Shown here one piece after another: positions 1 to 64,000 of a stretch of DNA of 64,000 bases (position 1 is the first letter of the stretch; every line of letters begins with the position of its first letter). The position numbers were made by a program, and so were the translations under genes. The notes under the pieces are model-generated. The model was not told the origin of the DNA and made no database searches. It saw only the letters and a list, made by a program, of their open reading frames with translations. Where the stretch lies: IMG/VR virus record IMGVR_UViG_3300046694_000296, positions 62,001-126,000 of that record, one strand, 5' to 3'.

Positions 1-1
1 G

Positions 2-1393
2 GGCGGCAAGAGGAAGGGCAGCTTCGCGCCTTATCTCGAAACGTGGCACCCGGACCTTCCCGCCTTCCTGCAGCTGCGCAAGAACACCGGCGACGAGCAT
101 GCCCGCGCGCACGACATTTTCCCGGCGAACTGGATTCCCGACCTGTTCATGGAGCGCGTCGAAGCGAAGGGCAAGTGGCACTTCTTCGATCCGCACAGCT
201 ACCCGGAGCTGCATGAGCTCTACGGCGACGCCTTCAAGGCGCGCTACGAGGAGCTGGAAGCGGCCGGCGCATACGTGGGCGAGGTCGAGGCGCTCTCCCT
301 GTGGAAGGACATGCTGACCGCCTTGTTCGAGACGGGCAATCCGTGGATGACGTTCAAGGACGAAATGAACCGTCGCAATCCGCAGAGCCACGACGGGGTG
401 ATCCACAACTCCAACCTGTGCACCGAGATCGCGCTGAACAACTCGCCGACGGAAACGTTCGTCTGCAACTTGGGCAGCGTCAACGTGGTGCGCGTGAACC
501 CGTTCGACCACCCGAAGCGCTTCCGCGAGGTCATCCAGACCGCGATGCGTATGCTCGATAACGTGATCGACATCAATTACTACCCGAGCGACCGCGCCAA
601 AAAGTCGAACCTGCGTCACCGGCCGGTGGGTCTGGGCCTGATGGGCTTGACCGATCTGATGGCGCAAAAGGGCATCGATTGGGAGTCGCAGGCGTGCCTC
701 ACGATCAACGACGAGTTGCTCGAAGCGCTGTCGTTCCATGCGATCAACGCCTCGGTGGACCTGGCGGTCGAGCGCGGCGCATACAGCACGTTCGTCGGTT
801 CGAAGTGGCATCAGGGCATTCTTCCGATCGATACGGCGCGCGACCAGTCGCAATCCGGCGTGTTCGATTGGGAGGCAACCCGGGCACGCGTGAAGCGCCT
901 CGGGATGCGCAACTGCAACACGATGGCGATCGCACCGACCGCGACGATCAGCAACATCATCGGCGTGACCCCGTGCATCGAGCCGAACTTCGAACTGTTT
1001 TTCTCCAAGAAGAATATGGGCGGCAAGTTCCTCGTGCTCGCACCGTCGCTGCGCTACGCGGCGCCCGGCTACACGGTCAAGACGTGCTTTGACATTGACC
1101 CGGACTGGATCGTGGACGCAGCAGCGCGCCGCCAGAAGTGGATCGACCAGGCACAGTCGACCAACATCTGGATCAAGGCGGGCACGAAGGGCAAGCGCCT
1201 GTCCGACATTTACATCGGTGCGTGGAAGAAGGGCCTGAAAACCACCTACTACCTGCGCAGCCAGTCGGCAGAGGACGCGGACAAGCAGCCCGAACCGACC
1301 TACTCGACGCAGCCGGTGGTCGACGTGATGGAGCAAGACGTCTCGGCGGGCCTGTGCTCGATCGAGAATCCGGACTGCCAGTCCTGCCAGTAA
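2..1393 (+). CDS. nrdA: Ribonucleotide reductase class Ia alpha subunit, 5' end outside window
   Basis: Frame open from base 2 (GGKRKGSFAPYLETWHPD...WIPDLFMER); NSNLCTEI and CNLGSVN active-site motifs, APTATIS, KTTYYLR, C-terminal CxxC (DCQSCQ). Confidence 0.96.
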   Translation, partial: GGKRKGSFAPYLETWHPDLPAFLQLRKNTGDEHARAHDIFPANWIPDLFMERVEAKGKWHFFDPHSYPELHELYGDAFKARYEELEAAGAYVGEVEALSLWKDMLTALFETGNPWMTFKDEMNRRNPQSHDGVIHNSNLCTEIALNNSPTETFVCNLGSVNVVRVNPFDHPKRFREVIQTAMRMLDNVIDINYYPSDRAKKSNLRHRPVGLGLMGLTDLMAQKGIDWESQACLTINDELLEALSFHAINASVDLAVERGAYSTFVGSKWHQGILPIDTARDQSQSGVFDWEATRARVKRLGMRNCNTMAIAPTATISNIIGVTPCIEPNFELFFSKKNMGGKFLVLAPSLRYAAPGYTVKTCFDIDPDWIVDAAARRQKWIDQAQSTNIWIKAGTKGKRLSDIYIGAWKKGLKTTYYLRSQSAEDADKQPEPTYSTQPVVDVMEQDVSAGLCSIENPDCQSCQ

Positions 1394-1406
1394 CCTAAAA
1401 GGAAGG

Positions 1407-1424
1407 GCCGGGAAACCGGCCCTC
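1407..1424 (+). terminator. GC hairpin after nrdA
   Basis: GGGCCGG-GAAA-CCGGCCC directly after the stop; weak U-tract. Confidence 0.45.
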
Positions 1425-1431
1425 GTTACCT

Positions 1432-1695
1432 ATGAGCAATGTCATCGACCTCGGCGCGCGCCGCGCCGCCAAGAAAGCACCCGAACCTATCGCCGAACCC
1501 GCAGCACCGTTGCCCGCGGCAATGGAGCAGGCGATCGAGCAGAACTTCGCGCAGATCGGATTTGCGCACTCGCTCGTCGGCCAGGCGCTTCAGTTCTACG
1601 CCAATCAGGGCTTCGATCATGGTCAGCGCGCACGGACTGCGCTCGCGGCGATGCACGGCGCTATCGAACTCGTTCACGGAGAGTCACAAGCATGA
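1432..1695 (+). CDS. Hypothetical protein between nrdA and nrdB
   Basis: 87 aa ORF, ATGA overlap with nrdB start. Confidence 0.75.
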   Translation: MSNVIDLGARRAAKKAPEPIAEPAAPLPAAMEQAIEQNFAQIGFAHSLVGQALQFYANQGFDHGQRARTALAAMHGAIELVHGESQA

Positions 1696-2681
1696 AAACC
1701 GCAGTTCAGATCATCAACGAACGCCGGCTCGCCTTCGGCCCACGCAGCGAGCTTATGGCAATCTCGCCGGCCAAGCACAAGTGGGCGCGGGACGTCTGGA
1801 AACAGATGCTCGCAAACAATTGGGGGACGCACGAGACGGACCTGACGGAAGACGGCCCGTGCTTTCAGCGCCGGCTCACGGAAGGGGAGAAGTTCGCCTA
1901 CGAGAGCGCGCTCGCGTTCGCCTCGAACCTCGACGGGTTCCAGCTGCACTCGCTCGCCAACGTCGAGGCGTGCATTACCTCGCCCGAGGTGGAGATGTGC
2001 ATCAAACGCCAGATGTTCGAAGAGGCGCTGCACGTCGATGCCTACAGCGAAATGGTCGAGACGATCTCCAGCGACCCGATGTCCGTCTACATGCGCTTCG
2101 AGCGCGACGGCATGCTCGCAGCGAAGAACCAGCACATCCTCGAGCAGAACCATATTCTGAAGGGTGAGCAGACGCCCGCGCAGTTCGCCCGGGCCATCGT
2201 CGCGAACATTGCGCTGGAGGGCATCTACTTCTACAGCGCCTTCCTCGTGTTCTACGCGCTCGCGCGCAACGGGAAGATGACCGGCTCGGCCGACAGTGTG
2301 AAGCTGATCCACCGCGACGAGCGCACGCACCTCGGCTTCTTCAAGAAGATGCACGAGACGTTCATGGCCGAGAACCCGGAAGTCTACGACGCGCAGTTCT
2401 GGTTGGACGCAGAGGCCATCCTGCGCGGCGCTGTGGACCTCGAGGCGCAGTGGGGCGGCTATATCGTCAGCAAGGGCATGCTGGGCCTCACGCCCGTCAT
2501 CGTGCGGGGTTTCCTCGAGACGACGGCGAATGAGCACGCGGTCGATATTGGCCTTGCGCCGCTCTACCCGGATGCGAAAGACCCGGTGCCGTGGTTCGGC
2601 CCGTTCTCGCGTGGCGAGGAATCGAATTTCTTCGAAGCCAAGGTGGGTGACTATGCTGTCGGCACCCTCGATTGGGATTGA
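1692..2681 (+). CDS. nrdB: Ribonucleotide reductase class Ia beta subunit
   Basis: Diiron ligands LDG, EEALH, LEG, DERTH; radical Tyr in HVDAY; NFFE tail. Confidence 0.95.
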   Translation: MKTAVQIINERRLAFGPRSELMAISPAKHKWARDVWKQMLANNWGTHETDLTEDGPCFQRRLTEGEKFAYESALAFASNLDGFQLHSLANVEACITSPEVEMCIKRQMFEEALHVDAYSEMVETISSDPMSVYMRFERDGMLAAKNQHILEQNHILKGEQTPAQFARAIVANIALEGIYFYSAFLVFYALARNGKMTGSADSVKLIHRDERTHLGFFKKMHETFMAENPEVYDAQFWLDAEAILRGAVDLEAQWGGYIVSKGMLGLTPVIVRGFLETTANEHAVDIGLAPLYPDAKDPVPWFGPFSRGEESNFFEAKVGDYAVGTLDWD

Positions 2682-2760
2682 TCCCCGTCACGTATAAGTG
2701 ACGCGTTACTATACTTCTCATTAACCGCCCGGTCGCACGGGCGTTCACTGAAGGAAGAGC

Positions 2761-3171
2761 ATGAGAAAGAAACTGTTGAGCATCCTGGGCCTAGCTGCGC
2801 TGTTCATCCTCACCGCGGCGGTGCTCACAAGCTGCGGGCACCGCGACGACTACGCCTATCAGCAGCCCGTGGTGCAGCAAGCGCCGGTGGTCGCCGCCGC
2901 GCCCATGATGGTCGCGCCCGCTCCGGTAACGGTCGTTGCCGCGACGCCTGCGCATGACGGGTTCCTAACGGGCATGTTGATGGGCCACCTCCTCTCGAAC
3001 GGCGGCCCGAGTTACCACCCGCCGGTCTACCAGCGTGACATTCACCACAACACGACGATCGTCCAGCGCAATACCACGATCGTGCGGCCCGCGATTGCAG
3101 CGCCGCGTGCCAACACCTACGTCTATCGCCCATCCCGCAGCACGACCTTCGGATCGTTCAAACGTCGATAG
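2761..3171 (+). CDS. Putative lipoprotein
   Basis: Basic N-terminus, hydrophobic signal, lipobox LTSC, Pro/Val/Ala low-complexity body. Confidence 0.7.
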   Translation: MRKKLLSILGLAALFILTAAVLTSCGHRDDYAYQQPVVQQAPVVAAAPMMVAPAPVTVVAATPAHDGFLTGMLMGHLLSNGGPSYHPPVYQRDIHHNTTIVQRNTTIVRPAIAAPRANTYVYRPSRSTTFGSFKRR

Positions 3172-3295
3172 TCGCGCCAGCAGTCTGATTTGAGAATGTA
3201 GGTCGGGCGCAATGCCCGACCCAATCGAGAGGTTCCATCGACGTCGCGCACCGGAAGGTGGCGAGCTCAATGCAGTCTTTCAACCAGGAGCACAC

Positions 3296-3982
3296 ATGCA
3301 AGACAACGCCATCAAACTGTTGGACCACGGCCACATTCGCCTCGTCGAGTCGATGGGCTCGGACCTGTCGATCGTCCGCAACGCCCGCGTGAGCTACGAC
3401 GCCGAATGGCGCACGGGCGAGGACGCCGGCAAAGATGCCAAGCTGATCGACTACCTCGTCAAGAACCGCCACACCAGCCCTTTCGAGGCCGTGACCTTCA
3501 CCTTCGACGTGAAGGCGCCTATTTTTGTGTTCCGCCAGTGGCACCGGCATCGCACGGCGGCCTACAACGAAATCTCTGGGCGATACGCCGAGCTGCCGGA
3601 GGAGTTCTACGTCCCGATCCTCGCTGACATTACGGAGCAGTCGTCGTCCAACAAGCAGATGCGCACGGACACGCAGCACCCGATGGCGCAAGAGTTCGCC
3701 GACATTATTCGCTCAACCTGCGAGCAAGCCTTCAGGCAATACCACTACCTGATCGAGAACGGCTGTCCGCGCGAACTCGCGCGCTCGGTGCTCCCGCTCG
3801 GCACCTACAGCCATATGTTCTGCACCGTCTCGCTGCACAACCTTATGCACTTCCTGGGCTTGCGTCTGCACTCGCACGCGCAGAAGGAGATCCGCGTCTA
3901 CGCCGAAGCGATGCTGGAGCTGATCGAGCCGGTCGTGCCGGTGGCGGTCGCCGCATACCGTAAGCATCGCATCGCCCATTAA
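3296..3982 (+). CDS. thyX: FAD-dependent thymidylate synthase
   Basis: HTSPFE, RQWHRHRTAAYNEISGRY ThyX motif, ELARSVLP; AGGAG RBS before ATG 3296. Confidence 0.96.
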   Translation: MQDNAIKLLDHGHIRLVESMGSDLSIVRNARVSYDAEWRTGEDAGKDAKLIDYLVKNRHTSPFEAVTFTFDVKAPIFVFRQWHRHRTAAYNEISGRYAELPEEFYVPILADITEQSSSNKQMRTDTQHPMAQEFADIIRSTCEQAFRQYHYLIENGCPRELARSVLPLGTYSHMFCTVSLHNLMHFLGLRLHSHAQKEIRVYAEAMLELIEPVVPVAVAAYRKHRIAH

Positions 3983-4062
3983 ACGCATCGGTATTGCCTC
4001 ACTATACTGATAAGTAACCCGTTACACACGGTGCAAACCAAACAACCACAGGAGTAAAACAC

Positions 4063-4734
4063 ATGACGCAAGCCGCAAACACGCTGGACAACGCCACCTA
4101 CCGCACCGAAGTCCTCTCGACCGAATCGAAGCCCGAGTCGATCAACTTCGGCCCGGCCACGCTGCTGATGGCGCTGAGCCTCGCGGTGCAAGCCGGCAAC
4201 CTGCTCGATCAGGTGAAGCGCGCGGTGTTCTACGGCAAGCAGCTGGACCCGAAGGTGACGGGCGAGGCGCTGCAGGCGATCCCGGCGATGGTCAAGGACA
4301 TCAGCTTCCCGCTCGCCACCGGCCGCTACCTCGATCCGCGCGACGTTGACTTTTTCCCGGGCATTGAAGGCGAAGCCCGCAAGGCACTGTCGCTGCAAGG
4401 CGTGGACGTGCGCCTGCTGCACGCAGCGGTCGGCCAGTTCACCGAGTCGTCCGAGTTCATCGAGGCGCTGATCCCGACGTTCTTCGGCACGCCGGTCGAC
4501 AAGGTGAACCTGCTGGAAGAGCAGGGCGATAGTTCATGGTATGGCGAGATCGCGCTCGACGCGCTCGGCTACAGCCGCGAGCAGTGCAATTTCACCAACA
4601 TCAAGAAGCTGAAGGACAAGAAGGCGGGCCGCTACCAGAAGGGCGCATTCGATCCGAACGCTGCGATCAACCGTGACACGACCGCCGAGCGTGCGCTGCT
4701 CGAAGCAGGCGCTGATGCACCGGCGGCCGCCTGA
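4063..4734 (+). CDS. MazG-like nucleotide pyrophosphohydrolase
   Basis: LLHAAVG..TESSE, NLLEEQGD..WY, NIKKL, RY..G.F..AAINRD pattern. Confidence 0.75.
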   Translation: MTQAANTLDNATYRTEVLSTESKPESINFGPATLLMALSLAVQAGNLLDQVKRAVFYGKQLDPKVTGEALQAIPAMVKDISFPLATGRYLDPRDVDFFPGIEGEARKALSLQGVDVRLLHAAVGQFTESSEFIEALIPTFFGTPVDKVNLLEEQGDSSWYGEIALDALGYSREQCNFTNIKKLKDKKAGRYQKGAFDPNAAINRDTTAERALLEAGADAPAAA

Positions 4735-5360
4735 TGATCGGCCTCGCGGGCAGCCAAAGGGTTGGCAAGAGCACGCTCGCGAAGGCGTATGCGGAGGAGT
4801 CCGGGGTGAAGTTCGTCGCCACCGGCGCCTCCGCAACGTTTCAGCGTCTCGGCCTGGACCCGAAAAGGGACTACGACTTCGCTACGCGCCTGCGCATTCA
4901 GCGCGAGATCCTCGCCGACTGTGACCGGTTGTATGAGAAGAGCGGCACGCGGTTCATCACCGACCGCACGCCGATCGACTTTCTCGGTTACACGCTCGCC
5001 GATGTCACGCGCGAGAACGTGCGCGGGAAGCTCGACGCGGAGCTGCGCCGCTACATCGTGGATTGCTATGCGTGCGCCAACAAGCACTTCACGGTGCTGG
5101 TGCTGGTGCAGCCGGGCATCGCGCTGATCGAAGAAGAAGGGAAGGCTCCGGCCAACCCGAGCTACATGGAGCATCTGAACGCGCTGATGCTGGGGCTGAT
5201 GGCCGACGACACGCTGCACTGCGACCACTACAAGATTCCGCGCCGGGCGATCGAGCTTGAGGTGCGGATCACTGCGGTCGAGGAAGCGGTGCGCAAGTCC
5301 GCGCAGCGCCACATCGCGAAGATGGAAAAGTTGCACGAAGACGGGCTGGTGCTGCACTAG
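4734..5360 (+). CDS. P-loop nucleotide kinase-like protein
   Basis: N-terminal Walker A GSQRVGKST, DRTPIDF motif; coupled to the MazG-like gene. Confidence 0.7.
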   Translation: MIGLAGSQRVGKSTLAKAYAEESGVKFVATGASATFQRLGLDPKRDYDFATRLRIQREILADCDRLYEKSGTRFITDRTPIDFLGYTLADVTRENVRGKLDAELRRYIVDCYACANKHFTVLVLVQPGIALIEEEGKAPANPSYMEHLNALMLGLMADDTLHCDHYKIPRRAIELEVRITAVEEAVRKSAQRHIAKMEKLHEDGLVLH

Positions 5361-5364
5361 CCGA

Positions 5365-5403
5365 GAAAGGGAACCGACAATATCAATCAGTCGGTTCCCT
5401 TTC
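5365..5403. terminator. Probable bidirectional intrinsic terminator
   Basis: 14-bp perfect stem GAAAGGGAACCGAC / GTCGGTTCCCTTTC with 11-nt loop. Confidence 0.7.
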
Positions 5404-5429
5404 AAATCAACCAATTACACGAGGACAAC

Positions 5430-6047
5430 ATGACGCAGAACGTCAAGCTCACGAACCATATCCGCGACCAGATCATCGACAACGCCTTGAAGGGCGCATT
5501 CGAGAAGGAACAGAAGGCGAACAAGGCTCGCCTCACGAAGTTCGCCGACAAGTGCTACCGCATGGTGGTGAGCGCGGCGCAAGAGAAGGCTGCGCGCCAG
5601 GCGCCGGACGAGTTCCTGAACCTCTGCAACATCGCGCGCCTCAATCTGAAAGACGATCAGGGTTACAACAAATTCACGGCCTGGAGCGTGGATCTGTCGC
5701 GCGTGGTTCCGTTCCCGAGCGGCAGCACGACGCTCACGATTAAGAGCAATGCGATCGCCGAAGAATATCGCGCCATCGACGCAGAGAGCGACGCGCTGAC
5801 CGAAAAGCGCAAGCAACTCAAGGAAAGCCTCAAGCGCACGGTCTACAGCACGTCCTCGCTGAAGAAGCTGATCGAGATGTGGCCCGAGGTGGAAGGATTC
5901 CTGCCGGAATCCCTCTCCGCGCCGAAGCCGATGCTGCCCGCGCTGCCGGTGGGTGATCTGAATGCCGCGCTGAAAGCCGCCGGCGTCAAGGTGGGTGTGA
6001 TCGTCGCGCCGAAAGCAACGGGCGGCCTCGTGGCCGTAGCAGCATGA
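5430..6047 (+). CDS. Nmad5-like (nucleotide modification associated domain 5) protein
   Basis: KLTNHIRDQIIDNA start and KLIEMWPEVEGFLP end match my recollection of the family; not searched. Confidence 0.6.
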   Translation: MTQNVKLTNHIRDQIIDNALKGAFEKEQKANKARLTKFADKCYRMVVSAAQEKAARQAPDEFLNLCNIARLNLKDDQGYNKFTAWSVDLSRVVPFPSGSTTLTIKSNAIAEEYRAIDAESDALTEKRKQLKESLKRTVYSTSSLKKLIEMWPEVEGFLPESLSAPKPMLPALPVGDLNAALKAAGVKVGVIVAPKATGGLVAVAA

Positions 6048-6508
6048 CACCCGCCGAGCTCGCAGTCCTGCAAGGGCTCAACAGCGAGCCGCCGACGATA
6101 CGCGAGGAGCTGGAGCGCAAGGTCACGGAAGAGGTCGAGCGCGTGATCCTCGCCGTGCGCGCGGGCAAGATGAGCACCTACGGCTACCACCAGGCGCTCG
6201 AAGGGCTCTGGGGCGGTGTGGCGGGGCTCGTCTCGAAAGAGTCGATGGAGCTCATCACCGAGGCCCGCCGCGCGCATACGGCCGCGCCGAACATGACGCT
6301 GCGATCGGTCATCGTGATCGGTGAGGCGGTTGCCGTCGTGAAGTGGACGGTCGGCAGCGATACGGTCGAGACGATGGTGAAAAAGCCCGGCACACCGCCG
6401 ACGCTCGTCGCCCGCAAGGTCGAGGACGGCTCGGCGCTCACCGCGCTGCGCTACTACGCAGAAGCCAACAAGAAGTTCCGGGGCATGCCCGGGGCACAGG
6501 AGTTTTGA
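6044..6508 (+). CDS. Hypothetical protein
   Basis: 154 aa, ATGA overlap with upstream gene. Confidence 0.75.
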   Translation: MTPAELAVLQGLNSEPPTIREELERKVTEEVERVILAVRAGKMSTYGYHQALEGLWGGVAGLVSKESMELITEARRAHTAAPNMTLRSVIVIGEAVAVVKWTVGSDTVETMVKKPGTPPTLVARKVEDGSALTALRYYAEANKKFRGMPGAQEF

Positions 6509-6510
6509 AC

Positions 6511-6849
6511 GTGACGAAAGACGAGAAGTTTGCGATGGCTGGGTTGGCAGCAGCCGAGTGGCAACAGGTTCTCAGTGAGACGGTGCGCAACGACACGCCG
6601 GGCGCCGGGCTGTTCACCGGCAAGCTGGTCATCGACCCGGCCGTGTTGCAGCCTTCGGTCACGTTCCGCGCGCAGGGAATGCAGACGATTCTGCATGTGA
6701 CTCACGACGGCGCATTCAGCTGGCACCCGGACGCGGACGCTCTGATCGAGGCGATGGTGAAGGACGAGTGGAACAAGGCGACCATGCACCTCCTCAAGCG
6801 CCTGCGCCGCTTCGAACAGATCGCGAAGTCCGTCGAAGCGCATTTCTGA
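6511..6849 (+). CDS. Hypothetical protein
   Basis: GTG start after AGGAG, phage-like codon use. Confidence 0.65.
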   Translation: MTKDEKFAMAGLAAAEWQQVLSETVRNDTPGAGLFTGKLVIDPAVLQPSVTFRAQGMQTILHVTHDGAFSWHPDADALIEAMVKDEWNKATMHLLKRLRRFEQIAKSVEAHF

Positions 6850-6914
6850 TTCCAATCGCTCACGCTACTATACTGGTAAGTAACACATTACCAACCACTT
6901 ATTACAGAGGGAAC

Positions 6915-7382
6915 ATGACCACAACGATTTCGGCGATGCGTCTTGATGTCGCCAACCTCGTGCAGCGCGCCGACGAGATTCCGTTGAAGCGCGACGAGGA
7001 CTTGCTCTACACGATCCTGGGCGAGCTCCAGAACCGCAGCGACAGTGAAAAGCAGGCGATCTTCGCGCAGTCGCGCAAGGGCGGCGGGGTGTTCCTGTTC
7101 GAGAGCCGGAACTTTCCGGGCCACATCGCTGAATACATTCCCGGGATCGTCGAGACGGACAGCATTTCGTGCCTGTTCACACCGCACCCGCTGCTCGCCG
7201 AAGCGCGCGTGTTGCTCAAGTTCCGCGAGGAGCTGATCGAAGCCATCGAGCGCGTGCAGCAAGCCGCACCCGGTTCGCTGAAGAAAGCCGACCCGGGCCG
7301 CCAGCGCGCCGTGTTCCTGCCGGAGATGTCCACGCTGCAGCTCGCCGACACGCTGCGCGAACTGGGCCGCGTGAAGCTCTAA
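6915..7382 (+). CDS. Hypothetical protein
   Basis: GAGGG RBS, own TATACT -10 at 6869. Confidence 0.75.
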   Translation: MTTTISAMRLDVANLVQRADEIPLKRDEDLLYTILGELQNRSDSEKQAIFAQSRKGGGVFLFESRNFPGHIAEYIPGIVETDSISCLFTPHPLLAEARVLLKFREELIEAIERVQQAAPGSLKKADPGRQRAVFLPEMSTLQLADTLRELGRVKL

Positions 7383-7450
7383 ACCTCAAAACCGAAAATC
7401 CGCGCCGCGCGCGGACCCGACTTTTCACCACCTATAAGGATCTACCCATC

Positions 7451-7846
7451 ATGGCAAACCTCATTAAGCGCATCGTCAAGGCGCAATACGAAACCAGCGA
7501 CGGCCAAACCTTCGAGAGCAAGGTTGACGCGATGAAGCACCAGGCTGACCTGGACCGCGTGCGCAAGGTCATGGACCTGCTGACCGCCAACCTGCAGTTC
7601 CGCACCGTGGGCGCGTGCGATTACCTCGCCGACAGCACCACGGTCAACGAGGTCGCCACGTTCATCGTGGACAACGCCGATGCGCTGCGCGAGATCCTCC
7701 CGAAGCGCGCCAAGAGCCTCGTCGCCGAAGAACCGCCGGTCAACGACCCGGCGACACCGCTGACCGCTGAAGAGGCGCTGCTGCCCTACAACCCGGTCCT
7801 GAACGGCAACGGCAACGTCAGCGACGCTGCGCTCGCAAACGCGTAA
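7451..7846 (+). CDS. Hypothetical protein
   Basis: AAGGA RBS, followed by terminator. Confidence 0.75.
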   Translation: MANLIKRIVKAQYETSDGQTFESKVDAMKHQADLDRVRKVMDLLTANLQFRTVGACDYLADSTTVNEVATFIVDNADALREILPKRAKSLVAEEPPVNDPATPLTAEEALLPYNPVLNGNGNVSDAALANA

Positions 7847-7873
7847 GCGCCTCACCGCAGCAGCACCAATCCA

Positions 7874-7900
7874 AAAGGGCGCCATCGAGCGCCCTTTATT
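7874..7900 (+). terminator. Intrinsic terminator
   Basis: AAAGGGCGC-CATCGA-GCGCCCTTTATT. Confidence 0.7.
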
Positions 7901-8061
7901 CACGGACATCTTTCACGGACATCTGGGCCATCGACGTCGATCAGCGCCTCATCGATATTTTCATGCTCCACGCGGGAATGGTCGATCCGATCTGAATATC
8001 GAACGGGCCAAGATTCGCCCACTATACTAAGTAACAAGTAAGTTACTAATTTGAGGTGAAA

Positions 8062-8637
8062 ATGACGATTATCGTAGGGGGCGACATCGAGACAACGGGC
8101 CTCGATCAGTCCGCGGGCCACCGCATCATCGAAATCGCGCTGACGCTCCACGAGTTCGAAACCGAGAAGTTCCTGGGCAAATACGTCCAGCGCTGCAACC
8201 CCCAACGCCCCATCGATCCTGACGCGCAGCGCGTGCACGGGATCACCTTCGAGCAGCTGGCGCACGAGCCGACGTGGGAACAGGTCGCGCCGAACGTGCA
8301 CCGCGTGCTGTCGGCCGCGAAATACTTCGCCGGGCACAACGTGATCGGCTTCGACTGGCCGTTCATCACGGGCGAGTTCAAGCGCATCGGCATGGCCGCA
8401 CCGGGGCTGGAGTTGATCGACACGATGGTTGGCGCCCGCTGGGCGACGCCGCTCGGCAAGCTTCCGAATTTGGGCGAGCTTTGCTTCGCAACGGGGATTC
8501 CGTATGACCCGAGCCAAGCGCACGGTGCCTTATACGACATCGACGTCAACATGCAGGCTTACTTCGCCGCGCGCCGCATGGGCTTCTTCGGCCCGCAGAT
8601 CATTCAACCCGTTCCCCCAATCCTGGAGGCAGCATGA
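8062..8637 (+). CDS. DEDDh 3'-5' exonuclease (DnaQ/epsilon-like)
   Basis: DIETTG, GHNVIGFD, IDT, HGALYD motifs. Confidence 0.92.
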   Translation: MTIIVGGDIETTGLDQSAGHRIIEIALTLHEFETEKFLGKYVQRCNPQRPIDPDAQRVHGITFEQLAHEPTWEQVAPNVHRVLSAAKYFAGHNVIGFDWPFITGEFKRIGMAAPGLELIDTMVGARWATPLGKLPNLGELCFATGIPYDPSQAHGALYDIDVNMQAYFAARRMGFFGPQIIQPVPPILEAA

Positions 8638-8951
8638 GCGAGCGCACACCGGGTCCACTGGTGCTCGGCAAGATGGGCGTAATCAAGGGAGGGCCAATTC
8701 ACCACTTCACGAACGGCAGTGACCAGTCGCAGCTTTTCATGGCGATGGCCGGCATCGACATGCCGCACACCGAGCGCGACGCGAACGCCGTCCACATGGT
8801 CATGTGCTGGAACACGCACGACGAACTGGTTGCGGCGCTGCATGAGCTCCGCGAGCTCGTGGCGAACGATTGCGAAGTGAGCGACGCGAGCCGGGCCGCC
8901 TACCGGGCCGCGCTCGATCGTGCAGACATTGTTCTCGCCGAGGTGCCCTAA
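8634..8951 (+). CDS. Hypothetical protein
   Basis: 105 aa, ATGA overlap. Confidence 0.7.
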   Translation: MSERTPGPLVLGKMGVIKGGPIHHFTNGSDQSQLFMAMAGIDMPHTERDANAVHMVMCWNTHDELVAALHELRELVANDCEVSDASRAAYRAALDRADIVLAEVP

Positions 8952-9620
8952 TGCTGGTCAGCGTGTTCGCCGACGCCTCGTTCGACCCCTGAGACACGCG
9001 CGGGCGGCTTTGGCTGCTGGTCAAAGTCCCTGCGGGGCCGGCACTCGGGTGGTGCGCCTTTTAAGAGCCTTGCGCGTAACAACGTAGTCGCGGAGATGAT
9101 GGCGTGCCTAAACGGCGTTCACCTTGCCTTCGTGCACTTGATTGCATGTCCGGGAGACACGATTCTCATTCAAACGGATTGCACGCCTGCTATTGCAGCG
9201 TTCGAAGGGAGGCGTATCCTCCAAGAAGACGAGCAAGTTATCGTCGACGGCCTGCGGACGTTGCTGCAAATCAAGAGCGCTACGGTGCGATGGAAGCACG
9301 TTAAAGCGCAGACGAACGGGGATCAGCCGCGTCTGTGGGTCAATAACCATTGCGACCACCTAGCGAAGAAGGGGATGCGCGAGGCACGGGCTCAAGCGCG
9401 CGCGAAGGCAGACGAGCGTTCGAAAAAGCGAGAATCCCGGAGAGCGGATAGGATGCTCGACCAAAACAACAGGCGCACGTTCGCGTTTGGTTTCAGTGAA
9501 GAGGAGTGGAACAACTATGTTATGGACCCCAGCCTTTCATCAATACCGCCTTGGGAAGAACAAGAGCCGGCTCAACAGCCTGTGGCTGGGCACCATCTGG
9601 GCGTTTCTCACGCTGCCTGA
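8951..9620 (+). CDS. RNase H-like protein interrupted by a +1 frameshift at CCC-TGA (programmed shift, pseudogene or sequence error)
   Basis: Frame 0 MLVSVFADASFDP stops at TGA 8990; +1 frame continues ETRAGGFGCW...AEMMA...IQTDC...KHVKAQ...NNHCDHLAK, giving a complete D-E-D-D set. Confidence 0.75.
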
Positions 9621-9913
9621 GATCCTGCTGTTCAATCTCTTGGTGCCCGCGTTTTCGAACCCGAAGGTGGCGCATTTACGGCTGCTCTCGACCGTGGTGC
9701 TCCTCATCAAGTTACCTCTATTCGGGCTGCTTGGTCAGGTGAGCTCGGAGGACGTGACGATTGAGGAATTAGCGAAACGTCTGAGGTCGGTCCAATAAGC
9801 AGTCTGTAGTCTGTAATTGCAATTGAGTGCACAGGGTTAAGCGCTAAGGCGCTTTTGTTTTAGCCTCGTGCCTAAGTAATAGCTTACTCATACACTAATA
9901 GGTGGAGAGGCTC

Positions 9914-10141
9914 ATGAACGACGAAATGAAGAGCTACCGGATCTACGGTCGCGCCCCGCGCCACGGGAGTTTCAAGGCAATGGACATGCATTCTATGGTC
10001 CAAGTGTCCCGGGTGAGTAAAGCAACTACTTACTGGGATCGGTCAGAAGCGCAGGCAAAGAAGCTGAAGGCAATGGTGACCGAATTGAATGCCGAGAAAA
10101 CCGGCTGGTTTTATGAATTGAGGGAGGTAAAGGATAAATGA
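9914..10141 (+). CDS. Hypothetical protein
   Basis: GGAGAGG RBS, operator-like site upstream. Confidence 0.65.
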   Translation: MNDEMKSYRIYGRAPRHGSFKAMDMHSMVQVSRVSKATTYWDRSEAQAKKLKAMVTELNAEKTGWFYELREVKDK

Positions 10142-10749
10142 ACTGTCCTCATTGTGGTTCCGAAGGGCGAATTCACGTCCAAGTTAGCTTGAGCGCGCCC
10201 TCAAACATGTATCGCCTTTTCTCAAAGCAGAATTTGAGGAGCAAGGAGGTCCACCTGCAGGGTGTTCTGTGGGAAACCACGGACTTTATCTGCGAGAGCA
10301 AAGACTGTGGCCGCGTCACCAACGGATATGGCAACTACGTCTCCAAGCTCAAGGAGAGAGTTGACGAGCTGGAGAAGCAGGACGCGGCGATCCGGCGGGC
10401 GATCCGCAACTATTACCTGTCGCTCGACCTGCGCGCGCACGGCAACGTCGCGAAAAGCATCGCGTTCCTCGCCGTCGAGAAGGCGCTTGGCCTGGAGTGG
10501 AGACAGGGTGAAGAGGCGGGCAAGCGCCTTCTCGACGTCGTTCAGCTAGCACAGCTGCCGGCCGTGCCGCCCATGCTCGAAGGCGAGTGGCTCATCACGC
10601 AGCCGAACGGGCGCCAATACGTCGTGCACAGCAGCGCCAAAGCGAGCATCGCGCGCAAGTGCGGTTACACAGTCGAAGAGATCCAACGCACCGCCGAGAG
10701 TGCACCGGGACAATCGAATCAATGCATTCACACGGGGAACCAAGCATGA
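10138..10749 (+). CDS. Hypothetical protein with N-terminal Zn-ribbon-like Cys pairs
   Basis: CPHC...C....C; ATGA overlaps at both ends. Confidence 0.7.
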   Translation: MNCPHCGSEGRIHVQVSLSAPSNMYRLFSKQNLRSKEVHLQGVLWETTDFICESKDCGRVTNGYGNYVSKLKERVDELEKQDAAIRRAIRNYYLSLDLRAHGNVAKSIAFLAVEKALGLEWRQGEEAGKRLLDVVQLAQLPAVPPMLEGEWLITQPNGRQYVVHSSAKASIARKCGYTVEEIQRTAESAPGQSNQCIHTGNQA

Positions 10750-11312
10750 GCACCATTCCGAATCACAAGCATCACCTCGCGCCGCGCGCGCAGCAGTTCT
10801 ACGTCGATGAAGAGACGATCCTGGCGTCGCAGCCGAGCGGCATGAACCTCTTCCCGCACTACCCGGCGTTCGACGCGGCCACGATTCTTGTTGGCGAGCG
10901 GCACGCGAAGTCCGATCTGATCCACCTCGTGGGCCACTTGCTCGTGAAGCTCCATGAAGCCAAGCAGATACCTGCGGCGTTCGACGCGCTGAAGGCTGCC
11001 CTCAAAGCTGACGCCTCGTATGCGTGGTCCTGGCACTGCAACGTCGCGATGGCGGTGGTCGATGCGGGCACCAACGCCGCAGACAAGCACCGGCTCGGCA
11101 ACGAGGGCGCGGCCATCTTCATGCGCCGCGCCTTCGACGTGGACACCTCGCAGTTCCCGGAATACCGGGCCTTCACCGAAGCATGGGCGCTTATGGCGGC
11201 CAACGTAGACGGGGCGTATGACCCGGCGACACAGCCCGGCTCGCCCGAGTTCGATGGCGCAGAAGCATACGAAGCGCACCTCGCAGCCACCGTGGGAGAG
11301 CAACGTGCCTAA
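10746..11312 (+). CDS. Hypothetical protein
   Basis: 188 aa coupled ORF. Confidence 0.7.
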   Translation: MSTIPNHKHHLAPRAQQFYVDEETILASQPSGMNLFPHYPAFDAATILVGERHAKSDLIHLVGHLLVKLHEAKQIPAAFDALKAALKADASYAWSWHCNVAMAVVDAGTNAADKHRLGNEGAAIFMRRAFDVDTSQFPEYRAFTEAWALMAANVDGAYDPATQPGSPEFDGAEAYEAHLAATVGEQRA

Positions 11313-11544
11313 GGTCCTGACCGAAGCCGAGATCGAGCACCTCAACAAGCTCGCCTATCTGGGCGGGAAGGGTGATCCGCAGCGCGACGTGCGGCGCCTC
11401 CTCATGCACGCAGAGGTGCAGGGCGGGGCGCTCAAAGCGGTGGATGAGTTCTTCACCACGCGGCTGAAGGAGCTCGGCTGTCTGTCGGACGAGGCCGAGC
11501 GTCTGGTCAAGCTGGTGCGGCGCGCACGGGGGATCGAGGCGTGA
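11305..11544 (+). CDS. Hypothetical protein
   Basis: GTG start after GGAGAG, overlaps neighbours. Confidence 0.6.
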   Translation: MPKVLTEAEIEHLNKLAYLGGKGDPQRDVRRLLMHAEVQGGALKAVDEFFTTRLKELGCLSDEAERLVKLVRRARGIEA

Positions 11545-11741
11545 GGATCACGATCACCACAGGCCCAGCCCGCCGCAAGCCACAGGTGGGCGACCGCAAG
11601 CTGATCGGCGGGGTCGTCCACGTTCGCAAGCTGAAACATTGCCGTGATGCCTATGGGCGCGTCATCGGCGTCGATAAAACCAATGGCCGCTACCACTATG
11701 AATGGGTGCCGGTCGTCACAAAGGGGCAAGAGCAATGCTGA
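11541..11741 (+). CDS. Hypothetical protein
   Basis: 66 aa, GTGA overlap. Confidence 0.55.
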   Translation: MRITITTGPARRKPQVGDRKLIGGVVHVRKLKHCRDAYGRVIGVDKTNGRYHYEWVPVVTKGQEQC

Positions 11742-12283
11742 CCTATGAGCAGTTCCTTCTCACGAAGATCGCAGAGGAGGCGAGCGAAGTCGCCAAGATC
11801 GCATTGAAGGCACAGCAGTTCGGGTTGACCGAGGTGCAGCCCGGGCGCGAGCAGAGCAATGCCGAGCGCATGTATGCCGAGCTCAACGACTTGGCGACCG
11901 TGGTGCGCATGCTGACGGAAACGGGCGGCGGTTTCAATTTCGTGCCGTGCGTCGCGTCGATGGAGACGAAGCGCGCGAAGGTGAACGAGTTCCTGCACTA
12001 CTCGCGTCTGCTCGGCCAGGTCGAGGACTCGCCGCCGGTATCGCTCGCGTGGGTTGAAGGCTTGATGGACTCGATGAACATGGAGCTCGCGACCGTATCG
12101 GAGCGCGAAGTCGCGCAGGTGAACGGGCATGAGCTCGTCGCGGAGCTGCGCCACAACGCGAAAGGTCACGGCTACGCGGCTTGGTTCGTGGACGGCAAGG
12201 AGATGCTCTATTACCACGCGGTGGTGACCGTGATGCGCCCGCGCGGCGTGCCGTCGCCCCATACCGAAGTGGTGCCCGCATGA
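11735..12283 (+). CDS. MazG-like domain protein (second copy)
   Basis: LTKIAEEASEVAK...ELNDL pattern in the N-terminal half. Confidence 0.6.
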   Translation: MLTYEQFLLTKIAEEASEVAKIALKAQQFGLTEVQPGREQSNAERMYAELNDLATVVRMLTETGGGFNFVPCVASMETKRAKVNEFLHYSRLLGQVEDSPPVSLAWVEGLMDSMNMELATVSEREVAQVNGHELVAELRHNAKGHGYAAWFVDGKEMLYYHAVVTVMRPRGVPSPHTEVVPA

Positions 12284-12675
12284 ACAAGCGATCCATCCGC
12301 TACCGCGACACATGGGCCGCGCCCGGCAGCCAGCTGCACGCGGCGCTCACCGACGGCAACAAGAAGCTCGCCGAGTCCATCTACACGCAGTGTGAGAAGG
12401 ACCGGGCCAAGCTCGAGGGCCGCGACAAGCCCGCGCTCCAGGTCCGGTTCGGCCAGATCGACCACGATGTGAAGGGTGGTGCGATCCACGACCCGACCGC
12501 CGTGCGCATCATGAACGCGGTCGCGCCGATCCCGGGTGTGAACGTGTTGAACCAGTGCGACGGCTGCGTGAAGGGCGATCCGGTCAACGAGCGCGGCAAC
12601 CACGTCGATCGGCACGGCAAGCCCTACATGGGGTGTCAAGCCGAGAGATACGAGAAGCCGTCATGCGCCTTCTGA
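12280..12675 (+). CDS. Hypothetical protein
   Basis: 131 aa, ATGA overlap. Confidence 0.65.
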   Translation: MNKRSIRYRDTWAAPGSQLHAALTDGNKKLAESIYTQCEKDRAKLEGRDKPALQVRFGQIDHDVKGGAIHDPTAVRIMNAVAPIPGVNVLNQCDGCVKGDPVNERGNHVDRHGKPYMGCQAERYEKPSCAF

Positions 12676-13013
12676 TCTGCGGCGGCCGAGACTTTGATGA
12701 CCGGGCATGGGCGTTCGCCAAGCTCGACCGGTTCGCCAGTGCGAATCCCGTGACCCTAGTTGTCCACGGTGCAGCGCGCGGTGCCGACACTATCGGGGAA
12801 GAATGGGCAGTCGCGCGGGGGATCGATTTTCTGCGGTTCCCTGCCGACTGGTCGCGCTTGCATAACGCCGCTGGGCCGACACGCAATGCGCAGATGCTCC
12901 GCGAGGGCAAACCCGACCATGTGTTCGCGCTGCCGGGAGGCCGGGGCACGATGAACATGGTCATGCAATCAAAGGAGGCGGGCGTGCCGGTCACGTTCGC
13001 CAAAGCACTATGA
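12663..13013 (+). CDS. SLOG-superfamily (YspA/DUF2493-like) protein
   Basis: LICGGRDF, HGAARGAD, AGPTRN..M, GGRGT..M motifs. Confidence 0.85.
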   Translation: MRLLICGGRDFDDRAWAFAKLDRFASANPVTLVVHGAARGADTIGEEWAVARGIDFLRFPADWSRLHNAAGPTRNAQMLREGKPDHVFALPGGRGTMNMVMQSKEAGVPVTFAKAL

Positions 13014-13186
13014 GCCGTAAGCACGAACCAAATTTCGCCATCATCGCGGGCGACCAGCCCACGACCTGCCCGTTCTGCGGCGTGCGCACCGAGTTGCTGG
13101 AAGTCGCGTGCCCGGGCCAAGAGTTTGATCTGGAGCGCTGCCTGAACGATGCGTGCGGGCAGCACATTGAAGTCCATCAGGAATAG
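13010..13186 (+). CDS. Small Zn-ribbon protein (absent from ORF track)
   Basis: MSRKHEPNF...CPFCG...C....C; ATGA overlap; 58 aa. Confidence 0.6.
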   Translation: MSRKHEPNFAIIAGDQPTTCPFCGVRTELLEVACPGQEFDLERCLNDACGQHIEVHQE

Positions 13187-13189
13187 GAC

Positions 13190-13681
13190 ATGGCAAAAGT
13201 AACAGCCCAAGCATTCGTCAGCCGAGAAGGGCACTTGCTTCAGCGGACGGAGTGGACGCGCCTGCGCGCGGACTCGTCCTACTTTCTCGTCAAGGAATTC
13301 GAGAACGACAAGATCGCCGTGTCGGTCGAGTGGCTCGGGTTCGCGCGCAACGCTAACAGCGTGCCGCGTCAGCACTGGAAGCTCTACCGCCTGAACGTGA
13401 CGAACATCGTCACGACCGACGGCTTGGGCGACGCGCTGCCTGTGCCGCGCCGCACGTCCGATCCCCAGCTCACGCGCGAGTTTCGCACCGAGAAGGAAGC
13501 GCTCGACGCCTACGAGGATGCTCTGGTGCGCTTCGGTGGGTGTGAATGGCTGCCCGCGCCGGCCGGCGCGAGCGGGCCGCTCTTCGTCGAGCACGGCAAC
13601 AAGCTGAAGCCGCCGGGCCCGAACGAGGTGGACACGCGCGGGATGGCCGATGACGTGGCTGACCTGGCGGGGAGTTGGTGA
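13190..13681 (+). CDS. Hypothetical protein
   Basis: 163 aa, AGGA RBS. Confidence 0.75.
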   Translation: MAKVTAQAFVSREGHLLQRTEWTRLRADSSYFLVKEFENDKIAVSVEWLGFARNANSVPRQHWKLYRLNVTNIVTTDGLGDALPVPRRTSDPQLTREFRTEKEALDAYEDALVRFGGCEWLPAPAGASGPLFVEHGNKLKPPGPNEVDTRGMADDVADLAGSW

Positions 13682-13929
13682 TGACGGAATGCGATGAAGT
13701 GGCGCAGGGTATGCGCGACGACTTTATCGATTGGGTTCGCTCCGAAGATCGGGAACTGACGCACTATGCCGCGCGCCGGTTCGTGTGCAATCAGATGCCC
13801 GACGAGACGCAGACGATTCGCGAGGACGTCGCCTTGAGCCTCTTTGCCGATGCGCGCGTGCATCTGCATGACCGCACGATGCGGGAGAGGATCGCGGAAA
13901 TGGATAGCCCGATGGCAGGGAGCTGGTGA
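13681..13929 (+). CDS. Hypothetical protein
   Basis: TGATG coupling; ends MAGSW like the upstream gene (LAGSW). Confidence 0.55.
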   Translation: MTECDEVAQGMRDDFIDWVRSEDRELTHYAARRFVCNQMPDETQTIREDVALSLFADARVHLHDRTMRERIAEMDSPMAGSW

Positions 13930-13981
13930 TTAAAGATTCGCCACACCTATGCCGTTAATCATGGGTCAAATCTGAGGGGAA

Positions 13982-14377
13982 GTGATGAAAAAGAATATGT
14001 TCGCAGCGCTCGCCTTTGCTGCGCTGAGTGCGCAAGCGGCGGCCGCGCCGACTTGGGTGTATTGGACCCATGCTGGAGACGCTAACTGGTATCTGGATAG
14101 AACTTCGCTCAAGCCGGCAGGCGGCGGGAAGGTGGCTCTTTGGGCCAAATATGTCAACGACCAGCCTGATCCGAAGATTCAGGGCTTGAAGACCGCTGTG
14201 ATGCACATGAACTCGGAATGCGGCGCACCCAACGTCGGTATCGACAGCACCATCCTTTACGATGCCGTGGGTCAAATTATCGCCACGTCGGAGGTCCAAT
14301 CCTATAAAAGTGCGCCGCCCGGTAGCGTCTACGAGGGGATCATCACGGCAGCGTGCGAGGTCGTCTATAAGCATTAG
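13982..14377 (+). CDS. Secreted protein, surface-adhesin E-like
   Basis: Signal peptide; W....YLDR.S...LW...C...PGS..E....AC pattern; own terminator. Confidence 0.65.
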   Translation: MMKKNMFAALAFAALSAQAAAAPTWVYWTHAGDANWYLDRTSLKPAGGGKVALWAKYVNDQPDPKIQGLKTAVMHMNSECGAPNVGIDSTILYDAVGQIIATSEVQSYKSAPPGSVYEGIITAACEVVYKH

Positions 14378-14411
14378 ACAGATCCGGTTTGTCCACGAGT
14401 GGTTGGGATTC

Positions 14412-14440
14412 GGGGCGCCTTCGGGCGCCTCTTTTTTATT
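14412..14440 (+). terminator. Intrinsic terminator
   Basis: GGGGCGCC-TTCG-GGCGCCTC then TTTTTTATT. Confidence 0.8.
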
Positions 14441-14630
14441 GCGCCGCGCCAGCCTCGGTCAACGCATATCCGCCGCTGTCATTCGCCAGCCAACCCTTCG
14501 AAACGCAGTAGCGCAACGCATTATCTAAGTCCGGAGAGCCTCCGCCTCCTTCGATCCACGGTTTGACGATGTAAACGATATGGGCCACGTCGCCGGTAGC
14601 GAAGCCGCCTTCCTTGATGATCGCCAGCAC
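14436..14630 (-). CDS. Small protein, possible winged-helix fragment
   Basis: 64 aa, ends ALRYCVSKGWL...YALTEAG. Confidence 0.45.
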   Translation of the reverse strand: MLAIIKEGGFATGDVAHIVYIVKPWIEGGGGSPDLDNALRYCVSKGWLANDSGGYALTEAGAAQ

Positions 14631-14917
14631 TAGCCAGTTCGGTCATGTTGAAGTCTCCAAAAGCGCACCACTATACAGCCATCGCGAACGTGACAGACAC
14701 GCGCGTGCGCGCGCACTCGTTATCAGCGATCACACATCCAAAACCCGGGCGCCGGGGCCAAAGACCCGTCTCTAAAGTAACACCTGTCGCAGCGAAACGC
14801 GACGCGACAGGGAAGGGCAAAGCGATCCTCGATCATGCGATACGCGCCTCTCCCCGATGCTCAGAATTGAATTTAGCGCGATACAGCGCAGACCAACTCA
14901 CTCAGGAGAAACACGCA

Positions 14918-15982
14918 ATGTCGAAGAAATCCAACGCCTCGAAGAAGTCCCTCGCCGTGAACGTGATCGGTGCCGAAGCCGCACCGATGGACGCAGACCT
15001 CGCAGCGCTGCTCAACGTCCTCGAAGTCCCGGGCGACACGCCGACGCTCGAAGTCATCGAGCAAGCGAACGCCCCGCTGGTTGAAGCCGCGACCGAGATC
15101 ATCGAGTCCGCAGACGTCGAGACGCTCGAACTGTCCGAGATCGCCACCGCGCTCGATGCGGCGCCGCTGTTGCCCGAGACGCCTGCTGTGATCGAAATCC
15201 CGACCGAAGTCCTCGCGGGCGGTGAGTCCGATGCAGCGCTCGACGCCGCGCTCGCGACCATCGAGGTGCAGGACAGCTACGCGCAAACGAGCGTCGAAGA
15301 GGGCGATCCGACGATTGTGCCGATGAATGACGAAGAAGCCGAGAAAGAGCGTCTGCTCGCCGAAGAAGAGCTGGGTGAAGAAGCAGCCGCAGCGGTCGCC
15401 GCAGCAAACGGTGCGACGCCCGCAGCCGCGCCCGCAAAAGCGCGCACCCCGCGCATCCATTACGCGAACAAGACGGATCGCATCAAAGCGCGCCTGGGGG
15501 CGAATCTCGGGAACTATCTCGTCCTCGAGATCGCAGACGCCGACCTCGAAGGTGACGCCTTGAAAGCGAAGCAGGACGAGACGCTCGCGGTGATCGACGC
15601 CATGAGCGTGAAGGTGAAGAACCGCGCGAGCCTCTTGCTCGACTTCCTCTCGGGCAAGACCGCGAAGCCGAACGAGATACTGAAGCGTGCGCTCGACGTG
15701 CTCGCCGCCGACGGGAAGATCACGACGGGCGACAACGGGAACCTCCATAAGAACCTGATTGCGAAGCCGTATTCCCCGAGCGCTGCGCGCGCGATGGGCC
15801 GCAACACCGTGACGGTCATGGAGAAGACCAAGATGATCGTCGCCGGGGCGAACAAGGGCGAGTTCCTCCCGAACCCGAGCTCCTTGTTCCTCGCGATGGC
15901 GAACGAAATGACGGGCCTGAGCGCAGCAGCCGAAGAGCCCGCAGCCGAAGAGTCGCCGGTCGAAGAACCGAGCGCAGCGTAA
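14918..15982 (+). CDS. Acidic Ala/Glu-rich hypothetical protein with ordered C-terminal domain
   Basis: AGGAG RBS before ATG 14918; strong phage codon bias; terminator follows. Confidence 0.85.
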   Translation: MSKKSNASKKSLAVNVIGAEAAPMDADLAALLNVLEVPGDTPTLEVIEQANAPLVEAATEIIESADVETLELSEIATALDAAPLLPETPAVIEIPTEVLAGGESDAALDAALATIEVQDSYAQTSVEEGDPTIVPMNDEEAEKERLLAEEELGEEAAAAVAAANGATPAAAPAKARTPRIHYANKTDRIKARLGANLGNYLVLEIADADLEGDALKAKQDETLAVIDAMSVKVKNRASLLLDFLSGKTAKPNEILKRALDVLAADGKITTGDNGNLHKNLIAKPYSPSAARAMGRNTVTVMEKTKMIVAGANKGEFLPNPSSLFLAMANEMTGLSAAAEEPAAEESPVEEPSAA

Positions 15983-15987
15983 GACCC

Positions 15988-16015
15988 GAGCGGGCTTCGG
16001 CCCGCTTCTCCTTTT
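15988..16015 (+). terminator. Intrinsic terminator
   Basis: GAGCGGGC-TTCG-GCCCGCTT then CTCCTTTT. Confidence 0.65.
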
Positions 16016-16264
16016 GCCCGCGCTGCCACGGCGCCGGCGGGCCGGGCCCGGGGAGTCGACCCTTGCCCGGGCATCGACCCGACTATCTACCGGTAGGCAG
16101 GGGTGCGGCGCACCGTGCAACTTCTTGCACGTTTCGCGCAACTTTTTACCATCGAGTTTGAAACGCGTCCGTGGCTGATGGCTATACTGGACAGTAACCA
16201 GTAACTTACATGTGCCAAGGTTCGATGCGCAGAATTAGCACATCGCAACCACGGGGAAAATCCC

Positions 16265-16846
16265 ATGAGCCAAGACCGCATTGCCCTCGTCGCCGACATC
16301 ACCGCTCGCCTGGGCGGGACGTTCCGCGACGACACGTTCAAGGAACACAGCGGGCAGTTCAACCGTATCCACATCGAGCTGGCTCAACCGCGCCAGATGG
16401 GTCGCCTCCAGCTCACGTTTGACGCGTGGAAGCACCGGGGGCGAATCATCGTGCGCGGGATGGCGCCGTCCGAGCAGAACTCCAATCACCTCGTCTCGAT
16501 CGTGGATTCCATCACGGTCGCAGAGGACCGCGGTGCCGAGAAGATCGCCGCCGACATCGAGCGCCGCTTGATCCCCGATTATCTCCTCGCGCTCGAACGC
16601 CGCGTCGAGCAGAACCGCAAGGACCGGGAACAGAAGATCGCGAAGGCGCAGCTCCTCGAGGAATTGGCGACCGCCGCCGGCACGTTCGTCGGCACCGGCC
16701 ACATGAGCGACGAGCGTTTCACTCGCTTCTGGAACGAGACGGGTCAATGGGCTGAAGTCCGCGTGTGCTCCGACAGCGTGTCGATCGAGACGCGCGGCGT
16801 TCGCGCCGACAAGGCCAAACGCATTCTCGCGATCCTCGCTGAGTGA
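16265..16846 (+). CDS. Hypothetical protein
   Basis: First gene after TATACT (16183) promoter with operator-like site. Confidence 0.8.
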   Translation: MSQDRIALVADITARLGGTFRDDTFKEHSGQFNRIHIELAQPRQMGRLQLTFDAWKHRGRIIVRGMAPSEQNSNHLVSIVDSITVAEDRGAEKIAADIERRLIPDYLLALERRVEQNRKDREQKIAKAQLLEELATAAGTFVGTGHMSDERFTRFWNETGQWAEVRVCSDSVSIETRGVRADKAKRILAILAE

Positions 16847-16916
16847 CACGCGTCCACCCGGGCGCCAGCGTGTGCCCGGGAAGATAGAACCATCGAAACC
16901 ACACAGAGAAACGACC

Positions 16917-17462
16917 ATGTTTCCGACCGCTCAGAACGAAGTCCCGTATGCCTACGCCTGCGCTCGCGAGTCCACCCCGGGCTATGCGCACATCGAGATC
17001 CAGCTGCGCCGCCTGGTGAAAAGCGCATCCGGTTATCTCTACTCCACCGACCTCGTGATCCGCACGTCCGTCAACGGTGAATGGGACTACAGCTACGCCA
17101 CCAAGTTCGCGATGCGCGAGCCGGGCCCCTACGTCGAGATGGACGAGCTCGAAGCCACCCTCAAGGTGATGACAGGCATCGCACGCAAGCTCAAGAAGAT
17201 GGATCTGGAGCTCGGTTACGTGCCTGACAACAACTTCGCCGAGTTCGCGCGCCGGGTGCTGGTCGCATCGGGCGTGCGCACGGTGTTCGCCGAGCGCACG
17301 TTCAACCAAGGGCCGCGCGACCGCGACGGTCTGATGCTCGCGGACGGGATTTTCGGGCTGCCGCAGCTCGATCCGAAGCAGGGCGCGCACTTCCTCGACC
17401 TGATCGGTGATCTGGTCGCCGACACGCTCAAGAAGCGCGGCAAGCAGAAGGAGACGGCATGA
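16917..17462 (+). CDS. Hypothetical protein
   Basis: 181 aa, A/C-rich leader. Confidence 0.75.
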   Translation: MFPTAQNEVPYAYACARESTPGYAHIEIQLRRLVKSASGYLYSTDLVIRTSVNGEWDYSYATKFAMREPGPYVEMDELEATLKVMTGIARKLKKMDLELGYVPDNNFAEFARRVLVASGVRTVFAERTFNQGPRDRDGLMLADGIFGLPQLDPKQGAHFLDLIGDLVADTLKKRGKQKETA

Positions 17463-17698
17463 GAAAGCTCACCGAGCCGACGCGCGTCGTCGCGCGCAAC
17501 GCATGGGGTGGTGATTCGACCACTTTCCACCAAGAGTTCGAGGTGGAAGCAGAAGACATGGGCAAGACGCGGCCGCACTACCTCGGGCACAACCATCGGA
17601 GCTACGCGTTCGCGCGCGCCGATGTGGGCCGCGTGATCGTAAACATGACGGACGGCAGCGGGTGGTCCTGCTGGTCGTTCAAGTCGGGTGGCACATGA
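17459..17698 (+). CDS. Hypothetical protein
   Basis: ATGA overlap. Confidence 0.65.
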   Translation: MRKLTEPTRVVARNAWGGDSTTFHQEFEVEAEDMGKTRPHYLGHNHRSYAFARADVGRVIVNMTDGSGWSCWSFKSGGT

Positions 17699-17889
17699 GC
17701 ACCTGGCACCAGCAGCAGAACCCCGTGCCCTTGTGGCACGACACGCTGTGGACGCGCGTCGATGACGCGCCCAACCGCCTGACTTCGGTCGAGCGGTTCC
17801 ACACGTCCGACGACGCCTACAAGGCAATGGACAAGCTCGGGGGCTACGTGCTCCCGCCATCGAACAGTCTGAAATCGGAGAAGCAATGA
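17695..17889 (+). CDS. Hypothetical protein
   Basis: ATGA overlap. Confidence 0.6.
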   Translation: MSTWHQQQNPVPLWHDTLWTRVDDAPNRLTSVERFHTSDDAYKAMDKLGGYVLPPSNSLKSEKQ

Positions 17890-18368
17890 CCCGTCCTTAC
17901 AACGTCATCGACATCAACGGCTTCGTCGTGCCCGCCACGTTCCACGATGCGCTCAAGAAGATCCTGCACGACGTGAGCACGGGCCGCATTCACAGCGACG
18001 CGCATCGCAGCTATCGCGTGCGCCGGCCGACGACGCACGGCTTGGCGACGCCTTGCATGTGCGCGATCGGCACGTTCTTCACCGACGAGCAGCTGGATCG
18101 GATCAAAGAGGCGAGAACCAACGGCGTCAGGACATGGACCCTCGCTGACAAATTCGGGCACGAAAACTTCGAAGCCATGACCGGGATGCCGGTCCGCTAT
18201 GCCGCGGTGATCCAAAGCGATTTCGACTACTTCACCAGTTTGGGCTACGGCGCAATTCACCGGTTCGGAGATCGCGTTCGGCTGATGCTGAACCAAGAAC
18301 CGAACAAGTCGAATCCCGCCACCGAGCGCACGGGCAAGTGGCACTTCCCGGTGAGCATGTCGGCATGA
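17886..18368 (+). CDS. Hypothetical protein
   Basis: 160 aa, ATGA overlap. Confidence 0.7.
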   Translation: MTRPYNVIDINGFVVPATFHDALKKILHDVSTGRIHSDAHRSYRVRRPTTHGLATPCMCAIGTFFTDEQLDRIKEARTNGVRTWTLADKFGHENFEAMTGMPVRYAAVIQSDFDYFTSLGYGAIHRFGDRVRLMLNQEPNKSNPATERTGKWHFPVSMSA

Positions 18369-18568
18369 GCGCGCCCGACGAAATCTGGAAGTGTCAGGAC
18401 GGCCGCCTCATCGCGGTCGGCGACATGACCGAGGCCCATGCCAAGAACGCGCTGCGCATGATCCTGCGCAATCGCCGTAAGCGGGCGGCGCTGCAGGTGG
18501 ATCTCAACAAGCTGGAAGACCATTGGGCGGACCTCTATGAAGAGGACCGCAAGTGGGGCAGTGATTGA
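18365..18568 (+). CDS. Hypothetical protein
   Basis: ATGA overlap; W.C.DGR...V.DM...H..N pattern. Confidence 0.65.
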   Translation: MSAPDEIWKCQDGRLIAVGDMTEAHAKNALRMILRNRRKRAALQVDLNKLEDHWADLYEEDRKWGSD

Positions 18569-18635
18569 ATCCAGCCGGGCGCCAATGCCCGGTCGGGAGA
18601 ATTCTCATATCGAAACGCGCAAGGGAGCGCACAGC

Positions 18636-18974
18636 ATGAAATGGTTGATCCTGAAAGAGCCCATCGCCGCCACGCTGAATTGCCCGCCGATCTGCATCGG
18701 GAAGGGCAAGGTCAAGCCTGAGCACCGCAAGGTGATCGACGCAGCGAACGCCGAAGCACGCCCGGTCCTGCTTGAGAACTACACGGTCCTCTGGCCGTAT
18801 GAGTTCCAGCTGCTCGACGCGGACGCCGCGGTCTACTTCGAGGGCAAGTGCGGTGACATCGCCGACGCAGACTCCGACGCTGCGTTCGCGCCGCTCGACT
18901 GGGCCAAGGGTTACGCGGGCTGCACGGAAATGCGCTACCGCAAGGTGGGCGCCGAGAAGTGGGAGACGCTCTGA
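18636..18974 (+). CDS. Hypothetical protein
   Basis: GGGAG RBS; 112 aa. Confidence 0.7.
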   Translation: MKWLILKEPIAATLNCPPICIGKGKVKPEHRKVIDAANAEARPVLLENYTVLWPYEFQLLDADAAVYFEGKCGDIADADSDAAFAPLDWAKGYAGCTEMRYRKVGAEKWETL

Positions 18975-19279
18975 TGGCGACGTGGGATCGCTTCGATATC
19001 TGCGAAGCCTACTCGATCCTCGAGTGCGACTACAACGTGGGCGGCTGGTTGCGGGAGCGCCCGAGCAACCAGCGCCGCCGCGAGTCGTGCGGCGTGCAGC
19101 TTCATCGCATCCAGTTCCGCCCGAGCATGGGCTCGTGCTTCGAGGAAATGACCGAGAACGGGCAGGAAATCTACCTGTCGGCCGTGATGCGCCTCGCGCT
19201 GCCGGTCGATGAAGAGCAACACGCGCGCCTGGTCGAGATGTTCGGCGAGGGATACCGCGACATTGATTGGAGAAGCTGA
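18974..19279 (+). CDS. Hypothetical protein
   Basis: TGATG coupling; FDRFDICEAY-like start. Confidence 0.7.
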   Translation: MATWDRFDICEAYSILECDYNVGGWLRERPSNQRRRESCGVQLHRIQFRPSMGSCFEEMTENGQEIYLSAVMRLALPVDEEQHARLVEMFGEGYRDIDWRS

Positions 19280-19557
19280 TGGTCCTCATCGAAGCGGTGC
19301 GCGACTACCTGAAGTTCGCCGAGGGCGGGACCGACACGGCGGCCCAGACCAAAGCAGCATTCGAGAACCTCAAGCGTCTGCACGCGGATCTCACGTTCGC
19401 AGACGCGGCGCTGCTCGACGCCGCCCGGGATCGCTACGCGCTCGGGAGCAACGACGACGTTGAAATCGACGACGGCGCGGTGACCTCGGTCGGCGACGGC
19501 GGGACGTGGGTGCAGGCGTGGGTCTGGATCGCAAACGAGGAAGAGGAGGGCGGCTGA
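19279..19557 (+). CDS. Hypothetical protein
   Basis: TGATG coupling; DDVEIDD...WVQAWVW. Confidence 0.7.
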   Translation: MVLIEAVRDYLKFAEGGTDTAAQTKAAFENLKRLHADLTFADAALLDAARDRYALGSNDDVEIDDGAVTSVGDGGTWVQAWVWIANEEEEGG

Positions 19558-19790
19558 TGCGCATCATCCACTTCAACCATTCGCGCCCGTTGCCGTTCGC
19601 CATCGCGCTGAGCGGCACGACCATCGACGACTTCGGCAACACGGTCCACCTCGAATCGGACGAGCAGTGGTTCGCCGCTGTGCGCTTCGTGGACGACAAC
19701 TACTTTGACGACTCGCTCGGATTTGACGGGCGGGGATGGAGCGCTCGATGCGCAGACGCGCACACGCCAGCAGACGATCGCGACAATTGA
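19557..19790 (+). CDS. Hypothetical protein
   Basis: TGATG coupling. Confidence 0.6.
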   Translation: MRIIHFNHSRPLPFAIALSGTTIDDFGNTVHLESDEQWFAAVRFVDDNYFDDSLGFDGRGWSARCADAHTPADDRDN

Positions 19791-19830
19791 ATCTGTCGCG
19801 TAAGTCACGCGTAACTTAGGAAAAAACACC

Positions 19831-20127
19831 ATGCCGAAGAAACTGACCGAGAGCGTCATCATCCGCCCCGCGTCCGAGCGCTACGGGCAAGACGCCGACT
19901 TCTCGATGTTCGACTTCATCCAGAACGAACTCGAAAACGAGAAGGTCCACGCGGTGCTCACGCACGTTCCGTATGACATCGCCGACAAGATGAACCAGCA
20001 GAACGCGAAACTGGACAACCTTCGCGCCGCCGCGATCAAGGTTGTGGGTGCGATGGAAGAGGGCAGCAGCGACCTTGCGGCCGCCGTGCGCGAGCTGGAA
20101 GCAGCAGTGAAGGAGAGCCAGCGATGA
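19831..20127 (+). CDS. Hypothetical protein
   Basis: Follows operator-like site at 19802. Confidence 0.7.
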   Translation: MPKKLTESVIIRPASERYGQDADFSMFDFIQNELENEKVHAVLTHVPYDIADKMNQQNAKLDNLRAAAIKVVGAMEEGSSDLAAAVRELEAAVKESQR

Positions 20128-20411
20128 GCGGCCGCCACATCGTCGTCGCCGCTCTTGACGACGCCAACGACGAGAAGCACCACGGTGAAGCCTACACGGT
20201 GCACTTGTGGCTGCGCTCGGGTCGTGAGGTGCACGGCGCGGTCGAGCGCGGGATGATGCGCCCGTTCAACGGCGGGCTGCTCTTGGAACTGGAGCTCTGG
20301 GAACGCAAGCTCTACAACGGCTACCCCCGTGCGGACGAGTCGCCTGAGCCCACCGGGCGCCACGTCGTCATCGATCCCGAGCAGGTGGAGCAGATCGAGG
20401 TCTGCTGGTGA
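20124..20411 (+). CDS. Hypothetical protein
   Basis: ATGA overlap. Confidence 0.65.
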   Translation: MSGRHIVVAALDDANDEKHHGEAYTVHLWLRSGREVHGAVERGMMRPFNGGLLLELELWERKLYNGYPRADESPEPTGRHVVIDPEQVEQIEVCW

Positions 20412-20704
20412 TCCCGCGCGGCCCGTTCAAGGGAGCGACGCCGCGCTACGCCGCCTACTGCATTGCGCACGGGGCGGCGTCGCCGGCGGAGCAGCTCGCA
20501 AAGGACACCGCGTGCTTCGGCGCGCACCACACGCGGCCCTATGTCTACTGGATCGGCCACCAGGCGGATGCCTGGTGCGAGCAGCACGGAATGGTCCGAG
20601 TAGAGATGGGGTTCGCCGAACAGCAGCAGTTCACCGAGTGGCTGATCGCCCGCTACCCGGTGCCGAGCGCGGTGCAACAGGTCCGAAAGCGCGCCACAGC
20701 GTGA
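20408..20704 (+). CDS. Hypothetical protein
   Basis: GTGA overlap. Confidence 0.65.
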   Translation: MIPRGPFKGATPRYAAYCIAHGAASPAEQLAKDTACFGAHHTRPYVYWIGHQADAWCEQHGMVRVEMGFAEQQQFTEWLIARYPVPSAVQQVRKRATA

Positions 20705-20747
20705 TCGGGAAACTACACACATCGCAACCACACAACGAGTTTTGACC

Positions 20748-21149
20748 ATGCCGCTGCACATGACCGCCGACGAAAAGATCGCCTTCTGCAAATCCGCCCG
20801 GGTTCACGAACTGCGCCTGCACCGCGGTGAGACGCGCGCCGACGGGACCGTGATCCTCGAGGTTCGACATGAGCCTGGTTCCATGCTGCCGATCACGGTG
20901 GGCCGCGTGCGCCTGCGGGAGAACGGGGTGTCGTTCCAGCTCCTGTTCCCGGGCGTGTCGCCGCACATCACCGGTCCCGGTCACCTCGAACAGTGCGTGC
21001 GCGACACGCTCGAAGCCTACAAGCATCCGGGCAAGCCGCTGTCCGACGCTTTCGATCTGGTCGCCGACAAGCCCGAAGAGGGCTTGTCGAGCCTGCCCCT
21101 CGTTGTCCGCACGCTGATCGAACAGGTCCATGCGGTCGCCACCGTCTGA
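20748..21149 (+). CDS. Hypothetical protein
   Basis: 133 aa after the repeated leader. Confidence 0.7.
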   Translation: MPLHMTADEKIAFCKSARVHELRLHRGETRADGTVILEVRHEPGSMLPITVGRVRLRENGVSFQLLFPGVSPHITGPGHLEQCVRDTLEAYKHPGKPLSDAFDLVADKPEEGLSSLPLVVRTLIEQVHAVATV

Positions 21150-21197
21150 TCGGGAAACTAACACCTGTCGCAACCAACCACACACACGAAACACATC

Positions 21198-21713
21198 ATG
21201 CCGATCCGCTACGAAGAAATCATCGCCACCGTCGACACGTCCAAGTTCAAACCGTCCGCTGAAGAGCTCGCGACCGAGCGTCCGCAGACGCTCGACAACC
21301 TGTATCTCGACGCCTACGGGTATGTGATCGACGAGGTCCACAACCACGCGATCGGTGTCCCGTCCGTCTCGATGGTCTACGCAGCCGCGAAGGTCATGTT
21401 CGCGCGCGCAGCCGACAGCAAACTGATCTACGACCTGTCCAGTGACATGGGCGCCGCAGGTGCATCACCGTGGGAATACACCTGCTCCAAGCCCGAAGAG
21501 TGGGCCGCGTGCTTCGCGCGTCGCCTGGTCGAGACGCAAGACGGATGCGTCGAAGACGATGAGGTCGATGCCGACGTCGTTGAACGCGCGCAGAGCGTGC
21601 TCAAGATTCTGCGCGACGCGGGCGTGCCGGTCGATGACGACATCACCACGCTGGTGTGCCACGACAGCGAGACGCTGCTCGAAATGTTGAGCGACGAGCT
21701 CCTCCCCGAATAA
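21198..21713 (+). CDS. Hypothetical acidic protein
   Basis: 171 aa after the repeated leader. Confidence 0.75.
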   Translation: MPIRYEEIIATVDTSKFKPSAEELATERPQTLDNLYLDAYGYVIDEVHNHAIGVPSVSMVYAAAKVMFARAADSKLIYDLSSDMGAAGASPWEYTCSKPEEWAACFARRLVETQDGCVEDDEVDADVVERAQSVLKILRDAGVPVDDDITTLVCHDSETLLEMLSDELLPE

Positions 21714-21759
21714 CGACCATTGCCCGGGCCGCGTGCCCGGGCGCAGCTTGGAGAACGAC

Positions 21760-22059
21760 ATGAGCAGCGCAGTGCAGACATTCCAGGTGGATCTGATCCC
21801 CGCCATCTCGACGTGCCACGTCTCGAAAGAAACCGCCGATCGGCTCGATCAGGGCGACGAGAACAACATCTGGACCATCGTCGCGGCGTATGAGCACGGC
21901 TGGTTCCTCTACGTGCAGCCGGAAGACCTGATCGACACGCTCGAAATGCCTGAAGACCTCGTGCAGGTCATGGCGTGGGGTCGCCGCCACAACGTGCAGT
22001 GGATTCGCATGGATGCGGACGCGGGTGCCGTGCACGACCTGGACCAATACGACTGGTGA
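21760..22059 (+). CDS. DUF5983-like protein
   Basis: ISTCHV...GWF...PEDL...W...DAD...L..YDW pattern, recalled not searched. Confidence 0.6.
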   Translation: MSSAVQTFQVDLIPAISTCHVSKETADRLDQGDENNIWTIVAAYEHGWFLYVQPEDLIDTLEMPEDLVQVMAWGRRHNVQWIRMDADAGAVHDLDQYDW

Positions 22060-22132
22060 TGCGCGCGGGTTCCCGGTCCAGCGACCGGGAATCCTTTATG
22101 CTCAATGAGTTACCTCTTCCTCGGAGGCGCCC

Positions 22133-22315
22133 ATGTGCTACGGCAAACCTGACGAAATGCTCGCCGACATTCTCAGCGCGCGCCCGCTCGTGCCAAATCA
22201 GAACGGGCACACTGCGATGGATGACTTCGAGCACTTCTGCGCCTACTCGGGCTGCGATCCCAACAACGCCTGGGCGAAACTCGCCTTCATCAGCGCCCGC
22301 TTGCCGAAAACGTGA
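22133..22315 (+). CDS. Hypothetical protein
   Basis: GGAGG RBS, GTGA overlap with ligase. Confidence 0.55.
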   Translation: MCYGKPDEMLADILSARPLVPNQNGHTAMDDFEHFCAYSGCDPNNAWAKLAFISARLPKT

Positions 22316-22962
22316 GCGCCATCCCGCTGATCGACGCCGCGGACCTGATGCTCGCGACGCTTCAGCGCGCGCCGTTTTCCCGTGAAGATTGGCTGTTCGA
22401 ACTCAAATACGACGGGTTCCGCTGCCTGGTGCGGAAGGTCGGCTCGCGGGTCGAGCTGATCTCGCGGCAGGGCAACATCATGAACCGCTCGTTTCCTGAT
22501 GTGGTCGCGGCGGTCGAGCGGGTGCCCGGCAATTTCGTGTGGGATGCGGAGCTCACGGTCGACGAGCCTACCGGCCAGTCCTCGTTTGAGCGTCTGCAGA
22601 TCCGAGCCCGCACATCGGTCGCAACGCGCGTGCGTGCCGCGATGAAGTTGCACCCGGCGCGCCTCTACGTGTTCGACATGCTCGCTGATGGTGGGCGCGA
22701 CATTCGGAAGCTTCCGCTCGTCGAGCGAAAAGAGGTATTGCGCGAATCATTCGAGAACACCGCCGTGCTGGTCTACGTGACCGGAATCGTCGCGGCAGGG
22801 GCATGGGTGTTCGATCAGGTGAAAGCGCACGACTTCGAGGGCATGGTCGGCAAGCGACTCGACGCGCCGTATCAGCGCGGTCGCTCGCGGGATTGGCTCA
22901 AGGTAAAGCTCGCCAACTACAGCCGCCCGGCTGCACTCGGACGGGGGCGCGCGAGCAGGTAG
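22312..22962 (+). CDS. ATP-dependent DNA ligase, adenylation domain only
   Basis: ELKYDGFR (motif I), WDAEL, YVFDML, FEGMVGK, WLKVK; stops shortly after motif V. Confidence 0.88.
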   Translation: MSAIPLIDAADLMLATLQRAPFSREDWLFELKYDGFRCLVRKVGSRVELISRQGNIMNRSFPDVVAAVERVPGNFVWDAELTVDEPTGQSSFERLQIRARTSVATRVRAAMKLHPARLYVFDMLADGGRDIRKLPLVERKEVLRESFENTAVLVYVTGIVAAGAWVFDQVKAHDFEGMVGKRLDAPYQRGRSRDWLKVKLANYSRPAALGRGRASR

Positions 22963-23004
22963 CGTCCCAGTCCTAACCGAAATTATCTCTTCGCCTTTCT
23001 GCAA

Positions 23005-23451
23005 TCATAGCCCGTGGCACGCCGCCTTCCTCACGACGTCGCTGACCGTATCAGGGATAACATCATCGAACTTGCTCGGCGCTCCAGCATTCGAGTAGAG
23101 TTCGTTGCCGTAAGCGTCCTGCTCTGTCGACACGCCGCTTGCCATTTGGCGGGTCCCACAGTTGAATATCCATCGCTGAATCCGAGTTGCGATCGGCGCC
23201 GAGTTGACATTCACGACCTCGGGCGGATCAGATATCTGCCGCACCCATACCTTTACGATTTGACCATTGCGAACGATCGATTGGCGATCAATCGAAATAG
23301 ATCTGTGTGCTCCTGCGTCCACCACGGTCCAACTCGACGCAAAAGCGCTGGTTGCCGCAAAGGTCAGCGCTCCGAAAACCACACCTTTCCTCATCATTCT
23401 TGTTCCTTTAATCATTCGATTTATCCGGATGATAACGGCGCCAAAGCTCAA
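23005..23451 (-). CDS. Secreted protein, surface-adhesin E-like
   Basis: Signal peptide; W.....IDR.SI...VWV...NC...PDTVSD...AAC, same pattern as 13982. Confidence 0.65.
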   Translation of the reverse strand: MSFGAVIIRINRMIKGTRMMRKGVVFGALTFAATSAFASSWTVVDAGAHRSISIDRQSIVRNGQIVKVWVRQISDPPEVVNVNSAPIATRIQRWIFNCGTRQMASGVSTEQDAYGNELYSNAGAPSKFDDVIPDTVSDVVRKAACHGL

Positions 23452-23530
23452 TAATTTAGGGATAATCCTCCGAACCTTTCGGGATTAGAATCGGCGAAGC
23501 GTTTCCGTAGCCCACCGGGACGGAGGTTTC

Positions 23531-24502
23531 ATGAAGCTGGCTAACGTAGGTAAGAAACTTTGGACAGATGGTGTGCCGAAGAGAGCACAACCGTTTCTCG
23601 CCGGGCTCGTCGTTATCGTGCTATGCGCTCAGCACTCGGACTCCATGGCCGCTCTGTGGGATTGGTATAAGTGCAATCGCGAACCGGTCATCTCCCTCGC
23701 AACTGGCATCGGTGGATTGTTTGCTATTTGGGTGGCCTTTGGTCAATTTCAGACCGCTAGGCTGCGGCATGAGGAGCAAACTCGGGCCGATCTTCAGCGC
23801 CGGATTACTGAGACCTTCATTAAGGCGACTGAGCAACTCGGAAGTGAAAAGATCGATGTTCGTCTAGGTGGCATCTATACACTGGAGCGCATCTCGAAGG
23901 AAAGTCCGGTGGACTACTGGCCCGTTATGGAAACGCTCTGCGCGTTCGTGCGCGGACGACCTCGGGCGAAAGAGCTGAAAGCCGGATCGGATTCGCTTTT
24001 ATACTCGGCCGCAGAAGGGCAGGATGACGCCGGAGGCTGTCCGACGGACATTCAAGCCGTGCTAACTGTGATTGGGCGGCGCCATGAAAAGAGCCGTGAG
24101 CACGAAAGGATGAGGGGTCGGCACATTGATCTCAGCTACGCAAACCTTCAGAAATCCAATCTAACATTTGCGCATCTCGAATGGGCTTTCATGGTCGGCG
24201 TGCATCTCGAAGGCGCGAATCTTATTCACGCAGGACTTGAGAACGCTGACATAAGCAATGGGCATCTTGAGCGCGCTTATCTCGTTGGGGCGGACCTTCG
24301 AAGGGCGAACCTCCGGTCGGCGAATTTCGAGGGTGCCAACCTTCAGGCGGCACGTATCGATTTGGCACAAGTCGCGGGCGCTGATCTCCGTTGCATGCAT
24401 CTTCCAGATCTCGAAGTTACTATGGGCGACGCTACGACCATACTTCCGGAAGGGTTGAGCGCCCCCGGTTCGTGGGTTCTACCCACTTCGGCGACGAAAT
24501 AA
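23531..24502 (+). CDS. Membrane-anchored pentapeptide-repeat protein
   Basis: Two N-terminal hydrophobic segments, EQLGS...VRLGGIYTLERI, DIQAVLTVIGRR, A(D/N)L repeats. Confidence 0.85.
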   Translation: MKLANVGKKLWTDGVPKRAQPFLAGLVVIVLCAQHSDSMAALWDWYKCNREPVISLATGIGGLFAIWVAFGQFQTARLRHEEQTRADLQRRITETFIKATEQLGSEKIDVRLGGIYTLERISKESPVDYWPVMETLCAFVRGRPRAKELKAGSDSLLYSAAEGQDDAGGCPTDIQAVLTVIGRRHEKSREHERMRGRHIDLSYANLQKSNLTFAHLEWAFMVGVHLEGANLIHAGLENADISNGHLERAYLVGADLRRANLRSANFEGANLQAARIDLAQVAGADLRCMHLPDLEVTMGDATTILPEGLSAPGSWVLPTSATK

Positions 24503-24921
24503 CCGGCTTTATTTCATGGTCGAGACAGCCACGAACAAGAGCCCGCGTAAGTCGTTGATAGTAAACACAAATCGCCTATTTCGGAGAGACACCCGGTTTC
24601 GCCACTATTGCAGAGCCAATACACCCGCTCAGAGAAAACGCTAAGCCCGGGCCAAGCCCCGCCTCGATTCGACAGAGAAGCAGATAGCCCCGCCCGCAAA
24701 CGAGACGAATGCCGAGCGATCTGACAAGCGCAACCGCATAGTCCAAAACACTGCATCGGGCGCAAACCCTTTTCCCAGTAGAGAAAAGAGGAAGAAAGTT
24801 GCTTTTGTCGAGAACGTCGAGGACGAAAAATCCGAGATAGAGGTCGCGGAAGAGAGAGTCGCAATCCGCACTCATACACATAGAGATTCCGGGAGAGACA
24901 CGCTCCACACACCCATCGCCT

Positions 24922-25308
24922 CTATAAGGTTCTTATACGGCTGGGTCCGATCTTTGTCTTTCAATCGTGCCTCGCCAGCAATTTCTTATACCGCGCCGCC
25001 AAGCACCAGCCACACTCATACCTGCCAACTCCCGCCAAAGCCTTGTCAGACAAGGGCCGTGGAGCTTTGAGATCCTTGGAATCGGTGCCGTGGAATGAGG
25101 ATGGCGAGCGGCCCGTATAGTCGATTTGGCTGATTCGCGAGGCCCGGCCCTATAAGAATTGGACGGCTCTTCCTATAAGTATCGCCAAGGCTACGTATAA
25201 GGTTCGGCCCTACGTATAAGAGTGCCCTATAAGTATCGGCGTGTCACGTATAAGAACGGCGCTCCGTGGCGGGCGCCTGTGTGGAAAGGCGTGCACGCGT
25301 CCTATAAG
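24922..25308. repeat. Array of (C/G)TATAAG motifs around a central palindrome
   Basis: TATAAG at 24923, 25151, 25174, 25196, 25215, 25228, 25249, 25303; inverted CTTATA at 24932, 24985; CCTTGTC-A-GACAAGG at 25041-25055. Confidence 0.8.
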
Positions 25309-25364
25309 TATCCAAGCCTTCGTCGAGAAAATGAAAGCTCACCAACAACGAAGCACACCACACC

Positions 25365-25631
25365 ATGCGAGACGCATTCGAAGCCAAATGGTTCGTCGGG
25401 GAGAAGTATCACCGCGCCGAGTTCGACACTGCCGCTGAAGCGATCGCCGCGATTGAAGCGAACGGGAAGGGCTCCATCACCAAGTTCTACGTGAGCGCCA
25501 ATCTCCCGGGCTGTTTGCCTGAAGAGGTGTATCGCTCGTCGGGACTCTGGAACTTCGAAGACGGGAAGTGGATGAGCGTCGCGATCTTCGGTGGTCCCGG
25601 GCCGGGCAAGTGGGAAGAGCGTCCTGAGTAA
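25365..25631 (+). CDS. Hypothetical protein
   Basis: 88 aa, A/C-rich leader, hairpin terminator at about 25639-25665. Confidence 0.7.
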   Translation: MRDAFEAKWFVGEKYHRAEFDTAAEAIAAIEANGKGSITKFYVSANLPGCLPEEVYRSSGLWNFEDGKWMSVAIFGGPGPGKWEERPE

Positions 25632-25696
25632 TGAGGTGACGGGCCAAGCGCCCGTCTTTCTTTCCCTGCTCGTTGCCTTGGCGGTCCGTGGATTGC

Positions 25697-26008
25697 CTAC
25701 TCCAATGACTTCAACGAACGCCACACGACGAAGATATAAATGACCGCAAAGGCAATGAAATCCTTCGTGGAGAGCACGTTCAGACGCACGGAAGAAGAGG
25801 CATCAGTATCTTCGATGAGCCACGGAGATGACTTAGAGAGCATCAGGACGCTCAGACCGGTGCCGACAACCGATGCGTGGAGCAAAGCCCACTTGGTCAA
25901 TCGAGCAAGCGTTATCCGGCGCTCGCGTTCGAGCAGCACAAGCTCAGTAACAAAGATGGCGAAGCCGATAAGTGTGGCGGCGATCGACAGATAGTCGAGC
26001 AACGTCAT
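25697..26008 (-). CDS. Small multi-pass membrane protein
   Basis: GGAGG RBS; three hydrophobic segments. Confidence 0.6.
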   Translation of the reverse strand: MTLLDYLSIAATLIGFAIFVTELVLLERERRITLARLTKWALLHASVVGTGLSVLMLSKSSPWLIEDTDASSSVRLNVLSTKDFIAFAVIYIFVVWRSLKSLE

Positions 26009-26167
26009 AGATGGCCCTCCAGGTGCGGGCAGTGTATCCGAGGACCGAAAGCAGCCTGGGTTACCACGGCCAGGTGAAATCACACGGCCAAGTTAGGGCA
26101 AACGCATCCGGGTGTCATCCAAAGCCTCGTCGGGAGACTGAAGTCTCTCCCATCAACGAGGTGTCCC

Positions 26168-26344
26168 ATGTTCGAACAGTTGCAGTGGTTCTTTGCCGTG
26201 CTGCTGGTGATTCTTGCCGCGGTCGTGATCGGTGCTGCGGGCTGGTTGCTGATCGACGTGCTCACGGGCGGACTCAAGCGCACCGCCCGGGTGCGTCGCT
26301 GTGCGATGCCCAAGCGTATCGCCAACCTGATGCGGGGTCACTGA
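26168..26344 (+). CDS. Small single-pass membrane protein (absent from ORF track)
   Basis: GAGGT RBS; MFEQLQWFFAVLLVILAAVVIGAAGWLLI plus basic tail, 58 aa. Confidence 0.6.
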   Translation: MFEQLQWFFAVLLVILAAVVIGAAGWLLIDVLTGGLKRTARVRRCAMPKRIANLMRGH

Positions 26345-26826
26345 GATGCCAGCAACCACTCACTACGCGGCCGGCTCGCTGCGCACGTTCATCGAACGCG
26401 CTGTCTATCTGGGTGCACGCTCGGCTGGGGCGTCGCCGCGCGATGCATACCGCATGGCTCGACAAACCCAGCGGGTCGAAGAGCGTCGCGCGCGTCGGGT
26501 CTAGGCGAGGTTTACTTCGGGGAAAGTCAAGAGCATCCGACAAAGAGAGGGTGCTTTTGCTCCTCTGCCGAACATATGTTGCGCCACGGCAACATCTTTA
26601 TTACAAAAATACACATTCTAGACGGACAAAACATTGCTCAACTATGGTTGATCCGTGCAAACCCTTATCACGCAAGCAATCGGAAATGTTTACCAATCGG
26701 TAACAATGAAACCTGATCTGTTGGATACGTTTCATTTTTGACACAATATTAAACATGCGCTGGACACACCACTACGGCGCACCCCACGGATGAGTTCACC
26801 AAAAAGAATCTGGAGTCGGTCAGGCA

Positions 26827-27225
26827 ATGAGCAAGATCACGTTTGAGTGTTTGGACCAGAATGGTCAGATGTTCACGGTGTCGATGGTGGCGAACACCGA
26901 GGCGATAGAGACGGTCATCGCCAATACTGTGCAAGCCTACCAACGCAGTGGGATCGAGGTCATCTCGGCCACGCGCGTTGAGGAGCTGGTAGTCGATGTG
27001 AATTTGTATGCGCCGGCGCCGCGCCGCGAGAACGTGTCAAGCTCGGCCCTGCAGTGGCTCGCCGGCAGGGGCGGCAAGATCATGCAGGGTGGCGCGGCCT
27101 TCGGGGCGCTGGCGCTCTCCGTGATCGGCTTTGATGACGGGTTTTCCATCCTGTCGTTCTCGCACCATCTCACGCTGCTCGCCGAGGCGGTGCCCAGCCT
27201 TATGCACATGATCCACTTGGCCTGA
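26827..27225 (+). CDS. Hypothetical protein with C-terminal hydrophobic segment
   Basis: 132 aa. Confidence 0.65.
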   Translation: MSKITFECLDQNGQMFTVSMVANTEAIETVIANTVQAYQRSGIEVISATRVEELVVDVNLYAPAPRRENVSSSALQWLAGRGGKIMQGGAAFGALALSVIGFDDGFSILSFSHHLTLLAEAVPSLMHMIHLA

Positions 27226-27301
27226 CGAATCCGCGGAAGTCAAATCCGAAAAGGGCACTCTACACTGGTGAATCTTTCATCAGCTACGGGTGCCCTTTCC
27301 T

Positions 27302-27466
27302 ATGATGTCGTTGTTCAGCGAAGGCATGTGGATGATCCCGCTCTACGGGCTCGTGTTCATCCTGTTCGTGCTTGCAATCGCCCTTGCGGAAGCGTTCTTC
27401 GACGCCCGTAAACACCGCCGATACATCGCGAGCGTGCGGCGCTACCACGCGCGTCGCAGGTTCTAG
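27302..27466 (+). CDS. Small single-pass membrane protein with Arg-rich tail (absent from ORF track)
   Basis: MMSLFSEGMWMIPLYGLVFILFVLAIALA...RRYHARRRF, 54 aa. Confidence 0.55.
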   Translation: MMSLFSEGMWMIPLYGLVFILFVLAIALAEAFFDARKHRRYIASVRRYHARRRF

Positions 27467-27613
27467 CAGCTCCTCCACCCGGTGCCCATGCGCACCGTCA
27501 CGGCATAGCCTTGGCGCGTCTCACACGCATCCAAGCGCGCTCCGACACCCGCTCGACAAAATGACGTCTCTCGCAGCAAACGACTTGCTGCCCACCTATT
27601 CAAGGAGACTGTC

Positions 27614-27781
27614 ATGCACGCCCGCCTCATCCACGTTGAAACGCTGCTCGCCGATAACGAGCTCGACCGCGAGCTGGATGAGCTGGAGATGATGCAGGAG
27701 CAGGAAGAGCAGCGTGCCGCCCGCGCTACCCGTGGGACGCGCCGCCGCCCGTATTCGACCGAGCGCGCACGGATCGACTAA
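27614..27781 (+). CDS. Small hypothetical protein (absent from ORF track)
   Basis: AAGGAG RBS; acidic middle, basic end; 55 aa. Confidence 0.6.
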   Translation: MHARLIHVETLLADNELDRELDELEMMQEQEEQRAARATRGTRRRPYSTERARID

Positions 27782-27845
27782 AATTGCCGTTGTAGTTCTG
27801 TTTTACCTGAGTGATAGTCGAGCCGTCAAACAGCAAGACATCTTG

Positions 27846-27872
27846 GCGGCACCTTCGGGTGCCGCTCTTTTT
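27846..27872 (+). terminator. Intrinsic terminator
   Basis: GCGGCACC-TTCG-GGTGCCGC then TCTTTTT. Confidence 0.8.
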
Positions 27873-28114
27873 CCCGCCGACGCGCGAGGGCTGGCGAGCA
27901 TCCAGGTAAGCACGCCTTGGCACCCGGCAGCACACCGAGGCCCGGGCTTTAGGATTCTACGAGCCCGTGCCGCGGCTGGGCCAAAACGAGGGCCAGGTAA
28001 GGGCGGCTTGGACGGGAAAGGGCAGGGCGCGCCGGGCCGGGGCCGTCCACAAGAGCCAGCGCCAAAGCGCTCAGGGCCGCACAACAACGTCAGGGCCACA
28101 GACGATCAGAGCCA

Positions 28115-28193
28115 CGTATCAATATGTTAGAACTTCGTATCAATAGTGTTAGAGATACGATGTATCGCATCGCGTATCAATTCTGTTAGAACT
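28115..28193 (+). repeat. Three ~20-bp direct repeats (iteron-like)
   Basis: CGTATCAATATGTTAGAACT 28115, CGTATCAATAGTGTTAGAGAT 28136, CGTATCAATTCTGTTAGAACT 28173. Confidence 0.8.
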
Positions 28194-28336
28194 ACCATTG
28201 ATAACAGCGACGCACCGGGCGCCCCATAATAACCAGAACCGGGCGCGCACGCGTCTACCAGATGGTCCCGGGCGTCGTCAAGCGGTCCTAGTAAATACAA
28301 CGTCAACAAATTTCTAACTTTTTTTCGACAAACCTG

Positions 28337-28365
28337 TTGCAGCAAGTAACCCGTTACTTTAAGAT
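28337..28365 (+). promoter_or_regulatory. Sigma70-type promoter with palindromic operator in the spacer
   Basis: TTGCAG-17bp-TAAGAT; spacer holds AAGTAACCCGTTACTT (28344-28359). Confidence 0.75.
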
Positions 28366-28424
28366 TCTCTTACCGGTTCAGCGAAACCGGGCAAACAAAC
28401 CAATCACTCAATAGGTAAATCAAA

Positions 28425-29099
28425 ATGACGAATGCAGCTAAAGAACAAGTTATCACCCTCGAAAACGTGTTTATCGCTATCAACCGCGCGAATGACCGTT
28501 ACAACGCAAAGACGGGCAGCGCTCACATGCAAGACGACCTGAAGAAAGCGCGCGGTTACTGGGACGAAGCGCTGTGCACGTTCGTTGCGGGCATGCTGAA
28601 CCGGGCGCGTATCGATCAAGTCGAATTTCTCGCGACCATCGCAGATAACATGCCCGTCAAAGCGGTAATGCGCGCTAGTGAGTTTTTCGCATGCTTGCAT
28701 GCAAAGAACTATCGTCAACTCGACGGTGTTACTGCGCTGTCGATTCTTAGCGCAGTGCATGCGGGCGCAGTGTCGCGTAGTGCGGTTTTCTTTGCTGCAA
28801 CCGGTCGCGGGAATGAATCGACGTCAGATGTGGTTAGCGATATTTCGCTGGTTCGCAAGCTTCAACGTGCGCTGGGTAAGACTGTGGGCGCAACGACCGA
28901 AAGCACGCAGAATTCCCGCTCTTTCGGGACTAACGGGTTTTGCAAGTATCTGCGCATGGGTGAAATGGTCAAAGCAAAGGGCGCAGAAGCACAGTTGACC
29001 GTCAACGCTAAATCCCCCTTTGTCGCTGCAATTGCAAAGATGGTAGAGCAAGCAAGCGAAGACACCCTCTCGTTGGTTAAGGGCGCGAAGAAAGAGTAA
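28425..29099 (+). CDS. Hypothetical protein
   Basis: 224 aa; more A/T-ending codons than flanking genes. Confidence 0.8.
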   Translation: MTNAAKEQVITLENVFIAINRANDRYNAKTGSAHMQDDLKKARGYWDEALCTFVAGMLNRARIDQVEFLATIADNMPVKAVMRASEFFACLHAKNYRQLDGVTALSILSAVHAGAVSRSAVFFAATGRGNESTSDVVSDISLVRKLQRALGKTVGATTESTQNSRSFGTNGFCKYLRMGEMVKAKGAEAQLTVNAKSPFVAAIAKMVEQASEDTLSLVKGAKKE

Positions 29100-29166
29100 G
29101 TAACGCGTTACGCTACCGGGCGCACACTGCGCCCGGTTCAATCAAACCATTCTCCCGATTAGCACC

Positions 29167-29442
29167 ATGCAAACGACCCAATACGCCCGCGTTTCTGTTG
29201 TCGATTACAACGAGCAAGACGACACCTTGCTTTGTGACGTTGTGATTGGTCGCGACACTCTCGCCCAATCAATCGACATTCCCGCAAGCGCTTTCTATCA
29301 AGCGTTTTCGACGCAAGACGCACAAGACGCGCGCACGGTTGCGCTCGGTGCTTTGTATGACGCGCATTTTGATGCATGCCCGCGCGACCTTGTGGGCGCG
29401 TCTTGTGTCGCAGAGTATCGCGCGCACTTGCTCGCACAGTAA
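29167..29442 (+). CDS. Hypothetical protein
   Basis: 91 aa after hairpin 29115-29137. Confidence 0.65.
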   Translation: MQTTQYARVSVVDYNEQDDTLLCDVVIGRDTLAQSIDIPASAFYQAFSTQDAQDARTVALGALYDAHFDACPRDLVGASCVAEYRAHLLAQ

Positions 29443-29506
29443 CGCACCTAGCGGGCGCACTGTGCGCCCGCTACATATTGCCCGCACCCTTTCCCTATCC
29501 CGCACC

Positions 29507-29719
29507 ATGAAAACCGCTCAAAACGTCTCTACTGCCCGCGTCTCTGCTTTCGCATACCATGCGCGTGCACAGCACGGGTATCACGCACAGCAAGACGCAC
29601 AAGACGCGAACCGCTATACCATCGCGCGCGGTTCGTGCGACGCTGATTCATTCGATACTATGACAGACGCACTCTCTCACTTCAGTCTCTCGATTGATTG
29701 GGAAAGCGAACCAATCTAA
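29507..29719 (+). CDS. Hypothetical protein
   Basis: 70 aa after hairpin 29449-29473. Confidence 0.55.
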   Translation: MKTAQNVSTARVSAFAYHARAQHGYHAQQDAQDANRYTIARGSCDADSFDTMTDALSHFSLSIDWESEPI

Positions 29720-29927
29720 TACATAGCAAACCGAACTATCGCGCGCCCGGGCACCCTCGCACCGGGCGATGAATCGTAACGCTTGGGGCACCTTCATGGT
29801 CTTAGAAGGAATCGCGATAGTGGTGGGGCCTCGTTGGAAATTTTTTCCAGATCCAGACCCGATCCTTATACGGCCAGGCGGTGGCAAATCCGAGATCCTT
29901 ATAGGGCCGAGCGGGGCCTTGGAAATC

Positions 29928-29974
29928 GGGGAGAGGGAAAGCGGGGGAGTGGGGAGTGGGGCTTGGGGAAGGGG
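29928..29974 (+). other. G-tract cluster (potential G-quadruplex)
   Basis: GGGG-AGA-GGG-AAAGC-GGGGG-AGT-GGGG-AGT-GGGG-CTT-GGGG-AA-GGGG in an intergenic region. Confidence 0.6.
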
Positions 29975-30112
29975 AAGTTGGACTTGGACGAGCTGGCAGA
30001 TCGGAAAGGGGCAGGCCGGCGGCGCTAGGGGCGCTGGCGCGCCCCGCGCGACCCCGTCCTCGCCGATACTGAGCGTTACAATCGCATCACTGATCGATCT
30101 GGCGAGGCTCTC

Positions 30113-30490
30113 ATGAGAAAGGCTCATTTCCTCTTGCTTGTCGCAGTCATCTGGACCTCTGCGCAAGCCGCGAGTGAAGCTCCCATAACCATCCCGAACG
30201 GATATCTCACTGGCAGCCAATTCCGAGCGGCGGGTCCGGCCGTCCAAAGGGGTTACGCGATGGGTGTCGTCGACGGACTCCTCCTCTCGCCCATGTATGG
30301 AGCGCCCGAGCGACGCTCGCGGCTGCTAAAAACCTGCCTATTGGCATTGCAACTCGACAGCGACCAGATCACTGCGCTCGTGAGCCGCGAGATTGAGGCC
30401 GACCCCGTAACGTGGAGCAACCCCGCGCACTCGACAGCCTTTCGTGCGTTACGAAAGGCGTGTATGTCAAACGGCTACGCGTTCGATTGA
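30113..30490 (+). CDS. Secreted Rap1a/Tai-like immunity-fold protein
   Basis: Signal peptide; GYAMGVVDGL...C...Q...V...I..DP..W..PA....ALRKAC pattern. Confidence 0.55.
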   Translation: MRKAHFLLLVAVIWTSAQAASEAPITIPNGYLTGSQFRAAGPAVQRGYAMGVVDGLLLSPMYGAPERRSRLLKTCLLALQLDSDQITALVSREIEADPVTWSNPAHSTAFRALRKACMSNGYAFD

Positions 30491-30551
30491 GATTGATCGA
30501 GTGGCTTCTCCATACTGATAAGCTAGTGACCTTAATCTTGGAGACACGAGA

Positions 30552-31244
30552 GTGAGCGACCCAGTTTCGCAGTTTGCGGCAGCAGCCGGGAAAGAAGTGG
30601 TGGTTCAGTTGGGCAAGCTGGTTCACCGAGTGGTTGGGCCGGCTGCCGATGAGCTCTCTGAATGGCTCGTCACCGGGGTTAGACAGTGGCGCAGCAAAAA
30701 TCTCCTGGCGGTCATCGCGAAGACGGAGCCAAAACTCGAAAAGATCGACCCGACGTGGCGCTCGTCGCCTCGGGTAGCCGCCACGATTCTCGAGAATGCA
30801 AGCTGGGCCGACGCTGACACTCTTCAGGAGCTCTGGTCGAATTTGCTTGTTTCATCCATGAGCGCTGATGGACATTCCGAAGAGGCGCTCCTGTATGCGC
30901 CAGTCCTCTCTCGGCTTACGACCGTGCAGGCCAGGATACTGGACATGGCGCTCATGGAGCGGAGCATCCTTTCGGACTTGAAGCCCCGCAAGGACGTTGG
31001 CGAATACCCATTGCCCGTATGGCTTGAAACGACTGGGGCAAAAAGCGCCGAGGAGATTGGATTGTCGGTGGAATCTCTCGTTTCTTTGCGCCTTATGCAA
31101 GACACAGACATCGTTAGCTTCTACGTGAACGATCCGAATTCAAAGATCATGGTCCATCCCACTCATTTTGCTTGGGCATTTTTTGCCCGAGTGCATGGAC
31201 ACACCGGACCCATGCCGGGGTTCTACCGCCCTTACCATCCATGA
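30552..31244 (+). CDS. Abi-alpha (DUF4393)-like protein
   Basis: GPAADEL...RQWRSKN...PRVAATILENAS...LQELWSNLL...LSRLT...ARIL pattern. Confidence 0.7.
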   Translation: MSDPVSQFAAAAGKEVVVQLGKLVHRVVGPAADELSEWLVTGVRQWRSKNLLAVIAKTEPKLEKIDPTWRSSPRVAATILENASWADADTLQELWSNLLVSSMSADGHSEEALLYAPVLSRLTTVQARILDMALMERSILSDLKPRKDVGEYPLPVWLETTGAKSAEEIGLSVESLVSLRLMQDTDIVSFYVNDPNSKIMVHPTHFAWAFFARVHGHTGPMPGFYRPYHP

Positions 31245-31348
31245 ATCGCCGTCAGTCGTTCACGGTGCCGTCTCGCTGCCCTTGATGGTAAAGCCCGACG
31301 ATATTGTCGACGCAGTCGAAGAATGCCCCTGCGCGACCCGTCCGTGCC

Positions 31349-31615
31349 TCAGTTCAACTGCTGCGGGGGCTGGTTGCCTCGGAACTCTTGCGGGCTACAC
31401 ACGATCACCTTTGCGCCTTCTGGCAGCGGCGTCCTTGCCCCGCGACCCATCACTGTCCAGCAAGGGGTGTTTGCCCAGCGGTCCCAGACCCAGTGCATAC
31501 CATCTCCGGGGCTCAACGGACTCATGGGTGCGTATCTGAACATCCATGAAAACCAGAGGACAAGCGCCGCCCCTATAACGCAGGCCCCGATAAGAGCCCT
31601 TTGCGTCGCGTTCAT
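31349..31615 (-). CDS. Small membrane protein
   Basis: N-terminal TM helix. Confidence 0.6.
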   Translation of the reverse strand: MNATQRALIGACVIGAALVLWFSWMFRYAPMSPLSPGDGMHWVWDRWANTPCWTVMGRGARTPLPEGAKVIVCSPQEFRGNQPPQQLN

Positions 31616-31642
31616 ACATTCTCCTTGTGTTTTTCCCTGCGA

Positions 31643-31891
31643 TCAGTCAACAAGTTTGACCTTGACCCACAGCTTCTGCTCGTGGGGCTCCTGCCCAGGC
31701 CAAACGCGCTGTTCAATCGAGACGATGACGTAATCCAGCATGGGCTGATAGTCGTCGTCAGCATCTGTATCCCTAGGGAAGTTGATTTGAGCTCCGGGCA
31801 CCACATGCGCGAGCGGCGCAGACTTACGCACTGTCAGCAGATGTTGGTGCGGGGGCCCGGAAATGAAGGCGTATTCGTAGACCGTTGTCAT
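31643..31891 (-). CDS. Hypothetical protein
   Basis: ATGA overlap with 31888..32109. Confidence 0.55.
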   Translation of the reverse strand: MTTVYEYAFISGPPHQHLLTVRKSAPLAHVVPGAQINFPRDTDADDDYQPMLDYVIVSIEQRVWPGQEPHEQKLWVKVKLVD

Positions 31892-32109
31892 GTTTTCTTC
31901 CCAGTGAAGCCCACGATGATCCATTCGATGCCCTTGCACAATCCGAGAAACACGGCGCCGATCAGCAAAAAAATAATCAATTCCACAGGGTCGTGAGAAG
32001 CGGTGCGTGTGAAATTATAGACAGCGAGGATGGCGAGCATTGCAAACACCGCCCACCCAACGATGGCGGTGACTTTCCCGATACGCCGAAAACCTTCTGC
32101 TTTGTCCAT
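31888..32109 (-). CDS. Two-TM small membrane protein
   Basis: Two hydrophobic helices; GGAG RBS. Confidence 0.7.
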   Translation of the reverse strand: MDKAEGFRRIGKVTAIVGWAVFAMLAILAVYNFTRTASHDPVELIIFLLIGAVFLGLCKGIEWIIVGFTGKKT

Positions 32110-32112
32110 CGT

Positions 32113-32448
32113 TCACTCCGTGATGGTGCCGTCGCGCTGGCCCTGGTGGTAGAGGCCGACGATGTTGTCCATGCAGTAGGAGAACGCCCAGCGCGCCGCC
32201 GACTCACGATCGTATGCCGCTGTGTTCGCGTAGATTTCGTCCTCGATGTGCTGCCGCAGAGGCTCCGACCATGCAGGATTGTGGATCGACGGCTTTTTCC
32301 CCTGAACCGCCATGCGGTAATAGAGATCGCCCGTTTTGCCGTAGTTCTCGCAGGCGCCCGCCCGCGCGTCGAAGTTCTCCCACCCGCCGCCCGCATGCGC
32401 GAGCCCCGCGGCTGCCGTCAGCAGCGCGGCCATCATCACCTTCTTCAT
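32113..32448 (-). CDS. Secreted hypothetical protein
   Basis: MKKVMMAALLTAAAGLAHA signal peptide; two Cys. Confidence 0.7.
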   Translation of the reverse strand: MKKVMMAALLTAAAGLAHAGGGWENFDARAGACENYGKTGDLYYRMAVQGKKPSIHNPAWSEPLRQHIEDEIYANTAAYDRESAARWAFSYCMDNIVGLYHQGQRDGTITE

Positions 32449-32494
32449 TTGCGACCCCTCGTAGGCCCATTGTAATTTTGAGACGGCAGGGATT

Positions 32495-33055
32495 TTACCA
32501 GCCACCCCAGCGCTCGTCGGTAAGTGGCGCCGTCTCGAGTAGCCGGCCCACGATCGCCTCCATCGGCTCATCCGACGCGGCCAGCTCGTCCGCGGCCTGG
32601 CGTGAGCGCATCGCCTCGCGCTGCTCTTCCTGCGCGCGCAGAATACCCGCTTCGCGCTCCTCCCGGCCGTCCCATGCGTCGGTCGTCTCCCACCTGCCAC
32701 CGTCGTCGAGCACGTTTGGCACCCACCGGAACTCTTTCTTCCAGTCGACCTGCGGCAACCCCGCGGCCCGGCGCTCGAGCGCCGCCTGCAGCGCGTCAAT
32801 CATCGGCTCGTTCATGTCGCCCGCCATCGCCTTGTATTGGCGCTTGGCTGCCTTCTGGTCGGTGATCGGGAACAGCCCGCGCCATTTCGCCATCGTGTCC
32901 ATCAGGTTCCGGGGATCGGGCACGTAGCTCATGCGGCGCATCACCTCGGCGAGCGCTTCTACCTCGGCCGCGCGCGACACGGGTGACGGAATATCGCCGA
33001 ACGCATCGGGCATCGTGGTGCGGGCGTATTCGACGACGTTGAAGAGTAGGGACAT
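32495..33055 (-). CDS. Hypothetical protein
   Basis: 186 aa, phage-like codon use. Confidence 0.7.
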   Translation of the reverse strand: MSLLFNVVEYARTTMPDAFGDIPSPVSRAAEVEALAEVMRRMSYVPDPRNLMDTMAKWRGLFPITDQKAAKRQYKAMAGDMNEPMIDALQAALERRAAGLPQVDWKKEFRWVPNVLDDGGRWETTDAWDGREEREAGILRAQEEQREAMRSRQAADELAASDEPMEAIVGRLLETAPLTDERWGGW

Positions 33056-33204
33056 GGCGTGCAGACCTCGGAATTTGGCTTCTTACCGTCGAGTATAGGG
33101 AGGGGAGGTGTTCCAGCCGCGGAAAAAGAAACAGCGCCCGAAGGCGCCGTTTCAGTGGCTTCCCGCCTAGTGCGCTCGAGCCAGCAGCCGAGCACCCACA
33201 GCAG

Positions 33205-33435
33205 TCATACGAAGCCCATCGGTGTTCCCGAGCCGCCGTCGGCGTCCTCGAGCTCGCGCTCGATTTGACCGATCCGCGCGACCTGTTCAGGATCTTGCAT
33301 CAGCGGCGGCTCGGGCAGGAAAAACAGGCCCAGAATCGACAGCGGATTGCCCGTGATGCACAGCGTGGCGATGACCGCCCCGACGATGCCCACGACGATC
33401 AGCACAAACAGAAAAGGCGTGCGTGAAGGGAACAT
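33205..33435 (-). CDS. Small membrane protein (MFPSR start)
   Basis: Two hydrophobic segments; promoter TTGCCG-17-TAAAGT on the minus strand with operator-like site 33455-33470. Confidence 0.7.
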   Translation of the reverse strand: MFPSRTPFLFVLIVVGIVGAVIATLCITGNPLSILGLFFLPEPPLMQDPEQVARIGQIERELEDADGGSGTPMGFV

Positions 33436-33543
33436 GATTTCCTTTTTTAAAAGTAAGTTATGAGTTACTTTATACCGCTCCAGCGGTCGCGGCAAGTGCG
33501 TTCGTGTCCTATCATTTGCAGGGGGCGAGAAGAGGGGGCTACC

Positions 33544-34032
33544 ATGAAGTCGTTCAAGACGTTGCAGGCAATTTTGGTAGTTCTTGTTGTCGGGTTTTCT
33601 ATCACTGCAGTTCTCGGGGCGCGTGAAGTGATCGAGGACCTCAACAATGAAATTGCTGCGTTAGTGTATGACCGAGGACAACTGAGCCTTCAATTATTGA
33701 AAGAACGAGCGGAAGTAGAGCGATTGCGAGGCGGTCGGGGCGAGACATCTGAGCACGACATTGCGCCCCCGCCGCCGCCTAAGCCGGCGTCTTCGACAAC
33801 GGAATCTTCGACAAATCAGTTGAGTTTGTGGCTATCGACGGCAGGCTCTGCTGGGACCCTCGCTGGCCTTCTCATTACCAATTGGATCGCGATACGGAAA
33901 GAACGTCGGGAGGCTGCTCGCGCGGGTGAGGATCTGCAGAAAGTGCTGTTTGAAAACCAGAAGCTGCGGGCGGACATCGCGACGAAAAACGCCGTGCCGG
34001 CGCAACGCCGTGTCAAGCGGCCGAATATCTAG
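33544..34032 (+). CDS. Membrane protein with TM-WxxRKERRE-coiled-coil C-terminus (paralog A)
   Basis: N-terminal TM, internal TM, coiled coil; similar to 35119..35550. Confidence 0.65.
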   Translation: MKSFKTLQAILVVLVVGFSITAVLGAREVIEDLNNEIAALVYDRGQLSLQLLKERAEVERLRGGRGETSEHDIAPPPPPKPASSTTESSTNQLSLWLSTAGSAGTLAGLLITNWIAIRKERREAARAGEDLQKVLFENQKLRADIATKNAVPAQRRVKRPNI

Positions 34033-34033
34033 G

Positions 34034-34297
34034 CTATTTGTCGTTGTAATGTCCGCGGCAGCGAATGATTAGCAGGTTTTCTTCGGTGACAGCGTAGGTC
34101 AGCCGGTCCTTCTCGTTAATGCGGCGCGATATCATTTTGATGTGCTTTAGGAATTCGACCTTTCCGGTTCCTGTGAACGGGGTGCGACGACTTTCGTCGA
34201 TCAATCCGGTGAGACGTTCAAACATTTTTGCGTCGGAGCTGCGCCAAAAGTGGTAATCGTCCCAACTTTGCGGTGAGAAGGTAACGCCTCGTGACAT
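34034..34297 (-). CDS. yoeB: Txe/YoeB-family mRNA interferase toxin
   Basis: F...W.DY..W...D, PFTGTGK.E.LK, SRRI...RL.Y, C.GHY. Confidence 0.88.
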   Translation of the reverse strand: MSRGVTFSPQSWDDYHFWRSSDAKMFERLTGLIDESRRTPFTGTGKVEFLKHIKMISRRINEKDRLTYAVTEENLLIIRCRGHYNDK

Positions 34298-34818
34298 CAC
34301 GTTCCTTGTGTCGTCTTTCGTTTATGACGAAGTGCGCCGGGCTGGGAGGTGTGGGCGGGCGGCAATGCGGAGCGCACTCCTGAGTAAGGACCGCTGGCGG
34401 AGCTACGAACAAATACCGGCACATCGAGGCCCTGTTGAGGAGTCTTTGGTAGGCGGTGTTCGACATCCAGGTTTGCAACGACCCTCGTGGGCAACGCCAT
34501 AATCCAAGAACGCGCCAGTTGTTCAGCTGCGACGAATTCCTCCTCCGGCGGCGAGAGAAATTTGCCCGGCGTGTGGCCCTGCGCGGCGAACCACGAAATA
34601 GAATCCTCGGTCTTGCGATTGTCGATTGCTTGCTCGAGCTCCTCCACGCGCGATTCTAGGGCTTGATACATCTCCAGCGGCAAGGTTACGTAGTGGCGCT
34701 CGCCCTTCATAAAAACCTCTGGGCTTTCGGGTTCGGACGTGCGAGCGGCCGGATCGGCGGCCTCAATTCCTGGCTCTATAGCTGGATTTTCATCCGATGG
34801 GGGAAGGTTCAGTGCCAT
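34297..34818 (-). CDS. Putative antitoxin, atypical length
   Basis: Immediately upstream of and overlapping the toxin start; short stretch (PEVFMKGERHYVTLPLEMYQAL) resembles a Phd/YefM segment. Confidence 0.5.
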   Translation of the reverse strand: MALNLPPSDENPAIEPGIEAADPAARTSEPESPEVFMKGERHYVTLPLEMYQALESRVEELEQAIDNRKTEDSISWFAAQGHTPGKFLSPPEEEFVAAEQLARSWIMALPTRVVANLDVEHRLPKTPQQGLDVPVFVRSSASGPYSGVRSALPPAHTSQPGALRHKRKTTQGT

Positions 34819-34880
34819 GAAAGTCTCCTGATTGCAGCATTTTAACCTACCTCAAGCTTTTGATTCATCGGGGCAAAAGC

Positions 34881-35015
34881 TCACGCAGCCTTTCTGAACA
34901 CGCTGTAGGCGAAATCCGCGACAATTCTGTCGGCGAAGCCAGCAGGTTTGTGATGATGCCGGATGACGCAGGCGATGTGAAACAGATACGGCACCGGGAC
35001 GCGCGAGGGGAACAT
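34881..35015 (-). CDS. 44-aa ORF with MFPSR start (absent from ORF track)
   Basis: Same start and same promoter layout (TAGACG-17-TAAAGT plus operator-like site) as 33205..33435. Confidence 0.4.
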   Translation of the reverse strand: MFPSRVPVPYLFHIACVIRHHHKPAGFADRIVADFAYSVFRKAA

Positions 35016-35118
35016 GGCTTTTCCCGTAAAGTAATATGTAGCTTACTTTAAAAGAGGCGACGGCTGGCGTCTAGCGCCGGTGTGTCCTATTCTGTTTTAA
35101 CACTAGGGAGCGCCAAAA

Positions 35119-35550
35119 ATGACACCTTTAGAACTCAGACGCCTGCGGAACATTTTCCTGGTGGTATTTTGCGGCTCGGCTGCTTTCATCGCTGCCGACG
35201 AACGAGTCAGGTATGCGACGTCGTGGCAGTCTGAGGCGGGCGACATTTCCGCATACGAGACGCCTGTCATGTCGGCCAAAGATATTCTCGGAAGTCGTAA
35301 GCAAACATACGGGCAAGCGGCGCTGGCAGACTCTGCTTCGATCCTTCCTTTAATCATTGCAACGATCAGTAGCGCCACTTCTTTGATCGGAGCAATCGGT
35401 GCGACCGTGATTGCTTGGCGCAGAGAGAATCGCGAATCGAAACGTCAGGAACACGATATTGAGAAGATCCGGCTCGACATCGAAAAGCTGCGCGGTGAGC
35501 TTGAGAAAAAGGAAGCCGCGCAGCGTCGTAAAGTCAAGCGGCTCTCTTGA
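35119..35550 (+). CDS. Membrane protein with TM-WRRENRE-coiled-coil C-terminus (paralog B)
   Basis: GGGAG RBS; C-terminal half aligns by eye with 33544..34032. Confidence 0.7.
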   Translation: MTPLELRRLRNIFLVVFCGSAAFIAADERVRYATSWQSEAGDISAYETPVMSAKDILGSRKQTYGQAALADSASILPLIIATISSATSLIGAIGATVIAWRRENRESKRQEHDIEKIRLDIEKLRGELEKKEAAQRRKVKRLS

Positions 35551-37252
35551 ACCTCGAGTAGTCGAAGTCGCTCAAGATGTTTTCGGCAAATCCCGGTGTG
35601 CTTCTGATGATCGAGATCCGCTCGTTCTGGTGGTCCCGCAGCGTCGTGTTGGCCGCCTCGATGAAATCGACCACGAACGCGACGTTCGGCCCGTGCTTCT
35701 TCTTACGCAGGCCCCGGCCGATCCGCTGGCGGGTCTGCACCTCGGCCTTGCCCGCGCCCGCGAGCACGATCAGGCCCACCGCCGGCACGTCGACCCCGAC
35801 GTCCATGATCGACGTGCCGATCACCGCATCGACGCGGCCGTCACGCAGCGCGTTCAACGCCGCCTTACGCTCGGTGTGGTCGTTCGCGCCCTTGATGAAG
35901 GCGACGCGCACGCCCGCCTGCGTGAGCATGTCCGAGAGCTGCCGCCCGTGCTCGGTGCGCGAGACGAGAATCATGCCCGGCAGCCCGTGCTGCTTGGCGC
36001 GGCTCACCTCGTAGACGATCGCGCGGTTGCGCTCGTCGTTGTGCACGACGCCGATCTCGTAGCACTTGGGCCACGGGGTCGAGCGAAACAGGCGGTGCGT
36101 GACGAGCTTGCCCTTGACCTCTTCCTGATAGAAGGGCGCCGCGGTCTGCAGCTGGACGAACTTGAAATAGGGCTTGGCCAGCACGCCGAGGTCGATCAGC
36201 TGCTTTTCCGTGACCGTGATCGCCACGGGCCCGCTGCACGCCTCGAGGCGCAGGTTGTCCTCGGGTGAGTCCTTCATGAACGGGGTGGCCGTCAGCGCGA
36301 GCCGGTAGTGCGCGTTCACGCAGTGGCGCATCACCTCGTAGAAGCCATTTCCCGACGCCTCGTGCGCCTCCTCGAGGATCACGAATTCGACGCCCGCCAG
36401 GAACTTGATCATTTCCTCGCGCTTCCGGTTGTGATCCTGCACCTTCGCCTGGATCGTCGCGACCACTTCGACGTCGGCCGGGCGTTTCGCCTCGAGCTGG
36501 CGGCGCAGCGCGGTCGTAGCATCCGCGATCTGCGGGGCGGGGAGCTTCTGCTTTTTCAGCTTCGCCTGCAGCTTCTCGACCTCGCGGTCTTCGGCGGCGT
36601 CCCGGTTCTTGATGTAGGCGAGCATTTCGCCCTCATCGGTCCAGAGGTCGATCGCCTGGCTGATCGTCTGCACCATCCCGAGCGTGAACTGACGCGAGAA
36701 GTCCCGCTGGCTGTCGCCCACGACGCCCACGCGCTCGCCAAGGTTCTCGGTCACCGCGTCGCCCATCTGATACATCAGGATGCCCCGCGTGGTCAGAAAA
36801 AGCGTCTTGCGGCCGATGCGCTTGTAGCAGATCCGTGCGATCCGGCTCTTGCCGCCGCCCGTCGCCACGCGGGCAATGATCGCGCGGTGCTTCACGAGCT
36901 TGTCGGCCACCTCGGGCTGGTAGTTGTAGGCCGGGTCATAGCCGAAGTCGTCGACCACCGGGCGCTCCGGGCCCAGAGGTGCGGGCGCGGGCTTTCTCAC
37001 GAGATTGACCTTGTAGCCAGCCTTGAGGAGCGCGGCATAGACCTTGTAGGTGAAGCCCGCCGGGAAGGTGTCGTTGTCGAAGTCGTAGAAGCTCGAGGAG
37101 CCGTCCCACGACGTGCCCTTGAACGCCTGCGAGTAGCTTGCGCCCTCGACCAGATAGGAGAGCTTCTCGCGCACGAGCAGCTTCGCCTCGCGCGTGGCGC
37201 CCATCAGCCTTGCGTTCACCGCTCCTGCGGCGAGAGTCAGTCCAGATGTCAT
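35534..37252 (-). CDS. Superfamily 2 helicase
   Basis: ATGGGKS (I), LEEAHE (II), LTAT (III), GVDVP (V), QRIGRGLR (VI). Confidence 0.92.
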   Translation of the reverse strand: MTSGLTLAAGAVNARLMGATREAKLLVREKLSYLVEGASYSQAFKGTSWDGSSSFYDFDNDTFPAGFTYKVYAALLKAGYKVNLVRKPAPAPLGPERPVVDDFGYDPAYNYQPEVADKLVKHRAIIARVATGGGKSRIARICYKRIGRKTLFLTTRGILMYQMGDAVTENLGERVGVVGDSQRDFSRQFTLGMVQTISQAIDLWTDEGEMLAYIKNRDAAEDREVEKLQAKLKKQKLPAPQIADATTALRRQLEAKRPADVEVVATIQAKVQDHNRKREEMIKFLAGVEFVILEEAHEASGNGFYEVMRHCVNAHYRLALTATPFMKDSPEDNLRLEACSGPVAITVTEKQLIDLGVLAKPYFKFVQLQTAAPFYQEEVKGKLVTHRLFRSTPWPKCYEIGVVHNDERNRAIVYEVSRAKQHGLPGMILVSRTEHGRQLSDMLTQAGVRVAFIKGANDHTERKAALNALRDGRVDAVIGTSIMDVGVDVPAVGLIVLAGAGKAEVQTRQRIGRGLRKKKHGPNVAFVVDFIEAANTTLRDHQNERISIIRSTPGFAENILSDFDYSRFKRAA

Positions 37253-37313
37253 TTCTTGCCTTATAGGAGGTCCGTAAGTATAGTAACGAATGACTTACTC
37301 ACACGGACGCATT

Positions 37314-37976
37314 ATGTCAGCCGCACAACCCAAGTTCCAGCCGGTGTCAGCGCAGGTATCAGTCGATATGCTGCGGGCGAACAGCTGGAACACCAACACG
37401 ATGTCGCCGGATTCGGAAGCCAAGCTCGACGTCTCCGTATCCCGGTTCGGCCTCTACAAGCCGATCGTGGTGCGCCCGCACCCGGACGGCGAGGGCTACG
37501 AGATTCTCGGCGGTCAGCATCGGTGGGAGGCAGCGCGGCGCGCTGGCATGTCCGAAGTGCTGATCGTCAACGTCGGGCCGGTGAGCGATCTGACGGCCAA
37601 GGAAATTGGCCTCGTCGACAACGGCCGCTACGGCGAAGACGACACGCTCGCGCTCTCGCGCCTGTTGAAGGAGATGGGCGTCGAGGACATCGGCACCTTC
37701 CTTCCCTACACCGACAGCGAGCTGGAGAACATTCTCGCAGCTTCAAGTATAGATCTCGACGACCTTGACAAGCTGGATCAGGCCGAGATGCCTGACCTCT
37801 CCGGCGCGGGGCTTGGCGCCACGCATCAGGTGATGCGCTTCAAGGTGCCCGTCGAGGACGTCGCCTGGGTCACGAGCGCGATTGAGCGCCGCCAGCGCGA
37901 GCAGGGATTCACCACCGAAGACTCCATGACGAACGCCGGCATGGCCTTCGTCGATCTCATGAAGGCATACAAGTGA
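37314..37976 (+). CDS. ParB/Sulfiredoxin N-terminal-domain protein 1
   Basis: N.N.M...L..S...FG...PIVVR...YEILGGQHRW; no obvious HTH. Confidence 0.88.
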   Translation: MSAAQPKFQPVSAQVSVDMLRANSWNTNTMSPDSEAKLDVSVSRFGLYKPIVVRPHPDGEGYEILGGQHRWEAARRAGMSEVLIVNVGPVSDLTAKEIGLVDNGRYGEDDTLALSRLLKEMGVEDIGTFLPYTDSELENILAASSIDLDDLDKLDQAEMPDLSGAGLGATHQVMRFKVPVEDVAWVTSAIERRQREQGFTTEDSMTNAGMAFVDLMKAYK

Positions 37977-38248
37977 GCAAACCGACCGGCTTTGCGCGCA
38001 TCCCACGCTCCGAGTTCCTCTACCCGGAGTGTCAGAGCTGCTACTTCCACAACGTCGAGCCTGCCATCTGCGAGAACTGTGACAACGGTTCCGAATACGA
38101 GCCCGATGACGATCTCGAGGGCAAGCTCTCCGCGCGCCGCGCCGCCATCGTGCGATTTTTCCGCAAGATCCAGACACCCCTGCCGGCCGAGCTGATCCCC
38201 GAGGAGCTCGAGCCCGCGACTGAAGAACAGGAGCTTCAAGCAGCATGA
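37973..38248 (+). CDS. Small Cys-rich protein
   Basis: CQSC...CENC; acidic tail; GTGA overlap. Confidence 0.7.
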   Translation: MSKPTGFARIPRSEFLYPECQSCYFHNVEPAICENCDNGSEYEPDDDLEGKLSARRAAIVRFFRKIQTPLPAELIPEELEPATEEQELQAA

Positions 38249-38463
38249 GCAAACAGAGCGAAGCCAAGGCCGCGCAGCACTACAACCGCGAGCCGGTGAA
38301 CTGCGGCAACTGCCGCCATTTCGAGTTCGACGAAATCACCCACAAGGGCGCCTTCGGCGGTGGCACCTACGTCGAGCAGAAGAGCCTGCGTTGCGGCATC
38401 GGCAGGTTCAAGGTCCACAAGACCGCCAGCTGCGTGCGCTTCGAGCGCCCGGAGGCCGCATGA
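38245..38463 (+). CDS. Small Cys-rich protein (possible Fe-S or Zn binding)
   Basis: CGNC.HF...C...C..F; ATGA overlaps. Confidence 0.7.
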   Translation: MSKQSEAKAAQHYNREPVNCGNCRHFEFDEITHKGAFGGGTYVEQKSLRCGIGRFKVHKTASCVRFERPEAA

Positions 38464-39101
38464 GCGTCACCCGCACCAACGAGATTCGCGCCGTTGCCGA
38501 TCTCGTGCCCTACGCGAAGAACGTCAAGAAGCACGACGACGCGCAGGTCGCCAAGATCATCGAGTCGATCCAGCAGTTCGGCTGGACCCAGCCCATCGTC
38601 ATCGACGAGGCGAACGTCATCATCGCCGGCCACGGCCGGCGCCTGGCGGCGACCAAGCTCTCCATGACGCAGGTGCCGGTGCTCGTGCTGCGCGGCCTGA
38701 CGGACGGGCAGAAGCGGGCGCTGCGCCTGGCCGACAACCGCACGAACGAGGGCGGCATCGACACGCTGATGTTCCGCGAAGAGATTCTCGGCATCGAGGA
38801 GCTGCTCACCGGCATCTACGACGTGAAGGAGCTCGAGTTCTCCACCGCGGACCTGGGCGAGCTGAACGACGCGGCCTTCGTGCCGGACGTCGCTGAAGCC
38901 GTCGAAATGCAGGAGCAGGCGGCCCACGCGAAGGCAGACGAGGTGACCGCGCGCCGCGTGCCGCTCTCGAAGGCGTTCGGCTTCAAGGACGTCGCCGGCA
39001 GCCACGAGATCCACATCTCGCGCTTCATGGCGCGCGCGGCCGCTGAAACCGGGTTGACGGGCGCCGACGCGCTCGCGGCTTTTCTCGAAACGCTGGCATA
39101 A
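38460..39101 (+). CDS. ParB N-terminal-domain protein 2
   Basis: LVPYAKN..KH...Q...I..SI..FGW..PIVID...IIAGHGR..AA...LADN. Confidence 0.9.
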   Translation: MSVTRTNEIRAVADLVPYAKNVKKHDDAQVAKIIESIQQFGWTQPIVIDEANVIIAGHGRRLAATKLSMTQVPVLVLRGLTDGQKRALRLADNRTNEGGIDTLMFREEILGIEELLTGIYDVKELEFSTADLGELNDAAFVPDVAEAVEMQEQAAHAKADEVTARRVPLSKAFGFKDVAGSHEIHISRFMARAAAETGLTGADALAAFLETLA

Positions 39102-39118
39102 GTCACCCATTACTCACC

Positions 39119-39835
39119 ATGACAACCTACACCATCGACAAGCGCTTCCACACCCGTGTCGCGCGCAGCCAGCGCGTCGTGGAAGTCGCTGAAGCGTTCG
39201 GGCTCGGCCTGGACGACAAGGAATTCGTGATCTTCGACCAGCTCAAGCTGGACGTGGCGCAGGGCGACGTGCTCTACATCACGGGCCAGTCGGGCTCCGG
39301 CAAGTCGCTGCTGCTGCGCGAGCTCTCGGCGCAGATGGCTGCCGAAGGGCAGAAGGTCGCCAACCTCGACGAGGTGGCGATCAACGCGGAGCTGCCGCTC
39401 ATCGACCAGATCGGCACCAGCACGAACGACGCGATCCGGCTGCTCTCGATTGCCGGCCTGAACGACGCGTATCTGTTCATCCGCAAGCCCGGCGAGCTCT
39501 CTGACGGCCAGCGCTACCGCTTCAAGCTCGCGAAAGCCATCGAGAGCCAGGCCGACGTCTGGGTCGCCGACGAGTTCATGGCGGTGCTCGACCGGACCGC
39601 GGCCAAGGTGATCGCGTATGCCGTGCAGAAGACCGCGCGCAAGGTCAACGCGACCGTGATCGTCGCAACCACCCACCTCGATCTCGTGGAAGACCTGCAG
39701 CCGTCGCTCTACATCGAAAAGCGCTACCGCGAAAAGCTGCGCATCGAAGCATTCACCGACCTCAACGCGGCGGCCGAGGGCTCGAAGACCCTCACACGCG
39801 ACGAGGCTTTCGATCTCATGAAAAGGATGGCCTGA
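39119..39835 (+). CDS. Soluble ABC-family ATPase
   Basis: GQSGSGKS, LSDGQRYR signature, VADEF Walker B, ATTH H-loop; no permease nearby. Confidence 0.92.
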   Translation: MTTYTIDKRFHTRVARSQRVVEVAEAFGLGLDDKEFVIFDQLKLDVAQGDVLYITGQSGSGKSLLLRELSAQMAAEGQKVANLDEVAINAELPLIDQIGTSTNDAIRLLSIAGLNDAYLFIRKPGELSDGQRYRFKLAKAIESQADVWVADEFMAVLDRTAAKVIAYAVQKTARKVNATVIVATTHLDLVEDLQPSLYIEKRYREKLRIEAFTDLNAAAEGSKTLTRDEAFDLMKRMA

Positions 39836-40164
39836 TGAACCCGAAGTATGAAGCGGCGCTCGAAGCGTCGAAAGAGCGCCCGCAAGTCGTGATCTTCACG
39901 GCGGCCTGGTGCGGCCCGTGCAAACTCCTGAAACCGGCGCTGCAGTCGCTCAAGGGCGACTACGGCTTCGACTATCACGAGTTCGACGTGGCCGAGTTCG
40001 AGCCCGCGGACCTCCAGACGCTCGGCGTGCGCAACGTGCCGAACGTGCGCGTGCTCGTGAACACCGTCGTGAAGGCACAGTTCGTCGGCGCGCGCACGAA
40101 GGCGTCGGTCGAGGAGTGGCTCACGGCGCTCGGCGTGATCTCTCGCGGGCTGAGCTTCGAATGA
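39835..40164 (+). CDS. Thioredoxin
   Basis: WCGPC active site; TGATG coupling. Confidence 0.9.
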   Translation: MNPKYEAALEASKERPQVVIFTAAWCGPCKLLKPALQSLKGDYGFDYHEFDVAEFEPADLQTLGVRNVPNVRVLVNTVVKAQFVGARTKASVEEWLTALGVISRGLSFE

Positions 40165-41144
40165 TCGCGCCGGCCACCGCCCTGAACCTTGCCGGGCCGA
40201 TCACGGCCTCGGACGACCGGGATAGCCCGATCTTCGCCTGGCGTGACCCGGCGGCCGGCACGCGCCCGCTCTCGCTCATGAAGCACATGTATGTCGAGCG
40301 CGGCACGCTGGAGGACTGGCAGCTCCTGCACGAGCTCCACTACAAGGCGAGCAACAACGGCATCGGCCCGCGCTACGTGCGTCTCGTGATCGATGACGGC
40401 GTGGAGCCCGCGCAGACGATCGGCGTGATGGTGTTTACGGTCCCCAAGCCGCTCGACTCCGGTCGCAATCAGGTGTTTCCGCACCTGCGGCCCAACCAGA
40501 ACGGGCGCGACAACCGGCTCATCAACGTGCAGCGCATGGCGTGGATCAACAAGAACCTGATTCTCTCCAGCCGCACGGTGCTCGACACGATGTATCGGGG
40601 CGGCGGCATCGCCTACCGCTTCAAGAACATCGGCTACCGGCTGATGGGCTTCCGGTATGTGGAGAGCCGCAGCTCGATGAGCCGCTACAACCCGTTCAGC
40701 ATCCGCGCCGGCATGCGCTTCGTGAAGCCGAAGTCGGCGCCGGCCTTCGAGACGGGCTTGGCCTTCTTCGCGCGGCACTTCAAGAGCCCGGCCTACGACT
40801 ACGTGGCGATCAAGGCCGAGATCGAGGCGATGCCCGATTACCTGCGCGAGCACACGCTGAAGGAGCTGCGCACCTTCTACTACCGCAACAGCTCGATGGA
40901 GAAGTCGGGCGACAACCGGCTGAACGGCACCTCCCGCGTCGAACAGATGGAGCTCGGGTATCTCCTCAAGCAGACCCAGCAGCTCGTGTTCGGCGCGACC
41001 GTCTACGCCGCGTGGACGAACCCCGACTGGGATCCAAACACGCAGGCGATGCGCACGCTCCCCGCGCGTATCCCGCTTTCCGCTTTTGACAACCAAGGGG
41101 TCGACGAACCCCTGCGACTGGACCTTCTGGAGGCACCAGCATGA
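40161..41144 (+). CDS. GNAT-like acyltransferase
   Basis: ELHY near the N-terminus, SRTVLDTMYRGGGIA acyl-CoA loop, SSMSRYNPF..RAGM. Confidence 0.7.
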   Translation: MIAPATALNLAGPITASDDRDSPIFAWRDPAAGTRPLSLMKHMYVERGTLEDWQLLHELHYKASNNGIGPRYVRLVIDDGVEPAQTIGVMVFTVPKPLDSGRNQVFPHLRPNQNGRDNRLINVQRMAWINKNLILSSRTVLDTMYRGGGIAYRFKNIGYRLMGFRYVESRSSMSRYNPFSIRAGMRFVKPKSAPAFETGLAFFARHFKSPAYDYVAIKAEIEAMPDYLREHTLKELRTFYYRNSSMEKSGDNRLNGTSRVEQMELGYLLKQTQQLVFGATVYAAWTNPDWDPNTQAMRTLPARIPLSAFDNQGVDEPLRLDLLEAPA

Positions 41145-41368
41145 CGCTCAAAACGACTGCCAAGACCCTCTGTGTCGTTGGGACCAAGGGCACGCTCTCT
41201 CCCTGGACGATGGAAGCTGTCGACGATGCCGCGGCCGTGAAGGGCATGGCATTCGACTTCGTGATCTGGGCGCGCACCCCCTCGAAAGAGGAATACGAGG
41301 TCGTCAACGCGACGTTGAAGGGCTCGGAGTGGGGTGATCACTTCTGGACCTGCCGGCGGCCGCGATGA
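41141..41368 (+). CDS. Hypothetical protein
   Basis: ATGA overlaps at both ends. Confidence 0.65.
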   Translation: MTLKTTAKTLCVVGTKGTLSPWTMEAVDDAAAVKGMAFDFVIWARTPSKEEYEVVNATLKGSEWGDHFWTCRRPR

Positions 41369-41796
41369 ACCTCACGACCAAGCAGATCGAGATCATGAAG
41401 GTGGTGGCCGCGGCCGCCGCCAGTGAGCCGGTCGATCTGGACCAGCTGCTCGAGCGCCTGACCTACGCGACCACCAAGGAGAGCCTGCAGTTCTCCCTGC
41501 GCGCGATCGAGCGGCACGGCCTCATCGACCGCTCGATGGCCGAGCACCGCCGCGGGCGGCTGCGACGCCTGGTGGCCGCAACGGACCTCGGCCGGGCCGT
41601 AGTGGGCGGCACAGGGCGGCCCGCTCCGGGGCCTGGCTCGACGATCGGCATGCGATCGGAAGAAGTTCTCCCGGTGCCAGCCTCAAAGGAGGTGGCTTTG
41701 ATAAGCGAAAACTTACCCGAGCCGGAGCTTCTTTCTCTCCCGGAGGTTTCTCTTCCCGAGCCGGAGATACTGCTTGAAGAAGTGTTTATTGATTAA
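41365..41796 (+). CDS. Winged-helix DNA-binding protein
   Basis: LTTKQIEIM...LDQLL...ESLQFSLRAIERHGLIDR...T..G; Pro/Glu repeat tail. Confidence 0.7.
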   Translation: MNLTTKQIEIMKVVAAAAASEPVDLDQLLERLTYATTKESLQFSLRAIERHGLIDRSMAEHRRGRLRRLVAATDLGRAVVGGTGRPAPGPGSTIGMRSEEVLPVPASKEVALISENLPEPELLSLPEVSLPEPEILLEEVFID

Positions 41797-41824
41797 AAAG
41801 TAAGCATTTTTTGTAAGTTTTACC

Positions 41825-41928
41825 ACTTGTCACTTTTTGCGTTTCCCCCTTATATATAAACCTTCTTTTTAATACATAGTAAAAAGCTACATTTTAAAAA
41901 CTAAGGGAAACGCGAAAAAGTGACAAGT
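41825..41928. repeat. ~27-bp imperfect inverted repeat around a 49-bp AT-rich spacer
   Basis: ACTTGTCACTTTTTGCGTTTCCCCCTTA (41825-41852) vs TAAGGGAAACGCGAAAAAGTGACAAGT (41902-41928). Confidence 0.85.
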
Positions 41929-42014
41929 AAGTAAGGATAGTGAAAGGATAAAGAGCACGATGAGATCAGGACCGCGGGTGGGAAAGTCTGCGCATGAAAG
42001 TAAGGCACGGGTTA

Positions 42015-42043
42015 TTTACATTCTTCCCGCGGCCCGGTATAGT
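42015..42043 (+). promoter_or_regulatory. Sigma70-type promoter ahead of the virion genes
   Basis: TTTACA-17bp-TATAGT. Confidence 0.75.
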
Positions 42044-42067
42044 CTGCCCTTAGTGAATCACCTCCAA

Positions 42068-42102
42068 GGGGCAGACCGAGCGACGGCTGCCCCATTTTTT
42101 TT
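42068..42102 (+). terminator. Intrinsic terminator between that promoter and terS
   Basis: GGGGCAG-A-CCG-AGCGA-CGG-CTGCCCC then A and T8. Confidence 0.8.
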
Positions 42103-42117
42103 GCCTGAGAGCCAGTG

Positions 42118-42795
42118 ATGACGGATACGACGACCGAGCCGAAAAAGACCGGCGGCCGCAAGCCCGGTAGCCGCTCGCTTTCGGAGAAGCAAAAAGCCGA
42201 AGCCTGCGCGCTCTACGCTGCGGGCGAACTCACGATCGAGCAGCTTGCCGAGCGCTACAAGCGCACCCCGCGCGCGATGAGCGCGATGTTCGCGAAGGCG
42301 GGCGTAAAGAAGGGCGACAAGCGCGCCGAAGTGCAAGCTGCGGTCACACAGCAGGTCAACCAGCAGATCGCGGGTGACGCGGGCGTGATCGCGGGCAAGA
42401 TCAAAGAGACGAAGGACTCGCACTACGCGGCGGCGAAGGTCATCGCGGGCCTGATCCAGAAGCAGCTCGTCACGGCGCAGCAAAACGGCAAGGGGTTCGC
42501 GATCGTCCAGAACGAGATCAAGACGCTCAAGCTCGCGGCCGAGGCATTGGCGACCCTGCGCGCCGAGCGCTTCGTGATTCTCGGCATCGCCGACGGCGAG
42601 AAGGACGACAACGACGAGCTGCCGGATCTGGGCGTGCACGAGATGACCGCCGAGCAGATCGCCGAGATGCAAGCGCGCCAGGACGACGGCGGCCTCGACA
42701 TGAGCGCCGACGAAGAGGCGATGGCAATGGCGATCGCGCCGCCGGGCAACGACGACAACGTGATCGACATCGAGGACGGCGATGCAGCTGCGTGA
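42118..42795 (+). CDS. terS: Terminase small subunit
   Basis: N-terminal HTH (TIEQLAERYKRTPRAMS), acidic tail, overlaps terL. Confidence 0.7.
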   Translation: MTDTTTEPKKTGGRKPGSRSLSEKQKAEACALYAAGELTIEQLAERYKRTPRAMSAMFAKAGVKKGDKRAEVQAAVTQQVNQQIAGDAGVIAGKIKETKDSHYAAAKVIAGLIQKQLVTAQQNGKGFAIVQNEIKTLKLAAEALATLRAERFVILGIADGEKDDNDELPDLGVHEMTAEQIAEMQARQDDGGLDMSADEEAMAMAIAPPGNDDNVIDIEDGDAAA

Positions 42796-44068
42796 GCCGG
42801 GGCTGCCCGGCATTACGCCGATCGCAGCCGAGATGCAGACGCTTTTCCTCCATCCGAAGCAGATGGAGGTGTTTCGCTCGCCGCATCGCTTTCGCGTGGT
42901 CACGGCGGGCCGACGCTGGGGCAAAACTCAGCTCGCCAAGGTGGCGCTCATCAAATACGCGAAGGTGAAGAACCGGCTCGTGTGGTATGTGGCGCCGTCC
43001 TACCGGATGGCAAAGCAGATCATGTGGCCGGACCTCATCGCCGCGATCCCGCGCAAGTGGGTCAAGAAGATCAACGAGACGACGCTCGCCGTCACGCTCG
43101 TGAACAACACCCGGATTGAGCTGAAGGGCGCCGACAACCCCGACTCGCTGCGTGGCGTGGGTGTGCACTTTCTCGTCATGGACGAGGTGCAGGACATCAA
43201 CCCGGAAGCGTGGACCAAGGTGCTGCGCCCGACCCTCGCATCGACCGGCGGCCACGCGCTCTTTATCGGCACGCCCAAGTCATACAACTTCCTGTATGAC
43301 CTGCACATGCTCGGCCAGGACCCGAAGAACCAGATCCTCGGTCGCTGGAAGAGCTGGCAGTTCCCGACGATCACCTCGCCCTTCATTCCGAAGTCGGAGA
43401 TCGAGGCCGCACGCGCGGACATGGACGAGAAATCGTTCAAGCAAGAATTCGAGGCATCGTTCGAGACGATGAGCGGGCGCGTGTATCACGCCTTCGATCG
43501 CAAGGTGCACACGGGCGACTATCCGTTCAACCCGAGCCTGCCGATCTGGGTGGGGCAGGACTTTAACATCGACCCGATGAGCTCCTGCATCTTGCAGCCG
43601 CAGGAGAACGGCGAGGTGTGGGCGATCCACGAGCTGAGCCTGAAGAGCTCCAACACCGAGGAGGTGTGCGACGAGCTCGAGCGCCTCTACTGGAAGCTCA
43701 TCAAGCGCGTGACGATCTTCCCCGACCCAGCCGGCGGCTACCGCCAGCACGCGCGCGGCGAGTCGGACGTGGACATCTTCAAGCAGAAGGGGTTCGAGAA
43801 CGTCGTCTACCGGAAGAAACACCCGCCTGTGGCCGACCGGATCAACGCGGTGAACCGCATGCTGCGCTCAGCCGACGGGCGCGTGCGCCTGAAGGTCGAC
43901 AAGCGCTGCAAGGAAGTCATCAAGGCGCTGGAGCAGACGATCTACAAGGAAGGCGGGCGCGAGGTCGACAAGGACATGGGCGTCGAGCACATGGGCGACG
44001 CACTCGGCTACCCGGTCGAGTATATGTTCCCGGTGCGCGAAATCAGCATTGCAGGCGTGTCCATTTGA
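42782..44068 (+). CDS. terL: Terminase large subunit (alternative start 42833)
   Basis: AGRRWGKT Walker A, LRG, VMDEV Walker B, GQDFNIDP nuclease motif, H.GDALGY. Confidence 0.95.
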   Translation: MQLREPGLPGITPIAAEMQTLFLHPKQMEVFRSPHRFRVVTAGRRWGKTQLAKVALIKYAKVKNRLVWYVAPSYRMAKQIMWPDLIAAIPRKWVKKINETTLAVTLVNNTRIELKGADNPDSLRGVGVHFLVMDEVQDINPEAWTKVLRPTLASTGGHALFIGTPKSYNFLYDLHMLGQDPKNQILGRWKSWQFPTITSPFIPKSEIEAARADMDEKSFKQEFEASFETMSGRVYHAFDRKVHTGDYPFNPSLPIWVGQDFNIDPMSSCILQPQENGEVWAIHELSLKSSNTEEVCDELERLYWKLIKRVTIFPDPAGGYRQHARGESDVDIFKQKGFENVVYRKKHPPVADRINAVNRMLRSADGRVRLKVDKRCKEVIKALEQTIYKEGGREVDKDMGVEHMGDALGYPVEYMFPVREISIAGVSI

Positions 44069-44112
44069 TGTTATGGTAAGTGACCCGTTACTCTACACCC
44101 GGCACGCCCGTT

Positions 44113-45684
44113 ATGTCGTTTAGCCAGAAACAGCTCCAGACATTCATCAAGCGCCGTCATCCCCTCTACGAGGCGATGGAGGCGCATTGGAATTTCCTCG
44201 AGCAGACCTACGAAGGCGGGCGGCAGTGGTTCGTCGAGAACCTGCACAAATACCGCAAGGAAGGCGACCAGGAGTATAAGGAGCGCCTGAAGCGCGCCTA
44301 CCGCTTCAACCACACGCGCGAGGTGGTCGATCTGCTGGACAAATACGTCTTCAAGATCGACATCAAGCGCAATGAGGACGCCCCGGACTACATCAAGGAG
44401 TTCTGGAAGCGCGCGACGCTCAACGAAAGCCCGATTGCCGACTACATGAAGCGTGTGTCCAACCGCTCATCGACGTTCGGCCGTATCTGGGTAGTGGTCG
44501 ATTCGACGAAGACGGCTGACGTGAAAAGTGTGGCCGACCAGAAGGCGACCGATGCGCGCTGCTACAGCTACATCGTCAAGCCCCAGCACGTCCTCGATCT
44601 CTCGACCGACGAGCTCGGCAAGCTCAACTGGATTCTGATCTACGAGACAGCGCGCGACGACTCGGACCCGATCAACTCGTCGGGCGACATCATCGAGCGC
44701 TATCGGCTCTGGACGCGCGACGCCTCGCAGCTTTTCACGGTGGTGTATCAGCGCGGCAAGCCGATCATCCAGGTTGCTGAGCCCGTGGCGCACGGCCTCG
44801 GGGTCGTGCCGGTGTTCGCGGCCGACAACGTGATCTCGGACGAGCCCTACACGTCGCCGGCGCTGATCGCCGATGTCGCGTATCTGGACCGGGCGGTGGC
44901 GAACTACCTCTCGAACCTCGACGCGATCATCCAGGACCAGACCTTCAGCCAGCTCGTCATCCCGGCGCAGTCGTTGCCAGCAGGCGACGAGGGCTTCGAC
45001 AAGCTGGTGGAGATGGGCACGAAGCGCATTTTCACCTACGACGGCTCGGGCCCCGGGAAGCCTGAGTTCATCAGCCCGGACGTGAAGCAGGCGCAACTGA
45101 TCGTCTCGACGATCTCCAAGATCATCAACGAGATTTACCACTCGACGGGCCTTGCCGGCGAGCGCACGAAACAGGACAACTCGCAGGGCATCGACAACAG
45201 CTCCGGCGTCGCCAAGGCGTATGACTTCGAGCGCGTCAATTCGCTGCTCACCGCCAAGGCCGACAGCCTCGAGCAGGTCGAGCGCCAGCTCTGCTACTTC
45301 GTGTCGCTCTGGAACGGCACGCAGGCCGACTTCGCGCCCGATGCGACGGGCGCCGACAAGACCAAGCAGATGGTCGAGTATCCGAAAGATTTCGACGTCC
45401 GTGGCCTCTACGACGAGTTCGACATTGCCGCGCGCCTGTCGCTGATCGACGCGCCGGACGCCGTGCGCCGTCAGCAGATGGACGCGACGATTGACAAGCT
45501 GTTCCCGATGCTCAAGGAGGAGCTTGTCAAAAAGATGAAGTCCGAGCTGAGCTCGTGGCCGCCGAAAGACGTTTTGGCGGCACCTGGCGCTGGCGGTTCG
45601 CCCGTATCCAGCGCTGAGATTCAGAAAACGGGCGGCAAGCAGGTCGCCGGGCAGATGTTGAACCCCGGCAAGAAAGCAGCGTAG
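44113..45684 (+). CDS. Portal protein
   Basis: Position after terL, size about 520 aa, SGVAKAYDF motif. Confidence 0.85.
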   Translation: MSFSQKQLQTFIKRRHPLYEAMEAHWNFLEQTYEGGRQWFVENLHKYRKEGDQEYKERLKRAYRFNHTREVVDLLDKYVFKIDIKRNEDAPDYIKEFWKRATLNESPIADYMKRVSNRSSTFGRIWVVVDSTKTADVKSVADQKATDARCYSYIVKPQHVLDLSTDELGKLNWILIYETARDDSDPINSSGDIIERYRLWTRDASQLFTVVYQRGKPIIQVAEPVAHGLGVVPVFAADNVISDEPYTSPALIADVAYLDRAVANYLSNLDAIIQDQTFSQLVIPAQSLPAGDEGFDKLVEMGTKRIFTYDGSGPGKPEFISPDVKQAQLIVSTISKIINEIYHSTGLAGERTKQDNSQGIDNSSGVAKAYDFERVNSLLTAKADSLEQVERQLCYFVSLWNGTQADFAPDATGADKTKQMVEYPKDFDVRGLYDEFDIAARLSLIDAPDAVRRQQMDATIDKLFPMLKEELVKKMKSELSSWPPKDVLAAPGAGGSPVSSAEIQKTGGKQVAGQMLNPGKKAA

Positions 45685-45759
45685 CACCGACTGGCCGAGT
45701 GACCGGCCACACACACAAACCCCGGGCAAGAGAGCGCCCACACGAAAGGCAGCATTGAG

Positions 45760-46659
45760 ATGAACAAGTTCCTGATGAAACTGATGGCACACGGCGGCTA
45801 CATGGCACCCGAGGGCGAAGGCGGCTCCGGCGGCGGTGGCGTAGGCAGTGGGCCGGCAGGCGGCGAAGGTGGCTCCGGCGGTGAAGGCAAGGGCGCAGGT
45901 GCGGGCGACGGCAAATCCGGCGGCGAAGGCGGCCAGGGTGGCACGGGTGACCCGACCGGCGGCAAGAAGCCGACCGACGAAGAAGCGCGCCTGATCCGCG
46001 AAGTGATGGACAAGAAGGACAAGCTGAAGAACGCCACCTCGGCACTCGAGCAAGCGAATGCTCGGCTGAAGGAGTTCGACGGCATCGACGTCTCGCAGGT
46101 CAAGGCACTGCTGCGCGAAAAGGCCGAAGCTGAAACCGCCAAGCTCGAAGCGAAGGGCGAATGGGATCGCCTGAAGCAACAGATGGCCGACCAGCACGCC
46201 GCCGACATCGCCGCGCGCGAGCAAGCGGTGACTGCCGCGCAGTCGCAAGTGTCCGAGCTGCAGTCGCAGATCGCCGAGCTGACCGTCGGCAACGCCTTCG
46301 GCCAGTCCAAGTTCATCGCAGACGAGCTGACTCTCTCTGTTGCCAAGGCGCGTCGCATCTACGGCGCACATTTCGAGTTCAAGGACGGCGCGGTCGTCGC
46401 CTACGACAAGGCCGCCGGCGCGCGCGAGCGCACGATGCTGGTCGATTCGAAGGGCGAGCCGCTCGGTTTTGACGCGGCGCTCTCGAAGCTCGTCGATGGC
46501 GACCCCGACAAGGACACGCTCGTCAAGAGCAAGCTGCGGTCGGGCGCGGGTTCCAACACGAACCCGGCGGCTGCCCCGGGCGCCAAGCCTGGCGTGAGCG
46601 CACCGCTCACGGGCCGCGCGAAGATCGCTGCGGGCCTGAAGAGCGCGGGCCTGAAGTAA
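45760..46659 (+). CDS. Capsid scaffolding protein
   Basis: Gly-rich N-terminus, long coiled coil, directly before the capsid gene. Confidence 0.8.
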   Translation: MNKFLMKLMAHGGYMAPEGEGGSGGGGVGSGPAGGEGGSGGEGKGAGAGDGKSGGEGGQGGTGDPTGGKKPTDEEARLIREVMDKKDKLKNATSALEQANARLKEFDGIDVSQVKALLREKAEAETAKLEAKGEWDRLKQQMADQHAADIAAREQAVTAAQSQVSELQSQIAELTVGNAFGQSKFIADELTLSVAKARRIYGAHFEFKDGAVVAYDKAAGARERTMLVDSKGEPLGFDAALSKLVDGDPDKDTLVKSKLRSGAGSNTNPAAAPGAKPGVSAPLTGRAKIAAGLKSAGLK

Positions 46660-46674
46660 GCCGGCGACAAAAAG

Positions 46675-46719
46675 TTGTAAACCCGTGGCATTCCTGTTAA
46701 AGTAAGTCGCGGGTTACTT
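46675..46719 (+). promoter_or_regulatory. Capsid-gene promoter with operator-like site over +1
   Basis: TTGTAA-17bp-TAAAGT followed by AAGTCGCGGGTTACTT. Confidence 0.7.
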
Positions 46720-46753
46720 ACTACCCATTTTCTTTTCGAAAAGGAAGATTGAT

Positions 46754-47662
46754 ATGCCATTGCTGCGAGAAGAAGCCGACAAGCTGAGTAACAATCAGCT
46801 GGTCGCAGGCGTGATCGAGGAAATCATCGACAAGGATGAGCTCTTCGCGCTCCTGCCGTTCGTCGGCATCAACGGAAAGGCTTACGTCTACGATCGCGAG
46901 AACACCCTGCCGGACGCAGAGTTCTACGACGTGAACGACGAGCTGGATGAATCGGCTGGCACGTTCACCGAGGTCGTGGCGAAGCTGCGCATCCTCGCTG
47001 GTGACGTGGACGTCGACAAGTTCCTGCAGGAAACCGAGTCCGACACGAACGATCAGCGTGCTACGCAGATCGGTCTGAAGGCCAAGGCGGTTGCCCGCAA
47101 GTTCAAGCGCACGATCGCTCAAGGCGATTCGACGGCCAACGCGAAGGAATTCGACGGCCTGCCGAAGATGGTGTCGGCTGCCCAGACGCTCGACGCAGGC
47201 GGTGCGGCCAACGGCGCGGCGCTCACGCTGTCGATGCTCGACGAGCTCGGCGATGCGGTCATCAACGGCGCGGACGCATACGTGATGCGCCCGGGCACGA
47301 TCCGCGCATACCGCGCGCTGCTGTATGCAACCGGCGGCATCCAGCCGGCGATGGTCGAAGTGCCGAACTTCGGTCAGGCGATCCTCGGCCACAACGGCAT
47401 CCCCATCCTCCGTAACGACTTCCTGTCGAACACGGAGACGAAGGGCACCAACACGAACACGTGTTCGGTGTATGCGGTTCGCCTGAACGAACTGGACGGC
47501 TTCCACGGCCTCTGGGGCGGCAAGCAAGCCGGCATTCGCGTCGAGGACATCGGCACGGTGCAGAACAAGGATGCAGACCGCATCCGCGTGAAGTGGTATT
47601 GCGGCTCGGCGCTGAAGTCCACGCGCTCGCTGGCACGTCTGCGCGGCGTGACGAACGTCTAA
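46754..47662 (+). CDS. Major capsid protein
   Basis: Position, 302 aa, strong codon bias, GD.....KEFDGL and NGIPI..NDF patterns. Confidence 0.9.
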   Translation: MPLLREEADKLSNNQLVAGVIEEIIDKDELFALLPFVGINGKAYVYDRENTLPDAEFYDVNDELDESAGTFTEVVAKLRILAGDVDVDKFLQETESDTNDQRATQIGLKAKAVARKFKRTIAQGDSTANAKEFDGLPKMVSAAQTLDAGGAANGAALTLSMLDELGDAVINGADAYVMRPGTIRAYRALLYATGGIQPAMVEVPNFGQAILGHNGIPILRNDFLSNTETKGTNTNTCSVYAVRLNELDGFHGLWGGKQAGIRVEDIGTVQNKDADRIRVKWYCGSALKSTRSLARLRGVTNV

Positions 47663-47678
47663 ACGTTCGGCTGCTAGA

Positions 47679-47698
47679 GTAAGTCACCCGTGACTTAC
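47679..47698. promoter_or_regulatory. Best copy of the dispersed palindrome
   Basis: GTAAGTCACCCGTGACTTAC; see findings for the other copies. Confidence 0.8.
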
Positions 47699-47711
47699 TT
47701 TCGCGTAAAAT

Positions 47712-47742
47712 AAAGGGCATGGGCTTCGGCTCATGCCCTTTT
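47712..47742 (+). terminator. Intrinsic terminator after the capsid gene
   Basis: AAAGGGCATGGGC-TTCG-GCTCATGCCCTTTT. Confidence 0.85.
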
Positions 47743-47768
47743 GCATATGAGCACATGAGGAACCTCAC

Positions 47769-48236
47769 ATGAAGATCAAGATGGTCCAGCCGGGCTACGA
47801 GCAGTTCACGGGCAACTTCGGCGGCGTTGAATTCGTCGACGGCGTGTCGGTCGCTGACGTCGCGCCGATGATTGCCACGCGCATCGCCAACGTCGTGCGT
47901 GTTGAGAACGCCGAAGACGGCGTGAACCCGTCGGCATCGCAGACGGCGCTCGACAGCTACTCGACGCCGATGGCGCTGCGCCCGCAAGACGTGCCGGCGG
48001 CGAAGCCCCAGAAATACACCGAAGCCGATCTCGAAGCCATCGCTGGCAAGGAAGGCATCAAGGGTCTGCGCAAGATCAGCGATCCGCTGGGCGTGAAGAG
48101 CAACGGCATTGCCGAGCTCATCGGGCTGATTCTCAAGTCGCAGGCACCGGCCGACACCGCGCAGTTCTTGGGCGAAGTGCCCTCGGACGTCGTGAAGGCT
48201 GAAGATGCCCCGACCGAAGCGCCGGCTGCGGAGTAA
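47769..48236 (+). CDS. Head-associated protein with HeH/Rho-N-like C-terminal motif
   Basis: YTEADLEAIA...GIKGLRKI...LGVK....ELI..IL. Confidence 0.65.
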   Translation: MKIKMVQPGYEQFTGNFGGVEFVDGVSVADVAPMIATRIANVVRVENAEDGVNPSASQTALDSYSTPMALRPQDVPAAKPQKYTEADLEAIAGKEGIKGLRKISDPLGVKSNGIAELIGLILKSQAPADTAQFLGEVPSDVVKAEDAPTEAPAAE

Positions 48237-48239
48237 GGC

Positions 48240-49052
48240 ATGAACAAGTATCTCGCCGGTGAAACCGTCACCGTTACCTTTCCGATTGATGAAAGTCAGG
48301 GCGCGATGCCGGCCACGGCGAGCTACCGCCTGCTCGATGAAAACGAAGCCGTGCTCATCGAGCAGAGCATCGCGACCGACCCCGCCAATGGCGCGGTCAC
48401 GATCGTCATCGACGGCACGAAGAACCAACTGCCGATCGACGTGATTCGCTTCGCGTATGAAAACCATGACGTGCAGGCCGTGCGCGCCGCGCGCATCGTG
48501 CAGATCACGCTCGCCATGCCCAGTGGCACCTACCGCGCCTCCCAGACGTATCTGATCGAGGCCGCGTCGTTGCTGGTGCCTGGCACCAACAGCTTCCAGA
48601 CGATGACGAAGGCCAACCTCGTCGCGTTGGAGATTCCCCAGCTCAACGGCTGGGCTGCAGCCACCGACGAGCAGAAGATCGCCGCGATGGTGCAGGCACG
48701 ACTGAACCTCGGCCAGCTGCGCTACCGCTACCGGTTCGACGACAACTGGATGAACTACGTGATGCCGGAGTTCGCGCTCTACGCGATCACCTCGCTCTCG
48801 CAGGACGAGTATGTCCAGCTGCCCGCGGCGTTCCGTCACAACCTGGAGCGCGCACAGGTGATCGAGGCCGACTACCTGCTCAACGCCGACCCGGTGATGG
48901 CCCGGCGCAATCAGGGCATCGTGTCCGAGACGGTGGGCGACTCGACCACGAGCTTCAACCCGATTCGACCGCTCACGGGCCTCGTGTGCCCGCGCGCGAT
49001 GCAGGAAATGTCGCGCTACGTGCTGCGCCGCACCCGACTCTCGCGGACCTGA
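48240..49052 (+). CDS. Head-tail adaptor-like protein
   Basis: Position; GI.SETVG.S C-terminal pattern. Confidence 0.7.
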   Translation: MNKYLAGETVTVTFPIDESQGAMPATASYRLLDENEAVLIEQSIATDPANGAVTIVIDGTKNQLPIDVIRFAYENHDVQAVRAARIVQITLAMPSGTYRASQTYLIEAASLLVPGTNSFQTMTKANLVALEIPQLNGWAAATDEQKIAAMVQARLNLGQLRYRYRFDDNWMNYVMPEFALYAITSLSQDEYVQLPAAFRHNLERAQVIEADYLLNADPVMARRNQGIVSETVGDSTTSFNPIRPLTGLVCPRAMQEMSRYVLRRTRLSRT

Positions 49053-49056
49053 AGCC

Positions 49057-49806
49057 ATGAAAAACGTCATCATCGACACCCTCGGCGAGTTCGCTGCATC
49101 GCAGACCGCCGGCTACCAGGCGGCGCTCGCCAATCTGGTGAGCGAGGGCATGAACGTCACGGCCCCGCCGCGGCGCCTGGCCTTAGCCACCATGCAGCGC
49201 TTGCAGGCAAGCACGCTCACCGCGCTCGCAGCCGTGTTCGACACGGCCGTGACCGACATCGTGCATGCGGCGATCGTCAACGCACACCCGGACGCCCCTG
49301 ACGCGCTCGTTGCGGCCATCTCGGCTGATGCCGCCTCCACCCGCAACGCCGTGCTCGGCACCGTGTCGGCCGCGCTCTCGAAGGACGCAGAGGTCGCCCA
49401 TGCACGGCTGCGCGAGTTCGCGCTCAAGGTGGAGCTCGTGCTCGCAGCGGGCGGGCGCGGCTACAGCTCGGCCGTCATGCACGCGGCGATCGCCGAGCGA
49501 CAGCGCGGCATCACCTTCGGGCAGACCGACACGCTCGGGCGACGCTGGAAGAGCGCGCAGTTCGTCGCGGCCACGCTGCGCGGGGCGCTTCAGCACGTCT
49601 ACGCCGATGCGTTCGTGCGCGCGGCCGCCGCGCGGGGCGATGAAGGTGTCGCGCTGCAGTATGCGGACCCCGAGCATGAGGGCCACGGAGACGTGATCCC
49701 GATGTCCGGGTATCTCGACGTGCGCAACGAGATTTTCCATCCGAACTCCCGCGCCACGCTCGCGCGGGTGGACGCGCAAGGGGGCGGCGATGTTTCGGGG
49801 CAATAA
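49057..49806 (+). CDS. Virion morphogenesis protein (minor-capsid-like)
   Basis: D.LGRRW and FHPNS motifs. Confidence 0.55.
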   Translation: MKNVIIDTLGEFAASQTAGYQAALANLVSEGMNVTAPPRRLALATMQRLQASTLTALAAVFDTAVTDIVHAAIVNAHPDAPDALVAAISADAASTRNAVLGTVSAALSKDAEVAHARLREFALKVELVLAAGGRGYSSAVMHAAIAERQRGITFGQTDTLGRRWKSAQFVAATLRGALQHVYADAFVRAAAARGDEGVALQYADPEHEGHGDVIPMSGYLDVRNEIFHPNSRATLARVDAQGGGDVSGQ

Positions 49807-50134
49807 GCCGTGCATCGTGGCCTTGGCGGGCGAGCGCAACCTCTACGGTGAGGAGCAAGCGCCGGCCGCGGGCGTCACCGAGCGCTGCGCGGTGGTGGAG
49901 CTCATTCAGAAAGCGGCCATGACCAACCAGCGCGCGCAGATGGCGGGCTCGATGGCTCACGCCGAGGATCTGGCGATCACCAGCAAGATCAGGCTGGAAC
50001 CCGGCACGGCCGCGGTCCTTGGTGCGCAGATCACGGTCGATGGCGTGCAGTTGCGCGTCGTCTCGATCACGCCCAAGAACACCACCTACGGCCAGCTCGA
50101 TCACTACGACGTGGAGTGTGTGCCGTGGGTCTAG
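49790..50134 (+). CDS. Head closure protein (putative)
   Basis: N.YGE motif, size and position. Confidence 0.65.
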   Translation: MFRGNKPCIVALAGERNLYGEEQAPAAGVTERCAVVELIQKAAMTNQRAQMAGSMAHAEDLAITSKIRLEPGTAAVLGAQITVDGVQLRVVSITPKNTTYGQLDHYDVECVPWV

Positions 50135-50583
50135 TCAAGAGCAACTTCAACCCCGAGCTGCTGGCGATGAAGATTCAGCGCATCGGCGACACTGCCGCGC
50201 GCCGCATTCTGGGTGTGATGCGGGAAGAGGGCGACAAGATCGCGGAGCTCGCGCGTGAGAACGCACCGGTCGATGACGGCGAGCTCGAGGACGCGATTCA
50301 GGTGGTCGAGAACCGCGGCGGGCCGAACGGGCGCACGGTGGTGAGCGTGCAGGTCGATCCGACAGCCACCGACAGCAAAGGGGTGCCGGTCATCCAATAC
50401 GCACGGGTCATGCACGAGGCGCTTGCGCCCTACGGCACGGGCGCGTTTCACCTCGGGCCTGCCTCGCGTGCGAAAGACGGCGGCGGCGGGCGCGTCGGGG
50501 GCAAGTTCATGGAGCGTGCGATGCGATCCCGCATCGGCGAGATGGGCAAGAAGGTCAAGCAGATCGTGAAGGAGTCGACGTAA
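50125..50583 (+). CDS. HK97 gp10-like tail completion protein
   Basis: APVDDGELED, YA..MHE, KFMERA. Confidence 0.8.
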   Translation: MGLVKSNFNPELLAMKIQRIGDTAARRILGVMREEGDKIAELARENAPVDDGELEDAIQVVENRGGPNGRTVVSVQVDPTATDSKGVPVIQYARVMHEALAPYGTGAFHLGPASRAKDGGGGRVGGKFMERAMRSRIGEMGKKVKQIVKEST

Positions 50584-50969
50584 TGCACCTGGAACCGATT
50601 GCGGCGCTGCTAGAGGAGAAGGGCATCGGCAAGCGCGCCAAGACGATTTTCATCAACGAGATGCGGGTCGAGGACTCGGGCATCCTGCTCAAGCCCGACT
50701 ACAAGGGCACGGCGATCGACCCGGAGCTGCCCGGCTACTTCAAGGGCGCATTCGCCCTTGTGGTGCGGGCCAAGGGCTACGCGGCGGGCGCGGCGCTCAT
50801 CAAGCGGGCGATGGATGCGCTCTGGATCGAGCAGCAAACCGAGCTCGCCGACGGCATGACGGTGAAGTGGTGCCGCGCACGCACGCTGCCGATCAACTAC
50901 CCGGTGCCCGCCACCGGCGTCACCGAGTTCGTGGTGAACATTGACTGCTGCTATGTCAAGCCTGTATAG
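50583..50969 (+). CDS. Tail terminator (putative)
   Basis: Position before the tail tube gene; GIG...KTIFI.EM pattern. Confidence 0.7.
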   Translation: MHLEPIAALLEEKGIGKRAKTIFINEMRVEDSGILLKPDYKGTAIDPELPGYFKGAFALVVRAKGYAAGAALIKRAMDALWIEQQTELADGMTVKWCRARTLPINYPVPATGVTEFVVNIDCCYVKPV

Positions 50970-51022
50970 TCTAGTAACGAGTTACTTACCGTAACTCCGA
51001 CCTCTTTGCAAAGGAGTTTTGA

Positions 51023-51544
51023 GTGGCAAGCGATACCAAAAACGTAAAGATGGGCGTCTGCCTGGTCTATTACAAGGGCGTGGATCTGGGCTACACCCAG
51101 GGCGGCGTCCAAGTGACCGTGACCACGGAAACCCACAAGACGAACGTGGACCAGTTCGGCAAGACCACCGTCAACGAGCAGATCATGAGCCGTGACGTGT
51201 CGGTGAAGGTGCCGCTGGCTGAAACCACGCTCGAAAACCTCGTCGCGACGATGCCGGGCGCATCGCTCTCGGGCACGGGCGCCGACAAGAAGGTGATCGT
51301 CACGACCGGCGTTGGCATGTCGCTGCTCGACATCGCCGGCGAGCTGCGCCTGCACCCGAAGGACAAGGCAGTGGACGACTACAGCGAGGACTTCGTGATC
51401 CCGCTGGCAGCAACGTCGGGCGGCCTGAACTTCGCCTACGAAGTCGAAAAGGAACGAATCTTCGACGTGACCTTCCAGGGCTACCCGGACTCGGCCACCG
51501 AAGAGCTGTTCGCCATCGGCGGCGCGCCGACGGTCACCCCGTAA
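51023..51544 (+). CDS. Major tail (tube) protein
   Basis: DLGYTQGGV...DQFG..., beta-rich, strong codon bias. Confidence 0.85.
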   Translation: MASDTKNVKMGVCLVYYKGVDLGYTQGGVQVTVTTETHKTNVDQFGKTTVNEQIMSRDVSVKVPLAETTLENLVATMPGASLSGTGADKKVIVTTGVGMSLLDIAGELRLHPKDKAVDDYSEDFVIPLAATSGGLNFAYEVEKERIFDVTFQGYPDSATEELFAIGGAPTVTP

Positions 51545-51616
51545 CGGGCGAGTAAGTCACCCGTAACTTGACACAAGGCCGGCTCACGCCGGCCTGCCTA
51601 CATCGGATACCTCATC

Positions 51617-51964
51617 ATGAGCCAAGTGAAAGTCCTGAATCTCGACACCCTGCCCACGAGCGCCCCGCAACGCGTGGTGACCATCGGCGGCGTCGAATAC
51701 CCGGTGAAAGAGATGGACGTCGAGGGTTTCATCGAGACGAACCTCGCCGCTGACCGCCTGAAGGATCAGACCGATCCGAAGGTGCAGATCGAAGAAATGA
51801 TCGCCTCGATCAAGCGCGCGGTGGAGATCCCCGACGCGGTGCTGAACAAGCTGCCGCTCGAAAAGCTCGGCGTGCTGGTCGCCTTCCTGCGCGGGCTGTT
51901 CGATCCCGACAAGAAGGACGTCGAAGGTGCTGCGGGCACCGAGGGCGACGCCGAAAAAAAGTAA
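51617..51964 (+). CDS. Tail assembly chaperone (gpG-like)
   Basis: Between tail tube and tape measure; ends GAA AAA AAG TAA. Confidence 0.85.
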   Translation: MSQVKVLNLDTLPTSAPQRVVTIGGVEYPVKEMDVEGFIETNLAADRLKDQTDPKVQIEEMIASIKRAVEIPDAVLNKLPLEKLGVLVAFLRGLFDPDKKDVEGAAGTEGDAEKK

Positions 51965-52302
51965 CGCTGCCGGGTGATGAGAAGGAGGTCGATCTTGACT
52001 TCAGCCTGCTCTTCACCCGCGTGCAACGGCATTACCGCATGACGTATTGGGAAGTGATGGCACTTCCCATTCGCGCTTTCTGGACTCTGAACCGCAACAT
52101 CAACCGGCTGCTCGCGGAAGAAGACCTCCGCGCCATGATGATGCACATGGCCCGCCAAAGCCCCGAGGGCGCGCGGGATCATGAAATCAAGCTCCGAGCC
52201 GAGCTCTATCAGACGGAACAGAAGTTCGATCCGCTGAACGAGAAGAGAGACGAAGCGGGCTTCGCGGAGCTGAAAGCGATGGTGGCCCGTCCGACACAGT
52301 GA
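51617..52302 (+). CDS. Tail chaperone -1 frameshift product (gpGT-like)
   Basis: Slippery A-AAA-AAG at 51955-51961; -1 frame open from 51961 to TGA 52302. Confidence 0.8.
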
Positions 52303-52312
52303 CAGGACGAAG

Positions 52313-55300
52313 ATGGCAAGCAACCTCGAAAACGTAGGCTATAACCTGATCCTCGATGACTCGGGGTTCAGGGTCACCGCGCAAAGCACCGCCGCACAGC
52401 TCAAGGCGCTCGAAGCCCAGTTCGCGAGCACCGGGCAAGGTGTCAAGGCCATCGAGCAGAAGATCAACTCGGCCGGGGTTGCGTTTCACCAGTGGGTCAC
52501 CACCATCGGCGCGGTCAAGTTCGCGCTGATGGACATCGACAGCGTGTTCCTCACGCTGCCGCGCTCGATCATGGAGACGGCCGGCGAGCTCGAAAAGCTC
52601 ACCACGGTCCTGAAGGGCTTGTCCACCGCCGCGGACGAAGCGGGCCGCAACGCGGACGCCGCGCTCGGCAAGAAGTTCATCCTGAACCTCGAACAGAACG
52701 CGCCGTTCAAGCTCGCCGCGCTCACCGACACGTTCGTCAAATTCAAGACCGTCGGCATCGACCCCACCAAGGGCGCGATGGAAGCGCTCATCAATCAGGT
52801 TGCGAAATACGGCGGCGGGTCCGAACAGCTCAAGAGTGCGTCGCTTGCGATTCAGCAGATGGCGGGCAAGGGCGTCGTCTCGCTGCAGGAGCTCCGACTC
52901 CAGCTCTCGCAGGCTATCCCCAACGCGGCGCAGGCAATGGCCGACGGCATGGGTATGTCGATGGGCGAATTGACCAAGAAGATCTCCACCGGCACGGTGA
53001 GCTCCGAGATGGCGATTCGCAAGATGCTCGCGGTGTTCACGCTCGACTCGCTTGGCTCCGCTGCCGAGCAGATGAAGACGTGGCAGGGCGAGATCGAAAA
53101 GCTGAACGTGCGCTGGGAGCTTTTCAAGAACGACGTGGCCGAAGCCGGCATGTTCGACGCGGCCAAGAAAGAGCTCGAGGACATCATGGGGCTCTTCGGC
53201 ACGGAGACGGCGAAGAACTGGTCCAAAGACCTGTCGAACTCGTTCGTCTCGATGATCGGGCTCTTCCACGACGGGCGCGAGGTGCTGCAAGAATACATTC
53301 CGCAATTGCTGACCATCAGCAAGCTGGTATTGGCCGCCTTCGCCACGAACATGCTGTCGAACTTCCTGACGGGCATGCGCAACGCGGTCGTCGGCATGAA
53401 CGCGTCGTGGCGCGAATACGCCGCCAACGCGATCACGGCACAGGGAGCGGTTGCCGCCAAGCAATTGTCGGTGACCGAGCAGATCCTCGCCGCAGATGCG
53501 AAGCGCATGGCAAGCATCGCGCAGGAAAGTGAGCTGCGGCAGGAGGCGCTTGCGCGCGAGATCGCCAACAATCAGAAGCTCATGCTCATCTACGACGCGG
53601 CCGATGCCCGTCGGGACGCCGCGCGCCAGGCCGAGTATGCCAAGGAGATCGCCAACAACGAGAAGCGCCTGGCCGCGAACATGGCGTTTCTTGCTCAGCT
53701 GAAGGCAGAGCACGCTGCCTATGAAGCTGCGCTCGTGCCCCTGCAATTCAACTCTATGAAGCTCGGGCAGGCGAACAGCCCAGCTACGGCCGCCGAGTAT
53801 GTCGCCGCGCAGAAGCAGACCGACGCGATGCAGCGCAACGTTCAGTTGACCGCCGCGCAGATCGACGTTGTGACGCGCGACACCGCGGCGCTCATGGAGA
53901 AGACTGCAGCGCTCAAGGGTGTCGCCGCCGCTGAACTCGCGAACGCAGAGGCTACCGGGCGCAACAGCGCGATGTTGGTCGCGCACAACGCCGAGCTCGC
54001 GACCGGTATTCGCGCCGAGCGCGAGATGGTCAACAACATGACCGCAATGACGCGCGGCGCCGCGATGATGGAATCGGGCCTTCTCAAGCTCAAGTTCGTC
54101 TTCAACGCGCTCGGCGGCTGGATCGGCCTCGTGTCGATTGCGGTGGTCGCGGGCATCGGCTTCTGGCAGAAGTATCGGCAGGCGGCCAAGGACGCGGCAC
54201 AGGCAGCGCTCGACGCGGCCAACGTCAAGAACATCATCGCTAAGGGCGAAGCGGACAAAGACGCCGTGGCGCGCCAGAACACGGCGCTCACCAACAATCA
54301 GGCCGAGCTGGGCCTGGTCGAGACGCAGATCCAGAACCGCAAGAACGGGATCGGCGACGACGGCACGACCATGATCCCCCGCGCGGGTGAGAACGATCCC
54401 GAGGTCAAGGCGCTTCGGGCAAAGGCCGCGGCGCTGCGCTCGGCCGGCGAAGACATCAAGCGGGTGCGTGACCAGCTCCAGGCGCAGGTCGATGACAAGA
54501 GCGCCGAGCTCGCGAGCCACAGCTACGCGAACCAGTATGAGACGGAGACGAATAAGCAGCTCTCCGGGCTGACGGCCGCGAAGAGCCGCGAGATCGCAAC
54601 GCTGCAGACGAACTTCGCCAAGACAACGGCGACGATGGACAAGCAGTCGAAGGAATACACGGCGCTTGCCAATCAGCTGGCGACCGACAAGAACAAGGTC
54701 GAGCAGAAGATCAGCACGGACTATATCGCGGCGCTCAACAAGCGGCAGGCCGAGCTCGCCGATGCGATCGTCAACAACAAGTTCACGGGCAAAGGCAAGG
54801 AGCTTGAGGCGCAGAAGCTCGCGGCGGCCAGGGAGCAGGAGCGCATTGCTCAGCAGCTTTCGAACGCCCAGAGCGGCCTGCAGGCACTTGCCGCGCCCAA
54901 TGAATATGTCGCGGGCAAGGACAAGAAGACGGCGGCCGCCAAGCCGCCGACGGACCTCTTCGCCAAGAAGAACGCCGACATCAAGTCGCAGCTCGCGCAG
55001 GCAACCAACGAGCTGAAGATGATCGTCTCGGGCGCCTCCGAGTATGACCAGATTCGCGTGGGCGCCGAGGCCAAGATCCGCGCGATCTGGGAGAACGGCG
55101 AACTCGACACGAAGGGCCACGGCAAGGGCGCGAAGAACAGCCGCCCGGCTTGGGACAGTGCGGAGGTGCGGGGACTCATCGACGATGAGACGATGCTCAA
55201 GATCACTGAGAATGCCAAGAGCCAGATGGAATCGCTCAAAGGCAAGCTCGCGCCGCTCGCCGCTGAGTATCAGGAGAGCATCAAGAAGCTGATGGCCGGC

Positions 55301-56803
55301 GACGTCTCCACACCTGACTCCGACGAGAGCAACGGGCGCGGCGCGATCAAGTTCCTCGAGAAGCTCGGCACTAAGTCGACCGAGGCGGCCAAGAAGATTG
55401 CGCCGGTTGTCGAATACATGAAGTCGGTCCAACTCCAGGCCGATCAAGTCGACATGGTGAAGTTCACGCGCGAGATCGTGAAGACCGATCAGGACACGCA
55501 AGCGCAATTGATCGAGAACACGCGCGACCGCATCACCGCGCAGATCGCGCTGGATAACGATCGGTGGGAGAAGGCAGCCAAGGCGCGGCTTGAGAGGGCG
55601 AAGGCTGACGGCGGCGACATTTCGAACGAAGAGGCCATGATTGACGCGGCGCGCGTCACCCGCGCGGCCGAGCAGGCGAAGCGCCTTCGCACGCCGATGG
55701 AGCAGCTGGCGATCGACTGGCAGGACACGACCGACCAGATGGCGAAGAAGTCGACGGAGTGGTCCAACTCGACCATCGACGCCTTCGTGAACGTCGCCAA
55801 GACCGGCAAGCTCAACTTCGGCAGTCTGTTCGAGTCGATCGCCACGGACATGCTCAAGATCAGCCTCCAGAAGTCGATGGGCGGCGGCCTGCAGCAGCTC
55901 TACGACGGCATCGGCCAGAAGTTCACGAACATCATCGGCAGCAACAGCAAGGCGTCGGGTGGCGAAGCGGCCACTGGCGCCGCTACGGGCTCGATGGGCA
56001 GCGGGATCATGAGCTTCCTGCAGCACCCGATTGATGGCGTCACCTCGCTCTTCAACAAGCTCACGGGTTCGGGCGACACGCTCAACTCGAAGATGGTCGA
56101 GCAGGCGCGTCAGGCCGTCATCGGCGTGAGCGCCGACACGACCACCGCGAACAGCGTCATCACGCTCGGCAACGCTGCGCTCTACGCCGCGCAAGCGCTC
56201 GCGTCGATGGGTGGCGGCGGTGGCGGCGGCATTGGCGGCGCGCTTGCAAGCATCGCGGGGGCTGCTGCATCGGCTTACTTTGGCGGGGCCGGGGCGACGG
56301 CCACGAGCACGGCGCTCGCGGGCACCCAGTCTTTCGGCAGCGGGCTGTCCGGCGAGACGAACATGAGCACGCTGATGGGCGTGCAGGGCGGCACCAACAC
56401 GCTCGGCAACTACACGTATCAGGGCGGCGCGATGTCGAACCAATACAAGTTCGCCGACGGCGGGATCATGACCGAGATGGGACCGCTCGCGCTGCGCAAA
56501 TATGCCAACGGCGGCATCGCCAACTCCCCGCAGGTTGCGGTCTACGGCGAAGGCAGCATGAACGAGGCGTTCGTGCCGCTGCCCGATGGCCGCAGCATCC
56601 CCGTGACGATCACCGGCGGTCAACAGGGCGGCGGCACGGCCCCGGCGGTGACCGTGAACGTTATCAACCAGACCAGCCAGCCGGTCACCGCTCAGCAAGG
56701 GTCGCCCCGTTTCGATGGGCGCCAGATGGTTCTCGACATCGTGCTGACGGCCGCGACCACGCCTGGCTCCTTCCGTGACGGAATGAAAGGCGCACTGAAA
56801 TGA
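52313..56803 (+). CDS. Tape measure protein
   Basis: 1496 aa Ala-rich helical, tape-measure N-terminal region, FADGGI/YANGGI and GEG..NEAFVPL C-terminal motifs. Confidence 0.95.
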   Translation: MASNLENVGYNLILDDSGFRVTAQSTAAQLKALEAQFASTGQGVKAIEQKINSAGVAFHQWVTTIGAVKFALMDIDSVFLTLPRSIMETAGELEKLTTVLKGLSTAADEAGRNADAALGKKFILNLEQNAPFKLAALTDTFVKFKTVGIDPTKGAMEALINQVAKYGGGSEQLKSASLAIQQMAGKGVVSLQELRLQLSQAIPNAAQAMADGMGMSMGELTKKISTGTVSSEMAIRKMLAVFTLDSLGSAAEQMKTWQGEIEKLNVRWELFKNDVAEAGMFDAAKKELEDIMGLFGTETAKNWSKDLSNSFVSMIGLFHDGREVLQEYIPQLLTISKLVLAAFATNMLSNFLTGMRNAVVGMNASWREYAANAITAQGAVAAKQLSVTEQILAADAKRMASIAQESELRQEALAREIANNQKLMLIYDAADARRDAARQAEYAKEIANNEKRLAANMAFLAQLKAEHAAYEAALVPLQFNSMKLGQANSPATAAEYVAAQKQTDAMQRNVQLTAAQIDVVTRDTAALMEKTAALKGVAAAELANAEATGRNSAMLVAHNAELATGIRAEREMVNNMTAMTRGAAMMESGLLKLKFVFNALGGWIGLVSIAVVAGIGFWQKYRQAAKDAAQAALDAANVKNIIAKGEADKDAVARQNTALTNNQAELGLVETQIQNRKNGIGDDGTTMIPRAGENDPEVKALRAKAAALRSAGEDIKRVRDQLQAQVDDKSAELASHSYANQYETETNKQLSGLTAAKSREIATLQTNFAKTTATMDKQSKEYTALANQLATDKNKVEQKISTDYIAALNKRQAELADAIVNNKFTGKGKELEAQKLAAAREQERIAQQLSNAQSGLQALAAPNEYVAGKDKKTAAAKPPTDLFAKKNADIKSQLAQATNELKMIVSGASEYDQIRVGAEAKIRAIWENGELDTKGHGKGAKNSRPAWDSAEVRGLIDDETMLKITENAKSQMESLKGKLAPLAAEYQESIKKLMAGDVSTPDSDESNGRGAIKFLEKLGTKSTEAAKKIAPVVEYMKSVQLQADQVDMVKFTREIVKTDQDTQAQLIENTRDRITAQIALDNDRWEKAAKARLERAKADGGDISNEEAMIDAARVTRAAEQAKRLRTPMEQLAIDWQDTTDQMAKKSTEWSNSTIDAFVNVAKTGKLNFGSLFESIATDMLKISLQKSMGGGLQQLYDGIGQKFTNIIGSNSKASGGEAATGAATGSMGSGIMSFLQHPIDGVTSLFNKLTGSGDTLNSKMVEQARQAVIGVSADTTTANSVITLGNAALYAAQALASMGGGGGGGIGGALASIAGAAASAYFGGAGATATSTALAGTQSFGSGLSGETNMSTLMGVQGGTNTLGNYTYQGGAMSNQYKFADGGIMTEMGPLALRKYANGGIANSPQVAVYGEGSMNEAFVPLPDGRSIPVTITGGQQGGGTAPAVTVNVINQTSQPVTAQQGSPRFDGRQMVLDIVLTAATTPGSFRDGMKGALK

Positions 56804-57171
56804 GCACGACCTACACGACCTTGCCGCACAACGACTTGCTCGATTCGAGCAAGTTCCAGCCGGAGAAAGAGAACCCGGCGATGGCCTCCAAGATGGACGG
56901 AGGCTATGTCGTCACCCGGCCGAAGCACACGCGAAAGCCCCGGCGCACGTTCGCCTGCGGCTTCACTGATTTCACCGACGCACAACGCGCGGACATCGAC
57001 GCGCATTTCGACGCGATGCACGGCGGCAGCGCGATTTTCTACTTCGTGCACCCGCTGTCGAAGGAGACGATCTACGTGCGTTACACGACCGATACCACGA
57101 TGCAGTGGAGCAACGCCGGCAAGGGCATGAACCCGCTGTGGTCCGTCACTTTCAAGTTGCAGGAGGTCTAA
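56800..57171 (+). CDS. Distal tail protein (gpM-like)
   Basis: Position after tape measure; MDGGY...R, FYFVHP. Confidence 0.75.
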   Translation: MSTTYTTLPHNDLLDSSKFQPEKENPAMASKMDGGYVVTRPKHTRKPRRTFACGFTDFTDAQRADIDAHFDAMHGGSAIFYFVHPLSKETIYVRYTTDTTMQWSNAGKGMNPLWSVTFKLQEV

Positions 57172-57807
57172 GTGCCAAATCCCGTATCCGTTGCAAGCAT
57201 CATCGAGAAGAACAAGGTCGGCAGCGCCGTCCCTTATCTGGCCTTCCTCGACGTGGGCGTGATCGACCCGACCACGGGCGTTGTGGCCCAGACGTTCCAC
57301 TACGTGAACAACACCGAGGAGGTGGTGCGCCAGGGCATCACCTACCTGCCGATGCAGTTCTCGCTGGAGCTGAAGACCCAGGCGGGCAGCCAGCCGCAGA
57401 TCACCGTCTCGATCTTCGACTACACGCGCGCCGTCATCCAGACGATGAACGACTACGGCGGGGGCACCGACTTCCCGGTGACGATCCGCGTGTGTCAGAC
57501 CGGCGGCCTTGACGAAGCTCCCGATGTCGAGGAGCACTTCACGATCATCCAGGCGAGCGCTGATAACTACGTCGCGAACTGGACGCTGGGCGCCGAGAAC
57601 GCGCTCACCAAGCAGTTCCCGCGCCGCCAGCAGCGCCGCGACTTTTGCCAGTGGGTCTACCGCGACGGCCGCACCTGCCGCTACAACGGCGCGATGCCCG
57701 CGTGCGACCGCACGCTCGCGGGTCCGATGGGCTGCAAGGCTCACAATAACGTCATCAACTTCGGCGGGATGCCGAACTTGGTATCCAGCAACCTCTACGT
57801 CGCGTAA
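57172..57807 (+). CDS. Minor tail protein gpL-like
   Basis: C.W.YR...C.Y.G....CD.T..G..GC..H.N...FGG.P four-Cys motif. Confidence 0.88.
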   Translation: MPNPVSVASIIEKNKVGSAVPYLAFLDVGVIDPTTGVVAQTFHYVNNTEEVVRQGITYLPMQFSLELKTQAGSQPQITVSIFDYTRAVIQTMNDYGGGTDFPVTIRVCQTGGLDEAPDVEEHFTIIQASADNYVANWTLGAENALTKQFPRRQQRRDFCQWVYRDGRTCRYNGAMPACDRTLAGPMGCKAHNNVINFGGMPNLVSSNLYVA

Positions 57808-57808
57808 A

Positions 57809-58201
57809 ATGAATGAGTCACCCGTTACTTATGTGGACCTGCTTGGCGCGCCGTTCCGAAAGGGCGGCCGCGGCCCTGACGAGTTCGACTGCTACGGCCT
57901 CGTCAAGTATCTGATCCATCGCGCCACCGGCCAGGTGGTGCCGGACTATGTGACGCCCGACGACACGGGCGCCACGCACGCGCTGATGATTACCTCGCGC
58001 GAGTTCTGGCGGCGGCTGCCCGGGCCGAAGGTCGGCTCAATGATCTTCTTCAAGATCGGCCGGGAGGTCTGCCATGTGGGCTACATGATAAGTAACGGGT
58101 TATTCATTCATGCGTGGGAGCCGTCCGGCGGCGTGACGGTGGAGCGGCTCTCGCAGTGGGAAAAACGGATCGACGGGTTCTATGAATACATCGAAGGCTA
58201 A
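57809..58201 (+). CDS. NlpC/P60 tail assembly protein (gpK-like)
   Basis: GGR....FDCYGL, HVG, FIHA. Confidence 0.88.
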   Translation: MNESPVTYVDLLGAPFRKGGRGPDEFDCYGLVKYLIHRATGQVVPDYVTPDDTGATHALMITSREFWRRLPGPKVGSMIFFKIGREVCHVGYMISNGLFIHAWEPSGGVTVERLSQWEKRIDGFYEYIEG

Positions 58202-61200
58202 GGTGGCACCGCAGTTCGTGAAGGTCCGACGGGTAGTCAACCCGTTCGACCCGATGCGCGACATTCGCGAAGAGCAGTGGAAGTGGCGCAAGACCTACTC
58301 GCTCGCGCGCTATCTGCCGCTCGGCGAGGCGACCGACGTGGTGGTGTCGGTCAATGGCCGCGCCATCGAACGCGAGCAGTTCGCCAAGACGCGCCTGCAG
58401 CCGAATGACTTCGTTGTGATCTGCCCGGTGCCACGCGGCGGCGGGGGCAAGGGCATCCTGCGTATCGTCGGCATGATCGTGGTCGCGATCGCCTCGGTCT
58501 ATACGGGCGGCGCAGCGGCCGCGGCCTATGGCGGCGCAACGGGTGTGGCCGCGGGCGCGACCACCGCCGGCATGATGGCCGTGCAGGTGGGCGTGTCGAT
58601 GGCCGTCACGATCGCGGGCTCCATGCTCCTGAACGCGGTCCTGCCACCGCCGCAGGCCACCCTCAACTCGAACAACGGGCTGGCGGGCAGCTCGACCTAC
58701 GGTGCCGACGGGGCGAAGAACACCAGCGCCGAGATGATCCCCACGCCCGTGCCCTACGGCACGTTCCGCATGGCAGGCAACATCATTGGCGTGCACACGG
58801 AGGCTGACGGCAATAACCAGATCCTCTACATGCTCATCAATGCCGGGGAGGGGCCGATCGCCTCGATCTCCGACATCAAGATCAACGATCGCGCCATCTC
58901 GGAATACTCCGAAGTCTCGGTGCAAACGCGCCTGGGCGATCCGCTGCAAACGCCGATCGACTGGTTCAGCGCCGTCATCACGCCCAATCAGAAGAACGTG
59001 AAGCTGCCCGCTGATGGCAGCTATCTCAACTTTGTCACCGAAGGCAATGTCGAAGCCGTGCGGCTCGACTTCAACTTCCCGCAGGGGCTTTACTCGGTCG
59101 ATACGAGCACCGGCAACATCATCGAAAACTCGGTGGCGATCGACGCCGAATATCGACTTGCAGGTTCCGGCGGGGCCTGGACGCCGTTCTCGTCTTCACC
59201 GGCGCGCTATGTGACTGCACGCGTATGCCCGATTACGAAGATCGGCGTGGGCAACATGCCGACCCACTGGCTCAGGGAAGTCGGCTATACGTGGGACGGC
59301 ACACAAGTCATCACGGACCTGAATATCACGACTGACAACGGCGAGGTGCTTGATGTCGTGCGCCAGGCCGCGCTCGCGAAATACGGCAGCTACATCGGCA
59401 AGCAGGTCGACGATTGGCCGGTGAAAGAGGCGGGCAACGTCTCAGTGGGCGTCAACGTGCCCGCAGGCACCGCCGCGCTCGTCGTCACCGAGAAGCTGCG
59501 CGCCACCGCCCGGCGCACCTATACGTCGCCGCAATTGCTGCCGGGCAAGTATGAAGTCCGGGTGCGCCGCCACAACCAATACATCGATTACTCGGTCAAC
59601 ACCACGCTTGGCAACAAGGTCAAAACCAACACGGACAACACGTCGGCCTCCGACTGCTACCTCGGCGACCTGAACGAAATCGTCTATCAGGGTGTGGGGT
59701 ATAACCACACGGCGCTGCTCGCGCTGCGCGTGAAGATGGACGACCAGATTTCGGGCGTGCCGACTGTGACGTTCTTGAACGGCGGGCGTGTCATCGACAC
59801 CTTCAGCCGCGCAAACGGCGTCATCATGCAAAACAGCGAGGCGAGCAACAACCCCGCCTGGGTGCTGTGGGATGCGCTCACGCACTGGCGCTATGGCGGC
59901 GGCATCGACGCGAGCCGGCTCGACCGATCGGCGTTCTTTGAGCTTGCCGAATACTGCGCCGCCAATAACCTGACCTACGACGGCGTGTTCGATACGAACA
60001 TGAACGTGTGGGATGCGTGCAACTACATCGGGCGCTGTGGGCACGCGCAGCTCGTGCCTGTGGGCACGCGCTATTCGCTGGTGATCGAGCGCCCGTCGGA
60101 CCCGGTGATGCTCTTCGGCATGGGCAACATCGTCGAGGGTTCGTTCAAACAGAGCTGGATGGCGCGCACCGACCGCGCCACCGAAATCGACGTTACGTTC
60201 GCGGACAAGACCGACGACTACAAGAGTAAGACCGTCAAGGTGGCTGATGCGTCGGCCGCGCTCGAGGGCCGCCCGCAGAACGCCGCGCAGATCACCGCCT
60301 ACGGTGTGGTCGATATCCAGCGCGCGTATCGGGAAGGCGCGCTCCAGCTCAACATCAACCGGTATCTCACGCAGACGTGCGAATGGCAGTCGCCGATCGA
60401 GTCGATCGCATGCACGGCGGGCGACGTCGTGCTCGTGCAGCACGATCAGCCGGCATGGGCCGAGTCGGGGCGTCTCGCGCCGGGTAGCACCCAGACGGTC
60501 ATCAAGCTGGACAAGACCGTCACGATGGAGGTTGGCAAGACCTACAAGCTGCTGGTGCTCGCCAACAGCGCCGTGCGCGGCACGGGCCAGGTGACGAGCA
60601 TCAATGACCAGTTCATCGGCGTAGCAGGCACACCGACGAACTATCGTGTGCGGCGCATTCGCAATGTGGCCGGCGCGGAAGCGGGCATCACGGCAGCTGT
60701 GTCCGATGGCGTCTATGTGGATTCCGCAGCCGGGTTTGCTGTTGGGCAGACGGTCACGTTCTACGACACGGACGTGATTGAGGACCACGACGTCGTGTTG
60801 CATGCAGGCGACACCGATACGGTGACGATCACCGCGCCGATGTCGTTCGTGCCGGACCCGTTCGTGAACTATATGTTCGGCGAAACGCAGAAGGTCAGGA
60901 AGCCCTTCCGCATCACCCAGATCACGCTCGGCTCGACCGATATGACGCGCGCCATCTCGGCGCTCGAATATCGCAGCGAGGTCTATGACCTGTCCAGCTA
61001 CGGCGATGTCGCCTCGACGCTCACCCCGCCGATGCTCGACCCGTCGCAGGCCGCCATCGGCACGGTGCAGAACTTGACCGCCTACGAGGAAACCTACGTT
61101 CAGGGCGCGCAGATCCTCTCGCAAGTGCGCGCGGCGTGGGCACAGCCGGTCGCTGGCAACTACGCGGGCGCGGACGTCTTTCTGCAAAAGAATGGCGGCG

Positions 61201-63797
61201 CGTTCGCGAAGGTGGGCACGGTCAAGGCCGACACGAGCTTCGTCGTGCCGGGCGTCGCCAAGGGCGACCAGTTGACCATCAAGGTGCAGGCATACGACGT
61301 CTGGGGCAAGTTCAGCTCCTACGACCAGGCGCCGATGGTGAGCTACACGGTCGTCGGCAATGTGTCGAACATCTCCAGCGCGATCGTCTCGGGCGCCGAC
61401 TACCTCTGGGCGGGACGCGACTGCAAGCTCTACTGGAACTACAACTCGGTCACGGCCAGCTTCGAATTCGGCAGCGAGCCTGACGGCGCCGACTCGGGCA
61501 CGCGCGACCCGCACTTCCAGGACTACGAGATCCGCGTCTACGACACGGCGACTTACGGCACGAAGAACCAGAAGGTGCTGCGCACCGAGCACACGACCGA
61601 CAACTCCTACATCTACACGTTCGAGAAGAACTTCGTCGACGGATTGCACCGCAAGGTCACGTTCGAAATCGCCGTGCGCGACGTTTTCGGCCATGTGGGC
61701 AAGCCCGCCGTGCTCGACGCGTATAACCCGCCGCCTACAGTCACGAGCGCAGCCACGAATGCCAACTTCGAGGCGATCACCGTCCAGTTCACGCACAGCG
61801 ACGACCCCGACTACGCCGGCGCGCAGATCAAGCTGCGCTGGGCGGGCGACCTTGACAGCGCCGAAGTGCCGGTGGCCTACGACGGCCCCGACACGACCGT
61901 GCTGCTCTCGGGCCTGATGTTCAACTCGGACTACTACATCACGATCGTTCCGTATGACGCCTTCGGCCTCGACGAGACGATCCCGAGCAACGAGATCCAC
62001 GTCCACACGCCGTTCCTCGACGTCGAGGCGATCGCCGAGGGCGTGCTCAAAGACAGCCAGCTGATCCCGGCGCTGAAAACGCGTATCGATCTGGTGGATG
62101 CGCCTGAGTCGATCATCGGCTCGGTGAATCAGCGCTTGGCCGACGCGAAGACGAAGCTCTCGGGCGACCTGACGGCCGCAATCGCCAACGAGCAGACGCT
62201 CCGACAGGGCGCGGACAACAGCATGGCCGCGCAGATCACGACGCTTGTGTCAGCGAGCAACGCGAACACGGCGGCGATCACCTCCGAGCAGACCGCGCGC
62301 ACGACCGCTGATACGGCGCTCTCCACGCGCATCGACACGATTGCGGCCAACACGGGGAACAACACGGCCGCAGTGCAGGCGGAAGCTACCGCGCGCACGA
62401 ACGCCGACACGGCGCTCGCCACGCAGATCAACACGGTGGCCGCGGCCTACGGCGTCGATGCGTCGAACCTGTGTGCAAACCCGGTGGCCGCCGGCGGCTC
62501 GAACGCGGGCTGGAGCAACAACACGGCAGTGGGCGGCACGACGCTCGACGTCCCGCTGCAGGCGCCCGCGGCCTACGTGTTCAAGCAGAACGTTCGGGAC
62601 AACCGCTACACCACGCGCACGGTGCCGGTGACCGGCGGACAGACGCACTATCTGGAGATGCGCGCAGCGACGCCGGTCGCCGCCGTGCCGATCTATCTCG
62701 GGCTGCACCTTACCGGCCCGGGCAAGACTGACTTCTACGCCTGGGCGGGCTCGCTCACGGCAACGAGCGCATGGACGCGCGTGGCGGGCACGGTCACGAT
62801 CCCCGACGGTTACACGACCGCCGAGCTCTACGTGCTGATTGATTTCGCCGCAGGCTCGGCCAACGACAAGAACCGCTGGTATTACACCGACGTCGAATGG
62901 CGCGCCGCCTCGCTCGTGCAGCCGGCAATGGCCGCCATCAGCACCGAGCAAACCGCGCGGGCCTCCGCCGACAGCGCGCTCTCGACCCGTATCGACAGCG
63001 TGAATGCGTCGCTTGGCACGACCAACGCGAACGTGCAGACCGAGATCAACGCCCGCGTGGCGGGGGACAGCGCGAACGCGAGCTCCATCACGCAGATCAA
63101 CTCGACGCTCGGCAGCCATACGGCCTCGATTAGCACCCAGCAAAGCTCGATCAACGGACTGAACGCGCAATACACGGTCAAGATCGACAACAACGGCTGG
63201 GTGAGCGGCTTCGGTCTTGCGTCGTATCCGATCAACGGCGGCTTCGTGAGCGAGTTCGCGGTGCACGCGCAGAAGTTCTCGGTGTGGATTCCCGGCTACC
63301 CGGGCGTTCAGCCGTTCACGATCGGCGTGGTCAACGGCCAGCCCCGCGTCATCATCAGCAGCGCGCTGATCGGCGACGCGTCGATCAACCGCGCGATGAT
63401 CGGCTACGCGCAGGTCAACGAGGAACACGTCGGCTACGCGGCGATCAAGACCGCGCATATCGGCGAAGCGCAGATTGACACCCTGCGCATCGGCGCGAAT
63501 GCAGTCACGACGATGGTGGCCTTCGCCGGCACTGGCAACTGGACGTATCAGTCGAGCGGCGGTCAAGTGGTGGTCATGATCTCGGCCATTTGCGGCACGA
63601 CCGGCGCCGGGCAGACTCCGATTTCAGGCGCGGCTACGGTGACCGTGGGCGGCATTTCGGCAGGCGTGCAAGCGGTCTATACCACGCGCTGCGCTTCCTT
63701 CACTCAGGCTACGCTGGGTGCCGGCGCGTTCGGAGTGAGCGTCACCGCATCCGGCGCCAGCGCTGTCTTTGTAGTCATTCTTGAGGCAAAACGATGA
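58182..63797 (+). CDS. Fused gpI/gpJ-like tail tip (host specificity) protein
   Basis: N-terminal ubiquitin-like segment and hydrophobic stretch, PVPYG, Fn3-like repeats, heptad repeats, CBM-like insert, YTVKID.NG.VSGFGL. Confidence 0.92.
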   Translation: MNTSKAKVAPQFVKVRRVVNPFDPMRDIREEQWKWRKTYSLARYLPLGEATDVVVSVNGRAIEREQFAKTRLQPNDFVVICPVPRGGGGKGILRIVGMIVVAIASVYTGGAAAAAYGGATGVAAGATTAGMMAVQVGVSMAVTIAGSMLLNAVLPPPQATLNSNNGLAGSSTYGADGAKNTSAEMIPTPVPYGTFRMAGNIIGVHTEADGNNQILYMLINAGEGPIASISDIKINDRAISEYSEVSVQTRLGDPLQTPIDWFSAVITPNQKNVKLPADGSYLNFVTEGNVEAVRLDFNFPQGLYSVDTSTGNIIENSVAIDAEYRLAGSGGAWTPFSSSPARYVTARVCPITKIGVGNMPTHWLREVGYTWDGTQVITDLNITTDNGEVLDVVRQAALAKYGSYIGKQVDDWPVKEAGNVSVGVNVPAGTAALVVTEKLRATARRTYTSPQLLPGKYEVRVRRHNQYIDYSVNTTLGNKVKTNTDNTSASDCYLGDLNEIVYQGVGYNHTALLALRVKMDDQISGVPTVTFLNGGRVIDTFSRANGVIMQNSEASNNPAWVLWDALTHWRYGGGIDASRLDRSAFFELAEYCAANNLTYDGVFDTNMNVWDACNYIGRCGHAQLVPVGTRYSLVIERPSDPVMLFGMGNIVEGSFKQSWMARTDRATEIDVTFADKTDDYKSKTVKVADASAALEGRPQNAAQITAYGVVDIQRAYREGALQLNINRYLTQTCEWQSPIESIACTAGDVVLVQHDQPAWAESGRLAPGSTQTVIKLDKTVTMEVGKTYKLLVLANSAVRGTGQVTSINDQFIGVAGTPTNYRVRRIRNVAGAEAGITAAVSDGVYVDSAAGFAVGQTVTFYDTDVIEDHDVVLHAGDTDTVTITAPMSFVPDPFVNYMFGETQKVRKPFRITQITLGSTDMTRAISALEYRSEVYDLSSYGDVASTLTPPMLDPSQAAIGTVQNLTAYEETYVQGAQILSQVRAAWAQPVAGNYAGADVFLQKNGGAFAKVGTVKADTSFVVPGVAKGDQLTIKVQAYDVWGKFSSYDQAPMVSYTVVGNVSNISSAIVSGADYLWAGRDCKLYWNYNSVTASFEFGSEPDGADSGTRDPHFQDYEIRVYDTATYGTKNQKVLRTEHTTDNSYIYTFEKNFVDGLHRKVTFEIAVRDVFGHVGKPAVLDAYNPPPTVTSAATNANFEAITVQFTHSDDPDYAGAQIKLRWAGDLDSAEVPVAYDGPDTTVLLSGLMFNSDYYITIVPYDAFGLDETIPSNEIHVHTPFLDVEAIAEGVLKDSQLIPALKTRIDLVDAPESIIGSVNQRLADAKTKLSGDLTAAIANEQTLRQGADNSMAAQITTLVSASNANTAAITSEQTARTTADTALSTRIDTIAANTGNNTAAVQAEATARTNADTALATQINTVAAAYGVDASNLCANPVAAGGSNAGWSNNTAVGGTTLDVPLQAPAAYVFKQNVRDNRYTTRTVPVTGGQTHYLEMRAATPVAAVPIYLGLHLTGPGKTDFYAWAGSLTATSAWTRVAGTVTIPDGYTTAELYVLIDFAAGSANDKNRWYYTDVEWRAASLVQPAMAAISTEQTARASADSALSTRIDSVNASLGTTNANVQTEINARVAGDSANASSITQINSTLGSHTASISTQQSSINGLNAQYTVKIDNNGWVSGFGLASYPINGGFVSEFAVHAQKFSVWIPGYPGVQPFTIGVVNGQPRVIISSALIGDASINRAMIGYAQVNEEHVGYAAIKTAHIGEAQIDTLRIGANAVTTMVAFAGTGNWTYQSSGGQVVVMISAICGTTGAGQTPISGAATVTVGGISAGVQAVYTTRCASFTQATLGAGAFGVSVTASGASAVFVVILEAKR

Positions 63798-64000
63798 TTG
63801 AAAGCATCATGGCGGCAGCACCGACAGCGGGCTACGTCGATTTCGTGACGGTCGATGCAACGGGCCGCATCCTGAATTCGGCGCACATGCCGGAATCAAT
63901 GTTCAAGATCCAGGTGCCGCCGGATGGCTGCTCGCTGGTGCTCGGTCTGGGCGACCCCGAAACACACTACGTGGCGGGCGGCGCGGTCGCCCCGCGCCCG
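63794..64000 (+). CDS. Tail-associated protein, 3' end outside window
   Basis: ATGA overlap with gpJ; open to the window end. Confidence 0.65.
   Translation, partial: MIESIMAAAPTAGYVDFVTVDATGRILNSAHMPESMFKIQVPPDGCSLVLGLGDPETHYVAGGAVAPRP

What the first reader, a model, noticed from the sequence alone, without database searches (positions are those of the whole stretch)
2696..58105. About 20 copies of a 16-bp palindrome (AAGTnACnnGTnACTT) on promoters in every module: candidate master-repressor regulon
Seen at 2696, 4012, 6878, 8029, 9874, 16192, 19802, 28344, 29098, 33455, 35029, 37281, 39100, 44078, 46704, 47681, 50972, 51554, 57815, 58090; some copies have 1-3 mismatches. The best copy extends to GTAAGTCACCCGTGACTTAC. 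Nearly all are intergenic. Several lie 0-3 bp after a -10 box (TATACT at 4003, 6869, 8023, 16183; TAAAGT at 46698) and one fills the -35/-10 spacer at 28337-28365, which is repressor geometry. They cover metabolic, accessory and structural genes alike. Known analogy: P1 C1 repressor with many dispersed operators. The cognate protein is not identified; the wHTH at 41365 is one candidate.
Basis: partly seen in the sequence, partly recalled or inferred. Interest (0 to 1): 0.78.

Follow-up and report, generated by a model that had tools for sequence, protein, structure and literature searches.

The report
Dispersed palindromic operators of a phage-plasmid
About 33 copies per genome of a 20-bp palindrome sit on or beside promoters all over this phage-plasmid and, in variant forms, its relatives up to Salmonella phage SSU5, which suggests one conserved phage protein, not yet identified, controls most of their transcription.

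Summary
In the window, AAGTNACNNGTNACTT has 4 exact and 20 matches with up to 2 mismatches, against 0 and about 0.6-0.9 in shuffles. Across the contig, 61 of 67 copies are intergenic. The full unit is a 20-bp palindrome, GTAAGTMACS|SGTKACTTAC.

Deviations in one arm are never compensated in the other, so it looks like a protein site, not a hairpin. Most copies overlap a -10 box, the start site or the promoter spacer, which is repressor geometry. A few lie between a stop codon and a GC hairpin.

The 215-kb contig is a chimera of two roughly 80%-identical ~108-kb phage-plasmids, joined at window 46903-47029. Each genome has about 33 sites.

The same 20-bp frame recurs with lineage-specific changes in SSU5, a Shinella plasmid, a Cupriavidus plasmid and Rhizobium phage RHph_Y2_11. 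T2, A4, T6 and A8 of each arm are shared by all lineage consensus half-sites. The binder should therefore be a conserved core protein rather than a lineage-specific immunity repressor.

My best candidate (probability about 0.4) is the orphan ParB-fold protein at 37314-37976, whose C-terminal domain looks ribbon-helix-helix. No binding was shown. The closest working analogues are RK2 KorB and pSM19035 omega, more than P1 C1.

The parts
2694..2713 (.). Palindrome copy, class 1: its right arm runs into TATACT (2710-2715); no -35 match. Lies upstream of 2761-3171 and thyX.
   Evidence: orthologous copy in genome B
4010..4029 (.). Palindrome copy, class 2: the 16-mer starts 3 nt after TATACT (4003-4008). 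Lies upstream of 4063-4734.
6876..6895 (.). Palindrome copy with 3 mismatches, class 2, after TATACT (6869-6874).
   Evidence: the copy in genome B has 2 mismatches
8027..8046 (.). Palindrome copy, class 2, directly after TATACT (8023-8028). Lies upstream of the exonuclease gene 8062-8637.
9872..9891 (.). Weak copy with 3 mismatches; membership uncertain.
16190..16209 (.). Palindrome copy, class 2, 3 nt after TATACT (16183-16188).
19800..19819 (.). Exact copy, 14 nt before the start of 19831-20127. No counterpart was found in genome B.
28342..28361 (.). Exact copy that fills the spacer of TTGCAG (28337) - N17 - TAAGAT (28360). Lies upstream of 28425-29099.
   Evidence: genome B has TTGCGT-N16-TATAAT at the same place
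29096..29115 (.). Copy at the stop codon of 28425-29099, followed by a GC hairpin. No promoter is evident.
33453..33472 (.). Copy upstream of the minus-strand gene 33205-33435/33495. On that strand it follows a TATAAA-like box.
35027..35046 (.). Degenerate copy in the variable accessory region.
37279..37298 (.). Copy in the divergent control region between the helicase operon (-) and the ParB-fold gene (+). On the minus strand it has class 1 geometry, running into TATACT.
39098..39117 (.). Copy at the junction of the second ParB-fold gene and the ABC ATPase gene.
41916..41935 (.).
42000..42019 (.).
44076..44095 (.). Copy between terminase and portal genes, preceded by TATGGT. SSU5 and RHph_Y2_11 carry their own variants at the same place.
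46702..46721 (.). Copy directly after TTGTAA-N17-TAAAGT, the likely major capsid promoter.
47679..47698 (.). Best copy, a perfect 20-mer (22 with flanks). It lies after the capsid gene stop and before a GC hairpin.
50970..50989 (.). Copy 1 nt after TTGACT-N18-TATAGT, a canonical sigma-70-like promoter in the tail module.
51552..51571 (.). Exact copy after the stop codon of 51023-51544, followed by a GC hairpin.
57813..57832 (.). Copy abutting the start codon of 57833-58201.
58088..58107 (.). Copy inside my call for ORF 57833-58201, 77 nt before the 1871-aa tail gene.
37314..37976 (+). Best candidate binder: an orphan 220-aa ParB-fold protein. It has a ParB N-terminal domain, an acidic remnant of the HTH region and a C-terminal beta-alpha-alpha domain that is probably ribbon-helix-helix.
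38460..39101 (+). Paralogous ParB/Srx-fold protein (213 aa). By sequence reading alone (not modelled) it has a similar C-terminal segment. It is a less likely binder.
41365..41796 (+). It lies just upstream of the terminase genes.
35534..37204 (-). UvsW-like helicase, the first gene of the divergent minus-strand operon controlled from 37279-37298.
46903..47029 (.). Exact 127-mer where the assembler joined phage A (window 1-46902) to phage B (46903-64000).

Best explanation
The copies are operators for one phage-encoded, symmetric DNA-binding regulator that belongs to the conserved core of SSU5-type phage-plasmids.

The unit is a 20-bp palindrome, GTAAGTMACS|SGTKACTTAC. Each 9-bp arm is itself a small palindrome (TnAnTnA), and the arm centres are 11 bp apart. 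That layout suits two dimers sitting on one face of the helix, as ribbon-helix-helix (RHH) regulators do.

Most copies overlap the -10 box and start site, or the -35/-10 spacer, of promoters for replication, nucleotide, packaging, head and tail genes. The bound protein would therefore shut these promoters, probably holding the lytic programme silent while the element lives as a plasmid. It would also repress its own operon from the site at 37279-37298.

The most likely binder is the orphan ParB-fold protein at 37314-37976. It would read DNA through its C-terminal RHH-like domain, and its nucleotide-binding ParB fold may act as a switch.

Shown here:
- enrichment of the motif and its intergenic, promoter-proximal placement;
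- absence of hairpin-type covariation;
- conservation of frame and placement across distant relatives.

Inferred:
- that the TATACT boxes are promoters;
- that binding represses;
- which protein binds;
- any role for a nucleotide.
For: Enrichment and placement:
- 20 copies against about 0.6-0.9 expected.
- 61 of 67 copies are intergenic.
- 31-34 copies occur in each of four related genomes.
- 30 of 33 copies of genome A have a counterpart at the orthologous place in genome B. Informative positions are better conserved than the flanks.

Protein site rather than hairpin:
- In 98 sites, Watson-Crick pairing between the arms never exceeds the level expected if the arms vary independently. For example, positions 7/14 pair in 30 sites against 39 expected.

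Promoter link:
- All 27 plus-strand TATACT boxes are intergenic, and 18 abut or overlap a copy.
- Canonical promoters carry the copy at the start site: TTGACT-N18-TATAGT and TTGTAA-N17-TAAAGT. In TTGCAG-N17-TAAGAT it fills the spacer.

Family-wide conservation:
- The same 20-bp frame occurs in SSU5 (at least 15 copies), a Shinella plasmid, a Cupriavidus plasmid (21 copies) and RHph_Y2_11 (38 copies).
- It also occurs in seven metagenomic or genomic relatives.
- T2, A4, T6 and A8 of each arm are shared by all lineage consensus half-sites.

Candidate protein:
- It carries Pfam ParB_N.
- Its N-terminal part matches CTP-binding ParB, Noc and KorB by Foldseek.
- The C-terminal 50 aa model as an extended strand plus two helices, with pLDDT 87.
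- 7 of the top 10 VIA-align matches to that domain are RHH proteins: MazE9, ArtA-DNA, Rv0298, SvtR, CdbA and NikR (fold types from my own knowledge of these entries).
- R175, K177 and the NAG turn are invariant in 56 homologues.
- It is one of only 34 proteins shared with SSU5, the Shinella and Cupriavidus plasmids and RHph_Y2_11.
- Strand residue 171 is H where motif position 3 is A, in 8 of 9 such lineages. It is T or S in the 4 lineages where position 3 is C, T or mixed. The portal tree needs at least two changes of this residue.
- Its own control region carries a copy.
Against: - No binding evidence of any kind. The complex-prediction job was not folded.
- The RHH assignment rests on low Z-scores (3.4-4.7). 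Foldseek, Pfam and a PDB sequence-profile search gave nothing significant for that domain.
- RHph_Y2_11 is an exception: H171 occurs with C at motif position 3. Its predicted DNA-facing residues equal those of a lineage with A at that position.
- The H/T/S lineages are few and related, so the covariation is weak statistically.
- The TATACT promoters lack any -35 match, and the generic sigma-70 scan finds no enrichment. Their promoter status is inferred.
- Class 1 geometry, with the palindrome centred near -19 and no -35, also fits an activator.
- Several copies lie between a stop codon and a hairpin, where promoter occlusion explains nothing.
- Other conserved proteins of unknown function were not excluded, for example phrog_2500.
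Confidence: 0.5

Rival explanations
1. Same operators, different protein: the winged-helix protein at 41365-41796 (phrog_900, SSU5_130), encoded just upstream of the terminase genes, binds the palindrome as a dimer.
For: - Protein-language-model neighbours include MarR/IclR-type winged helices (a lead only).
- Its N-terminal 85 aa, with the helix TTK.S.QFS.RAL, are conserved from SSU5 to this phage.
- That helix carries substitutions in the lineages with altered motifs (Cupriavidus Q to H, L053 K to R, L050 S to T).
- Late-gene regulators encoded just before terS are a known pattern (RinA, LtrC, ArpU; from my own knowledge).
Against: - In the Shinella plasmid and RHph_Y2_11 the protein at the syntenic position has a very different helix (CAYGSLR...), or is not orthologous. 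Yet Shinella shares its motif with SSU5.
- tblastn finds no homologue in those two genomes.
- One recognition helix per arm does not explain why each arm is internally symmetric.
- Pfam gives no hit.
Confidence: 0.17
2. The palindrome is the binding site of an activator that replaces the missing -35 element, as phage P1 late promoters use Lpa with an inverted repeat near -22. On this view the regulon is a middle/late gene switch rather than a silencing system. Copies on start sites would be a secondary, repressive use.
For: - Ten class 1 promoters in the two genomes have the fixed layout TAAGTNACNCGTTAC-TATACT, with the palindrome centred near -19 and no -35 match.
- They precede replication, recombination and nucleotide-metabolism genes.
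- P1 is also a phage-plasmid. The P1 late promoter layout is recalled from my own knowledge, not tested here.
Against: - In RHph_Y2_11, the Shinella plasmid, the Cupriavidus plasmid and half of the sites here, the palindrome lies just downstream of the -10 box, over the start site. An activator cannot work from there.
- Strong canonical -35/-10 promoters also carry it at +1.
- The position relative to the -10 box is not fixed across the set.
Confidence: 0.15
3. The sites are operators of the lysogeny (immunity) repressor, in the manner of P1 C1. The candidate is the XRE-type HTH protein at contig 40676-41095 (minus strand, outside the window), which heads the parA-rep operon.
For: - It matches PHROG transcriptional regulator and repressor families.
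- It sits divergent from cobT beside the Rep_3, ParA and RHH maintenance genes.
- Homologues occupy a similar place next to cobT and the replication genes in the Shinella and Cupriavidus plasmids and RHph_Y2_11, and are flanked by copies there in Shinella and RHph_Y2_11.
Against: - No homologue was found in SSU5, which has the motif.
- Another relative carries a CI/LexA-type repressor instead.
- The recognition helix differs between genome A and relative G2, which share the motif. It is alike in G2 and the Cupriavidus plasmid, whose motifs differ.
- Immunity operators normally diverge fast, whereas this frame is kept from Salmonella to Rhizobium elements.
Confidence: 0.08
4. The copies are parS-like loading or architectural sites for partition, genome compaction or packaging. 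Their overlap with promoters would be secondary.
For: - The best candidate binder has a ParB fold.
- Some copies are not at promoters (47681, 51554, 29098).
- Phage-plasmid N15 has dispersed centromeres (from my own knowledge).
Against: - 18 of 27 TATACT boxes touch a copy.
- The element already has a complete small-ParA plus Arc-like RHH pair next to rep, far from the ParB-fold genes.
- No ParA gene adjoins the ParB-fold genes here.
Confidence: 0.07
5. The palindromes act as nucleic-acid hairpins (terminators, RNase sites or 5' stabilisers), or they are sites for a host transcription factor.
For: - All genes run one way, so every copy is transcribed by read-through.
- Some copies lie in 5' leaders.
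Against: - There is no compensatory change between arms in 98 sites.
- A 2-nt centre is too small for a loop.
- Closely related elements differ at motif position 3, which argues for an element-encoded reader.
- The motif was not counted in any host genome, so that part is untested.
Confidence: 0.03

Closest known systems
KorB and its OB operators on IncP plasmid RK2
   Same: A ParB-fold protein binds a short palindrome present in about a dozen copies. Some copies lie on promoters and some far from them, and the protein acts as the global repressor of a mobile element (PMC11790492, PMC13584720). The N-terminal part of the candidate here matches KorB structures.
   Different: KorB reads DNA with an HTH domain. 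Here that region is acidic and degenerate, and the likely reader is a C-terminal RHH-like domain. There are 33 sites instead of 12, the host element is a phage-plasmid, and no KorA/TrbA-like partner was identified. Nucleotide binding was not tested.
Omega of pSM19035, ArtA of pSK41 and Arc/Mnt of P22 (ribbon-helix-helix global or phage repressors)
   Same: Small beta-alpha-alpha dimers bind adjacent short subsites that overlap promoters, and they control several operons of a plasmid or phage (PMC4627068, PMC9499535). ArtA-DNA, SvtR and NikR are among the best structural matches to the C-terminal domain.
   Different: Those proteins are free-standing RHH domains of about 50-70 aa. Here the domain is fused to a ParB fold. 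The site count is far higher and the operator is a fixed 20-bp palindrome, not heptad arrays.
P1 C1 repressor with dispersed operators, and P1 late promoters with Lpa
   Same: A phage-plasmid whose transcription units are controlled through many copies of one site spread over the genome. Class 1 sites here resemble the P1 late promoter layout of a -10 box plus an inverted repeat and no -35. The P1 details are recalled from my own knowledge.
   Different: C1 operators are asymmetric 17-mers. No C1 or Lpa homologue was looked for or seen. One motif here serves both geometries.
SSU5 / pHCM2-type phage-plasmids (with RHEph10 and pLM21S1)
   Same: Gene order and core proteins are shared: TerL is 61% identical to SSU5, and 34 proteins are shared in all. 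The block helicase, two ParB-fold genes, ABC ATPases and terminase is the same. Plasmid modules are present (PMC7969092, PMC4447125).
   Different: This lineage uses Rep_3 rather than RepC or TrfA, and carries a divergent sigma-like gene. Its likely hosts are Burkholderiales (closest ParB-fold homologues in Burkholderia, closest TerL in a Cupriavidus plasmid). I found no published description of the palindrome in the searchable library.

Membership tests
SSU5-supergroup phage-plasmid (the element itself) | Shared siphovirus packaging and head genes, and the syntenic block of helicase, two ParB-fold genes, ABC ATPases and terminase | tested here: met
   TerL is 59-69% identical to SSU5, RHph_Y2_11 and the Cupriavidus plasmid. 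34 shared proteins. Synteny.
SSU5-supergroup phage-plasmid (the element itself) | Plasmid maintenance genes (replication initiator, partition ATPase) | tested here: met
   Rep_3, small ParA, an Arc-like RHH and a ParE toxin lie at contig 34.9-40.2 kb. Relatives are found as plasmids in Shinella and Cupriavidus isolates.
P1 C1-type dispersed operator regulon | Asymmetric 17-bp operator read by a C1-family repressor | tested here: not met
   The site is a symmetric 20-bp palindrome. No C1 homologue was sought. The operator form of P1 is recalled from my own knowledge.
P1 C1-type dispersed operator regulon | Many operators that overlap promoters across a plasmid prophage | tested here: met
KorB-type ParB-family global regulator | N-terminal ParB/CTPase fold with the GxxRxxA and DNxR boxes | tested here: met
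   PF02195 at E 2e-11. Foldseek hits to ParB, Noc and KorB at E 1e-7 to 3e-9. GGxHRW and DNxR are conserved in 56 homologues.
KorB-type ParB-family global regulator | Central HTH domain that reads the palindrome | tested here: not met
   The corresponding helices are short, and the would-be recognition helix is acidic (TDSELENIL). By my reading of the sequence, no canonical ParB HTH (GKS...V..LRLL-type) is recognisable.
KorB-type ParB-family global regulator | CTP binding and clamp closure | not testable with these tools
   Needs nucleotide-binding and cross-linking assays.
Ribbon-helix-helix repressors (Arc/MetJ/CopG/omega/ArtA) | Beta-alpha-alpha fold that dimerises through the strand | tested here: inconclusive
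   The models show an extended strand plus two helices. 7 of the top 10 VIA-align hits are RHH proteins, but Z is only 3.4-4.7. Foldseek, Pfam and a PDB profile search found nothing significant.
Ribbon-helix-helix repressors (Arc/MetJ/CopG/omega/ArtA) | Operator built of adjacent, internally symmetric subsites about one helical turn apart | tested here: met
   Each arm has the form GTnAnTnAC, with T2/A8 and A4/T6 shared by all lineage consensus half-sites. Arm centres are 11 bp apart.
Ribbon-helix-helix repressors (Arc/MetJ/CopG/omega/ArtA) | Demonstrated binding of the protein to the site | not testable with these tools
   The complex-prediction job was not folded.
P1 late promoter / Lpa-type activation | A -10 box, no -35, and an inverted repeat at a fixed place near -22 | tested here: inconclusive
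   Met by class 1 sites (centre about -19). Not met by class 2 sites or by most sites in relatives, where the palindrome follows the -10 box.
ParABS centromere (parS) | Sites next to a parA-parB operon that serve a partner ParA | tested here: not met
   The ParB-fold genes have no adjacent ParA. The element's ParA lies about 60 kb away, paired with a small RHH protein.

The most novel reading that the evidence does not exclude
A previously undescribed architecture, a ParB/CTPase fold fused to a ribbon-helix-helix DNA reader, acts as a nucleotide-switched global silencer. It would load at some 15-38 dispersed 20-bp palindromes and hold the whole lytic programme of SSU5-type phage-plasmids off. 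This group includes about a thousand known plasmids of Klebsiella, Escherichia, Acinetobacter, Salmonella and soil bacteria. Small changes in one strand residue would re-tune operator specificity between lineages.
Probability: 0.3. Interest if true: 0.8.

Novelty: new variant of a known kind. Interest (0 to 1): 0.62.

Why it matters
SSU5-type phage-plasmids are very common. The terminase of this phage finds 994 plasmid records, many of them in clinical Enterobacteriaceae and Acinetobacter, and their lysis-lysogeny control is essentially undescribed.

A single conserved operator on most promoters gives a direct handle on that control:
- it predicts the transcription units;
- it offers a testable regulator;
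- it can be studied in SSU5, which grows on Salmonella.

Tried and rejected
- Hairpin or RNA element: rejected, because the arms show no compensatory change.
- T7-like single-subunit RNA polymerase promoter (the string CTCACTATA recalls T7): dropped. I saw no such polymerase among the proteins I scanned or in the annotated relatives (no dedicated search was made), and the motif is a palindrome.
- Promoter of the phage sigma-like protein (contig 45326-45964; weak Sigma70_r2, phrog_351): unlikely, because SSU5 lacks that gene yet has the motif.
- Second ParB-fold protein (38460-39101) as reader: unlikely. Its strand is identical in the Shinella plasmid and RHph_Y2_11, whose motifs differ, and it varies among lineages that share a motif.
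- The 224-aa gene flanked by two copies (28425-29099): no family hit in Pfam or PHROGs and not part of the shared core.
- Complex prediction with four copies of residues 160-220 plus the 28-bp site: the job was counted but not folded, so it gives no evidence either way.
- Foldseek against the PDB, Pfam, and a PDB sequence profile on the C-terminal domain: nothing significant.
- Generic sigma-70 scan of window 1-20000: no enrichment, because the TATACT boxes lack a -35. A second scan failed on a size slip.
- Literature: no description of the motif was found.
- My first gene call at contig 44087-45865 (minus strand) was wrong. The region encodes cobS and the sigma-like gene on the plus strand.
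- Motif frequency in host chromosomes was not measured, because the host is unknown.

Full report
**1. The observation**

The pattern AAGTNACNNGTNACTT occurs 4 times exactly and 20 times with up to two mismatches in the window. Shuffles gave 0 and 0.63. My own block shuffles gave 0.03 for up to one mismatch (12 observed) and 0.87 for up to two.

Positions 6878 and 9874 have three mismatches. 6878 is supported by a two-mismatch copy at the orthologous place in the second genome, and 9874 is weak.

A position matrix shows that the unit is really 18-20 bp: GTAAGTMACS|SGTKACTTAC.

**2. What the window is**

The window is bases 62001-126000 of a 215,656-bp 'circular' contig. That contig is two collinear, roughly 80%-identical genomes of 108.9 and 106.6 kb laid head to tail.

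- The first 127 bases, the last 127 bases and bases 108903-109029 are identical.
- An independent IMG/VR contig of 105 kb is 97.9% identical to the second half alone.
- That contig runs straight across 'end of B to start of B' at 99.975% identity. It matches the contig's own A-to-B junction at only 92.5%.

The contig is therefore an assembler's figure-of-eight through a shared 127-mer inside the capsid gene. Window 1-46902 is phage A and window 46903-64000 is phage B. Each genome, and a third relative (106 kb, 77% identical), carries 31-34 copies with up to two mismatches. The 'every module' claim survives.

**3. What kind of element it is**

The nearest named relatives are Rhizobium phages RHEph10 and RHph_Y2_11. 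Others are a Shinella plasmid, Cupriavidus plasmids and, more distantly, Salmonella phage SSU5. The terminase finds about a thousand plasmids.

RHEph10 and pLM21S1 are discussed as plasmid-like prophages (PMC4447125, PMC7969092). Phage A has its own maintenance block outside the window, on the minus strand:
- an XRE-type HTH protein;
- a small ParA;
- an Arc-like 68-aa protein;
- a Rep_3 initiator;
- a ParE toxin.

It is a phage-plasmid. The closest homologues of two of its proteins are in Burkholderia and Cupriavidus, so the host is probably in the Burkholderiales.

**4. Protein site or hairpin?**

In 98 copies from three genomes, the number of Watson-Crick pairs between mirrored positions never exceeds what independent arms would give. 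Positions 7/14 pair in 30 copies against 39 expected, and positions 9/12 in 60 against 63. Deviations in one arm are not compensated in the other. This is the signature of a symmetric protein, not of a stem.

**5. Placement**

Sixty-one of 67 copies lie in the roughly 13% non-coding DNA. One of the 'genic' ones became intergenic after I corrected a gene call.

The hexamer TATACT occurs 27 times on the coding strand, always between genes, and 18 of these abut or overlap a copy.

There are two main geometries:
- **Class 1:** the palindrome runs into the box (TAAGTNACNCGTTAC-TATACT). It is centred near -19 and has no -35 match. These sites precede replication, recombination and nucleotide-metabolism genes, and the helicase operon on the other strand.
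- **Class 2:** the palindrome starts 0-3 nt after a -10-like box (TATACT, TATAGT, TAAAGT, TATGGT), so it covers the start site. This class includes canonical promoters: TTGACT-N18-TATAGT before a tail gene and TTGTAA-N17-TAAAGT before the capsid gene.

One copy fills a TTGCAG-N17-TAAGAT spacer. A generic -35/-10 scan finds no excess of promoters in window 1-20000, because the TATACT boxes have no -35. Their promoter status is therefore inferred from strand and position. Three copies in the window (47681, 51554, 29098) lie between a stop codon and a GC hairpin, where no promoter is evident.

**6. Relatives**

Thirty of 33 copies in A have a counterpart at the orthologous place in B, and changes fall mainly on the degenerate positions.

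RHph_Y2_11 has none of our pattern. Instead it has 38 copies of GTCARTMAAT|ATTKAYTGAC at comparable places, for example terminase-portal and after the capsid gene. Half-sites in the same 20-bp frame are:

| Element | Half-site (outside to centre) |
|---|---|
| This lineage (A, B, G2) | GTAAGTMACS |
| Cupriavidus plasmid | rTCAGTCAGC (21 copies) |
| Shinella plasmid | TAAGTAA.. |
| SSU5 | ATAAGTAAGT (at least 15 copies) |
| RHph_Y2_11 | GTCARTMAAT (38 copies) |

Read in this frame, T2, A4, T6 and A8 are shared by all lineage consensus half-sites. Each arm is thus a small palindrome (TnAnTnA) centred on position 5, and the arm centres are 11 bp apart.

Seven more relatives, fetched around their ParB-fold gene, show the same frame. 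In those lineages most copies follow a -10-like box, which is class 2 geometry.

**7. Who binds?**

Only 34 proteins of A have BLAST-detectable homologues in all four compared genomes. Among them, the plausible sequence-specific DNA binders are two ParB-fold proteins and the small-terminase-like protein.

*XRE protein.* It has no detectable SSU5 homologue. Its recognition helix does not track the motif. One relative carries a CI/LexA-type repressor instead.

*Winged-helix candidate at 41365.* It is conserved in most lineages. In the Shinella plasmid and RHph_Y2_11, the proteins at the syntenic position are very different or not orthologous, although Shinella shares its motif with SSU5.

*Second ParB-fold protein (38460-39101).* Its C-terminal strand is identical in the Shinella plasmid and RHph_Y2_11, whose motifs differ.

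*First ParB-fold protein (37314-37976).* Homologues show the true start is nine codons into the longest ORF.
- It has a ParB N-terminal fold that matches CTP-binding ParB, Noc and KorB.
- It has an acidic remnant where the HTH should be, then a disordered linker.
- It ends in a well-predicted strand-helix-helix domain.
- In a Foldseek-independent search, 7 of the top 10 matches to that domain are ribbon-helix-helix proteins (my identification of the listed entries). Z is only 3.4-4.7, and Foldseek, Pfam and a PDB profile gave nothing.
- The strand THQVMRFKVP has invariant R175 and K177.
- Residue 171 is H in 8 of 9 lineages where motif position 3 is A. It is T or S in the four lineages where position 3 is C, T or mixed. 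The portal tree needs at least two changes of this residue.
- RHph_Y2_11 is an exception to that pattern.

Two RHH dimers on two internally symmetric arms 11 bp apart would explain the operator's anatomy. I put this assignment at about 0.4.

The complex-prediction job was not folded and says nothing. No RNA data exist for start-site mapping.

**8. How it most likely works**

A symmetric phage protein occupies about 33 operators per genome. Most overlap the -10 box, the start site or the spacer, so it would exclude RNA polymerase and keep replication, packaging, head and tail operons off in the plasmid state. It would repress its own operon from 37279-37298.

The copies at stop-codon/hairpin positions, and the ParB fold of the candidate, leave room for loading or architectural roles as with KorB.

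An activator role at class 1 promoters, as with P1 Lpa, cannot be excluded. It does not fit the majority geometry.

**9. Comparison and novelty**

The closest working analogues are KorB/OB of RK2 (PMC11790492) and RHH global regulators such as omega (PMC4627068). P1 C1 is a looser analogy.

I found no description of this motif, or of a ParB-fold/RHH fusion, in the searchable literature. That includes a recent survey of ParB-fold domain fusions.

I rate it a new variant of a known kind: a real, family-wide regulatory code whose reader is still to be proven.

Noticed in passing
window 46903-47029 (contig 108903-109029): The 215,656-bp 'circular' contig is a figure-of-eight misassembly of two roughly 80%-identical phage-plasmid genomes (108.9 and 106.6 kb). 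They are joined at an exact 127-mer inside the capsid gene. An independent contig closes genome B on itself at 99.975% identity.
   Followed up: yes
contig 34886-41095 (outside the window; L037/L038): Plasmid maintenance block on the minus strand: XRE-type HTH (139 aa), small ParA (218 aa), Arc-like RHH (68 aa), Rep_3 initiator (247 aa) and a ParE toxin. This shows the element is a phage-plasmid.
   Followed up: partly
contig 45326-45964 (outside the window; L038:9326-9964): A 212-aa protein with a weak Sigma70_r2 / phrog_351 match sits where the Shinella plasmid and RHph_Y2_11 have an annotated sigma factor. A copy of the palindrome lies directly upstream. SSU5 lacks this gene.
   Followed up: partly
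window 47679-47698, 51552-51571, 29096-29115: These copies lie between a stop codon and a GC-rich hairpin rather than at an evident promoter. The same layout follows the capsid gene in RHph_Y2_11.
   Followed up: partly
L046/L047 (SSU5, mostly 80-95 kb): SSU5 carries a second dispersed palindrome, AAACAANTTGTTT, in 14 copies. Most lie between a GATAAT-like box and the ribosome-binding site of small genes. This looks like a separate regulon.
   Followed up: no
window 22000-35500: A lower-GC stretch (55-59%) that is poorly conserved between the two genomes, with almost no family hits. It is probably an accessory region. It still carries copies at 28344, 29098, 33455 and 35029.
   Followed up: partly
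contig 43991-44040 (outside the window): Between cobT and cobS, two motif-like arms form a longer inverted repeat (TAGTAAGTGGT ... ACCACTTACTA). It is conserved in genome B.
   Followed up: no
window 39119-41144: Two soluble ABC-type ATPase genes and a thioredoxin gene lie between the ParB-fold genes and the terminase genes. The ATPase genes are conserved in all relatives examined and a thioredoxin- or glutaredoxin-like gene in most. Their function here is unknown.
   Followed up: no
L050, L053, L052 (relatives): The large terminase of two relatives carries an intein/LAGLIDADG insertion. A third relative has Tad2-like and Acb2/Tad1-like anti-defence genes beside the ParB-fold genes. One relative has a CI/LexA-type (HTH_3 + Peptidase_S24) repressor near the helicase.
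   Followed up: no
It is conserved in genome B. It might also hold the packaging site.
   Followed up: no

What the first reader, a model, noticed from the sequence alone, without database searches (positions are those of the whole stretch)
8951..9620. RNase H-like gene split at CCC-TGA, a known +1 frameshift motif
Seen: ATG 8951 gives 13 codons ending GAC CCC TGA (8984-8992) and carries the first catalytic Asp (VFADAS). The +1 frame (CCT GAG ACA...) holds the remaining E, D, D and runs to 9620. The ORF-track start at 9096 lacks the first Asp and starts just after the Glu codon, so it cannot be the enzyme. Known: CCC followed by a stop promotes +1 slippage of tRNA-Pro in E. coli genes and Listeria phage structural genes. 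Inference: programmed low-level or release-factor-sensitive expression of a nuclease. A single extra C from mutation or sequencing error gives the same picture.
Basis: partly seen in the sequence, partly recalled or inferred. Interest (0 to 1): 0.6.

Follow-up and report, generated by a model that had tools for sequence, protein, structure and literature searches.

The report
Phage RNase H broken by extra C
A soil phage's RNase H gene is split by one real extra C that only this clonal lineage carries, so it is an ordinary recent frameshift mutation that happens to form a slippery CCC-TGA site, not a conserved programmed frameshift.

Summary
ATG 8951 opens 13 codons ending GAC CCC TGA (8984-8992). 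The +1 frame (8988-9620) carries the rest of an RNase HI-type protein. Read through, the 222-aa product passes Pfam RNase_H and matches PHROG 531.

The extra C is not a sequencing error. Logan contigs of four runs, and JGI or Logan assemblies of at least seven further rhizosphere samples, carry the same CCCC with 0-1 mismatches.

It is private to this lineage:
- All 16 protein homologues are in frame at the site.
- So are 14 IMG/VR loci found at DNA level, the nearest relative (94% aa) and the second copy in the same record.
- They show varied codons there: GAY CCT GAR in the closest kin, also CCA, CCG, CCC and CAC.

One C added to the ancestral GAC-CCT-GAG gives CCC-TGA automatically. I found no upstream SD-like stimulator, no unusual downstream fold and no phage tRNA. 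The allele also has Gln at the otherwise invariant His that aligns with E. coli RNase HI H124.

Verdict: a recent, real inactivating insertion. By analogy with E. coli, at most about 2% incidental +1 read-through is possible. Programmed recoding is not supported.

In passing: the 215.6-kb source record looks like two related ~108-kb genomes joined at a shared 127-mer.

The parts
8951..8992 (+). Frame-0 head of the RNase H gene: ATG, 13 codons (MLVSVFADASFDP) and stop TGA. Contains catalytic Asp8 (8972-8974).
   Evidence: a GAGG Shine-Dalgarno-like motif lies at 8940-8943, seen directly in the sequence
8986..8989 (+). Run of four C where all relatives have one base fewer (GAY CCT / GAC CCT). 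This is the inserted base.
   Evidence: DNA alignment A2; identical CCCC in other assemblies
8987..8992 (+). CCC_TGA, a known +1 shift-prone 'shifty stop'. Here it is the automatic by-product of adding a C to ancestral CCT-GAG.
   Evidence: literature
8988..9620 (+). +1 frame body of the RNase H gene (210 codons plus stop). Holds Glu48 (9093-9095), Asp76 (9177-9179), Gln120 in place of the family's invariant His (CAG 9309-9311) and Asp135 (9354-9356).
9096..9620 (+). 174-aa ORF from the first ATG of the +1 frame. It lacks Asp8 and Glu48, so it cannot be an active RNase H.
   Evidence: this exact protein is not in the 15-billion-protein collection; JGI gene calls on these contigs show no + strand gene here
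9407..9408 (+). Junction of a private in-frame 45-nt (15-codon) deletion in the length-variable Lys/Pro-rich linker after the RNase H domain.
   Evidence: the undeleted form is seen in run X3 (table 5c)
8634..8951 (+). Upstream 105-aa gene with no family match. Its stop overlaps the RNase H ATG. It was used as a marker of this lineage's genetic background.
8056..8637 (+). DnaQ-like 3'-5' exonuclease (RNase_T family). It places the RNase H gene in a replication module.
9517..9798 (+). Downstream 93-aa hydrophobic protein gene that overlaps the RNase H 3' end by 104 nt.

Best explanation
The gene is an RNase HI-type nuclease in the replication module of a roughly 108-kb tailed phage from rhizosphere soil. 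Its protein relatives are named in Paraburkholderia and Burkholderia, so that is the likely host group. In this one clonal lineage a single C was added to a C-run at codon 13: ancestral GAC-CCT-GAG became GAC-CCC-TGA-G. Most ribosomes therefore stop after a 13-residue peptide, and the gene is functionally knocked out or very strongly turned down. The CCC_TGA motif is not a selected signal. It is what this insertion produces automatically from the ancestral sequence. Because CCC_UGA is intrinsically +1 shift-prone, a small fraction of ribosomes may still slip and make the 222-aa protein, which additionally carries His120 to Gln at the position aligning with E. coli H124. Shown: the insertion is real, it is private, relatives are in frame, and no stimulators were found. 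Inferred: the loss of function, any residual read-through (on the order of 2% or less, by analogy with E. coli) and the host.
For: 1. The split is real and sits inside an RNase H domain.
2. It is not an error. Logan contigs of four runs span 8986-8990 with 0 gaps and 0 other letters (table 8: records 1, 9, 15, 22). Eight further contigs (L009-L014, L016, L017; six JGI assemblies of other samples plus two Logan contigs) read the same CCCC, with 0-1 mismatches over 240-670 nt.
3. It is private. The nearest relative L004 reads GAT CCT GAG, L001 reads GAT CCT GAA, and copy B of the same record reads GAC CCT AAC.
4. Sixteen full-length homologues of 196-245 aa all begin MLV..DAS.D in one frame.
5. 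Fourteen IMG/VR loci found by tblastn, independently of gene calling, are all in frame and show varied codons at the site. 105 cultured-phage records match residues 1-148 or more as a single tblastn piece.
6. In-frame variants at least 90% alike co-occur in run X3, including one contig that reads GACCC+TGAGACG (tables 4 and 7).
7. No 5' SD-like element precedes the site. The 88 nt downstream fold no better than shuffles (z = -0.69). The whole record has no tRNA gene.
8. Gln120 is the only residue in the window protein that departs from a column invariant in all other homologues. That column aligns with the VKGH His (H124) of E. coli RNase HI.
9. CCC_UGA on its own generally gives no more than about 2% +1 frameshifting in E. 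coli (PMC3082878).
Against: 1. Substitutions polarised to the window's branch since its split from L004 are 12 synonymous and 7 non-synonymous, against 14 and 6 on the intact sister branch. No relaxed constraint is visible. That fits a very recent insertion, but it equally fits a gene still in use.
2. The 210-codon +1 frame has no further stop.
3. The lineage is abundant and widespread across many samples, so the allele is at least not harmful. A leaky site may be better tolerated than another frameshift.
4. Contigs are consensus sequences, so a minor in-frame allele on the same background could be hidden.
5. No expression data exist: no RNA run holds the stretch.
Confidence: 0.85

Rival explanations
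1. Programmed (selected) +1 ribosomal frameshifting at CCC_UGA sets a low, possibly RF2-sensitive, level of RNase H, as in the Listeria phage tsh genes or prfB.
For: The site is a textbook shifty stop with perfect +1 re-pairing (CCC to CCU). The downstream frame is intact, and the N/S ratio on this branch resembles that of the intact sister. The lineage is successful in many samples.
Against: There is no conservation at all. Every relative found by protein or DNA-level search is in frame, with varied codons. All carriers are one clonal background with 0-1 mismatches. No SD-like 5' element, no exceptional 3' structure and no dedicated tRNA were found. The motif follows automatically from one C added to CCT-GAG.
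Confidence: 0.07
2. Sequencing or assembly artefact: the true genome has three C's and an intact gene.
For: Homopolymer length errors are a classic artefact. The source record is itself partly an assembly artefact: two genomes joined at a 127-mer.
Against: The same CCCC appears in Logan contigs of four runs, built with a different assembly pipeline. It also appears in six JGI assemblies of other samples and two Logan contigs. In run X3 both the CCCC contig (depth 9) and one-base-shorter variants were assembled side by side, so the assemblers do resolve the difference. A 4-base run is not error-prone on short-read platforms (general knowledge).
Confidence: 0.02
3. The functional product is the N-terminally truncated 174-aa protein from ATG 9096. 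It would be a non-catalytic nucleic-acid-binding or regulatory derivative of RNase H.
For: The ORF 9096-9620 is open. A GGAG lies just upstream at 9092-9095.
Against: The ORF lacks Asp8 and Glu48 and the first beta-strands of the fold, so it is unlikely to fold as RNase H. The GGAG abuts the ATG with no usable spacing. No homologue of that architecture exists: the one 176-aa hit is a fragment on a 916-bp contig. The exact protein is absent from the collection, and gene callers do not call it.
Confidence: 0.05

Closest known systems
Phage RNase H of PHROG 531 / Pfam PF00075 (type 1 RNase HI, E. coli rnhA-like), as annotated in Pseudomonas phages NP1 and PaMx25, Xanthomonas phage DoCa3 and Seuratvirus/Nonagvirus-like coliphages
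   Same: Same domain over its full length. Same Asp, Glu, Asp, Asp catalytic set at residues 8, 48, 76 and 135. Same position in a replication module beside a DnaQ-like exonuclease.
   Different: Interrupted by a +1 frameshift at codon 13. Gln replaces the conserved His of the VKGH motif. It carries a roughly 70-80-residue C-terminal extension (conserved ...IPPWEEQE... tail) shared only with its Burkholderia/Paraburkholderia-type relatives, and a private 15-codon deletion in the linker.
[quoted passage not shown]
   Same: Identical shift site and the same expected mechanism: peptidyl-tRNA-Pro re-pairs from CCC to CCU while UGA waits in the A site (PMC3082878, PMC5009743).
   Different: Those sites are conserved among related phages or enterobacteria. 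In the phages they add a C-terminal extension to a structural protein, and pheL has a defined 5' nascent-peptide stimulator (penultimate Phe). Here the site is 13 codons into an enzyme gene, is unique to one clone, and has Asp as the penultimate residue and no detectable stimulator. The zero-frame product is a useless 13-mer.
'Savior'/compensated indels, where low-level frameshifting rescues a frameshift mutation (for example herpesvirus thymidine kinase G-run mutants; PMC5009743)
   Same: A homopolymer indel in a viral enzyme gene, at a sequence where ribosomes can occasionally restore the frame. The non-shifted product is useless.
   Different: No evidence here that residual expression occurs or is needed, and no known selective agent.

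Membership tests
RNase HI / Pfam PF00075 (PHROG 531) | Sequence match to the family model above the curated threshold over the whole domain | tested here: met
   The read-through protein P0001 scores 30.6 bits against a cut-off of 25.8, residues 3-142 on profile 4-140/141. PHROG 531 matches at 1.7e-21. A family profile matches E. coli-type RNase HI structures at 5e-7. A six-frame search of the uncorrected DNA with PF00075 does not report this copy.
RNase HI / Pfam PF00075 (PHROG 531) | Catalytic carboxylates Asp10, Glu48, Asp70, Asp134 (E. coli numbering) | tested here: met
   D8, E48, D76 and D135 are invariant in alignment A1 and present in the window. However, D8 lies in a different reading frame from the other three.
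RNase HI / Pfam PF00075 (PHROG 531) | Conserved His of the VKGH motif (E. coli His124) | tested here: not met
   The window has Gln120 (CAG 9309-9311). All 16 homologues have His.
RNase HI / Pfam PF00075 (PHROG 531) | One uninterrupted reading frame encoding the domain | tested here: not met
   TGA at 8990-8992 after codon 13; the rest is in the +1 frame.
Programmed +1 ribosomal frameshift site | Shift-prone P-site codon with +1 re-pairing, followed by a slow-to-decode A-site codon | tested here: met
   CCC_UGA at 8987-8992; the +1 codon is CCU. Shiftiness is documented in PMC3082878.
Programmed +1 ribosomal frameshift site | Conservation of the shift site and two-frame architecture among orthologues | tested here: not met
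   No CCC_TGA and no frame change in L001, L003 or L004, in 16 database proteins, or in 14 IMG/VR loci found at DNA level. All carriers are one clone.
Programmed +1 ribosomal frameshift site | Stimulatory signal (5' SD-like element, nascent-peptide signal or 3' RNA structure) | tested here: inconclusive
   No SD-like sequence in the 15 nt before the site. The downstream 88 nt fold at z = -0.69 against shuffles. The penultimate residue is Asp, not the Phe of pheL. A nascent-peptide effect cannot be excluded by computation.
Programmed +1 ribosomal frameshift site | Trans-frame protein product detected | not testable with these tools
   No RNA run holds the stretch and no proteomic data are available.

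The most novel reading that the evidence does not exclude
A newly arisen, not yet conserved 'leaky knock-down'. The C insertion happened to create one of the most shift-prone sites known. The phage lineage would now make about 1-2% of the normal RNase H dose by +1 slippage, and that low, release-factor-sensitive dose would be tolerated or even favoured. This would catch the birth of a recoding site in a natural phage population.
Probability: 0.08. Interest if true: 0.45.

Novelty: new member of a known kind. Interest (0 to 1): 0.15.

Why it matters
The practical lessons outweigh the biology.

1. A CCC_TGA split in a gene is not evidence of programmed recoding until relatives are checked. Here the motif is the arithmetic consequence of one C added to CCT-GAG.
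2. Protein databases cannot reveal frameshifted relatives, because gene callers skip them: JGI called an antisense ORF over this gene. The conservation test therefore has to be done at DNA level, as was done here.
3. The gene should be annotated as a frameshifted RNase H (pseudogene, or 'ribosomal slippage not shown'). The 174-aa ORF should not be called an enzyme.

If residual slippage were shown to matter, this would be a rare natural example of an incipient recoding site. The evidence does not favour that.

Tried and rejected
- An exact-pattern scan built to catch both alleles found only one unrelated chance match in metagenome contigs (L006). In viral contigs it found only the already known L001 contig.
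- A profile-guided scan of genome contigs found no relative.
- The exact 174-aa ORF is not in the protein collection.
- I wrote a crude script to count other frame changes between the two genomes of the record, to judge whether genome A is generally degraded. Stop-to-stop ORFs in this GC-rich DNA produced dozens of false positives and the script missed the RNase H case itself, so it is uninformative.
- A phage-encoded frameshift-suppressor tRNA was considered. ARAGORN finds no tRNA in the whole record.
- Transcriptional slippage was considered and rejected, because a 4-base C run is far shorter than known slippage tracts (general knowledge).
- The 45-nt deletion was considered as a sign of gene decay. 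It lies in a linker whose length varies among intact homologues, so it carries little weight.

Full report
**1. Observation**

- ATG 8951 overlaps the stop of the upstream ORF (TAATG) and follows a GAGG motif.
- It opens 13 codons, MLVSVFADASFDP, that end in GAC CCC TGA (8984-8992).
- The +1 frame is open from 8952 to the stop at 9618-9620. Its first conventional start codon is ATG 9096, directly after the GAG codon for Glu48 (9093-9095).
- Reading CCCT as one proline gives a 222-residue protein (P0001).
- P0001 passes Pfam RNase_H (30.6 bits, cut-off 25.8, nearly the full model) and matches PHROG 531 'Rnase H' at 1.7e-21.
- A profile of the family aligns with E. coli-type RNase HI structures over the whole domain.
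- The catalytic carboxylates are Asp8 (frame 0) and Glu48, Asp76 and Asp135 (+1 frame). They are invariant in the family alignment.

**2. Context**

- The window is positions 62,001-126,000 of a 215,656-bp IMG/VR virus record.
- Neighbouring genes are ribonucleotide reductase subunits, ThyX, a MazG-like protein, an Nmad5-domain protein and a DnaQ-like exonuclease (8056-8637). Further on come terminase, portal, major capsid and tape-measure genes.
- This is a tailed phage, and the RNase H gene sits in its replication and nucleotide-metabolism module.
- Named protein relatives come from Paraburkholderia and Burkholderia assemblies. The runs that hold the sequence are rhizosphere metagenomes.

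**3. Is the extra C real?**

Yes.
- Logan contigs of four runs (one possible source sample and three others) span the site with no gap and no differing letter (table 8: records 1, 9, 15 and 22).
- An exact look-up of the upstream 105-aa protein found 17 contigs.
- Of the ten shown, one (L008) is the source record itself and one (L015) ends before the site.
- The other eight are six JGI assemblies of other samples and two Logan contigs. All read ...TTCGACCCCTGAGAC... with 0-1 mismatches to the window over 240-670 nt.
- In run X3 the assembler separated the CCCC contig (depth 9) from co-occurring variants one base shorter (table 4), so the length of the run is resolved.
- Sequencing or assembly error is therefore very unlikely.
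- All carriers share one nearly identical background. They form a single clonal lineage.

**4. Is the site conserved?**

No.
- Nearest relative L004 (protein P0003, 94% identical in aligned columns): TTC GAT CCT GAG.
- L001 (77% aa): TTC GAT CCT GAA.
- Second copy in the same record (69% aa): TTC GAC CCT AAC.
- Sixteen database homologues of 196-245 aa all start MLV..DAS.D and continue in one frame.
- 105 cultured-phage records match residues 1-148 or more as a single tblastn piece.

Gene callers skip the broken gene: JGI called an antisense 80-aa ORF over it. Protein databases are therefore blind to frameshifted relatives, so I repeated the test at DNA level.
- Fourteen IMG/VR loci found by pattern scan plus tblastn are all in frame.
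- Their codons at the site are CCT-GAA, CCA-GAG, CCG-GAG, CCC-GAG, CCA-CAC, CCT-GCG, CAC-GGC and others.
- None has CCC_TGA.

**5. Origin of the motif**

- The ancestral state in the closest kin is GAY-CCT-GAR.
- One in-frame variant in run X3 reads GACCC followed by TGAGACG (table 7).
- Adding one C to the run in GAC-CCT-GAG necessarily yields GAC-CCC-TGA-G. The T of the proline codon and the GA of the glutamate codon become the stop.
- The 'known frameshift motif' is therefore the automatic product of the commonest kind of mutation (homopolymer slippage) at this particular sequence. It needs no selection to explain it.

**6. Stimulators**

- No SD-like sequence lies upstream of the site.
- The 88 nt downstream fold no better than shuffled sequence (z = -0.69).
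- The record encodes no tRNA, which excludes a phage suppressor tRNA.
- The penultimate residue is Asp, not the Phe that stimulates pheL.
- According to PMC3082878, CCC_UGA alone generally gives no more than about 2% +1 frameshifting in E. coli. Higher levels require 5' signals.
- PMC5009743 confirms that the site is used in Listeria phage tsh genes, where it is shared by related phages.

**7. State of the gene**

Two further private changes exist.
- An in-frame 45-nt deletion at 9407/9408. It lies in a linker whose length varies among intact homologues, so it carries little weight.
- His120 to Gln (CAG 9309-9311). This is the only window residue that departs from a column invariant in all 16 homologues.
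- That column aligns with the His of the E. coli VKGH motif, His124. From general knowledge, that His contributes to catalysis and product release. This hints at loss of constraint, or at a weakened enzyme even if read through.

Against decay:
- Substitutions assigned by outgroups to the window's branch are 12 synonymous and 7 non-synonymous.
- The intact sister branch has 14 and 6.
- Most of the branch therefore evolved under purifying selection, and the +1 frame has no further stop.

Either the insertion is very recent, which the clonal carrier population supports, or the gene is still used. The data cannot separate these two. The first needs no extra assumption.

**8. Mechanism proposed**

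- Shown: a real, lineage-private +1C insertion splits a canonical phage RNase HI gene after codon 13.
- Inferred: translation from ATG 8951 terminates at UGA 8990, yielding a 13-mer.
- Inferred: the 174-aa ORF from 9096 lacks two catalytic residues and the first strands of the fold, so it is not an enzyme. Its GGAG abuts the ATG with no spacing.
- Inferred: at most a few percent of ribosomes may slip CCC to CCU and make the 222-aa Q120 protein.
- Inferred: the phage evidently tolerates this. Host RNase HI and Pol I may cover primer removal (general knowledge). No second PF00075 gene exists in this phage's own genome. The only other match in the record lies in the second genome.

**9. The source record**

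- The 215,656-bp record consists of two collinear genomes 70-88% identical at nucleotide level: A (108,902 bp) and B (106,627 bp).
- They are joined head to tail at an exact 127-mer that occurs at positions 1, 108,903 and 215,530. This 127-mer is also the 'direct terminal repeat'.
- In the window the junction is at 46,903-47,029, inside the major capsid gene.
- Related contigs are 105-109 kb.
- This looks like a figure-of-eight assembly path through a shared node of k-mer length, not a 215-kb genome.
- The intact 'second copy' of RNase H therefore most likely belongs to a different, co-occurring phage.

**10. Verdict**

This is an ordinary, real, recent frameshift mutation in a phage RNase H gene. 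The shift-prone motif is incidental. Programmed frameshifting is not supported (probability about 0.07) and sequencing error is practically excluded. Interest is low.

Noticed in passing
window 46903-47029 (= record positions 108,903-109,029); whole record G000: The 215,656-bp 'complete, DTR' virus record is two collinear genomes, A (108,902 bp) and B (106,627 bp), 70-88% identical at nucleotide level. They are joined at an exact 127-mer found at record positions 1, 108,903 and 215,530, inside the major capsid gene (46754-47662, PF20911). Most likely this is a figure-of-eight assembly through a shared node of k-mer length. Window positions 1-46,902 belong to genome A and the rest to genome B. 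Relatives are 105-109 kb.
   Followed up: yes
window 9517-9620: The 3' end of the RNase H frame and the start of the next gene (9517-9798, 93-aa hydrophobic protein) overlap by 104 nt in different frames. Both translations are conserved in relatives. Positions 9530-9619 are the best conserved stretch of the gene at nucleotide level (0.87-0.91 mean column identity in 8 relatives), which suggests dual coding.
   Followed up: partly
window 8634-8951 versus L001, L003 and L004 upstream of the RNase H ATG: The gene directly upstream of RNase H (105 aa, no family) is a different gene in the three nearest relatives, where it is a 161-192-aa protein ending ...GETC or ...REGCACS. Homology begins exactly at the RNase H start codon, so this is a mosaic recombination breakpoint.
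   Followed up: partly
window 3212-6047: A cluster of ThyX (PF02511), a MazG-like pyrophosphatase, a kinase-like P-loop protein and an Nmad5 'nucleotide modification associated' domain protein (PF18757), next to ribonucleotide reductase genes. This may be a DNA base-modification module.
   Followed up: no
window 9309-9311: CAG (Gln) where all 16 homologues have His (CAY). This is the position that aligns with His124 of E. coli RNase HI.
   Followed up: yes
window 9475-9717 (L008 3475-3717), minus strand: JGI gene calling places an 80-aa antisense ORF across the 3' end of the broken RNase H frame and the gene after it, and calls no + strand gene between 8952 and 9516. Frameshifted copies of this family are therefore invisible to protein-database searches.
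   Followed up: yes
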